Of a DNA stretch of 36,127 nucleotides, positions 1-36,127 are shown one piece after another (position 1 is the stretch's first letter; every line of letters begins with the position of its first letter). The DNA comes from Anaerolineae bacterium (GTDB taxonomy: Bacteria; Chloroflexota; Anaerolineae; DRVO01). Below the pieces are notes generated by a model, which did not search any database, was not told the origin of the DNA, and saw only the letters and a program-made list of their open reading frames with translations. The translations under genes were made by a program, and so were the position numbers. The stretch spans positions 1 to 36,127 of the forward strand of contig JAPWUW010000003.1 of NCBI GenBank assembly GCA_028275325.1, given 5' to 3'.

Positions 1-323
1 AGCACGGCGCCCAGCTTGCCCGTGGCCGCAAGCTCTTGCGCTGCTTGCGCGAAGAGATGCGCTGCTTCCTCCCAACCTTCGGCCACCGGCTCGTGCGTGA
101 TCCCCTTGTAGGCCTTCATGGAAAAACGAAACCCCTCCGGCACTCTTTGGCTCATGCGCAGAAGTTGCTTTGGAGACGGGTTGCGGTAAAAGGTGTAGTT
201 CAGCTCGCAAGTATTGAACTCCTGCGCATAGAATTCGAGCCAGTGCCACTGCGCAAGTTGCTCAGGGTAGAAGGGTCCAACCCAATCGTCGTACTGAAAG
301 CCGCTGGTCCCGATATAAATCAC
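1..323 (-). CDS. DUF72 (YecE/YunF-like) TIM-barrel protein, N-terminal part (runs off window)
   Basis: Not in the ORF track. Manual translation from GTG at 323 gives MIYIGTSGFQYDDWVGPFYPEQL...LEFYAQEFNTCELNYTFYRNPS...PEGFRFSMKAYKGITHE, the typical DUF72 N-terminus. AGGAGG RBS lies upstream. Confidence 0.9.
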   Translation of the reverse strand, partial: MIYIGTSGFQYDDWVGPFYPEQLAQWHWLEFYAQEFNTCELNYTFYRNPSPKQLLRMSQRVPEGFRFSMKAYKGITHEPVAEGWEEAAHLFAQAAQELAATGKLGAV

Positions 324-330
324 AAGCCTC

Positions 331-1011
331 CTACAAGGATCTGCGCGCCTGGATCTGCTGCCGCAGCGCTCTTGCCCCCAGGAACACGAAATAGGCCCCA
401 AAGGCGCAGAGCAACAGCCCACATACCATGATTATCGCCAGGTATCCCGTGCCGCGCAGCATTTGGCGCCCAGAGACAGCAAGTGCAGCTACGCACCCAT
501 ACCAAAGCCAATCCGAAAGCGTGTGGCCGACGTAGAAGGCACCTAGCCCAGCGGGGCCGTGTTGCAGAGCCAGCGACACATAGCCGATCCCTACCGCCCC
601 CCACCACATGAGCCAAGCTGGGTTCGAGGCACTCACTAACGCCCCCGCAAAGACCGGCGCCACCGGGATAGCCACTTGGGCCACCTCGGCCGCGAGGGCC
701 GCCGGCTCTCGCCAGACGGTAGCAACAACACCGGAGCCCATGTAAACCAACACCACCCCACCGACCAACCCAACGACCCCGGCAACCAGTGGGTGCCGCA
801 GGGCTCTGCCAATGCCCAGAGTCACGCCCAGCACAAGCAGCCCTTCCAGCAATACGTGGCCCAACACAATCCCCATGCTCGGCCAGAAGCGCCCATTCAG
901 GCTCACCGAAAGCACCATGGCAAGCATCGGCCCGGGGATCATCGCGCCTGAAAACCCCACAGCCAATGCGCTGCTGAAGATTCCCCCCACGCTGCGCAAC
1001 CCACACCTCAC
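331..1011 (-). CDS. LysE family translocator
   Basis: GFSGAMIPGPML, GHVLLE and SNPAWLMWW motifs with about 6 hydrophobic helices. Exact start uncertain (990-1011). Confidence 0.85.
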   Translation of the reverse strand: MRCGLRSVGGIFSSALAVGFSGAMIPGPMLAMVLSVSLNGRFWPSMGIVLGHVLLEGLLVLGVTLGIGRALRHPLVAGVVGLVGGVVLVYMGSGVVATVWREPAALAAEVAQVAIPVAPVFAGALVSASNPAWLMWWGAVGIGYVSLALQHGPAGLGAFYVGHTLSDWLWYGCVAALAVSGRQMLRGTGYLAIIMVCGLLLCAFGAYFVFLGARALRQQIQARRSL

Positions 1012-1063
1012 CTCTAACGCGCCCAGTCCAGCCCGAACGCCGCGGGCGCGAGCCTTTTCTCAC

Positions 1064-1300
1064 TCAGCGGCAGGCTGAGCCCTTCGTCGCCACAATGCGG
1101 CCACGTGCCCCGTCCAACTTGCTCAATTCGACCAGCACACTATCCCCCACCAGTATGCGGCCTCGAAGCATCCTGACCTGTGGTGCCAGGTGCGCCAGGA
1201 TCACACCACCCCTCTCGAGCCGCACCTCAAAAAGCGTGCGCTCAAGCACACGCTGCACCACACCTGCAAGGGGCTCGGCCCCCTCCTCACATGCCACCAT
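1064..1300 (-). CDS. Divergent translation initiation factor IF-1-like protein (78 aa, OB fold)
   Basis: GVVQRVLERTLFEVRLERGGVILAHLAPQVR...RILVGDSVLVELSKLDGARGRIV parallels IF-1 (FxVxLxNG..AHISGKMR..IRILxGDxVxVELSPYDLxRGRI). ATG at 1300 with GAGGG upstream; overlaps the ftsK end. Confidence 0.75.
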   Translation of the reverse strand: MVACEEGAEPLAGVVQRVLERTLFEVRLERGGVILAHLAPQVRMLRGRILVGDSVLVELSKLDGARGRIVATKGSACR

Positions 1301-3545
1301 TTTCGCCCTCAAGAGGCGCTTCTTCGCCTCGACTCCCGTCAGCGGTGGGCCCATCAGCCTCAACATTCGCGAGCACTGGGCGCACCTTACTCCCTTCCTG
1401 GCCTGGCCCGACAATCCCTGCCGCCGTGAGAAGGTCCAGCAATCTGGCCGCCCTGGGGTACCCGATCCGCAGCCGGCGCTGCAGGTAAGACGCGCTTACA
1501 GCGCTCACCTCCTTGGCCACGCGCACTGCCTCTTCGAAGAGCTCGTCCTCGCTATCTTCCCCCTCAAGCAACGCCGACCACGGGCAAACAGCCGGTGGCC
1601 CCCAGCGCTTGGCCTGTGCGCGCCAAAACTCCACAAGCCGTTTCGTCTCCTCGTCGGAAACGAACGTTCCCTGCAGGCGCCGCAGCCTGCTTGCCTCCGG
1701 GGCCATGAAAAGCATGTCGCCATGCCCGATCAGCGCCTCAGCCCCAGCTGTGTCCAGAATGACGCGCGAGTCCACCTGAGAACTCACGGCAAAAGCGATC
1801 CGTGCCGGGAAGTTGGCCTTTATCAGGCCCGTGACTACATCAACAGATGGCCTCTGCGTTGCCACCACGAGGTGAATCCCTGCACCCCTCGCCATCTGGG
1901 CCAGGCGGCAGATGGCTTGTTCCACTTCATCAGGTGCCGAAAGCATCAGGTCGGCCAGCTCGTCGATGATTATGACAAGGCGCGGCAACGTTGCCTCAGG
2001 CCTCCGGGCTCTGTAGCTCACCAGGTCGCGCGCCCCCGCCTCTGCAAATAGCCTATATCGCTCCTCCATTTGCTTGCTCGCCCAGCGCAGCGCGGCCACC
2101 GCCCCGTCGACCTCGACCTCCACGCGCCCCACCAGGTGAGGGATGCCATTGTAGCGCGTGAGCTCGACCCGTTTCGGATCGATCAAGAGCAGCTTCACCT
2201 GCTGCGGCGTGCACGAGTACAGAAGGCTTGCGATAATCGCCCCGATGCAGACCGACTTGCCAGAACCAGTGGCGCCAGCGATGAGCAAGTGCGGCAGGCT
2301 CTCCAGGGCCACGACAACCGGCATGCCGGCAATGTCTTTGCCAAGCGCAAGCTTAAGCTCACCTTTCGCCTGAGCGTACTCAGGGGATTCCAGGACTTCC
2401 CTCATGCAAACCCATTGCACGGCGGCGTTTGGCACCTCGATCCCGATCAGTGGCCTCCCAGGGATGGGCGCCTCAATGCGGATTGGGGCCGCCGCCAGGG
2501 CCAGCGCAAGGTCGTCCGCAAGCGCCTTCACCTGGCCCACACGCACCTTCCGGTGAACCACTTTGCCGCGCTCGGTTCTCTTGATATAGCCTGGCTGGAG
2601 CCCGAATTGCGTCACTGCTGGCCCTCTCTGGATCTCCACGACCTTGGCTGGGATGCCAAAGCCCGCCAGCGTTTCCTCAATGATCGCAGCCCGCACAGCT
2701 TCATCCCCCCCGGCGCCGCCTGTGCCGACCGGCTGATCAAAAAGCGAAAGTGGCGGCAACTCCGTGGTGCCGGCCTCGGCCGGCTCTGCAGCAGCCGGCG
2801 CGCTCAATGTTCCGTTCTCCTGCTCCGGAGTGCTCCTGGGGCCGGCTCGCTCGGGCGTGCCAGCTCCCGCCACCACAGGCTCGGCCACAACCCTCTCAGC
2901 CCGAACGCGCTGCCGCAGGAGTGCCCGCCGCTGCTCTCTCATTGCCCACGCGCGCTTGGCCTCTTGCAAAGCATAGGCGAGCGCCCTCGTCGCTGCCACT
3001 GCCAAAGTGCGCCAGGAGAGCCGCAGTGCAACTCCCACCCCAGCTGCGACACACAACGCCCCACAGGCGAAACTTGCTGCAGGCCCAGCCACCCCGGCTA
3101 TTGCCCCCGATACCAACCACCCGAGGGTGCCGCCAAAGGCGGCACCGCCTGCCGCCCCAGCAAACACCAGTGCACCTAACCAGATAAGGGCAAGCCCAAG
3201 GCTGCGCCTCGTCGGCCGGAGGCTCCTTTTGGAGCGCGGCTTGGCCATCAGGTCCAGGCCGCCAACAAGAACCGCGAGGCACACAGCAGGCGCGCCGATG
3301 CCAAACCAGGCAAAGGACTTCTCCGCCACGGCCAGAGCAAGCCGCCCGCGCGTGAGGCCAGCCACAGCGACAAGAGATACTGCCCCCAAAGTGGCCACTG
3401 CCAGCCCGACAGCCTCGTGCCAGTGCGCTCGCCACGAGGCCCAAAAATGGAGAGCTCCCTCCTTGAGCGCTGAACGCGGCCTTCGCCTCAAAGCCAGCTT
3501 GTCTGCTGGGCTTACTCCTTGCACCACGGGCTCACCCCGACACAC
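1287..3545 (-). CDS. ftsK: DNA translocase FtsK/SpoIIIE
   Basis: N-terminal TM helices, IRIEAPIPGR, Walker A GATGSGKS, LIDPKRVEL, Walker B IIIDELAD, ATQRPSVDV and gamma domain SASYLQRRLRIGYPRAARL. Confidence 0.95.
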   Translation of the reverse strand: MCRGEPVVQGVSPADKLALRRRPRSALKEGALHFWASWRAHWHEAVGLAVATLGAVSLVAVAGLTRGRLALAVAEKSFAWFGIGAPAVCLAVLVGGLDLMAKPRSKRSLRPTRRSLGLALIWLGALVFAGAAGGAAFGGTLGWLVSGAIAGVAGPAASFACGALCVAAGVGVALRLSWRTLAVAATRALAYALQEAKRAWAMREQRRALLRQRVRAERVVAEPVVAGAGTPERAGPRSTPEQENGTLSAPAAAEPAEAGTTELPPLSLFDQPVGTGGAGGDEAVRAAIIEETLAGFGIPAKVVEIQRGPAVTQFGLQPGYIKRTERGKVVHRKVRVGQVKALADDLALALAAAPIRIEAPIPGRPLIGIEVPNAAVQWVCMREVLESPEYAQAKGELKLALGKDIAGMPVVVALESLPHLLIAGATGSGKSVCIGAIIASLLYSCTPQQVKLLLIDPKRVELTRYNGIPHLVGRVEVEVDGAVAALRWASKQMEERYRLFAEAGARDLVSYRARRPEATLPRLVIIIDELADLMLSAPDEVEQAICRLAQMARGAGIHLVVATQRPSVDVVTGLIKANFPARIAFAVSSQVDSRVILDTAGAEALIGHGDMLFMAPEASRLRRLQGTFVSDEETKRLVEFWRAQAKRWGPPAVCPWSALLEGEDSEDELFEEAVRVAKEVSAVSASYLQRRLRIGYPRAARLLDLLTAAGIVGPGQEGSKVRPVLANVEADGPTADGSRGEEAPLEGENGGM

Positions 3546-4554
3546 CCCTCATGCTGAGCGCTAGCCGGCGGTTATCTCGGTCGATATGCAAGATACGCAC
3601 CCTGATCTCATCGCCAGGCCGAATGCGACAAAACAGCGGCTCGCCTGCGGGCAGATCTATCTCCGAAATGTGTACCAGGCCCTCGATGTGCTCGTCGATG
3701 CTTGCAAACACCCCGAACTCGACCACATGGCGCACCTGTGCTACAACCACCTGACCAACTTGATAGCGCTGCTCTATGCCCTCCCAAGGATCTGGCTGCA
3801 TCCGCTTCAGGCTCAGGGCGACACGCCGTCGTTCCTTGTCCACAGCCAGCACCAGGGCCTGCACCTTCATGCCAATACACACGAGCTCACGCGGATCCTC
3901 AACCCGCCGCCACGAAAGCTCGCTCACGTGGACGAGCCCTTCTATGCCGCCCAGGTCCACAAAAACTCCAAATGGCCGGATGTTACTCACAACGCCCGTG
4001 CAGATTGTCCCTTCTCTCAGTTCCTCAAGAAGCTTCTCCCCCTGCAGGCCATCGGGTGTTGCCGCCCGCTCCGAAAGTATGATGCGGTTACGTTCCCTGT
4101 CGAGCTCAATGATCCGGCAACGCAGCTCTTGGCCCACATAGGCGGCCATCTGCGCCGCCCGCTCCTCGTCCGTCAGTTCCCGGGGGAGCTCCTTTATCTG
4201 CGAAGAGGGCACAAACCCCTGCAAGCCGTTCACCTTCACGAGAAGCCCGCCGCGGTTGTAGCCTGTGGCCTTGACCGTCAGGACCTGCATGGAGTGCAAA
4301 CACTCCTCAAGCTGCTTCCAGCAAGCCTCCTCCTCGGCATCCACAACCTTCCTCGACCCGGGCCGACACACGAGCCTGCGGTACCCCTCCACGGCAAGGC
4401 AGACACCGCCCGTGCCACAGTAGACGAGGGGCAGCTCGGCCTCCAGCCGCTCCTGGCGCATGAGCATTGACCAATACGCCTCATCACGGGCCCAAAGCGT
4501 CTGGCTCGCGATGCCTTCTCTTTCCCACATGCCCAATCCCTCTCTAACAACCAT
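3532..4554 (-). CDS. Ribosomal protein S1-like RNA-binding protein with three S1 domains
   Basis: NRGGLLV..GFVPSSQI, FGVFVDLGGIEGLVHVSELSW and FGVFASIDEHIEGLVHISEI. The start must lie downstream of the -10 box, so ATG 4554 or 4530 rather than 4581. Confidence 0.88.
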   Translation of the reverse strand: MVVREGLGMWEREGIASQTLWARDEAYWSMLMRQERLEAELPLVYCGTGGVCLAVEGYRRLVCRPGSRKVVDAEEEACWKQLEECLHSMQVLTVKATGYNRGGLLVKVNGLQGFVPSSQIKELPRELTDEERAAQMAAYVGQELRCRIIELDRERNRIILSERAATPDGLQGEKLLEELREGTICTGVVSNIRPFGVFVDLGGIEGLVHVSELSWRRVEDPRELVCIGMKVQALVLAVDKERRRVALSLKRMQPDPWEGIEQRYQVGQVVVAQVRHVVEFGVFASIDEHIEGLVHISEIDLPAGEPLFCRIRPGDEIRVRILHIDRDNRRLALSMRGVSG

Positions 4555-4579
4555 TTCCCCACTTTTTGCCGACCATGCC

Positions 4580-4609
4580 ATTATAGGTTCGCGTTCTTGG
4601 GGCGGTCAA
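4580..4609 (-). promoter_or_regulatory. Sigma70-type promoter for the S1-like/ftsK run
   Basis: TTGACC (4609-4604), 18 nt spacer, TATAAT (4585-4580) on the minus strand. Confidence 0.65.
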
Positions 4610-4617
4610 AGCCACTT

Positions 4618-4645
4618 TTGGCCTACCTGCCCCACCGGCTACAAT
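4618..4645 (+). promoter_or_regulatory. Putative divergent promoter for the HAD gene
   Basis: TTGGCC-N16-TACAAT, followed by AAGGAGG RBS at 4664-4670. Confidence 0.45.
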
Positions 4646-4677
4646 AATTGGTAAAGATAGGGTAAGGAGGACATTGC

Positions 4678-5412
4678 TTGTTAGCACGCGCGCGCATGGG
4701 CGTCACATTCGACTGGTGGGGCACGCTCTTCGAGCACCGCGACACGACCGCTCGACGGGTCCAGCTCATTGTCGACTCGCTTGCCGCCGAGGGTATCTCG
4801 TGTGAGGTCCCGACCGTGCGCGCCGCCTACGAGAGGGCAGCCGCTCGCTTCGACGAGGAGTGGCGCAGCGGGCGCGTGTACCCCCCTTCCCAGTGGCTTG
4901 ACGACATCCTCGCGGCTCTTGGCTGCCCCCTGCCTCCCGCGCGGCACGCGCTCCTCCTGCGCCAACTCGAAGAGGCTATGCTTGCGGATCCGCCGCGTCT
5001 GCTGCCTGGCGCCGCCGAGCTGCTGCAGGACCTGCATGCCCAGGGCATTGCCCTTGGAATAGTATCCGACACGGGCCTTACTGTGGGGCGCGTCATGCGC
5101 GAGATCCTGCGCCGATGCGGATTGCTCAGCCTCTTCGGCGGTTTTTCCTTTTCGGACGAGGTCGGCGTGACCAAACCACACCCACAGGCTTTCATTACGG
5201 CGCTGCGCCAAATGGGGCTCCATCCCGAGCAAGCGGTCCACGTGGGAGACCTGCCGCAGACAGACATCCGCGGCGCCAAGCAAATCGGCATGCGCGCAGT
5301 TCTCATCACTGCCGTCACGGGCGCCTGTGACGACGGCCTAGCGGATGCCATTGTTCGCGACCATTATGAGCTGAGAGCCCTTTTGTGCTCCTGGGGCTTC
5401 TTGCGGCGGTAA
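4678..5412 (+). CDS. HAD-superfamily hydrolase (subfamily IA)
   Basis: Motif I FDWWGTL, motif II IVSDT, KPHP and HVGDLPQTDIRGA; strong RBS. Confidence 0.9.
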   Translation: MLARARMGVTFDWWGTLFEHRDTTARRVQLIVDSLAAEGISCEVPTVRAAYERAAARFDEEWRSGRVYPPSQWLDDILAALGCPLPPARHALLLRQLEEAMLADPPRLLPGAAELLQDLHAQGIALGIVSDTGLTVGRVMREILRRCGLLSLFGGFSFSDEVGVTKPHPQAFITALRQMGLHPEQAVHVGDLPQTDIRGAKQIGMRAVLITAVTGACDDGLADAIVRDHYELRALLCSWGFLRR

Positions 5413-5418
5413 GCTGGC

Positions 5419-6873
5419 CTACTCAGTGCCGAGAACCCATTTCCCGACGATGGCCATTCCAGGTGGGCCTGTCAGCTGGTCGAGCAGCATAGTAACATCT
5501 TGAGTATCGATTATCTTGAAGGCAAACTCCCGCTGCATCTCCCGCAGTACGATCCTGAGCCCCTGCTCCCCTACAAGCTCACCGAGCGCGAGCCAGAAAA
5601 GAGGCCCTTTTGAGCCAGCCAGCGCCTGCCAGCGGAGCAGGTTGCCATAGGCCGGCAACCGCTGGGCCAGCGGCCCATCGAGCCCGGTGCTGCGCGCGCG
5701 CTCAAACTCCTCGCGCCATGCCTGCGCTTGCGCCTCAGCCGGCCCCAGCCCCTCCACCGCGCGCCGGTAAAGGTGAGCGCACACCTGCCCCAAGGATTCC
5801 GCAAGCCATGGGTCCCGCAAGGGGTCAGTGCCGACCTTGTTGCCCCACCACTGCCAGGCCAGCAACGAGCTCACGGCGCGGCCGAGCTCTCCCCGCTGCT
5901 GCGTGAAGTAGCCCTGTGGGAGGAGCAAGGCTCCCGAAGCGTGAACGGTGGCCTCAACAAGCGGTACCTTCACCAACCAAAGCTGCGCCTGTGGGAAGGG
6001 CCCGAGCAGTTCCTCATAGAAAGCCATGCCCGCCTCAGCGTGGGCAAGCGCCGCGCTTGCAGTGGAGCGATCCGCCTCCGGAGCGGCAGCAAAGAGCCGC
6101 ACTCCCCCCACATCCCGCGCCTGCACCTCATAGCCGCTCGCTAAGACCAAAGCGAGGTTGCGGGCAGGCCCGGCCACGAAGCGCGAGATTTCTTGACCCT
6201 CGCGTTTCTCTTCGCCAATAGGCAACCCAAGGCCAAACGCCTGGAATCCAGGCGGCAGCGCAATCTCAACCTGGTAGAGGCTGGCTTCTGTGCAGGCAGC
6301 TTCCCCAAAACCAGGTGAGCTGTCCAGGTGCCACTCCCCGCCTTTTAGAGCGGCAAGCATCGGGTAGAAATCGGGCAGGACAGCTACGCCGTTGCTCTCG
6401 CCGAAAAACGCGTACTGGCCGAGAAGCTGTGGGTAGCCGAGGGCAAAATCCAGGGTCACGAGGGCAGCACCTCCTGGCGGCAACAGGCGCGGCAGAGGCA
6501 CCTTCAGGTCCACGCCCCTGCCCGTGGCGACAAACGGCACCTCTCGCCCGTCCACAGCGGCCCGCAGCACGCGCATGTTGCCGCCATAGGCGGGCATGTT
6601 GGGGTAAAGCCGGAAGTAAAGCTCCCGCAGTTCGCCTTCGGCGTTGTTGCGGTAGTACACTGTCAGGCGCCCAGCAAGCGTCCGCTCCTGTGGCCTGGCC
6701 ACGAGCGAGAGCTGATAGCGGGGAAGCAGAGCAATCTCCAGCCCTGCGAGCTCCTGGCCCGGCCGCAGCGCTAGTGAGTACACCTCCAAAGGGAGCTCCT
6801 GGGGTGCGCGGCCGCAGCTAGCAATGGCCAAAACCAGCACCAATGAGATAAAGAACGCACTCTTGCGGCGCAC
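5419..6873 (-). CDS. M1 (gluzincin) aminopeptidase homolog, lipoprotein, zinc motif degenerate
   Basis: Lipobox LAIASC, ELYFRLYPN N-domain, QWWG..VG.D....PWLAESL and SKGPLFW. HEXXH is replaced by SLLAW. GTG start at 6873 inferred from RBS and signal peptide. Confidence 0.82.
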   Translation of the reverse strand: MRRKSAFFISLVLVLAIASCGRAPQELPLEVYSLALRPGQELAGLEIALLPRYQLSLVARPQERTLAGRLTVYYRNNAEGELRELYFRLYPNMPAYGGNMRVLRAAVDGREVPFVATGRGVDLKVPLPRLLPPGGAALVTLDFALGYPQLLGQYAFFGESNGVAVLPDFYPMLAALKGGEWHLDSSPGFGEAACTEASLYQVEIALPPGFQAFGLGLPIGEEKREGQEISRFVAGPARNLALVLASGYEVQARDVGGVRLFAAAPEADRSTASAALAHAEAGMAFYEELLGPFPQAQLWLVKVPLVEATVHASGALLLPQGYFTQQRGELGRAVSSLLAWQWWGNKVGTDPLRDPWLAESLGQVCAHLYRRAVEGLGPAEAQAQAWREEFERARSTGLDGPLAQRLPAYGNLLRWQALAGSKGPLFWLALGELVGEQGLRIVLREMQREFAFKIIDTQDVTMLLDQLTGPPGMAIVGKWVLGTE

Positions 6874-6947
6874 AGCATCTGCCTCAGCCAGATCCTGTTT
6901 CGCGCCGGGGTATCCTTGTGAAATCCACGCCTTCGGCACTCACAGCC

Positions 6948-7655
6948 ATGCAGAGTGGAACTGCAAATCACGGGCCAAAGCGAAAGCTGCTTCTTGCCTT
7001 CGCCCTGGCTGCCCTTTCAGCGCTCATGCCTTGTTCTGAGCAGAGGCAGCCCCACCCGACGGCGCAGAAAGAGCCACCGCTCCCCCGAGAAGAACCAGTT
7101 TGCTCCATGGGCGGGCCGTGCGTCCACCCCGCGTTTGTGCCCTTTTACCTCGCGCACGAGGCCCTGCTCGGCCAGCCCATCAGCGAGCCCCTGGTACTGC
7201 GCGGCCGCATTGTCCAGTATTTCCTCGCGGGCCGGCTGGAGCTGGTGCCGCAGAACCCCCCGGGTTACCAGGTCGGGCTTGCCTACCTTGCCGAGGAGGC
7301 CTGCGGCCGCCAGCCGCCTTTGCCCTACTCCAGCATACCACCCAGGCGGGAAAAGGATTGCCTCTACTTTGCTCAAACCGGGCACGCTGTCTGCCAGCCG
7401 TTTCTTTCCTTCTTCAGGCAGAATGGCGGTGCTGAGGTATTCGGGCCGCCAATCTCTCGGCCAAGGGAGGTGGATGGAGCTCTCATCCAGGATTTTGTGC
7501 GCCTGCAGGTCCGGTGCCGCAAGGCGGACAAACGCTGCAGTCCCTCGCCTCTGGGCCTCTGGCATTTGCGGGGAGGTGTACTGCCAGCAGGTGTGTGCCC
7601 TTCACTCCCACCCGATGATCCACACGCACAGGCCAGCCAGCCCGATAGTCGCTAG
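6948..7655 (+). CDS. Secreted protein with two Chloroflexota-type 'YFxxTGH...FGxPIS...VQYF' repeats
   Basis: Signal peptide KRKLLLAFALAALSALMPC; repeats LLGQPISEP...IVQYF..GRLEL and YFAQTGHAV..PFLSFF..NGGAEVFGPPIS. Confidence 0.7.
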   Translation: MQSGTANHGPKRKLLLAFALAALSALMPCSEQRQPHPTAQKEPPLPREEPVCSMGGPCVHPAFVPFYLAHEALLGQPISEPLVLRGRIVQYFLAGRLELVPQNPPGYQVGLAYLAEEACGRQPPLPYSSIPPRREKDCLYFAQTGHAVCQPFLSFFRQNGGAEVFGPPISRPREVDGALIQDFVRLQVRCRKADKRCSPSPLGLWHLRGGVLPAGVCPSLPPDDPHAQASQPDSR

Positions 7656-7844
7656 CACAATGGCGGCCCGCTGATGCGCAAGCAGCTGCACATCCTTGGC
7701 CGACCAGAGCACCATGGCGACCATAAGGACTGAGAGCACCCCCCAGGCAATAAGCTGTGGGTGCCGGCCAGCAAACCCGCGCAACCCTCGATCCTCGCAA
7801 CCCTCAGAGCGATTTCCTGAAGGCGACCCCTCTGCCCTGCTCAT
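7602..7844 (-). CDS. Small two-TM hypothetical membrane protein
   Basis: Two hydrophobic helices ending WIIGWE; overlaps the coaE end, consistent with co-transcription. Confidence 0.65.
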   Translation of the reverse strand: MSRAEGSPSGNRSEGCEDRGLRGFAGRHPQLIAWGVLSVLMVAMVLWSAKDVQLLAHQRAAIVLATIGLAGLCVWIIGWE

Positions 7845-8721
7845 CTTCTTCCACCGTCGTGTACCCTAGCCCTTCCATGCATTGCCTGTATCCGACCCGC
7901 TCGGCAACAACGATCTCGAGCTCTCTCCATCCACACGACCGGGCCTCGGGCTCCAGGCCCGCCAGCAGCGCCCGGCATAACCGCGGCATTCGGCTTGGAG
8001 GCGTGAACTGCAACCACCAGCGGCCAGCTCTGACCGCAACAGCGCACCCCTTCGCTGCGCCGTCTACAGCCACCAACCGCCCGTCCTGCCTGATCAGCCG
8101 CGTCACTGCCCCCGCGCTAGGAGCCCTGCCTCCTTGCAGTTCACCCCACTCCCAATCGACCGTCTGCAGCAGCTCTCCTGGCGAGCCGTCGTTTTCCAGA
8201 AGCACATCAGCGAGCGCGACCTTCTTCGCTGGCGAGCCCTGCGCGCCAATCCGTCTTTCGGCCTCTTCTTGGGACAGGCCTCTCAGCTCCCTCAACCGTC
8301 TGGCCTGAAGCCACGGCGAGGAAACAGTCACCCAAATCGCCGAGCAACGCGCCGCCAACCCGGCCTCAAAGAGCTTTATCGCTTCCACCGCGGCGACGGG
8401 CGTTGTACACTCCTCGAGCAGCATCTGCACCCTGGCAACGACCGCTGGATGCACCAACACTTCCAGCTGGGAGAGTGCCTCTGGGTCGGCAAAGACCAAT
8501 TCGCCCAGCTTCCTGCGATCGACCCGGCCATCCGGAAGCAGGATCTGCCGCCCGAAGGCCGCTGTCACCGCGGCCCACACGGGCGTGCCTGGCGCCATCG
8601 CTTCATGCGCCAGCTTGTCAGCATCGATGACGAATGCCCCGTGCTCCTCCAGCCGGCGCAACACAAGGCTTTTGCCCGTGGCTATGTTGCCCGTCAGGCC
8701 GATCACGTACCTGGCTGCCAC
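7804..8721 (-). CDS. coaE: Dephospho-CoA kinase with C-terminal GNAT-like extension
   Basis: IGLTGNIATGKS, IDADKLAH, DRRKLGELVF, VHPAV and EAIKLFE, plus about 100 extra C-terminal residues. Confidence 0.92.
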   Translation of the reverse strand: MAARYVIGLTGNIATGKSLVLRRLEEHGAFVIDADKLAHEAMAPGTPVWAAVTAAFGRQILLPDGRVDRRKLGELVFADPEALSQLEVLVHPAVVARVQMLLEECTTPVAAVEAIKLFEAGLAARCSAIWVTVSSPWLQARRLRELRGLSQEEAERRIGAQGSPAKKVALADVLLENDGSPGELLQTVDWEWGELQGGRAPSAGAVTRLIRQDGRLVAVDGAAKGCAVAVRAGRWWLQFTPPSRMPRLCRALLAGLEPEARSCGWRELEIVVAERVGYRQCMEGLGYTTVEEDEQGRGVAFRKSL

Positions 8722-8810
8722 CGTAGCAGCCTACCCACCTCGAGGGCACTGGGCCTTTGCGCCCGCCGGCCGCCGTCCGGCCCAATGCCACCCGTGCCCA
8801 GGTCCTGCCC

Positions 8811-10211
8811 CTATACCATGACCACCTCGATGCCAACGAACTGGCAGAATTGAGCCAGGACCTCCGTCACATCTCCGTGGATCATACTAGCATGGTGCAC
8901 AAAACCTTCTTCGACAAGGGTCCGGTATAGTCGCTCCAGATCCGCCACCTTCACCCAGGACCAGGACCCACGCAGATTGCGCTCATCGGGGATAATCTCG
9001 CCCTTGGTGATGAGCATCTTGAAGCAGTTGTCGTACTCGGCCAGCCGGCTCAGCGTGACCACTCCCGGGGCAAGCTGAAACTCGCTTGTGCCCTGCCCGG
9101 CTGTGCCGCTGAACTGCCCGCCCAGGATGCTATGAGTCCGCAGGCGCGGCTGGCACCCCGGTGCAGCCAGGCACACAGGCGCGTTGCCGCAGTGCCAGGC
9201 CAGAAACACATTCTCCAGCTCCTGGTGCTGGATCGTCCAGTCGATGAAGTGTGGCACGCTGGTGCGCCGCGCCGCCTCATACTGGGCGAGCATCGTCAGG
9301 GCACCATAGATGTCCACCTCGCAGGCCGTCATGAACCCCTGCTCGGTCAGCCGGCCCATGGCTGTGCACGGGGTGACGCCGTAATCGGCCTGGATGGTCG
9401 TCCAGCACTGCAAGCCGAGCGCCTTGAGCTTCTTGCTTCTGGCAAATTGCAGAAGCGCAGCCTCAAGCTTGGCTAGCCGCAGCAAGGTCTCTCTCGCTGC
9501 CTCCGATGTATCTTCGCGAGCCGCGAGCTCGGCAACGATCCGCTGCACGTGCGGATCGTCATCGGCTAGGGAGCGTGCGGCCATGAAAATCTCAGAAAGG
9601 GAGACAGGCACCAAACGCTGGCCAAAATTCTGAATCATGGCCACTTCATCGCACGCGCACGTCTCGAAGCGCTCCGGCCGCGGCCCCACCAAGCCAACTC
9701 GCGCGCCGATGAAGTTGCTCACTGCATTGCAGGTGGCCGCGAAGCGCTCCAGCTCCGCAAGGAAACGCGGTTCCTCCGGGAAGAGAACTCCCGCGAAGGT
9801 GAATGGGATGCGCCGCCGGTACAACCCAGAAGCGATCGAAAGTGTGCCGCAAAACGAATCCGACCGGCGGCCTCCGTCTGGCAAGAAACTACCTTCCTTC
9901 GTGCCAAAGAGGAGCACTGGCTTACCAGGCAGTGCCGCTGCCACTGCCACAGCCGAGACCTCATCGCCAAAAGTCATGGCGCCGATCACAACTCCCTGCA
10001 CCTGTTCCCGGCGGAAAAGCTCAGTGACCCGCTCGGCGTCCTCGTCGTCGCGCACCAGGCCCCCAGGCGTCAGGGCCTCATCAGGCACGACGATCTGCAC
10101 AGAATTCAGCCGCGCCATGGCGGTAAGGCAGCGACGCCGCATGTCCTTGGCCCACTCCTCATCAAAGGGGACGCGATGCGCAGGCACAAAACCCAACTTC
10201 ACCATTTCCAT
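8811..10211 (-). CDS. L-fucose/L-arabinose isomerase family protein
   Basis: TFGDE, RRSDSFCG, LQCW, ACEVDIYGA, WHCGNAP and GFVHHASM. ATG at 10211 with GGAGG RBS. Confidence 0.88.
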   Translation of the reverse strand: MEMVKLGFVPAHRVPFDEEWAKDMRRRCLTAMARLNSVQIVVPDEALTPGGLVRDDEDAERVTELFRREQVQGVVIGAMTFGDEVSAVAVAAALPGKPVLLFGTKEGSFLPDGGRRSDSFCGTLSIASGLYRRRIPFTFAGVLFPEEPRFLAELERFAATCNAVSNFIGARVGLVGPRPERFETCACDEVAMIQNFGQRLVPVSLSEIFMAARSLADDDPHVQRIVAELAAREDTSEAARETLLRLAKLEAALLQFARSKKLKALGLQCWTTIQADYGVTPCTAMGRLTEQGFMTACEVDIYGALTMLAQYEAARRTSVPHFIDWTIQHQELENVFLAWHCGNAPVCLAAPGCQPRLRTHSILGGQFSGTAGQGTSEFQLAPGVVTLSRLAEYDNCFKMLITKGEIIPDERNLRGSWSWVKVADLERLYRTLVEEGFVHHASMIHGDVTEVLAQFCQFVGIEVVMV

Positions 10212-10257
10212 TGGCTCATCCCTCCGTACGGCGCACACGATGGAATTCTCTCCAGCG

Positions 10258-10285
10258 ATTCTACCACGCGGCCATGGGCCTACAA
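10258..10285 (-). promoter_or_regulatory. Putative promoter for the sugar isomerase gene
   Basis: TTGTAG-N16-TAGAAT with extended -10 (TGG TAGAAT). Confidence 0.4.
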
Positions 10286-10290
10286 GCCGT

Positions 10291-11418
10291 TCAGCCACCT
10301 GGAAGGATTGGCCGGCCCTGCAGCCAGCGGACAATGTCCAGGTACGAGACAACCAGCATTAGCGCGATGAGCGCCACCATCCCGATGAAGTGCACCAAGG
10401 CCTCTCGCTCTGGCGGCACGCGCCTGCCTCCGCGCAGCCACTCCGCGACAACAAACGCTATGCGCCCACCATCGAGAGCGGGCAGTGGCAACAGGTTGAG
10501 CAATGCGAAGTTCAGGCTGAGAAAGCCGGTGAAATCCAAGAACGGCAACCAACCGCTGCGCACGACCTCCCCGGTGAGCCGAGCAATCCCAACCGGCCCT
10601 GAGAGCGCACCCTCCGGCACTGGAGCAGCCCGCGTGAAGAGCGCCAGCACCATCTGGCCCAACCCCTGCGCCAAGGCCCCAATTAGGAGCAGCGCTCGCT
10701 CCACGCCGAGCCAGGCCGCCTTCAAAAGGCCGACCCTCTGTATGACCACCCCCTCTACCTCGCCAATCGTTATCGTCACCCCCATTGGACCCTGCCCGTG
10801 GGGGATCTCCTCTCTGGTGCGGGGCCGCACCTGCACACTCGCCCTCTTGCCTGCCCTCTCCACGACCACCGTCACTTCCCTGCCCAGGTTCTGGAGCGTC
10901 GCCTGCTGCACGGCGCTCAGGCTGCGCACTTCCACCTCGCCAATCGACAGCAAGACATCGCCTGGCTGCAAGCCTGCCAGCTCGGCAGGGGAGCCAGGAG
11001 CCACTCCCTCGACCACCACGGGCCCCACCGGCTCCGGGATGCCACTAGCAAAGAGAGCTCCGTAGAGCACAACCGCAACGACCAAGTTCATGGCGGGGCC
11101 GCTTGCAAAGACAAGAAAGCGTTGCCATCCTTTCTTGCTCACCAGGCTGCCTGGCTCGTTCGGCTCTCCACTCTCCCCCGCCAGGCGAACAAAACCGCCA
11201 AAGGGCAGCCAGTTCAGAGTGACCTTGACGCCACGGTGTTCAAAGAGCACGAGCAACCGCGGGGGATAACCGAGGCCAAATTCCTCCACCCGCACCCCCA
11301 CAAGCAGGGCCGCCAGGAAGTGCCCGAGCTCGTGGAAGAAGACGAGCACACTGAGCATGGGGATGACGGCAAGCCATTCCCATCCCGAAAGCCACTGCCA
11401 GCCCGCAGCCAAGCTCAC
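10291..11418 (-). CDS. rseP: RIP metalloprotease RseP (M50) with PDZ domain
   Basis: HELGH, FGLGYPP, LPFGGFVRL, SGPAMN, PDZ (GSPAELAGLQPGD), GPVGI and NLLPLPALDGG. GTG start after GGAGG. Confidence 0.92.
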   Translation of the reverse strand: MSLAAGWQWLSGWEWLAVIPMLSVLVFFHELGHFLAALLVGVRVEEFGLGYPPRLLVLFEHRGVKVTLNWLPFGGFVRLAGESGEPNEPGSLVSKKGWQRFLVFASGPAMNLVVAVVLYGALFASGIPEPVGPVVVEGVAPGSPAELAGLQPGDVLLSIGEVEVRSLSAVQQATLQNLGREVTVVVERAGKRASVQVRPRTREEIPHGQGPMGVTITIGEVEGVVIQRVGLLKAAWLGVERALLLIGALAQGLGQMVLALFTRAAPVPEGALSGPVGIARLTGEVVRSGWLPFLDFTGFLSLNFALLNLLPLPALDGGRIAFVVAEWLRGGRRVPPEREALVHFIGMVALIALMLVVSYLDIVRWLQGRPILPGG

Positions 11419-11650
11419 CACATGCCTCCAACGCTTACGCCGCCTGAATGTTAGAGCAAGGGTTATCCGCCAGCAACCCGGCCTCCACCGCGAGACATGG
11501 AATGCGCCACGATGTGTTCCCATAAGTCGCCTATTATGGAGAGGGTTTTGGGAACAAGAATTCACGCTTTGTTCACGCGCAAACCTCTACAGAAAACTGC
11601 CCTTTCTGCCGATACTTGGCACGGAATTGGGGATTCTCCCTCCAGGCGGC

Positions 11651-11690
11651 TTGACAAGGGGACAACGGGCAGCACATGCTTACTGTGCTG
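11651..11690 (+). promoter_or_regulatory. Putative promoter with overlapping inverted repeat upstream of the hybrid kinase gene
   Basis: Perfect TTGACA at 11651-11656; CAGCACA-N7-TGTGCTG at 11670-11690 covers the expected -10/+1 region. Confidence 0.5.
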
Positions 11691-11710
11691 GTCCCAGGGC
11701 AGGTGGAGTT

Positions 11711-14173
11711 TTGAGACGGGCAAGAGATAAGTTTCCCTCAGCGATCGCACGTCTGGCGTTGCGCTCGCTGCTCGTAGCGGCAATCCAGGTGGTGGTTCTC
11801 CTTACGCTCGCAGTATCCACGCCGCGGCTTCTGGAGGAGGCTGGCCGGCAGCTCCTCTCAGGGCACGCGCTGGCACTCAGCGCCCTGCTGGAGCAACGCG
11901 GGCATCTCCTGGCTCACCAGGCGCAACTGCTCGCCTCTGTAGCGGGCGAGCCACAAGCCATTTTGCATGCCGCGGAACGCCTACCAGGGGCAGAGGGCAA
12001 GATTGTCGCCGTTTTGCTGACACCAAAGGGCGACGTGTTAGCCGCTCGCCCTGAAGTCGGCCTCTTTGTGCAGCCGATTGGGCAGCTGCGCGTTGCGCTT
12101 GCCTCCCGGGCTGCGCCCGAGCAGTTCTATACCTTCTTGCATCAGGGCGAGCTCTATGTGGCCGGCGTGGCGCAGCTGCCTGCTCCAGAGGGCGGCTGGC
12201 TTGTCCTCCTGCAGGAGCACGGGGCCTACTTGAGCGAGCGCGCCAGCGAGCTCATGGGGGCACAGATCCTCCGGCTGGCGCAGGCCGAGCAAGTGCCACC
12301 GATATCGCTCGGGCTGGCCGAGCTGCGCGCCGGCTGGGCGCTGGTGCCTGTTCTGGCGCCTAGGCCTCTTGGCACCGCGGCCGTTGCCATCTGGATGCGG
12401 GTGCCCCTTGGGAATGTGGATGACCTCCTGGTGGCGGCTGTCGCTGTGTTTCTTGCAGGCTTCGTCCTCTTGCTTGGCGCGCAAGCGTTGCACGCCCTCA
12501 CGACATACTCCCAGTTCATGCGCCCCTTCTGGGCAACGCTTGCGGCCATGCGCAACTATGCGCAGAGCGGGCAGTGGCAGCCCCCGGCTGTGGCCTTTCG
12601 CGAGCACCAACAAGCCATAGCTGCCATGGGCGCAGCAATTGCTGCCAAGCAGCAAGCTGAGGAAGAGGCCAAGGCGCGCCTGGCTGAGCTCCAGGCGTGT
12701 ATTGATCACATGCCGGCCCAGGTCTTCATCAAGGACCTGAACCTGCGCTATAGGCTGGTCAACCAACGCTTCGCAGCCGCGTTGGGCCTGCCGCCGACTG
12801 ACATCATTGGCCGCACCGATGAAGGCCTTTACGCCGAGCCGCGGGCCCAGCAGGAAAAAGAGCTGGATCGGGCTTGCATCGAGCAACTGCGGCCGCTGGC
12901 AAGCGAAGAGGAGCTTGAAGAAAGAGAGGGGAGGCGGTACTTCCGGGTGCTCCGGGCCCCGATCATCGGCGCGGATGGAGAGCCGATCGGGATTGTGGGC
13001 CTGCGGCTCGACATTACAGAGCGCAGGCTCTTTGAACAGGCCCTGCTGGAGAGCGAGAGAAACCGCATCGCGGCGCGCATGGCAGGCGGCCTCGCGCACG
13101 TCTTCAACAACCTTCTTATGGCCATCCTGGGCTCAGTGGAGCTCGCGCAGCTGGAGCTGGAACGGGGCGAACCCGTGGACGCGGACCTGCAACAAATCCG
13201 CGCCGCCGCTGAGAAGGGCGCCGAGATCAGCCAGCAGCTCCTGTTGCTCGCTGGCCATAGGCCTGGCCCCCGCCGGCCAACGGACCTGAACCAGTTGCTT
13301 CTGGACCTTGTCCCGACCTTGAATGGGCTCCTTGGCCCCAGCATCAGGCTGGAGACGCATCTTGGGCGAGATCTGCCGCCCGTCCTTGTGGATCGGCCTG
13401 CCTTGAGCCAGGCCATAATGCAATTTGCCCTGCGCGCAAAGGAGGCCATGCCAGAAGGCGGCACGTTTTTCCTTTCCACCGGGCTTGGCATGCCGCCCGC
13501 CCGCGCTCAGGTTGGCCAGCCACTGCTCGCGCATGGCCCGGCGGTCTGGCTTTCGTTGCGCGATACGGGTAGCCCAATCCCAGCTGAGCTGCGCCCGTTC
13601 GTATTTGAGCCCTTTGTCGATCTGCAGGCGCGCGAGTACCGCGTGGGTTTGAGCCTGGCCGTGGCCTACGGTATCGTCCGCCAGCACGGTGGCGCTGTGG
13701 TCCTTGAGGAGGAGAAGGGAGGCGGAAACTGCTTCACCATCTATCTCCCGGTGGCCGAAAACCGCGAGGAGCATGGAGGTGCCAGGGTGGCCAGCCCAAC
13801 ATCAAGGACAGCCGGCGCAAGGATCATTCTCGTCGTTGACGATGAGCCAACGGTGCGCAGCCTTGCCGTGCGCATGCTCACCGCTCTCGGCTATGAGGTC
13901 TGGAGCGCCGCGAGCGGCAAGGAGGCTCTGGAGCTCATTGCGCAGAAGGGCCACGGGCCCGACCTTATCATTGCGGACGTCCTGATGCCGGGAATGAGCG
14001 GCACAGAGCTCGTGCGCCGCGTGCAGCAAAGGTACCCGGGCTGCAAGGGGCTGCTTATGTCCGGCTTTGCGGGGGAACTGGAAGCGGATCAGGCTGCAGG
14101 CTTGCCAGTCCTGTGGAAGCCTTTCACGATGCAGGCGCTTGCCGCCGCCATCCGCCAGGCCCTCGGCAGTTAG
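11711..14173 (+). CDS. Membrane hybrid sensor histidine kinase homolog (TM-sensor-TM, PAS, HisKA, degenerate HATPase, REC)
   Basis: PAS (VFIKDLNLRYRLVN..IIGRTD..DITERR), H-box AGGLAHVFNNLL and REC (VVDDE, ADVLMPGMSG, KPF). Start inferred at TTG 11711; the upstream part of the track ORF overlaps rseP and the promoter. Confidence 0.88.
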   Translation: MRRARDKFPSAIARLALRSLLVAAIQVVVLLTLAVSTPRLLEEAGRQLLSGHALALSALLEQRGHLLAHQAQLLASVAGEPQAILHAAERLPGAEGKIVAVLLTPKGDVLAARPEVGLFVQPIGQLRVALASRAAPEQFYTFLHQGELYVAGVAQLPAPEGGWLVLLQEHGAYLSERASELMGAQILRLAQAEQVPPISLGLAELRAGWALVPVLAPRPLGTAAVAIWMRVPLGNVDDLLVAAVAVFLAGFVLLLGAQALHALTTYSQFMRPFWATLAAMRNYAQSGQWQPPAVAFREHQQAIAAMGAAIAAKQQAEEEAKARLAELQACIDHMPAQVFIKDLNLRYRLVNQRFAAALGLPPTDIIGRTDEGLYAEPRAQQEKELDRACIEQLRPLASEEELEEREGRRYFRVLRAPIIGADGEPIGIVGLRLDITERRLFEQALLESERNRIAARMAGGLAHVFNNLLMAILGSVELAQLELERGEPVDADLQQIRAAAEKGAEISQQLLLLAGHRPGPRRPTDLNQLLLDLVPTLNGLLGPSIRLETHLGRDLPPVLVDRPALSQAIMQFALRAKEAMPEGGTFFLSTGLGMPPARAQVGQPLLAHGPAVWLSLRDTGSPIPAELRPFVFEPFVDLQAREYRVGLSLAVAYGIVRQHGGAVVLEEEKGGGNCFTIYLPVAENREEHGGARVASPTSRTAGARIILVVDDEPTVRSLAVRMLTALGYEVWSAASGKEALELIAQKGHGPDLIIADVLMPGMSGTELVRRVQQRYPGCKGLLMSGFAGELEADQAAGLPVLWKPFTMQALAAAIRQALGS

Positions 14174-14189
14174 GTCGGCAGCACGCGAG

Positions 14190-14828
14190 CTATTCTTCCG
14201 GCAGGATCGCGACCTCACTATCCTGCACAAGCTGCGCAAAGCGATGTGCATCGTCCACATCGCCTACGATGCGCCCAAAGTGCATCGGGACAGCAATGCG
14301 CGGCCGAATGCGGGCCACTGCCTGCGCTGCTTCCCTGGCGTCCATAGTGTACGTGCCGCCCACCGGCAGAAGGGCAATATCCGCCTTGATCTGCGCCATC
14401 TCCGGGATGAGGTCCGTATCGCCGGCGTGGTACACCCGCATCTCCCCCAGGGTGATAACGTACCCCACATTTGCGGGCTCCTGCGGGTGAAAGTGCTTGC
14501 CCACGTTGTAAGCAGGCACAACCTCCACAGAAACGCCCTTCAGCGTTAGCCTGTCCCCGACACGCACCACCTGGACCTGCGCGCCCAGTGGCTGCAGAGC
14601 TGCAAGGCAATCCTCGGGCGCCACCACGACCGTATCTGGCTTGAGGAGCCTCAGGACATCTTCGGGCGAGCAGTGATCATGATGGTCATGCGTGATGAAA
14701 ATGAGGTCGGCCTTTGGCTGGTTCCCCCTCAGTTGCCACGGGTCGAAGTAAACGACAAGCTTCTGCGCCTCAATGCGGAAAGAAGCATGCCCCAGCCAGT
14801 GAAAGCCGGGTAACAATTCCGCAGCCAT
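14190..14828 (-). CDS. MBL-fold metallo-hydrolase (UlaG-like)
   Basis: WLGHASF, THDHHDH, YHAGDT, LPVGGTYTM and PMHFG; AGGAGG RBS. Confidence 0.92.
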   Translation of the reverse strand: MAAELLPGFHWLGHASFRIEAQKLVVYFDPWQLRGNQPKADLIFITHDHHDHCSPEDVLRLLKPDTVVVAPEDCLAALQPLGAQVQVVRVGDRLTLKGVSVEVVPAYNVGKHFHPQEPANVGYVITLGEMRVYHAGDTDLIPEMAQIKADIALLPVGGTYTMDAREAAQAVARIRPRIAVPMHFGRIVGDVDDAHRFAQLVQDSEVAILPEE

Positions 14829-15017
14829 CCGCTCCTCCTGCTAGCACCACATAGCAACGACAAGCCGAATTCTACGCGGCCAAGATTCACCGGGCAACCG
14901 CAGTGTGGCCTCACCTTGTGCACCGTGCTGCGCGCTCGCCCCACTGGACTGCACGCCAATACGTGGCGATAATGGGAATTGGATGGTCATGATTCCAGCT
15001 TTCGTAGGAGGTTTCCT

Positions 15018-15458
15018 ATGAAGGAGATCACGTCGGAGGTTGAGGTCAGGGCATCCGCGGAGAAAGTCTGGCAATTATTGACGGATTTCCGAAGCTACCG
15101 CAACTGGAACCCCTTTATCCCGCGCGTGGAGGGCATCGCCAAGACCGACGCGCGCATTTCCGTGCAGACGCAGCCTCCTGGTGGGCGCGCCCTTTCGTAC
15201 CGAGCCATTGTCGTGCGCGTGGTCAAACCCAAGGAGCTGCGCTGGGTGGGAAGGCTGTACGGCATTCCAGGGCTGTGCAACTGTAGCTTTTCCTTCACCA
15301 TCGAGCCCCTGGATGGGGAGCGCGTCAAGGTAGTGCAAAAACAAAGCTACAGTGGCCTGCTCGTGCCGCTGTTAGGGCGGATGCTGGGGGCTGGCGTGCA
15401 GCGCGGCCTGGAGCAGATGAATCAGGCCTTGAAGGAGCGTGCCGAGGCCGCTTCCTAA
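15018..15458 (+). CDS. SRPBCC (START/polyketide cyclase-like) domain protein
   Basis: ASAEKVWQLLTDFRSYRNWNPFI...ELRWVG...MNQALKERAE; AGGAGG RBS before ATG 15018. Confidence 0.88.
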   Translation: MKEITSEVEVRASAEKVWQLLTDFRSYRNWNPFIPRVEGIAKTDARISVQTQPPGGRALSYRAIVVRVVKPKELRWVGRLYGIPGLCNCSFSFTIEPLDGERVKVVQKQSYSGLLVPLLGRMLGAGVQRGLEQMNQALKERAEAAS

Positions 15459-16486
15459 GTTGCACTTCGCTCAAGCAGCCTGGACACAAGTGTGCTGACA
15501 ACATGCGGTGGGCGCGGGGCGAGGAAGTATGGCCCCCGCACACCGCCCCCAAGCAGCAGTACAAATCCGCCGGGGCGGGGCGTAGCCTGGGGTGTAGGTT
15601 CGCTCTCCATGGCAAAGCCCACACCGGGCGGTGCCAGGATTCGCCTGCCGAAGGGCGGCAGGGGAGCACGCCCGAGTTCGCACCCGGCTGGCAACTTGTC
15701 CAAGGCCAAAGGCACATCCTCCGTCAGGCAAAGCGTCGCCCCGGCACAACAGATCTCAGCAGCAGCGATCCCTAGCGCAGCGGGGTTCAGCCAGTTCTCC
15801 ACCGGCATGACGGTGGCGGTACTGGCCATAACGACCGCGGCCGAGCTGAGATCCAATTGCTCCAAGAGCCAGCTGAGGGCGGCGGCAAGCTCGTCCAGGG
15901 CCTGCTCCCAGCGCCGCAGAGCCCCGGACGAGCCAAGAGCTGGCGCCACAAGCTCTGGGTTGCCAAGCTGCCAGTTCAGGAACCACTGTGAGCAGATCAG
16001 GGTGCTCTCCTCCGCGCCGGATAGGCTAAGAGCCCTCTTTGCGAGGGCACGCACAACCGCGCCCACAGCTTCAGAACCCATCCCCGGCAGCCAATCGAGG
16101 TTCAGCCAGTCCGCAACCTCCTGACCTTCTCCTGCAGGTGCAACTGCTGGGCTGCCCTGAGGCAAGGCCCTGGCCAGGATCGCTGCGGCCTCCTCCGGTG
16201 TCCAGATGACTCCACGAGGGCCACTCAAACCCTCCACCAGCACTCCCCACGAGAGGAGCCGTCGCCAGCCACTGGAACGCCCGCTTGCCATGATCAGAAC
16301 GTCGCTTGCGCTCAGGCCCGGAAGCAGCAAGAGCACAACGCGCCGCTCCTTGCGGTGCACCGCTGGGATGGACACAGGTGCCCCGCTGCCGCGCCGCGCC
16401 GTGCACCCAGCCAACAGGCAGCACGCTGCCAGAAGAGCTCGCCTACGCCTGTCGCACTGACAGGAGTGCCTCTCTGAGTTGCTCAA
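15455..16486 (-). CDS. Alkaline phosphatase/nucleotide pyrophosphatase superfamily homolog, lipoprotein, metal ligands degenerate
   Basis: RRRRALLAACCLLAGC lipobox. RRVVLLLLPGL (cf. VVLISLDG), LLEQLDLSSAAVVMASTAT (cf. T.VIVTSDHG) and GFVLLLGGGV...VSTLVSRLL C-terminal pattern. Start uncertain (TTG 16486 chosen). Confidence 0.6.
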   Translation of the reverse strand: MSNSERHSCQCDRRRRALLAACCLLAGCTARRGSGAPVSIPAVHRKERRVVLLLLPGLSASDVLIMASGRSSGWRRLLSWGVLVEGLSGPRGVIWTPEEAAAILARALPQGSPAVAPAGEGQEVADWLNLDWLPGMGSEAVGAVVRALAKRALSLSGAEESTLICSQWFLNWQLGNPELVAPALGSSGALRRWEQALDELAAALSWLLEQLDLSSAAVVMASTATVMPVENWLNPAALGIAAAEICCAGATLCLTEDVPLALDKLPAGCELGRAPLPPFGRRILAPPGVGFAMESEPTPQATPRPGGFVLLLGGGVRGPYFLAPRPPHVVSTLVSRLLERSAT

Positions 16487-17258
16487 GCAACTGCCTGTGG
16501 ATGCTCGCATTGGCAGCAAGGCTGGGGCCATTGCCCAGAACCCACGGCTGCCCATCAAACCCGGTGATGAGGCCACCGGCCTCACGCAAGATCAGTACAC
16601 CAGCAGCCGCATCCCAAATGGCAAGGTTCGGGTGCAAGTAGCAATCCATCCTGCCGCAGGCGATATAGCTGAGCGCCAGCGCCGCCGATCCAAGAGAGCG
16701 CACGCAGCTGCAAAGAGGAGCCACCCTGGCGGCAAGCTGCAGGAACTCACCCATTTCGCCCGAGCTGTACGAAAGCCCCACCCCGAAGACAACCTCCTCC
16801 AATCCACGCAGGCATGGTGCCTCAATGCGGGCGCCGTTCAAATAAGCGCCGTTGCCCAGGACACCGGTGAAGAGCTCGTGGCGCACCGGGTCATACACGG
16901 CGCCGGCCAATGGCTCATCTCCAGCGCAGAAAGCAACTGACACGGCAAAAAAGGGCAGCCCATGATAGTAGTTGGTGGTGCCATCGATCGGGTCCACCAC
17001 CCACCTGAGTTCCCCCATGGATCCAGGGAAGGTACCCTCCTCTGAAACTATTTCATAGCCTGGAAACGCCCTGGATATCTCCTCACACACGGCCTGCTGT
17101 GCGGCGAGATCTCCATCCGTGACGAGATCCCTCGGCGCACTCTTCTCGCTCTTGCCCAGCCGTGGCCGCCAGGCGCGCAGCGCTGCCTGCCCACCGGCTA
17201 TCGCCGCCACCACCGCCGTGTGCGCGGCGCGAAAAAGCAAATCCCTTGGGAATTCCAT
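16443..17258 (-). CDS. suhB: Inositol monophosphatase family protein (SuhB-like)
   Basis: DLVTDGD, SEE, WVVDPIDGTTNY, RSLGSAAL and WDAAAG; GGAGG RBS. Confidence 0.9.
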   Translation of the reverse strand: MEFPRDLLFRAAHTAVVAAIAGGQAALRAWRPRLGKSEKSAPRDLVTDGDLAAQQAVCEEISRAFPGYEIVSEEGTFPGSMGELRWVVDPIDGTTNYYHGLPFFAVSVAFCAGDEPLAGAVYDPVRHELFTGVLGNGAYLNGARIEAPCLRGLEEVVFGVGLSYSSGEMGEFLQLAARVAPLCSCVRSLGSAALALSYIACGRMDCYLHPNLAIWDAAAGVLILREAGGLITGFDGQPWVLGNGPSLAANASIHRQLLEQLREALLSVRQA

Positions 17259-17353
17259 CTGCCCTCCATGCCAAAAAGTGCAGCTGCAGCTCATTTTCGC
17301 AGAGCTCCAGCCGCAGCGCCAGCCTGACCCCGCGCACCAGAGCCAGCCACGCC

Positions 17354-17821
17354 TCAAGCAGCCGCTCCCCGAGTTGCCGCACGTCCAAACAGCTCGCGCA
17401 CATCCTCGGCAGCAAGCAGCCTGGAAAGCGTTGTGTTGATGAAAGTCACCCTGCGGAGCCTGCGCGCGGGGATGGGGCGCGGCAATTCCTCGAGGGGGCC
17501 GAGGCGAAGGCAGACGTAAAGCTCCTGAGAGCGAGGATGAAACGGCTCCGACGGGATGAGCTCAACGCGTCGGCGCAGTTCATAACGGCGCACCTCTGCC
17601 AGGTACCGCACATGCCAGCGCTCAGGCCCCAGTGCGGCGGTCAGGTAGAACGCGACATACCGCGCCGCAAGTGGCCGAGGCGCATGTCTGAGCGGGATAC
17701 GGTACCAGTGCTCCTCGCGAGCGCGGCGCAGGTCCTCAACGTTGTTGACGACCGCAACGAGGACGGCACTGTCCGCTTCGTCGTTCCCTGGCCAGCCATC
17801 ACCCCAGCTCAATTCGGCCAC
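17354..17821 (-). CDS. Hypothetical protein (155 aa), possible PUA/EVE-like nucleic-acid-binding domain
   Basis: VLVAVVNNVEDLRRAREEHWYRIP...YVAFY...HPRSQELY..LGPLEELPRPIP.RRLRRVTFI. GTG 17821 after GAGG; overlaps the uvsE end. Fold assignment is inference. Confidence 0.72.
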   Translation of the reverse strand: MAELSWGDGWPGNDEADSAVLVAVVNNVEDLRRAREEHWYRIPLRHAPRPLAARYVAFYLTAALGPERWHVRYLAEVRRYELRRRVELIPSEPFHPRSQELYVCLRLGPLEELPRPIPARRLRRVTFINTTLSRLLAAEDVRELFGRAATRGAAA

Positions 17822-18710
17822 CGCTAAACCTCGCCACATCCGCGCGCAGCTTGAGCAGCGCAAGGTCCTTAGCGCGTGCCTCCAGGAAGACGTCACAATC
17901 GCCAAGTGGCAGAACCGTCGCCGCAAAATCCGCGAAGGCAAAGGGGTCAACAAAATCGGCGTGCGCCACGGCTGAAGGGGCGCGCCCATGCTCCAAGTTT
18001 GTCCTAGGGGTGGAAAAATGCACTTCCGGACGCTCGCCTGGCCGCCAGGTGCGCCAGGCCGCTTGCAGCACCTCAGCCAGGCCCTGTGCCTCGCCGCCAG
18101 TACAGCGGTAGTGCTGGTAATCGAATACCAGAGGCAGGCTGCACTCCAGTGAGAGCGCAAGCAACGTAGCCAAAGAGGCTCCACTTGGCTCATTTTCGAG
18201 CGCCAGCCGGCCCTGCACCGCTGCCGGCAGGCAGCTGAACCCTTCCCGGAACCCCTGTGGGTCGGCTGCATGGACCACAATGCGGCACTCAGGCCCGAGC
18301 TCAAGCGAGTCCAGGAGCTCAGCCCACGCGCAGGCGGCGGCGAGGGCACCTTCCCTTCGCTGCGGTTCTGCTGCGGCCAGCTGTACCTGCAGGAACGGAT
18401 GCGCGGTGAGCCTCACTCCCTCTCTGCCCATAAGCTCCGCCACCCAACGCAGAACGCTCGCGCTCTCTTGCAGCTCCTCGCGGAAGGCCACGAGGTCATC
18501 CCGGCAGAAAACGGGGACAAACTGGCTGGCCAGCCGGTAGAACCTGATCCCAAGCTCCAGCGCCGTCTGCAGCAGGTCGGAAAGGCACACCAAGCTGACG
18601 CTGAGGTGCCGCCTGCTGAGCGGCAAACGAGTATCATGCGTTGCAATATCAGGCCTCGTGAGCAGGCGAGGGCCAGTTCCCAGCCTGAGCAACCTGCCCT
18701 CCCACCGCAT
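17799..18710 (-). CDS. uvsE: UV DNA damage endonuclease UvsE/UvdE
   Basis: HLSVSL, IRFYRLAS, RLTAHP, IVVH, LALENE, FDYQH, VHFS, HADFV and LEARAKDLAL; metal-ligand pattern appears retained. Confidence 0.88.
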   Translation of the reverse strand: MRWEGRLLRLGTGPRLLTRPDIATHDTRLPLSRRHLSVSLVCLSDLLQTALELGIRFYRLASQFVPVFCRDDLVAFREELQESASVLRWVAELMGREGVRLTAHPFLQVQLAAAEPQRREGALAAACAWAELLDSLELGPECRIVVHAADPQGFREGFSCLPAAVQGRLALENEPSGASLATLLALSLECSLPLVFDYQHYRCTGGEAQGLAEVLQAAWRTWRPGERPEVHFSTPRTNLEHGRAPSAVAHADFVDPFAFADFAATVLPLGDCDVFLEARAKDLALLKLRADVARFSGGRIELG

Positions 18711-18748
18711 GGTGCCCTCGCCTCACGGCGCGCCATGCAGTGGCAGGC

Positions 18749-18777
18749 AGTGTACCCCAGAGCCCGCTAGCTGCCAA
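18749..18777 (-). promoter_or_regulatory. Sigma70-type promoter for uvsE
   Basis: TTGGCA (18777-18772), 17 nt spacer, TACACT (18754-18749). Confidence 0.55.
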
Positions 18778-18852
18778 ACGCTTCGCTCAGTTTCGCTGTC
18801 GCTGCGGCTTTGCGGCCATCAATCCAGCCCGAGCCACAGCCTCGGAGCGAAC

Positions 18853-20508
18853 TCACACTTTCTCAGGCCGAGAAGCAGCCCGGTAAGCCGCCCGGCTCCG
18901 GTAGTGGCCATTGCTGCCACCTCCCTCCAGGATGGCCTCGGCCTCCTCCCGGTAAGCTTCCATCACGTAGGGGATGCCGGAGATCCTCGCCGCTTCTTCC
19001 GTCAGCGCCATGAGGTCACTGCGCGAAAGCGAGCCGATGCTGAACTTGCGGCTGCCAGCCATAAGCTGCTGCAAGCCCACGCGGAACTTCTCGATGAAGG
19101 TGTAAAGGCCAATGGCTCCCAACGGCAGGTTCTTTACCTCGTCCCCGTACTTGTTTCTGAGCTCATGGTAGGTGACGAATATCTCTTCCACCGAGTTGCC
19201 ATACTGGGCCACGTTCTTCGGCAACTTCCCCTCACACAGCCACTGGCCTATGTTCTTCCCGACGAAGACAGGGATACAGAGTGCTCGGCCCATGCAAACC
19301 GCCTTGACGTAGGGCGCGCCCATCGCTAGTGCCTTGAAGACGCCATCCTCGCTGGAGAAGCCGCCGCCGATAGCTATATCCGGCACTCGCAGCCCCTTAG
19401 ATGCCAGCTTCTCACAAAACTGATAGGTCAGCGCCTCGAGGTAAAACGTAGGGATTCCCCATTCCTCCATCATCGGCCAGGGGCTCATCCCCGTGCCGCC
19501 AGGCGCGCCATCGATCGTGATGAGGTCAAGCTGCGCTTCAGCGCCGTAGCGAAGCGCCATCGCAAGCTCCACGGGCGAGTAAGCGCCGGTTTTCAGTGTG
19601 ACTCGCCTGAAGCCCAAGCGCCGTAACCGGTCGACCTCTGCCAGGAACCCTTCTTTCGTCACGAACCCGAGGCGCGAATGCCGCTCGAACTCGCGCACCG
19701 CGCCGGCACGGTAAGCGGCCTGTACAGCGGGGTCAGACGGATCCGGTGTGACTAGGTAGCCCCGCCTTTGCAGCGCCAGTGCTTCCTCGATGCTGCGCAC
19801 CTTGATCTCGCCGCCAATGCACTTGGCCCCCTGGCCCCATTTGAGCTCGATTGTCTCCAGCCCGTGCTTAGACGCCACGTACTCGGCCACGCCCAGGCGC
19901 GTGTCCTCCACGTTCATCTGGACCAGGATCTCACCGTAGCCCTCGTGGTAGCGCTGGTAGGACCTGATCCGCCGATCCATCTCCGGACTGCTGGCGATCT
20001 TGCCATCCGCACCCAGCTCAAGCTGCGGGTCCACCCCACAAACGTTCTCCCCGCACACGAGCGTGATACCCGAGATCGCTGCGCCAACGGCGAAGTGCTC
20101 CCAGTTGCGCCGCGCCACCTCCGTGGAGCCAAGCGCGCCGGTGAACACCGGCACACGCATGCGGACTTTGCGCTCCCAGCCATAGGCTGTCTCGGTGTTC
20201 ACGCGGGTGAACAGCGCCTCATCACTGCCGGGCTCGCCGCCCTCCAGCCAACCGTCGATGCCGACGGCATAGCCCTGTATGTTGAGGTGGGAATAATCGA
20301 CGGGATAGTTCTTGTCGCCGCCCGCGGTTATCTCGCCGAATGGCCCGGGATAGAGAACCTCTCGGCCGCGAAAAGAGGCCTTGAAAATGTCACAATTCCC
20401 AGTACAGCCATCGATACAGCGCGTGCAGATGCCTGATGAGGGCACAACATTGCGGGACCGGTTGTAGGTGCCAAGAGCTTCGTTTGCATTCGGCTGACGC
20501 AGGTTCAT
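18853..20508 (-). CDS. FMN-binding glutamate synthase family protein (stand-alone synthase domain)
   Basis: N-terminal CTRCIDGCTGNC, GALGST, ELKWGQGAKCIGGE, LKTG, IDGAPGGTGMSP, IGGG and KALAMGA; GGGAGG RBS. Confidence 0.9.
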   Translation of the reverse strand: MNLRQPNANEALGTYNRSRNVVPSSGICTRCIDGCTGNCDIFKASFRGREVLYPGPFGEITAGGDKNYPVDYSHLNIQGYAVGIDGWLEGGEPGSDEALFTRVNTETAYGWERKVRMRVPVFTGALGSTEVARRNWEHFAVGAAISGITLVCGENVCGVDPQLELGADGKIASSPEMDRRIRSYQRYHEGYGEILVQMNVEDTRLGVAEYVASKHGLETIELKWGQGAKCIGGEIKVRSIEEALALQRRGYLVTPDPSDPAVQAAYRAGAVREFERHSRLGFVTKEGFLAEVDRLRRLGFRRVTLKTGAYSPVELAMALRYGAEAQLDLITIDGAPGGTGMSPWPMMEEWGIPTFYLEALTYQFCEKLASKGLRVPDIAIGGGFSSEDGVFKALAMGAPYVKAVCMGRALCIPVFVGKNIGQWLCEGKLPKNVAQYGNSVEEIFVTYHELRNKYGDEVKNLPLGAIGLYTFIEKFRVGLQQLMAGSRKFSIGSLSRSDLMALTEEAARISGIPYVMEAYREEAEAILEGGGSNGHYRSRAAYRAASRPEKV

Positions 20509-20526
20509 TCTTTTCCTCCCACTGCC

Positions 20527-20622
20527 CAAGGGGTTCGTCTGCTCGTCGCCACAACCTGCGCGCTGCTTTCACAGCGCCACGCGCGGCACCGCCAACTACG
20601 CCCTTGCAAACTCGGCAATGAG
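20527..20622 (-). promoter_or_regulatory. Structured 5' leader with ANTAR-like twin hairpins and a competing long hairpin
   Basis: CUC-AUUGCC-GAG and UGC-AAGGGC-GUA (3-bp stems, 6-nt loops with A1/G4). The second overlaps an 80-nt imperfect hairpin capped by GCGCUGU-GAAA-GCAGCGC. TATAAT at 20664-20659. Confidence 0.45.
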
Positions 20623-20701
20623 ATCAAGCCCGCGTCGGCCCGACCGTTTGAACACACTATTATAGGCCAGCCTGTCAAAAGCGCAGATCGATTCTCTTGC
20701 G

Positions 20702-22072
20702 TTATTCCACTGCGCCAGAAGCCATCTCATACGTGCCCTGGATCCCCTTGACCAGCCGCGCGCGCCCTGACCGGAAGAAGGGGCTGCCGAATTGGCGCAC
20801 CAGGCTTGCGGCCACTTCCGGGTGTTCATCGATCAGGTTCCTTGTCTCCCGCTCGTCCACCTGCAGGTCGTAGAGCTCATCTGGTTGGCCTTCAGGGCGA
20901 AGGATCAGGCTCCAGCGCTCGTCCCGTATGCAGCGATCCTCACCCTCGTGGTAACCGGCGATGATGGCCTCCCGGTGCTCTTCCCGTTCCCCAAGCACAA
21001 CCCGGCAGAAGCTGCGGCCCTGCATCACCTCCGCGCACTTGCCCAGCCCAAGCAAATCCAGCAGCGTCGGCAACACGTCGTGGAACTGCACAAGTGCTCG
21101 CCGCCGCCCAGCGTGAGCCCCGCCTGGCAGATGCAACATGAACGGCACCTTGAGGAGCTCGCTGTACAGCCGATCCGCCCCCTTCAAGAACTTGCCGTGA
21201 TCCCCGAGCGGGTGGCCGTGATCGGCTACAATGCAGACAACCGAATCGTCCAGATAGCCCAAGCCAGAAAGCGCTTCGAAGAGGTCCCCCAGACAGTGAT
21301 CGACGAAGCTCGCCTCCCCTGCGTAGAGCGCCCGGATGTGCTGCGCCTCTTCCTCGGTTGCCCATTCTCTGTAATGGCCACCCATGGGCATTATCAAGCG
21401 CTTGCCCCGGTACCCCGGATCCCCGTATGTGTCAAAGCGCGCTGGAGGATCCCACGGCTCATGTGGATCAAAGCTATCGATCCACAGAAACAGCGGCCTG
21501 CGCTGGCGGTTGCGCTCCAGCCAGTTGGTTGCCTCGCGCACAACCCGAGCTGGGAACCAATCCGCCTCTGAGGTGAACTCATCAGTGTTGGCGAGGAACT
21601 GCGCCACACGCTGCCGCCACAAGGGCGGGTAATGCTCGTTGACGTAGTCATCGAGGTTGCGCCGTGTCGGACCGGATTCGTACGGGTCGTACTCCTGGCC
21701 GCGAATCCACCGGTAGCTGTGGAAGCCCCTGTGAAAGTTCATGCCAGGCGCTCGATAGTGGTAACAATCGGAGATGAGCCCACAGGTATAGCCCTCGCGC
21801 CGCAGTATCTCCGCCACTGTGAGGTCGCTTGGAGTCAGCGGCTGCCACGGACGAAAGGGCAAGGTCCACTGCCCAGTCATAAGGGCAGTGCGCACCGGGA
21901 TCGTGGGCAAACCCTCCGGGTAAGCGTTCTCAAAGACAACACACTCGCGGGCAAAGCGATCCAAGTTGGGCGTCTCACACGGGCGCAGGCCGGGAAAGGC
22001 AGGCCGACCCTGATGGTAGAAGCCAATGTGGTCCTGACGGAAGCTATCCAGCATGAGAAAAACGAGGTTCAC
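20702..22072 (-). CDS. Sulfatase-like hydrolase
   Basis: NLVFLMLDSFRQD, TPNLD, TIPVRTALMTG, FDPHEPW, ADHG, KVPF and DVLPTLL; AGGAGG RBS. Confidence 0.9.
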   Translation of the reverse strand: MNLVFLMLDSFRQDHIGFYHQGRPAFPGLRPCETPNLDRFARECVVFENAYPEGLPTIPVRTALMTGQWTLPFRPWQPLTPSDLTVAEILRREGYTCGLISDCYHYRAPGMNFHRGFHSYRWIRGQEYDPYESGPTRRNLDDYVNEHYPPLWRQRVAQFLANTDEFTSEADWFPARVVREATNWLERNRQRRPLFLWIDSFDPHEPWDPPARFDTYGDPGYRGKRLIMPMGGHYREWATEEEAQHIRALYAGEASFVDHCLGDLFEALSGLGYLDDSVVCIVADHGHPLGDHGKFLKGADRLYSELLKVPFMLHLPGGAHAGRRRALVQFHDVLPTLLDLLGLGKCAEVMQGRSFCRVVLGEREEHREAIIAGYHEGEDRCIRDERWSLILRPEGQPDELYDLQVDERETRNLIDEHPEVAASLVRQFGSPFFRSGRARLVKGIQGTYEMASGAVE

Positions 22073-22120
22073 GGCAGTCCTCCTGCTACCGGGCCGCGTT
22101 CGGCTCCGCGGGGATCTTGG

Positions 22121-23257
22121 TTACAGCTCTCTCCAGCGCTTGTGCAGCCGCATGCTAATTGCATCGCGAAAGCGGCGCCACTGCCGGCGCAACCGCGAGC
22201 GCCAGGCAGCCAATCGATAGCGCCAACGATAGTAGAAGGCTAGCCAGCCCCGCGGCAGTGCTGTCGGCACGCGATCCCACACGATAGCCGCAGCACCCCA
22301 GGTCAAGCCAGCACCGAAGCCAGCAAGCACGACCAGATCCCCCTCCTTCAGGCGGCCGGTCTCGATAGCATGGCAGAGAGCAATCGGGATGGAAGCAGCG
22401 GAAGTATTCCCGCACCAATCGATAACATCAACAACCCGCTCGTTTTCCAGGCCAAGCTGGCGCGCCACAGCCGCGGTAATGCGTGCGTTCGCCTGGTGAG
22501 GGATGAAAAGGTCAACATCACCCACGTCCATGTTCAGCTGCTCCAACAGTGCGCGCGTCACGCGCGGGACCACCCCAACGGCGAAACGAAACACCTCACG
22601 GCCATTCATGCGCAGGTAGTGAAGCCCATTGGATACAGTCTCAGCCGAAGCTGGCTGACGGCAGCCCCCTGCCGGCACATAAAGCAGCTCCCAGCCAGAG
22701 CCATCACAGCCCCAAGTCGTCCCCACAACCCCGCCAGGCAGCTCTGATGCCTGCAGCACAATCGCACCAGCACCATCCCCAAAGAGCACGCATGTGGAGC
22801 GATCCTGCCAGTTCACGAAGCGCGAGAGCGTATCAGCTCCAATGACAAGCACATTGCGCGCGCTTCCAGCTCTTATAGCCTGGTCGGCAAGCGCAAGGGC
22901 ATAGACAAACCCGCTGCACCCGGCGCTGACGTCGAACGCGGCAGCCTGTGTCGCGCCGATGGCATCCTGCACCAAGCAAGCGGTGGCCGGGAAAATGAAG
23001 TCCGGCGTGATGGTCGCCACAATGATGAGGTCCAGCTTGGCCGGGTCGAGCTGACTGCATTGCAGGGCTGCCTTGGCCGCCTCCACCGCCATGGTGGCTG
23101 TGCTCTCATGAGGTCCAGCAATGCGACGCTCCCGAATCCCAGTGCGCTCCTGGATCCACTCGTCGGTCGTGTCGATCTGCTTTTCCAATGTCTCGTTATC
23201 CATGCGCCGGGACGGCAAATAATAGCCCCAGCCCACCACATGAGCGCTCACCGGCAT
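22121..23257 (-). CDS. fabH: 3-oxoacyl-ACP synthase III
   Basis: WIQERTGIRERR, AGCSGF (Cys), LFGDGAGA, PHQAN (His), GNTSAAS (Asn) and GFGAGLTWG. Confidence 0.95.
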   Translation of the reverse strand: MPVSAHVVGWGYYLPSRRMDNETLEKQIDTTDEWIQERTGIRERRIAGPHESTATMAVEAAKAALQCSQLDPAKLDLIIVATITPDFIFPATACLVQDAIGATQAAAFDVSAGCSGFVYALALADQAIRAGSARNVLVIGADTLSRFVNWQDRSTCVLFGDGAGAIVLQASELPGGVVGTTWGCDGSGWELLYVPAGGCRQPASAETVSNGLHYLRMNGREVFRFAVGVVPRVTRALLEQLNMDVGDVDLFIPHQANARITAAVARQLGLENERVVDVIDWCGNTSAASIPIALCHAIETGRLKEGDLVVLAGFGAGLTWGAAAIVWDRVPTALPRGWLAFYYRWRYRLAAWRSRLRRQWRRFRDAISMRLHKRWREL

Positions 23258-23362
23258 CCCAAAAGCCACCCCAAGCTCTTTGCTTGCCAGCAATCCAGCA
23301 AAGCTACCGCTTGCTGGCAAGGCCTGCTAATTCTAACCCGAGCCCCCCTTGCCCGTTGCAGC

Positions 23363-24256
23363 TCAAGCCGCGGCGAACGCGACTCTCGCGATGGGCACGA
23401 CATGCTCAGGGAGCTGCAATTCCTGCCTGGTCGCAGGCTCGAGATCCGCCAGCCCCTCACAAATACAGTTTACACCCTGGGCCACCAACGCCAGGTACAG
23501 GTGACAAGCGGCGATCCCTGCATCCAGGCGGTAGTACGGCTTCCCGGGACGGCTATTGCCGCGCTGTGGTCGGCTGTCAGCAAAGACAAGAACCTCGCTG
23601 GCCCGCACCAGAAAGTACCACGGTTGCACGTTGCTCCAGGAAGGGGCAAGCCGAGCCAAATCCAGCGCCCGCTCGAGCGAGGGCGCAAGCAGCTTCTGTT
23701 CCACAGGCCGGCCCCACGTTCCGGCAAAGGCCACTTCTCCCAGCGGCTTACGCGCTCCGCGCCGCGCAGCGAACGTCTCGACCGCGGCGTAGGCCGCCCG
23801 AGCAGCTATGCCCCGTGCCGGCCACCCCACTGGGCTCAAGGCGACAATCTCTGCTTTGGAGGCGCCGACCGCGTGTGCCAGTGCATCCGACGCCCTGAAC
23901 GCGCCTGTCCAACACGTGCCCAGCCCAAGAGCTGTGGCCTGCAGGATCACCTGCTCCCCGCGGAAGCCAACCTCCTCCATCCTGAAGGGATGCGCTGGTG
24001 CATGCATGATCAGGTAGTAGGGGGCTGGCCGGACTGGGAGGATGGCCCCCACTGCGATCCGGCTCGAGATCGCTGCGTACGGCAAGAGGGAGATGCGCAC
24101 CTGCACGTCGCCCCGCAAGGGCACCACATTGTGCAGTGCTTGCTGCAGTTGCTCCAGCACTCTCAGCGGGATAGGATCAGCCCGGTAGGCCCGCACGCTG
24201 TGGCGCGCGGCCATGGCACCCAACCAATCGCAGCCATCTGGAGCATGTTCCGACAT
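23363..24256 (-). CDS. Tandem-domain nitroreductase family protein
   Basis: RHSVRAY, GLGTCW, ARLAPSWSNVQPW and LDAGIAACH; GGGAGG RBS. Confidence 0.87.
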   Translation of the reverse strand: MSEHAPDGCDWLGAMAARHSVRAYRADPIPLRVLEQLQQALHNVVPLRGDVQVRISLLPYAAISSRIAVGAILPVRPAPYYLIMHAPAHPFRMEEVGFRGEQVILQATALGLGTCWTGAFRASDALAHAVGASKAEIVALSPVGWPARGIAARAAYAAVETFAARRGARKPLGEVAFAGTWGRPVEQKLLAPSLERALDLARLAPSWSNVQPWYFLVRASEVLVFADSRPQRGNSRPGKPYYRLDAGIAACHLYLALVAQGVNCICEGLADLEPATRQELQLPEHVVPIARVAFAAA

Positions 24257-24525
24257 CAGGATGCCTCCCGCAAAGAGAGCTTGCAAGGCGCCGCTCTAAC
24301 TCAGCGCCACTCCGAGCAAGCAACCCGAACCACGGCGGGCCGCAGCTTTGCTTCGGCCGCGCTGTCGACCTGCCCTCATTGCCCTGCGCCGCACCAGCAC
24401 AGCACAGATGCGCATAGGTTCTGCAGCCTGGCACCGGCACGACTCCGAACGAGCGCGAGGCGCCTAATGCAAGAAACTCCAGGCTGCATCACCCTCTCGC
24501 ATTAGCGCAAGCTTCTTCTTGCCAT

Positions 24526-24534
24526 GCTAAAATG
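24526..24534 (+). promoter_or_regulatory. Extended -10 element for yjbQ/radical SAM operon (a divergent TATAAT lies at 24543-24538 on minus)
   Basis: TGCTAAAAT matches TGnTAnnnT in an AT-rich patch between divergent genes. Confidence 0.45.
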
Positions 24535-24558
24535 AAAATTATAGGCAGAGGAGCAGCA

Positions 24559-24957
24559 ATGCCAAGAGTGCTCATTGTCCAGACGACGAGGCGCTCGGAA
24601 CTTGTGGACATCACAGAGCTGGTGGCACAAGAAGTTGAGCGAGCCGGGCTTAAGCAGGGCCTGTGCGCGCTGTTTGTGCCACACACCACAGCTGCCATAA
24701 CCTTGAACGAGAACGCCGACCCCTCAGTTCGGGAGGACTTGCTTGCCTTCCTGGAGCGGGCAGTCCCATGGGCCGGCCCATACAGGCACTTGGAGGGAAA
24801 TGCTGCTGCTCACATCAAGGCGAGCCTGCTCGGTGCCTCTGTTCTCATCCCGGTGCAAGGTTCGCGTCTTCAGTTGGGCACTTGGCAAGGCATCTACCTG
24901 GCTGAGTTCGATGGCCCTCGGCAGCGACGCGTGCTCCTGGACCTAGTGGCAACGTGA
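24559..24957 (+). CDS. yjbQ: YjbQ/UPF0047 (secondary thiamine-phosphate synthase) family protein
   Basis: FVPHTTAAITLNENADPSV, YRHLEGNAAAHIKASL and LGTWQGIYLAEFDGPR; GAGGAG RBS. Confidence 0.93.
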   Translation: MPRVLIVQTTRRSELVDITELVAQEVERAGLKQGLCALFVPHTTAAITLNENADPSVREDLLAFLERAVPWAGPYRHLEGNAAAHIKASLLGASVLIPVQGSRLQLGTWQGIYLAEFDGPRQRRVLLDLVAT

Positions 24958-26816
24958 TCGATACCACCCCCATCCCAACCGCACTGCTCGACCGGCTGCT
25001 GCGCCGAGTGGAGAGGCCAGCGCGCTACACGAATGCCGAATGGAATGCGGTCGTTCGACCGTGGGAAGCAGCGAAGGTTCATCTCGTTCTCGCCTTTGCT
25101 GACGTCTACGAGGTTGGCATGTCCAACCTGGGCATGAGCATCCTCTACGACATTGTGAACCGCCAACCTGGCATGCTCGCAGAACGTGCCTACGCACCCT
25201 GGCCGGATATGGCGGCTGCCCTGCAGGAAGCCCACCTGCCGCTCTTTTCACTCGAGAGCAGGCGACCTCTCGCCGCTTTCGATGTCGTCGGTTTCTCGCT
25301 TGGTTACGAGCTCAACTTCACGACGATGCTCAAGATGCTCTCGCTCGCACGCCTGCCTTTGCGCTCCGCAGAGCGCACTGATGCTCTGCCCCTTGTCATT
25401 GCCGGAGGGGCCGCATGTTACAACCCAGAGCCTATCTGGGCATTCTGCGACCTTGTAGTTATCGGCGATGGGGAAGAAGCGCTCGTTGAGCTCCTCTTGC
25501 TTTACAGCGCTTACCTTGAGCAAGGTATCCGCGCCAACGCGCAAAACAGAGAGGGCAAGACCGATTTCCTGGCCCGTGCTGCCAGGCTCGAGGGGGTCTA
25601 CGTTCCCGAGTTCTATGAGCCACAGTACAGCGAGGGTGGCCGCTTTCTTGGCCTGAGGCCTGTTCGCGCTGGGGTGCCGTCAAGGGTTCGCTCTCGCACT
25701 GTGATGCCACTGCCCTCGCCCCCCACAAAACCAGTCGTCCCATACGTGGAGGTAGTACACGACCGAGCTACGATCGAGGTCAGGCGCGGATGTGGTCAAG
25801 GTTGTCGCTTTTGCCAGGCTGGCATGGTCTACCGACCGGTGCGCGAGCGCCCTCCACACGAGATCATCGCGGCGGCTAAGGAGCTACTGCTGAACACCGG
25901 GTACGACGAGCTCGGGCTCCTCTCGCTCAGCACCTGCGACTACCGCGGCATAGAAAAGCTCATCGAGCAGTTGCAAGCAGAACTTGGCGAGGAGATCGCA
26001 ATCTCGCTGCCTTCGTTGCGGCTAGATTCCTTCTCCGTGCAATTGGCAGAGAGGGTGGAAAAACGCCGCCGGCCAGGTTTGACCTTTGCGCCAGAAGCTG
26101 GCACGCAGCGCCTCAGGGATGTCATAAATAAGAAGGTAACCGAAGAGCAGCTCTATGAGGTTGCCGAGCTCGTCTTCAGCCGGGGCTGGCGGCGGATCAA
26201 GCTTTACTTCATGATCGGCCTGCCCACAGAAACAGATGAGGACGTCTACGGCATCGTGCACCTTTGCCGGCGGGTGCTTGCCATTGGGCGGCGCCACCAT
26301 GGCAACAGGGCTTCCGTCTCGGTTAGCGTGGCCACCTTCATCCCCAAGCCGCATACACCGTTCCAGTGGGTGGCCTACATCGCCGAGGCCGATCTGCAGT
26401 GCCGGCTGGACATCCTCCGCCGGGGCCTGCGCAAGGCAGGTCTGGAGCTATCCTGGCACGACCCGCGCATGAGCTACGTCGAAGCAGTGCTCGCCCGAGG
26501 GGACAGGCGGTGCGCCGCGATCTTGGAGCAGGCTTACACTATGGGGGCCTGGCTGGACCCTTGGGACGAGCACTTTCGCTGGCAGGCGTGGCAGGAGGCA
26601 CTACATGCTGCTGCTTTTCCCGTCGAGGACTACGTACGTTCCCCCTGGCCCCTTGATGCGCCACTGCCCTGGGAATTCATCGACACAGGCGTGCACCGCA
26701 GTTTCCTTCAGCGCGAATACGCGCGCGCACTCGAGGGCCAGCTCACGCCCGATTGCTTCGAGCAGTGCAGCGGCTGCGGCGTATCGCAGGCGCGAGCAAT
26801 CCGCTGCTGGGAATAG
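24954..26816 (+). CDS. TIGR03960-type radical SAM protein
   Basis: PARY, DVYEVGMSNLG, NPEP, CGQGCRFC (CxxxCxxC), LPSLR, TFAPEAG, KLYFMIGLP and PKPHTPFQW. Confidence 0.9.
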   Translation: MIDTTPIPTALLDRLLRRVERPARYTNAEWNAVVRPWEAAKVHLVLAFADVYEVGMSNLGMSILYDIVNRQPGMLAERAYAPWPDMAAALQEAHLPLFSLESRRPLAAFDVVGFSLGYELNFTTMLKMLSLARLPLRSAERTDALPLVIAGGAACYNPEPIWAFCDLVVIGDGEEALVELLLLYSAYLEQGIRANAQNREGKTDFLARAARLEGVYVPEFYEPQYSEGGRFLGLRPVRAGVPSRVRSRTVMPLPSPPTKPVVPYVEVVHDRATIEVRRGCGQGCRFCQAGMVYRPVRERPPHEIIAAAKELLLNTGYDELGLLSLSTCDYRGIEKLIEQLQAELGEEIAISLPSLRLDSFSVQLAERVEKRRRPGLTFAPEAGTQRLRDVINKKVTEEQLYEVAELVFSRGWRRIKLYFMIGLPTETDEDVYGIVHLCRRVLAIGRRHHGNRASVSVSVATFIPKPHTPFQWVAYIAEADLQCRLDILRRGLRKAGLELSWHDPRMSYVEAVLARGDRRCAAILEQAYTMGAWLDPWDEHFRWQAWQEALHAAAFPVEDYVRSPWPLDAPLPWEFIDTGVHRSFLQREYARALEGQLTPDCFEQCSGCGVSQARAIRCWE

Positions 26817-26821
26817 AAAAG

Positions 26822-27475
26822 GTGAAGGGCCATTTGTATGAAGTGACGTGGGCGCGTGGGCCAGCCATAAAGTACATCTCGCACTTGGACTTGATGCGCA
26901 CCTGGGAGAGGATGCTGCGCCGTGCCCGGCTGCCACTGCTCTACACCCAGGGCTTCAACCCCCGTCCACGCCTTTCCTTCGCAGCTGCTCTACCCGTTGG
27001 CATTCTCGCTGAAGCAGAGCTCGCCTTCTTCGCCCTGCGCGAGGACGTGGATCCACAGCGCGCGCTGGCAGCACTGCGGCAGCAGGCGGTCACTGGCCTT
27101 TGCGTGCGAGCGCTGCGCTCCCTCCCCGCAAACACAAACCCGCCCCAAGCGAGGGCTGCCCTGTACCTTGTGCGTCCCTCGAAAGAAGGCTTGCCCGCGG
27201 ATCTGGCAGAGCGCGTACATGCTCTGCTGGCACAGGAAAAGCTCTTGTCCGCCAGGCGCACGCGAGAGGGCGCTGAACAGCTGCTTGACCTGCGCCCCCT
27301 GATCGAGGAATTGCACCTGACAGAATGCCCGCCGCCCTCTCTCCACATGCAGCTTAGCCTCCGCCCAGGCGCTACCGCCAGGCCGGAGCAGGTCCTTGAG
27401 TTGCTCGGCCTGGATCCTTATGAGGCTGAAATCACCAGGCTTCGCCTAATCTTGGTCGGCCCAGTGGCGTCCTGA
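26822..27475 (+). CDS. TIGR03936/DUF2344 radical SAM-associated protein
   Basis: YISHLDLMR.WER.LRRA.LP..YTQGFNPRPRLSFAAALPVG; adjacent to its usual partner. Confidence 0.9.
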   Translation: MKGHLYEVTWARGPAIKYISHLDLMRTWERMLRRARLPLLYTQGFNPRPRLSFAAALPVGILAEAELAFFALREDVDPQRALAALRQQAVTGLCVRALRSLPANTNPPQARAALYLVRPSKEGLPADLAERVHALLAQEKLLSARRTREGAEQLLDLRPLIEELHLTECPPPSLHMQLSLRPGATARPEQVLELLGLDPYEAEITRLRLILVGPVAS

Positions 27476-28822
27476 TGGCTCGTCAACGAACGCGCTAATT
27501 GCCAGCAAGCTCAGGAAGAACCCGAAGTAGTTCTCATTGCAGAAGCGCGAGAGAAAGGAATAGGCACCAAAGAGCACGGCACAGCCGAACATCATTTGCT
27601 GCAATGTGTTATCCCGCCACTGCCTCCGCACAGTGCCAATGAGCAGAGGCAAGCACACAATGAGTTGCGGTATCCAGAAGGGGAAATAGGCTTGCTTGTC
27701 GGGCACAAGGCTCAACGCAAGCACCAGGTTGCTCAGGCCCCAGCCCCGAATCTGGTACGATGAGGGGGAGGTGCCCGCGCTCCATGCCCAGACATCGTCG
27801 AAGATCGCTCCCGGATCCCAAAGCACGAAGGGCAAAAGGATTACCACAAGGCAAGCAAGCGCCGGCCAAAACCGAGCGAGCACTACTCGCAGCCGCTGTC
27901 CTCCTCGCAACGCGTCTCCGGCCAGGTACGCTATGTAGTACGGCAACAGGAACCAGGCTGTGCTCTTGCTTGCCCATGCGAGTGCAAAGGCCAGCGATCC
28001 TAGAGCTGGGTGCCCCCTGCGCAGGCAGAACAGCCCAAGCACAAGAAGCGAGAGTATCAGCACATCGTTCATGCCAAAGATGACATCGCTGCCCATTATC
28101 GGGTTCAGGCCCAGGATGGCTGTGAGAAGCAAGGCCTGCCCGCGCCTGCTGCTCAGGGAAGGCACGAGCGCGAGCATGAGCGCATAGCAAGCAAGGTAGA
28201 GCAGGCGCTGGTCGTACCAGCCCAGCACCTTCTCGGCCATGGCCATCACGGGAGCGCTCAGCAAGAAGGTAAACGGTAGGTACGGATAGTGGTAGACTGC
28301 TGTGCGCAACTCCAAGCCCCACTCGGCCAGCGGTGTATTGCTGTAGTCTTCCCGGTAGGGGTTGAGCCCCCGCCGGAAAAGCTTCGCTGCCTCCTCCGTC
28401 TGGATCACGCCCCCATCGTGGGCAAAGGAAGCAGGACCTGTGAGGTGCCGCAGGCCAACAAGGTAAAGGGATTGCGCAGCAACGGTAACGGCGCAGATAG
28501 CGAGGATCAGCCCGAGCTTGAGCCGATAGGTCGCCACCTCTGGAAGACGCATTCTGAGTGCGTCAACGACGAGATAAAGGGCACTCAGCGCGAAGGCGGC
28601 AGTTATCGTGAGCAGGCTTATCGGGTCAGTGAGCCAGTTGCGCATCAGCGCCCAGGCGGAATCCGAAAGCAGCCGCCCCAAAACAGGCAATCGGCGGATC
28701 GTTTCCTCCGGCCGGGGCGCCACAAGATCGGCCAGTGTGTCGATCCGCACGCGGGCAATGAGCAAGGCCACGAGCAGCAAAGCATCAAACGACACTGGCG
28801 GCTGGTGGTTCGCCTTGGACAC
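27446..28822 (-). CDS. GT-C fold membrane glycosyltransferase (GT87/DUF2029-like)
   Basis: Many TM helices; HDG..QTEEA...GLNPY, YPYLP, GMNDV and WASKSTAW. Confidence 0.72.
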   Translation of the reverse strand: MSKANHQPPVSFDALLLVALLIARVRIDTLADLVAPRPEETIRRLPVLGRLLSDSAWALMRNWLTDPISLLTITAAFALSALYLVVDALRMRLPEVATYRLKLGLILAICAVTVAAQSLYLVGLRHLTGPASFAHDGGVIQTEEAAKLFRRGLNPYREDYSNTPLAEWGLELRTAVYHYPYLPFTFLLSAPVMAMAEKVLGWYDQRLLYLACYALMLALVPSLSSRRGQALLLTAILGLNPIMGSDVIFGMNDVLILSLLVLGLFCLRRGHPALGSLAFALAWASKSTAWFLLPYYIAYLAGDALRGGQRLRVVLARFWPALACLVVILLPFVLWDPGAIFDDVWAWSAGTSPSSYQIRGWGLSNLVLALSLVPDKQAYFPFWIPQLIVCLPLLIGTVRRQWRDNTLQQMMFGCAVLFGAYSFLSRFCNENYFGFFLSLLAISAFVDEPSGRHWADQD

Positions 28823-28826
28823 GGCC

Positions 28827-30305
28827 TCAATCCCAAAAAATGCGGCGCGGCTCGCTTGCCAGGCTCGTCTCAATGACCTTGCCAGTGACCGGATCGTCGC
28901 GCACAACGACAACCAACCAAGTGTACTCTCCCGAGCCACGCGGGGGCCCATTCAGGCGGTAGCGCGTCTCGGTGGAGCGCGCGATTCCCCAAGGGGGCTC
29001 CCCGGGTTTCCACATGCGGATGTCAAAGGATTCTCCCGGCTCGAGTGGTAGATCGTACTGCCAAACCAGCTCCACCGCTGCACCAGGGGGGAAACGAGTT
29101 ACATCCGCAGGCTCAAGGAGCCTTGGCGCCGGGTGCAAGGGCCGCGTCTCCGGTGTGGGCGTTGGCGGCAGGGCAATGGCCGTGGGGCTCTGACGGAGCG
29201 GCGGTGTCGAAGCTGGCTTCGGAGGGGTGGGAGTTGCTTGACCTGTCGGCGCAAGGCTCAGCGTCTCGGCTGGCTTGGGCGTCCAGATCGTCACAGGCGT
29301 TGAGAGAGCGGCCAGGAATTCAGCCGTCGCCGTGCGCGGGTCGGGTTGTGGCGTGGGCTTCTGGCTTGTACCTAGCCAGAACACCCCGCCAAGCATGCCG
29401 GCAAGCACCAGGCCGAAGCCGAATAGCTTTACTGCGCGGGGGGCGCGCGCAGCCCCCCTGAAAAAACCGCGCGCAACCTCGAGCACCGCATGTTGCAGCC
29501 GGGCACGGGCAGGCTCCGACTCATTCATCCTTTCGACAAAAGTGAGCGCGCTCTGAAAACGGTCTCCCGGTTCCTTGGCCAAGGAGCGCAAAAGCGCGCG
29601 AGCCGCATCCCGCCCAATGGCCTGGCGCAGGTGACGTGGCACCTCCGGAAGCAGGACTGCATGCGCGCGCCGCCACTCGTCTGCACTCTGCGCCTCGAAC
29701 GGAAGCCGGCCGCACAGCATCTCAAACGCGATGAGCCCCAGCGAGTATACATCGCACCATGGCCCCACTGGCTGCCCACTCGCCAGCTCCGGGCTCGCAT
29801 ATCGCTCGTCGGCAACAGTTGCCTTCTGGCCCCGTCGGCGGGCGTACCCGAGCCCGCAAAGGAAAACCTCCCCATCGCCGGAAAGGAGCACATGCTCTGG
29901 CGTGAGCGCACAGTGCACAAAGCCACGGGCGTGCAGTTGGTCGAGCCCTGCGGCCACACCCCTCAGCACAGCCAGCGCCTGTGCCCTCGGCAGAGGGCCC
30001 TCTGCCAGCAGCTCCCGAAGCGACCGCTCCACCCAGGCGGCAACCGCATACACGCGCCCATCGCTGCTCTGAGCCACTCGCCATGTCGGCCGCAAAGCCG
30101 TCAGGGACAGCGATTCGGCAATCTCTTTCTCGCGCCGCAGGTGCACAAGGGTGGCAGCCGATCCCTTTCGCGCGATCTTGAGCACGACTGGCTGACCCGT
30201 GCCAGCCATCGCCTGATAGACCTCAAACTTCTCCCCGCGCGCGATCAGCCGCAGCACCCTGTACTCATCAAAGGCCCGCAATGCCAGCGCCTCCATCAGC
30301 CGCAT
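28827..30305 (-). CDS. Membrane Ser/Thr (Hanks-type) kinase homolog, probable pseudokinase, with Pro/Thr linker and extracellular beta domain
   Basis: VVLK, YASPE, DVYSLGLIAFEMLCGRLPF and LAKEPGDRF, then TM, TPTP linker and a C-terminal domain. HRD and DFG are missing. Confidence 0.85.
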   Translation of the reverse strand: MRLMEALALRAFDEYRVLRLIARGEKFEVYQAMAGTGQPVVLKIARKGSAATLVHLRREKEIAESLSLTALRPTWRVAQSSDGRVYAVAAWVERSLRELLAEGPLPRAQALAVLRGVAAGLDQLHARGFVHCALTPEHVLLSGDGEVFLCGLGYARRRGQKATVADERYASPELASGQPVGPWCDVYSLGLIAFEMLCGRLPFEAQSADEWRRAHAVLLPEVPRHLRQAIGRDAARALLRSLAKEPGDRFQSALTFVERMNESEPARARLQHAVLEVARGFFRGAARAPRAVKLFGFGLVLAGMLGGVFWLGTSQKPTPQPDPRTATAEFLAALSTPVTIWTPKPAETLSLAPTGQATPTPPKPASTPPLRQSPTAIALPPTPTPETRPLHPAPRLLEPADVTRFPPGAAVELVWQYDLPLEPGESFDIRMWKPGEPPWGIARSTETRYRLNGPPRGSGEYTWLVVVVRDDPVTGKVIETSLASEPRRIFWD

Positions 30306-30335
30306 TTGCTCGCCAACGCGGTGGGCGACACCGCC

Positions 30336-30647
30336 TCACCGCCCACCAGCGCGAGCCTGCGCCCGCAGGGCCAACTCCAACTGCACCGCCGATCCGGCTG
30401 CGAGCACCATGCGCACCACCCACGGAACCCACACCGCATACTTGTCCCCAGCCAACCTGGGGCTCAGGTCGATGGGCAGTATGAGCAGAATGCTGGCCAG
30501 CAAAAAGCAGCGCGCCTCCCGAAACCGGCCCGCAACCAACCTTCCGACCCCGTATATCCCGACAAGGCCTGCCAGAAACTCCACAACAACCGTAAAGCGC
30601 AGCCCCCTCTTCTTCCTGAACTTTCGCTTCGGCCGGGCACTGGACAC
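30336..30647 (-). CDS. Small hypothetical membrane protein
   Basis: Basic N-terminus, EFLAGLVGIYGVGRL and 2-3 hydrophobic segments; fills the gap directly after araD. Confidence 0.6.
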   Translation of the reverse strand: MSSARPKRKFRKKRGLRFTVVVEFLAGLVGIYGVGRLVAGRFREARCFLLASILLILPIDLSPRLAGDKYAVWVPWVVRMVLAAGSAVQLELALRAQARAGGR

Positions 30648-30650
30648 AGC

Positions 30651-31313
30651 CTAGCAACCCCCAGCAGGCTGGCCGTACTGCTCGCGGTAGCGCCGGTGCA
30701 GCCGCTCTACCTCCTCAGGCGGCAAGGGCTGCACTTCCCCCAGCTGCAGCGAGAGCCACACTGTGCGCGCCACATCCTCTACCATCACTGCCGCCTTCAC
30801 CGCCGCCTCCGGGGTGGCACCAATGGCGAAGACGCCATGGTTGCGCATGAGGATAGCCGGCGAGTCGCCAATCGAGCGCAGGATCTCCACCCCGATCTCT
30901 TCTCCCCCGATCGGTGCATAGGCCCCCACGGGGATCGGCCCGCCAAACTCATCGCAAATCGCGGTAAGGCACGGCTCTATTGCCCGGCCCAGCGCCGCAA
31001 AGGCGGTCGCATACGGTGAATGGGTATGCACGACACCGCCGACATCCGGGCAGTGGCGGTAGATGTAAAGGTGCGTCGCTGTGTCCACAGAAGGCTTTCG
31101 CCTGCCCCATACAACCCTGCCATCAAGATCAACGATGACGATGTCCTCCGGCCGCAACAGCTCGTAGCGCACACCTGAGGGCTTTATGGCCACGAGGCCC
31201 GTCTCGAAATCACGGCCGCTCACATTTCCGCTTGTCCAGGTCACAAGCCCAGCATGCGGCAGCAGCAGATTCATCTTCCACACCAACCGTCTCAGCTCAC
31301 CAAGCATCACCAC
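30651..31313 (-). CDS. araD: L-ribulose-5-phosphate 4-epimerase / class II aldolase family
   Basis: LVTWTSGNVS, IKPSGV, PSVDTATH, HTHSPYATAF and NHGVF. Confidence 0.87.
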   Translation of the reverse strand: MVMLGELRRLVWKMNLLLPHAGLVTWTSGNVSGRDFETGLVAIKPSGVRYELLRPEDIVIVDLDGRVVWGRRKPSVDTATHLYIYRHCPDVGGVVHTHSPYATAFAALGRAIEPCLTAICDEFGGPIPVGAYAPIGGEEIGVEILRSIGDSPAILMRNHGVFAIGATPEAAVKAAVMVEDVARTVWLSLQLGEVQPLPPEEVERLHRRYREQYGQPAGGC

Positions 31314-31353
31314 AACCCCCAGTTGGAACTACGCCCCTCTGCTTCCTGAGACA

Positions 31354-32076
31354 TCACCTTCGCCTGCCTACAGGCACGACGTAAAGGGGCCTCTCGTCCT
31401 TCGGCAATGCGAGCACTCTACCGACCTCCTCATCGTCAAAGGCCCCCACCGGGACGCCGCCCAAGCCAAGCGCCACCGCCTGTAAAAGCAGGTTCTGGGC
31501 CGCATGGCCCACCTCCATGTGGACATAGCGTTCAGCACGCCGGCCATACCGCTGCGCTGTCCGCTCTAACACAGCAGCGAACACAAAGACAGCAGGCGCC
31601 TCCCGCACCCAGGGCTGGTTGAGGCATGCCCGCGCCAGGGCGATGCGCAAGTCATCAGAACTGACTTGCTCAAGTTCGTGCGCACCAGGGCGGTAGTGGT
31701 ACAGCCCCTGCGCAGTCAGCAAATAGGTTTCCAGAGGGTAAGTCGCGCCAGCTGATGGTGCAGTGCGAAAGCCACGGCTGTCCGTCACGCCCTGCGCCGC
31801 CCACAGCAACTGGCCAATCTCCTCCAAGGTGAGAACCCCAATGCCGTACTCCCGGACCGACCGCCGCCTGGCCAAAACCTCAGCCAGGCCAGCGCCGCCA
31901 GAGACCTGCGGCAGGGGCAGCTTGACGACTTTAATCTCCTGCGGCAGCTCGCCTTCTCGGGCCACTGTCCCCTCCTCCCTCACCGACTTTTGCCGAGAGA
32001 AGCAGCCACTCAGCCAGCCTCCGCACACCCAAGCGAAGGACGAAAGCACCGCTCGACGTGCAAACTGGCGCTTCAC
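31354..32076 (-). CDS. SagB/ThcOx-type nitroreductase-family dehydrogenase with putative Tat/lipoprotein leader
   Basis: RRSVREY, LLWAAQG, RTAPSAGATYPLE, EVGHAAQN and GAFDD; leader ARRAVL...WLSGC. Confidence 0.88.
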   Translation of the reverse strand: MKRQFARRAVLSSFAWVCGGWLSGCFSRQKSVREEGTVAREGELPQEIKVVKLPLPQVSGGAGLAEVLARRRSVREYGIGVLTLEEIGQLLWAAQGVTDSRGFRTAPSAGATYPLETYLLTAQGLYHYRPGAHELEQVSSDDLRIALARACLNQPWVREAPAVFVFAAVLERTAQRYGRRAERYVHMEVGHAAQNLLLQAVALGLGGVPVGAFDDEEVGRVLALPKDERPLYVVPVGRRR

Positions 32077-32107
32077 TGAGCTGTGTACCCCTCGGGCGAG
32101 TCCGCAT

Positions 32108-32926
32108 TCACTCAGGCTGGCACGACGGGCAGTAATACGTCGGCCGACCAGCGACCTTCACCTTGACGATCCGCGTGCCGCAGCGCTCGCATGGCTGCCC
32201 CTCTCTTTCTTTCACCCGGAAGTGCTCCTGATATTGGCCCTTGCGCCCATCCAGGTGGACAAAAGCCATCTCTGAAGAGCCTCCGTAAGCAATCGCCTCT
32301 TCCATGACGGTGCGCACCGCCGACGCGAGCCTCGCAAGCTCCTCAGAGCTAAGAGAAGAAGCCGGCCGACGTGGATTTATCCGAGCCAGGTACAGCGCCT
32401 CATCCGCATACGTGTTGCCAATGCCGCCAACCGCCTCCTGCTCGAGCAACACGGCTTTGATCGCCGCATTTCGTCTGCCAACGACCCTTTCAAGCTGTTC
32501 CGCGCTCAAGCCCTCCAGCAGTGGATCCGGGCCGAGCTTGGCGACTTCTTCCTGGGTGGCCACTTCCTCGCTGCGCAGAAGCCGCTGATGCTGCAAAGCC
32601 GTTCCGGAAAGGTATAGGCGGCTGCCATCGCTGAAGACCAAGGTCAAGCGTGGCTCGGGCGGAGGCTCACTTGTGAGCGCCGAATACCGCCATTGCCCCA
32701 CGAGCATGAGATGCGTGAGCAGCGAAAGCCCGTTGCTGAAATCAAGGGAGATCCTCTTGCCGAAACGCCTAACGCCAACCACGCGCTGACCCACGAGCTG
32801 ACCAAGCAGCTCGTGGCCAACCCCCAACCGCTGACCGGCAAAGGCTTCCACATGGCTCACTTCCTTGCCCACAACGTGCTGGCGCAGCTGCCGCGCCAGA
32901 ATCTCCACTTCAGGCAGCTCAGGCAC
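32108..32926 (-). CDS. Fpg/Nei family DNA glycosylase/AP lyase (MutM-like)
   Basis: PELPEVE, GK, LGPDPL, H2TH GIGNTYADEAL and zinc finger CERC...RPTYYCPSCQ. Confidence 0.9.
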   Translation of the reverse strand: MPELPEVEILARQLRQHVVGKEVSHVEAFAGQRLGVGHELLGQLVGQRVVGVRRFGKRISLDFSNGLSLLTHLMLVGQWRYSALTSEPPPEPRLTLVFSDGSRLYLSGTALQHQRLLRSEEVATQEEVAKLGPDPLLEGLSAEQLERVVGRRNAAIKAVLLEQEAVGGIGNTYADEALYLARINPRRPASSLSSEELARLASAVRTVMEEAIAYGGSSEMAFVHLDGRKGQYQEHFRVKEREGQPCERCGTRIVKVKVAGRPTYYCPSCQPE

Positions 32927-32943
32927 GAAGACCGCCCCCTTTC

Positions 32944-34020
32944 TCAGGCATAAATGGCCGAGCGCAACAGCTCGTCCTCAAGCTGGTAAAACCACTGCAG
33001 AGGCAGGACCCGCATGCGCAGGCCGACGTACCCGCTCGCGCGCTCACGCGCGTAATAGGTCAGCACCACCTCCCCATTCACGAAAGTAATGCTGGGGTAC
33101 GAGTAGTCGTAATCCGGATTGGCCTCCAAAGTGCGAAAGCGGCACCAGCGCTGTCCATCTGGCGATACAGCCGCGCGCAAAGGGCAGCGAAGGCCACCAT
33201 GAGGCATGCCGCGGTCGTAATTGTCGTTCCATACGAGAAGGAGATCCCCCCTGCCTGGCATTCGCCTCAGCGCGCAAGGCGCCTCCGGAGAGACGAGCTC
33301 GACAAGCTCTGGAGCTGCCCACGTCTCACCCCCATCGGTGGAGCGAGAGCGGTAGATGCGGCCCAGCTGCGAGCGCACAAGCATGACAAGAGAGCCATCA
33401 CCTAGCTCGGCCACTGCCGGCTCCATCGCTCCCCTCCGAGGCAGATCCACCCAAGATGAAGCCAGGCGCCACGAGCGCCCTTCATCGTCGGAGAGGAAGC
33501 AGCTACTCCGATAGTGCCCAGAGCCAACCTCCGGCCCCCGAGCATCCTCGCAGCGAGAGAAAGGCACAATGAGCCGGCCTGAGCTCAAGCGGCTTGCCCG
33601 GCTGTTGGCCACCACGTAGTAACCTGGCTCGGCATCGAGGGGGCTAGCGCCCAACCATGTCCGCCCCCCATCACTGGACCTCTTGACCCACACCTGGCAA
33701 TCCGTCGTCGAATTCTTGCGAAGGTAGAAAAGCAAGAGCTCACCGCTTTCCAGCACGAGCAACGAAGCTGACATGCAGTTGAGCGCAGCGTCGTTTTCCT
33801 GTAGCACCTCGTCATCCGTCCAGGTCCTGCCACGATCAGCCGAACGGCGCCCAACGATGGATGCTGGCTCGTCGTCTCTCAACCCCTCAAAGCGCGTGTA
33901 CGCGAGCAGCAGCGAGCCATCGGGCAGCACTGCTACGTCGGCCTCACTGTTCCGCGGGTACCGGCTGCTGGCTGCACAAAGCAAAGCTTCTATGCCTGCC
34001 ATACCGTTCATCTCCAACAT
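32944..34020 (-). CDS. Asp-box (BNR) sialidase-like glycoside hydrolase
   Basis: Asp boxes SADRGRTW, SSDGGRTW, SDDEGRSW, STDGGETW and SPDGQRW; RNSE, MEP and YSYP motifs. Confidence 0.85.
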   Translation of the reverse strand: MLEMNGMAGIEALLCAASSRYPRNSEADVAVLPDGSLLLAYTRFEGLRDDEPASIVGRRSADRGRTWTDDEVLQENDAALNCMSASLLVLESGELLLFYLRKNSTTDCQVWVKRSSDGGRTWLGASPLDAEPGYYVVANSRASRLSSGRLIVPFSRCEDARGPEVGSGHYRSSCFLSDDEGRSWRLASSWVDLPRRGAMEPAVAELGDGSLVMLVRSQLGRIYRSRSTDGGETWAAPELVELVSPEAPCALRRMPGRGDLLLVWNDNYDRGMPHGGLRCPLRAAVSPDGQRWCRFRTLEANPDYDYSYPSITFVNGEVVLTYYARERASGYVGLRMRVLPLQWFYQLEDELLRSAIYA

Positions 34021-34034
34021 GCAGGATATTCAGC

Positions 34035-36127
34035 CTAAAGCAGGTCAAGCGGGTCCACGTCAACCCGCCAACCTGCTGCAAGCGGTACGGACATGAGCAA
34101 TTGGCTGGCGCCTTCCCCGCGCAGAATGATGTGCCAACGGCTGCGGCCACGCAAGCGGGCGTAATAGCACGGGCTTGGCCCAATGATCTCCACGTCAGCC
34201 ACCTCGCCCTCAAGAATTGCTCTGTGCAGACGCCAGGCAAGCCTTCTCGCCGCGCTCTCGCAGATCTGTTCCGATTCATGCAAGAAAAGCAGCCGGATCA
34301 GCGGGCGCTCAGGTGGGTAACCCACGCGCCGGCGCCATTCCAGCTCACGGTCAGCGAAGTGCTCGTAGCCTTTCTGGAGGGCGTGGAGCGCGTAGTGCTC
34401 AGGGTGAAACGTCTGCACCAGCATCCGCCCTCCCCCCGAGCGAACCCGGCCAAGCAAATGGACGAGCAGCTGAAAAGTGCGTTCACTCGCCCGGTAATCG
34501 GGCAGCGATAGCATCGTATCAGGAAGCACGGCGGCCGCAAGCGTCACCTGGGGCAACGCCGGCTCAGTGGCAACAAGCTGAGTCCCTACGAGAACCTGCG
34601 CCTCGCCACGCGCGAACTCGCCCAGAACCTCATCCTTCCCATGAGAGCGGCGCTGCACATCACTATCCCATCGCAGCACCCGAACCCCGGGGAAGGCAGC
34701 CTGCACCTCCGCCTGCAGCCTTTGGGTACCCTTACCGCGCAAGCGTATGGCGCTGCTCCCGCAGAGTGGGCAGGAATCGGGCATCGGCTCCTCGTGCCGG
34801 CAACTGTGGCAGAGCAGCTTTTCCGTTCGACCACCTTCCTCTGCCTTCAGCGCATGCCCGACAAGCGCAAGGTCACAACGCGGGCAGCGCCAGACGAACC
34901 CACAAGCCGAGCAAACCACGAGCGTAGCCCTTCCGCGCCGGTTGAGGAGCAGGATTGCCTGTTGGTCATGACCCAACACCTGCTCGAGCGCGTCCCGGAG
35001 CTGCCGGCTCAAGAGGCCCGTGTTGCCTGCGCGTACTTCCTCGCGCATGTCAACAAGTTGCACAAGGTGCCCCGGCCAACTCTCGCCGCCCCAGCGCCCG
35101 GCGCGCAGCCGAGGCAAACACTGCAGCTCTCCCGCCTTGGCGCGACCGTACGTTCCCACATCGGGACACGCACTGGCAAGCACCACCACTGCCCCAAGCT
35201 GCGCAGCACGCCTGATTGCCACTTCCCTTGTGTGGTAGTGCGGCGATGCCGCCTGCTTGTAGGATACGTCCTCTTCCTCGTGCACGATGATCAGCCCAAG
35301 GCGTGACACCGGTGCAAAGAGCGCAAGGCGCGTCCCTATGACCACATCGGCCTTTCCCGCGCGCAGCCTCTCCCACTCCGCACACCGCTGGGCCTCCCCA
35401 AGCCCGCTGTGCTGCACAGCTAACCTGCCCGGGAAATGCTCACGGAGGCTCTGGACCAGTTGCTGCGTGAGGCTTATTTCCGGCACCAGGAGCACGGCGC
35501 GCCGGCCCGATGCAAGTGCCTCAGCAACCAGATGGACATACACCGGCAAGGCATTCGCCCCCGGGGCAAGCGGCAGCAGAAACCGCCCACCATCCCCCGC
35601 CCTGAGCGCGCGCACAATGGGCTGCACCACCGCCTTGTCCTCTGGCTCAAGTTCCGCGAGAGCCCCTGCAGTACAGCCCACTGACTCCACAACCCCGGCG
35701 CCGGCATCTGCAGCCGCCACCGCTCCCACCCTTATCAGCTCAGCGATGACCTGCCTGCCCGCGCCACAAACCTTCCTCAGCTCATGCTCGCAGAGTGGCT
35801 GACCGCTGTCATGGAGAGTGCGAAGCGCCCGGGCGGCAGCGTGCAGCCGGCGGGGCAGCGCCAGCTCATATGCGCGCTCCACAGGCACTGTCAGTGTCAC
35901 CATCGGGGGCACCCTGCTTTCCCTGGCCAACCCCTTTGACTTGAGCTCCGCAGCGGCTTCAGCGCTGAAGCCCTCCTGCTCAAGCTGTGAAAAGTATGCT
36001 TCCCCCAACGCCTGCAGCCGGCCAAGCAGCGCCGCTGCCTGGGCAGACAAGCCAGTGCCTGGCACCTCGCCATGAGCCGGCCGCAGGACCACCTCCTCCG
36101 GCAGCAGCTGCACAACGCCCGAAGACA
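34035..36127 (-). CDS. priA: Primosomal protein N' (PriA), 5'-truncated by window, helicase motifs degenerate
   Basis: LVPEISLT, HSGL, VIGTR.ALF, SYKQ...YH.RE, LLLNRRG, four CxxC, PDYRASERTF, YPP and VDVDP. The frame is open to the window edge. Confidence 0.92.
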   Translation of the reverse strand, partial: SSGVVQLLPEEVVLRPAHGEVPGTGLSAQAAALLGRLQALGEAYFSQLEQEGFSAEAAAELKSKGLARESRVPPMVTLTVPVERAYELALPRRLHAAARALRTLHDSGQPLCEHELRKVCGAGRQVIAELIRVGAVAAADAGAGVVESVGCTAGALAELEPEDKAVVQPIVRALRAGDGGRFLLPLAPGANALPVYVHLVAEALASGRRAVLLVPEISLTQQLVQSLREHFPGRLAVQHSGLGEAQRCAEWERLRAGKADVVIGTRLALFAPVSRLGLIIVHEEEDVSYKQAASPHYHTREVAIRRAAQLGAVVVLASACPDVGTYGRAKAGELQCLPRLRAGRWGGESWPGHLVQLVDMREEVRAGNTGLLSRQLRDALEQVLGHDQQAILLLNRRGRATLVVCSACGFVWRCPRCDLALVGHALKAEEGGRTEKLLCHSCRHEEPMPDSCPLCGSSAIRLRGKGTQRLQAEVQAAFPGVRVLRWDSDVQRRSHGKDEVLGEFARGEAQVLVGTQLVATEPALPQVTLAAAVLPDTMLSLPDYRASERTFQLLVHLLGRVRSGGGRMLVQTFHPEHYALHALQKGYEHFADRELEWRRRVGYPPERPLIRLLFLHESEQICESAARRLAWRLHRAILEGEVADVEIIGPSPCYYARLRGRSRWHIILRGEGASQLLMSVPLAAGWRVDVDPLDLL

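Follow-up and report, generated by a model that had tools for sequence, protein, structure and literature searches.

The window (the whole stretch of 36,127 nucleotides that was analysed) begins at position 1 of contig JAPWUW010000003.1 and carries five open reading frames whose products are related to enzymes but lack catalytic residues: an M1-peptidase-like lipoprotein, a hybrid histidine kinase, a lipoprotein of the NPP/alkaline-phosphatase fold, a transmembrane Hanks-type kinase and PriA (Table 1). A sequence-only reading had reported these five proteins as intact frames within about 31 kb and listed the catalytic residues missing from each, and both points were confirmed. As it had also noted, the motifs of the neighbouring FtsK, RseP, FabH, SuhB, radical SAM enzyme and CoaE (GNIATGKS) are intact, and the same was found for two further neighbours, Fpg and MBL. 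The source organism is a hot-spring Anaerolineae (Chloroflexota). Its genome (G000) is a metagenome bin split into 444 contigs, with a completeness of about 80%; G001–G004 designate relatives used in the comparisons.

Table 1. Coordinates of the degenerate enzymes, their motifs and the adjacent glycosyltransferase gene in the window.
Feature	Coordinates	Strand	Remark
M1-peptidase-like lipoprotein (putative pseudopeptidase)	5419..6939	-	lipobox LAIASC 6814-6831
M1-like: SLLAW replacing HEXXH	5854-5868	-	
M1-like: third-ligand Glu, kept	5788-5805	-	within LAESLG
Hybrid sensor histidine kinase with dead ATP lid	11357..14173	+	TM-PAS-DHp-CA-REC; probable true start TTG 11711
Kinase: phospho-His motif AHVFNN	13094-13111	+	
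Kinase: N-box FALRAKEAM	13424-13450	+	
Kinase: G1 RDTGSPI	13559-13579	+	
Kinase: F box	13604-13627	+	
Kinase: G2	13640-13660	+	
Kinase: receiver Asp, kept	13967-13993	+	
NPP/alkaline-phosphatase-fold lipoprotein without metal ligands	15455..16585	-	probable start ATG 16510
NPP-like: LLLLPGLSAS replacing the xxLDGxxxx ligand strand	16304-16333	-	
NPP-like: lipobox LLAGC	16403-16417	-	
NPP-like: MASTATV replacing VSDHGM	15809-15829	-	
GT87-family membrane glycosyltransferase	27446..28951	-	PF09594; directly downstream of the pseudokinase, same strand
Transmembrane Hanks-type pseudokinase	28827..30305	-	extracytoplasmic C-terminal domain
Hanks: degenerate Gly loop	30219-30245	-	
Hanks: beta3 Lys, kept	30174-30188	-	
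Hanks: HCALTPEH (HRD position)	29892-29915	-	
Hanks: GLG replacing DFG	29841-29858	-	
Hanks: TM helix	29370-29426	-	
PriA, most likely a pseudohelicase	34035..36127	-	C-terminal 696 of 955 codons, cut by the window end; remainder on contig C296
PriA: Walker A remnant LAPGANAL	35547-35570	-	
PriA: Walker B remnant VHEEED	35268-35285	-	
PriA: motif III ASACP	35163-35177	-	
PriA: Cys-rich zinc region, intact	34755-34913	-	
PriA: motif V	34551-34586	-	
PriA: motif VI	34431-34460	-	

The M1-like lipoprotein scores 17 bits on PF01433, below the gathering score of 27.7, and its homology to the catalytic domains of M1 aminopeptidases is established solely through intact Anaerolineae relatives, which it matches at E 6e-70 and which themselves reach 75.6 and 69.8 bits on the same profile. 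The HEXXH motif is intact in all 13 class-level homologs and gone from the orthologs in all seven family genomes compared. The GxEYPG segment upstream of SLLAW is lost as well, whereby only the downstream Glu is left of the M1 zinc ligands (HEXXH and that Glu) and the GxMEN-type exopeptidase motif. The protein would now act in the envelope by binding peptides. A known non-enzyme of the same family, the yeast Tma108, retains HExxH according to a review (PMC11266112), while the window protein has neither the two His nor the catalytic Glu; unlike both Tma108 and the M1 aminopeptidases, it is a bacterial lipoprotein of about 480 amino acids.

The NPP-like lipoprotein gave no Pfam or PDB match by sequence, and its probable homology became visible only through a profile search and a fold search. 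A five-sequence profile of the family found nine remote matches (E 1.3e-8 to 3.2e-4), all nine with PF01663. The predicted model (pLDDT 78.5) matched the Xac NPP best (Foldseek E 5.6e-10, TM about 0.5), with NPP and ENPP structures as the leading matches, although NPP sequences are present in the model's alignment and may pull the predicted fold toward NPP. The predicted fold is that of the Xanthomonas NPP/ENPP phosphodiesterases (2gsn, 7mw8; PF01663), and the core "RQPGY ... LD..L.RLL ... DLS..V.LVS" is shared with one PF01663 subfamily. What differs from NPP/ENPP are the ligand positions LDGA, IDEAGH and SDHGM, all replaced (LDGA by LPGL, SDHG by STAT), the length of about 350 amino acids against 500–640 in the nearest NPP relatives, the lipid anchor and the lack of a Pfam match of its own. 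Of nine aligned family members, none has the first ligand Asp or the DH-pair His, and eight also lack the Asp of that pair. Most members have a Thr or Ser near the nucleophile position, the placement of the Thr being ambiguous by one column. The two-metal ligand set (Asp, Asp/His, Asp-His, His) with its Thr nucleophile is not found here. With the window protein as query, the gene was not found in G003 or G004. The protein may now act in the envelope by binding phosphoesters. Among 1.84 billion proteins, the family has 13 representatives at E values up to 1e-10; it lacks a Pfam model and would be annotated as "hypothetical".

The Hanks-type protein is well within its family (89.6 bits on PF00069 against a gathering score of 31.7). 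HRD has become HCA, the catalytic-loop Lys and Asn are Thr and His, DFG is GLG and the Gly loop is gone; from the catalytic triad (beta3 Lys, HRD Asp, DFG Asp) only the Lys is kept, together with the alphaC Glu and APE. DFG and the catalytic-loop Lys and Asn were lost in 7/7 family genomes and are intact in 9/9 class-level kinases. Since the beta3 Lys and the alphaC Glu are retained, nucleotide binding or an atypical activity may persist. The GT87 gene lies next to the pseudokinase gene in the source genome and in all six family relatives, and is its probable operon partner; the pseudokinase would act as a receptor-like binder, probably controlling the glycosyltransferase encoded beside it. 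Bacterial Ser/Thr pseudokinase families described by O'Boyle et al. (2025, PMC12599244) include ActPs1-3, GLW, CP1, DYD and DLHK. Like these, the window protein is conserved as a family, but it is limited to a few Anaerolineae genomes and paired with GT87. GLW, the one described family compared, has GLW in the place of HRD and Leu/Trp in the place of the beta3 Lys; assignment to it was rejected because the HRD position of the window family reads HC[NDA] (HCA here) and the Lys is kept (PMC12599244).

The hybrid kinase shares the DHp motif A-H-x-F-N-N, the CA domain and the C-terminal receiver with CckA-type kinases. Aligned to CckA (5idj), it keeps the phospho-accepting His, but the following Asp is Val, the N-box Asn is Arg, G1 reads DTGSP, the F box FVDLQ and G2 GLSL (RVGLSL), and the HATPase_c match spans only profile positions 36–110. 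Neither the ATP-lid signature (N-box Asn, G1 DxGxG, G2 GxGxGL) nor the acidic residue after the His is therefore present. The receiver is canonical (68.8 bits on PF00072), with DDE, the D of IIADVLMPG, the S of LMSGF and the K of WKPF. The H+1 acid is absent from all six family orthologs (Val here, Thr or Ile in the other five), whereas all five relatives retain the N, G1, F and G2 boxes, which are lost in the source genome alone. Of the 43 histidine-kinase-like ORFs of that genome, 40 of the 41 readable at the N-box have its Asn, and 30 of the 31 readable at H+1 have the acid; the window kinase is the sole exception on both counts. The pattern suggests a decay in two steps, whereby the whole orthologous group would first have lost the acid, with autophosphorylation probably impaired as a consequence, and the ATP-lid boxes would then have been lost in the source genome, with the His and the receiver Asp remaining. 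Such a protein might serve another kinase as phosphate acceptor, sink or phosphatase. DivL and EspC are non-phosphorylating histidine kinase homologs; as opposed to DivL, the window kinase keeps its His and loses the ATP lid.

PriA is identified by TIGR00595 (432.8 bits, cut-off 230.35) and by its match to E. coli-type PriA structures (E 2.8e-81), but the SF2 motifs I (GxxGSGKT) and II (DEEH) are not there: GVTGSGKT has turned into LAPGANAL, DEEH into HEEE and GSATP into ASACP, and degradation extends to motifs V and VI. The zinc region has all eight cysteines in four CxxC pairs (CSAC, CPRC, CHSC, CPLC), and the C-terminal domain is present (PF18074). Walker A is intact in 19/19 relatives and DEEH in 18/19; against these 19 relatives, the loss of the P-loop, DEEH and motifs III, V and VI, as read from the aligned sequences, is confined to this species. 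It is centred on the ATP site, with 2 of 10 near-invariant residues kept in motif I as opposed to 7 of 7 in motif Ia, 16 of 21 in the zinc region (every Cys included) and 18 of 22 at the C-terminus. In total, 54 of 175 such residues are lost. About 31 of these losses fall outside the helicase motifs, so that some of the protein may be decaying.

The question is whether this gene is still maintained. It could be a young pseudogene whose frame happens to be unbroken so far, replication restart being done otherwise or being dispensable. Consistent with that, PriA evolves fastest among the 11 genes compared (distance ratio 1.87, other genes 1.08–1.58) and keeps 69% of near-invariant residues against 94–100% in eight relatives; at columns invariant in the other relatives, the G000 protein keeps 0.66 against 0.91–0.93 in G001 and G002, a gap that for the 10 other genes ranges from -0.01 to 0.13. 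On the other hand, the 955-codon frame is open, with identical dead motifs, in all 10 fetched members of a 13-member cluster (four sources) and also in an independent metagenome contig, no indel was reported within PriA in four other runs, and the zinc cysteines and motif Ia are intact. Between L155 and G000 there are six synonymous and six nonsynonymous differences (pN/pS 0.36). Among the 40 listed of 188 variants from the four other runs, PriA has six synonymous and three nonsynonymous, which departs from neutrality (binomial p=0.013, among the variants listed) and does not differ from the 15 and 13 in other genes (Fisher p=0.70); these counts are small (12 and 9 sites), the sources overlap, and the variants are those of a listed subset. 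A pseudogene is accordingly improbable. As the frame is open, the zinc cysteines are kept and the variants are mostly synonymous, a Deinococcus-like pseudohelicase is the most likely reading of PriA, and on balance we lean towards a species caught just after the loss of the PriA motor, with the whole ATP site gone, though kept by each relative examined as near as the same family, and the gene still under purifying selection.

PriA of D. radiodurans has no ATPase or helicase activity, yet binds forks and DnaB (Lopper, Boone and Morrow, 2015, PMC4504706). Judged against that account, both proteins are true orthologs with poor Walker A/B matches whose gene is maintained, and both retain the DNA-binding parts and the Cys-rich region. 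The inactivity was measured in D. radiodurans; its sequence correlate in the window protein is the dead motifs I and II. The Deinococcus change is also phylum-wide and comparatively mild (Lys to Arg in GKT; PMC4504706), while here a single species has the whole P-loop replaced and motifs III, V and VI degraded too. With the 3'-end-binding domain, motif Ia, the zinc module and the C-terminal domain retained, the window PriA, by analogy, would still recognise stalled forks and recruit the replicative helicase without unwinding.

Whether all five proteins are in fact dead was also considered, since one or more might still catalyse via relocated residues or a different reaction. The Hanks protein retains its beta3 Lys, alphaC Glu and APE, the hybrid kinase its His, H+4 Asn and receiver Asp, the M1-like protein its third-ligand Glu, and the NPP-like family a Thr/Ser near the nucleophile position; moreover, other transferase activities are known for some pseudokinases (review PMC10211241). 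However, the M1-like protein has lost both zinc-binding His, the NPP-like protein three metal-ligand positions, the Hanks protein the two catalytic Asp and PriA the whole P-loop, in each case to residues incapable of the same chemistry, and we regard residual catalysis as unlikely.

The sequence-only reading had suggested that the lineage may repeatedly convert enzymes, or that the five are relaxed paralogs. Somewhat less probable still than a young PriA pseudogene or residual catalysis is a lineage that is generally under relaxed selection or mutation-prone and loses catalytic sites genome-wide. Two losses (PriA and the kinase ATP lid) are indeed specific to the source genome, and G000 is somewhat further from its relatives than these are from one another in 11/11 genes (ratios 1.08–1.87). 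Yet in 547 filtered best-hit pairs, taken from 1.26 Mb of G004, both genomes shared a Walker A string 39 times, G004 alone had it six times and G000 alone three times; the corresponding figures were 5/4/3 for HExxH, 10/0/1 for CxxxCxxC and 5/0/0 for HxHxDH. Loss counts are symmetric between the two genomes. Five of the six G004-only Walker A strings are not P-loops (oxidoreductase, sulfatase, RpoC, glycosidase-like, untranslated ABC-gene lead), which leaves PriA as the only true P-loop loss among 40. Likewise, only 1 of 43 kinase-like ORFs is degraded, ten neighbouring genes keep the residues invariant in the family to about the extent seen in G001 and G002, and population variants are not enriched in nonsynonymous changes. 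The tests run show no genome-wide erosion of catalytic motifs; they drew on four simple motifs and two protein families, with about 40% of one relative for comparison. An unusual conversion rate is further disfavoured by three of the five losses being older than the family and by a relative with intact PriA having the same gene order. Relaxed paralogy found no support either: the search of the genome gave no intact M1 match, no second PriA and just two partial PF01663 matches, although, at about 80% completeness, the missing part could hold a second, intact gene for PriA, M1 or NPP. What did hold is that the pseudoenzymes are selectively maintained and are not noise, given orthologs of 44–54% identity across genera with shared losses and the mostly synonymous variants in PriA.

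A single functional unit, an island of envelope pseudoenzymes, is very improbable. Four of the five proteins have a lipobox or TM segments and all are encoded within 31 kb, but PriA is cytoplasmic, the genes lie on both strands separated by housekeeping genes, and the ages of their losses differ. Contig 3 of G004 carries PriA, Hanks, kinase and M1-like genes in an order identical to the window, yet its PriA is intact, and the relatives' NPP-like gene lies outside the contigs that were fetched for the syntenic block. The five genes thus form no single system, as the first reading had allowed. Sequencing or assembly errors, conceivable in so fragmented a bin, can be practically dismissed, since JGI, ENA, NCBI and Logan assemblies all contribute cluster members with an identical PriA sequence, contigs from four further runs and four studies cover 30/30 bins of 16128–36127 at at least 93% identity, and none of the 40 listed of 188 differences changes a motif codon.

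Overall, the window is probably best described as five independent pseudoenzymes of differing age inside an ordinary housekeeping stretch syntenic with relatives. The M1-like and NPP-fold lipoproteins and the transmembrane Hanks pseudokinase would have lost catalysis before the genera of the family split and been conserved since. Pseudoenzymes are well known and all five fall into known kinds, which makes the cluster itself unremarkable. The useful part is the dating, with three family-wide losses, one two-step and one species-specific: many "dead" enzymes can come to lie close together by coincidence and need no lineage-wide process. Of the five losses, only that of the PriA motor, which is very recent, is unusual. 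Motor-dead here and motor-intact in near relatives with a shared gene order, PriA offers a natural pair for studying its function without unwinding. If the reading is true, comparison with the motor-competent orthologs, 45–50% identical, would reveal the parts of PriA on which helicase-free replication restart depends, and what other changes in the cell accompany loss of the motor.

Each of the five proteins with lost catalytic residues was searched for in relatives and its orthologs were aligned. The motif states of these orthologs indicate that three of the losses are old, that one proceeded in two stages and that another is confined to the species of the window's own genome (G000). The 3.09-Mb metagenome bin from which the window comes, as its contig C12, has 444 contigs and is about 80% complete; its family relatives on record are Anaerolineae bacterium MAGs. 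According to the ORF listing and Pfam, the window's approximately 28 genes are mainly housekeeping and include FtsK, S1, HAD, CoaE, RseP, MBL, SuhB, UvdE, FabH, radical SAM, GT87, aldolase, Fpg, BNR and PriA. Those that the sequence-only reading had given as intact neighbours were checked one by one and indeed keep their motifs.

Features discussed in the text (contig C12 unless stated)
Feature	Coordinates	Strand	Remark
HAD protein	4678-5412	plus	D-W-W-G-T
M1-like lipoprotein	5419-6939	minus	SLLAW for HEXXH
Hybrid histidine kinase	11357-14173	plus	probable start 11711
NPP-like lipoprotein	15455-16585		lipobox ORF
Sulfatase-family protein	20702-22072	minus	PF00884, 129 bits
Pseudokinase and GT87 genes	27446-30305	minus	
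Hanks pseudokinase	28827-30305	minus	matches PknB
PriA	34035-36127	minus	955 codons in full, N-terminus on contig C296
Second Hanks-type protein (L250)	C54:4273-8415		kinase + TPR repeats, 1381-aa open frame

The HEXXH motif of the M1-like lipoprotein is gone in all seven family genomes (G000-G006, four genera) and present in 13/13 class-level homologs; metallopeptidase pseudoenzymes are a known kind (PMC11266112). For the NPP-like lipoprotein, the ORF with the lipobox fits the earlier description as an 'AP/NPP homolog'; the sulfatase-family ORF was considered for it and rejected, having no signal peptide and keeping Asp9 and DHG. The NPP-like protein gave no sequence match in Pfam or the PDB (a PDB-sequence profile search returned a chance match alone, E 0.29), a Pfam scan of five family members returned nothing relevant, and the ESM Atlas no usable match. 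A profile of five family members run against 1.84 billion representatives recovered 13 family members at E ≤1e-10 and then nine remote matches (E 1.3e-8 to 3.2e-4), all nine of them with PF01663. A structure model built on five aligned sequences had a pLDDT of 45.4 and could not be used; with the remote PF01663 sequences in the alignment the pLDDT was 78.5, and the best PDB matches were Xanthomonas NPP and the ENPP family (E 5.6e-10, TM about 0.5), with the caveat that NPP sequences had gone into the alignment. Profile and fold matches together suggest that the AP/NPP call was right. Where aligned intact NPP relatives have LDGA, DPTLT, IDEAGH and SDHGM, the lipoprotein family has [LV]PGL and S-T-[CGA]-x, the ligands being gone in all aligned members, and with this query the protein was found in the family alone (G001, G002, G005, G006). 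The top matches of a literature search on alkaline phosphatase superfamily pseudoenzyme lipoproteins held no account of these proteins. Among the remote homologs, several PF01663 'RQPGY' proteins of 616-635 aa (P0151, P0152, P0155, P0156 and P0158) are themselves degenerate at LDGA and/or SDHG, and catalysis loss seems recurrent in this subfamily.

Two further window proteins deviate at a motif of their family. The sulfatase-family protein reads T-I-P-V-R at 21890-21904 in place of the C/S-x-P-x-R formylglycine site. It either belongs to the alkaline-phosphatase superfamily as a member with a Thr nucleophile or is a sixth pseudoenzyme; the fetched DNA of G004, a family relative, contained no ortholog (best match 26% identical). 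In the HAD protein Trp replaces the second Asp of DxD, as it also does in all four relatives with the N-terminus covered; this resembles dehalogenase-type HADs, not phosphatases.

The third old loss is that of the Hanks pseudokinase, in which HRDxKxxN reads HCALTPEH, DFG reads GLG and the Gly loop is gone, with the beta3 Lys, alphaC Glu and SPE present. Beyond the kinase domain come a TM helix and an extracytoplasmic domain that is conserved. All seven family genomes lack DFG as well as the Lys and Asn of the catalytic loop, and at the HRD position they have HCD (two), HCN (four) or, in G000, HCA; the class-level kinases are intact (9/9). In G000 and 6/6 family relatives the pseudokinase and GT87 genes lie on the same strand, overlapping or ≤30 nt apart. 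They probably form an operon, and theirs is the sole conserved pairing to suggest one. Seven families of bacterial pseudokinases have been described (PMC12599244), and the protein does not fit the GLW family as outlined there, the one family compared; about 6% of bacterial proteomes contain pseudokinases according to a review (PMC10211241). The second Hanks-type protein, on contig C54 of the same genome, has HGG for HRD and retains DFG and the beta3 Lys, so that the catalytic Asp is missing in two of the four Hanks-type ORFs of G000.

The hybrid kinase lost its motifs in two steps: the H+1 acid is gone in all six orthologs, whereas all five relatives still have intact N, G1, F and G2 boxes, which are gone in G000 alone. 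Aligned to CckA (5idj), it reads A-H-V-F-N-N, with Arg for the N-box Asn, DTGSP as G1, FVDLQ as F box and GLSL as G2; the receiver domain is complete.

PriA is the loss specific to this species. The protein scores above the TIGR00595 cut-off and aligns over about 490 residues with E. coli-type PriA structures (E 2.8e-81), yet GVTGSGKT reads LAPGANAL (Walker A), DEEH reads HEEE, GSATP reads ASACP, GTQMxAKGLDLP reads GTQLVATEPALP and QVAGRAGR reads HLLGRVRS. Walker A is intact in 19/19 relatives (6 family, 13 class) and DEEH in 18 of them, with DEEQ in one. Intermediates at about 45% to about 98% identity were absent from 7999 scored candidates, and a metagenome scan gave only two near-identical loci among 70. 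The literature matches ranked highest for PriA in Chloroflexi and replication restart held no account of these proteins.

The priA sequence is no error. The window end (36001-36127) is identical (100%) to C296:15273-15399, a 127-nt overlap inside priA by which the two contigs adjoin, the assembly break falling within the gene. A 13-member 90% cluster was recovered from JGI, ENA, NCBI and Logan assemblies; ten members were fetched (the other three being two short fragments and the window's own piece), and 10/10 carry identical dead motifs in an open frame. The PriA stretch was found in hot-spring, microbial-mat and sediment metagenomes, with no RNA dataset among those listed as containing it. 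The region 16128-36127 is also covered by contigs from another four runs, which belong to four studies. In one run X3 contig a C is inserted after 32934, in the interval that separates the frames of Fpg and BNR, and contigs of run X6 omit 208 nt (19914-20123) and 167 nt (28224-28392), with a shorter flank of 20-23 nt; these skips are probably strain variants or mis-joins.

Relaxation of PriA is visible. For 11 window genes that could be compared across genera, the distance from G000 to its relatives was divided by the distance between relatives of different genera; this ratio is 1.87 in PriA, against 1.08-1.58 in the other genes. Of columns invariant in the other relatives, PriA keeps 0.66 in G000, 0.93 in G001 and 0.91 in G002; the same gap in ten other genes is -0.01 to 0.13. 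Of 175 near-invariant columns drawn from 19 relatives G000 keeps 121, against 94-100% in leave-one-out tests on eight relatives. By region, it keeps 2/10 in motif I, 7/7 in Ia, 4/6 in II, 3/5 in III, 16/21 in the zinc region with every Cys present, 15/22 in motifs IV-V, 9/13 in VI and 18/22 at the C-terminus. The relaxation is thus centred on the nucleotide pocket, yet extends beyond it. By raw identity to G004, PriA ranks in the 32nd percentile among 812 unfiltered pairs and does not stand out; it does so only against inter-genus distances.

The PriA of L155, an independent metagenome contig, is open over 955/955 codons and differs by 6 synonymous and 6 nonsynonymous changes (pN/pS 0.36, binomial p=0.069). 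Among 40 differences listed of 188 in the four runs, those in PriA comprise 6 synonymous and 3 nonsynonymous changes (binomial p=0.013), those in the other genes 15 and 13 (PriA vs others, Fisher p=0.70). These PriA counts are small and partly overlapping; priA is not obviously a dead gene.

The suggestion that catalytic motifs are lost repeatedly in this lineage found no support in motif counts against G004 or in a kinase survey of G000. Reciprocal best hits between 1.26 Mb of G004 and all ORFs of G000 gave 868 pairs, 812 after coverage filtering and 547 after removal of antisense shadows. Counted as shared/G004 only/G000 only, motifs were 39/6/3 for the Walker A string, 5/4/3 for HExxH, 10/0/1 for CxxxCxxC and 5/0/0 for HxHxDH. 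All but one of the Walker strings counted as 'G004 only' are chance occurrences: four lie in an oxidoreductase, a sulfatase, RpoC and a glycosidase-like protein, and the fifth is in the lead, not translated, of an ABC-transporter ORF that has its real P-loop in both genomes. This leaves PriA as the sole true P-loop loss among 40. A kinase-core HMM found 43 ORFs in G000; the N-box could be read in 41 of these and has its Asn in 40, and an acid stands at H+1 in 30 of 31, the window kinase being the lone exception both times. The alternative of relaxed paralogs is likewise unsupported: a search elsewhere in G000 gave no PF01433 match and only two PF01663 matches, both partial, with the missing 20% of the genome as a caveat.

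The five genes are not one system, in line with the earlier remark that they are not co-operonic. They are spread over both strands and separated by housekeeping genes. Contig 3 of G004 shows synteny, in inverted orientation, with the entire window; its PriA, Hanks, kinase and M1-like genes follow one another in unchanged order across about 28 kb, and its PriA is intact. The two lipoproteins would probably be binding proteins that use the former peptide or phosphoester pocket. The pseudokinase would be a receptor-like membrane protein that probably governs the adjoining GT87 glycosyltransferase. With its His, H+4 Asn and receiver and without an ATP lid, the hybrid kinase, a degenerate histidine kinase of a known kind, would most likely take phosphate from another kinase or act as a phosphatase or sink, with an intact paralog, encoded on contig C21, as candidate partner. 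PriA retains the 3'-end-binding domain (precomputed PF17764), motif Ia, the zinc module and the C-terminal domain, and probably senses abandoned forks and brings in the replicative helicase without unwinding. The PriA of D. radiodurans, inactive as ATPase and helicase, still binds forks and DnaB (PMC4504706). The window protein is most likely a PriA pseudohelicase, a kind known from Deinococcus-Thermus, although here, unlike there, the loss is recent and confined to one species, the other examined family members retaining Walker A. Overall, each of the five is an addition to known kinds of pseudoenzyme.
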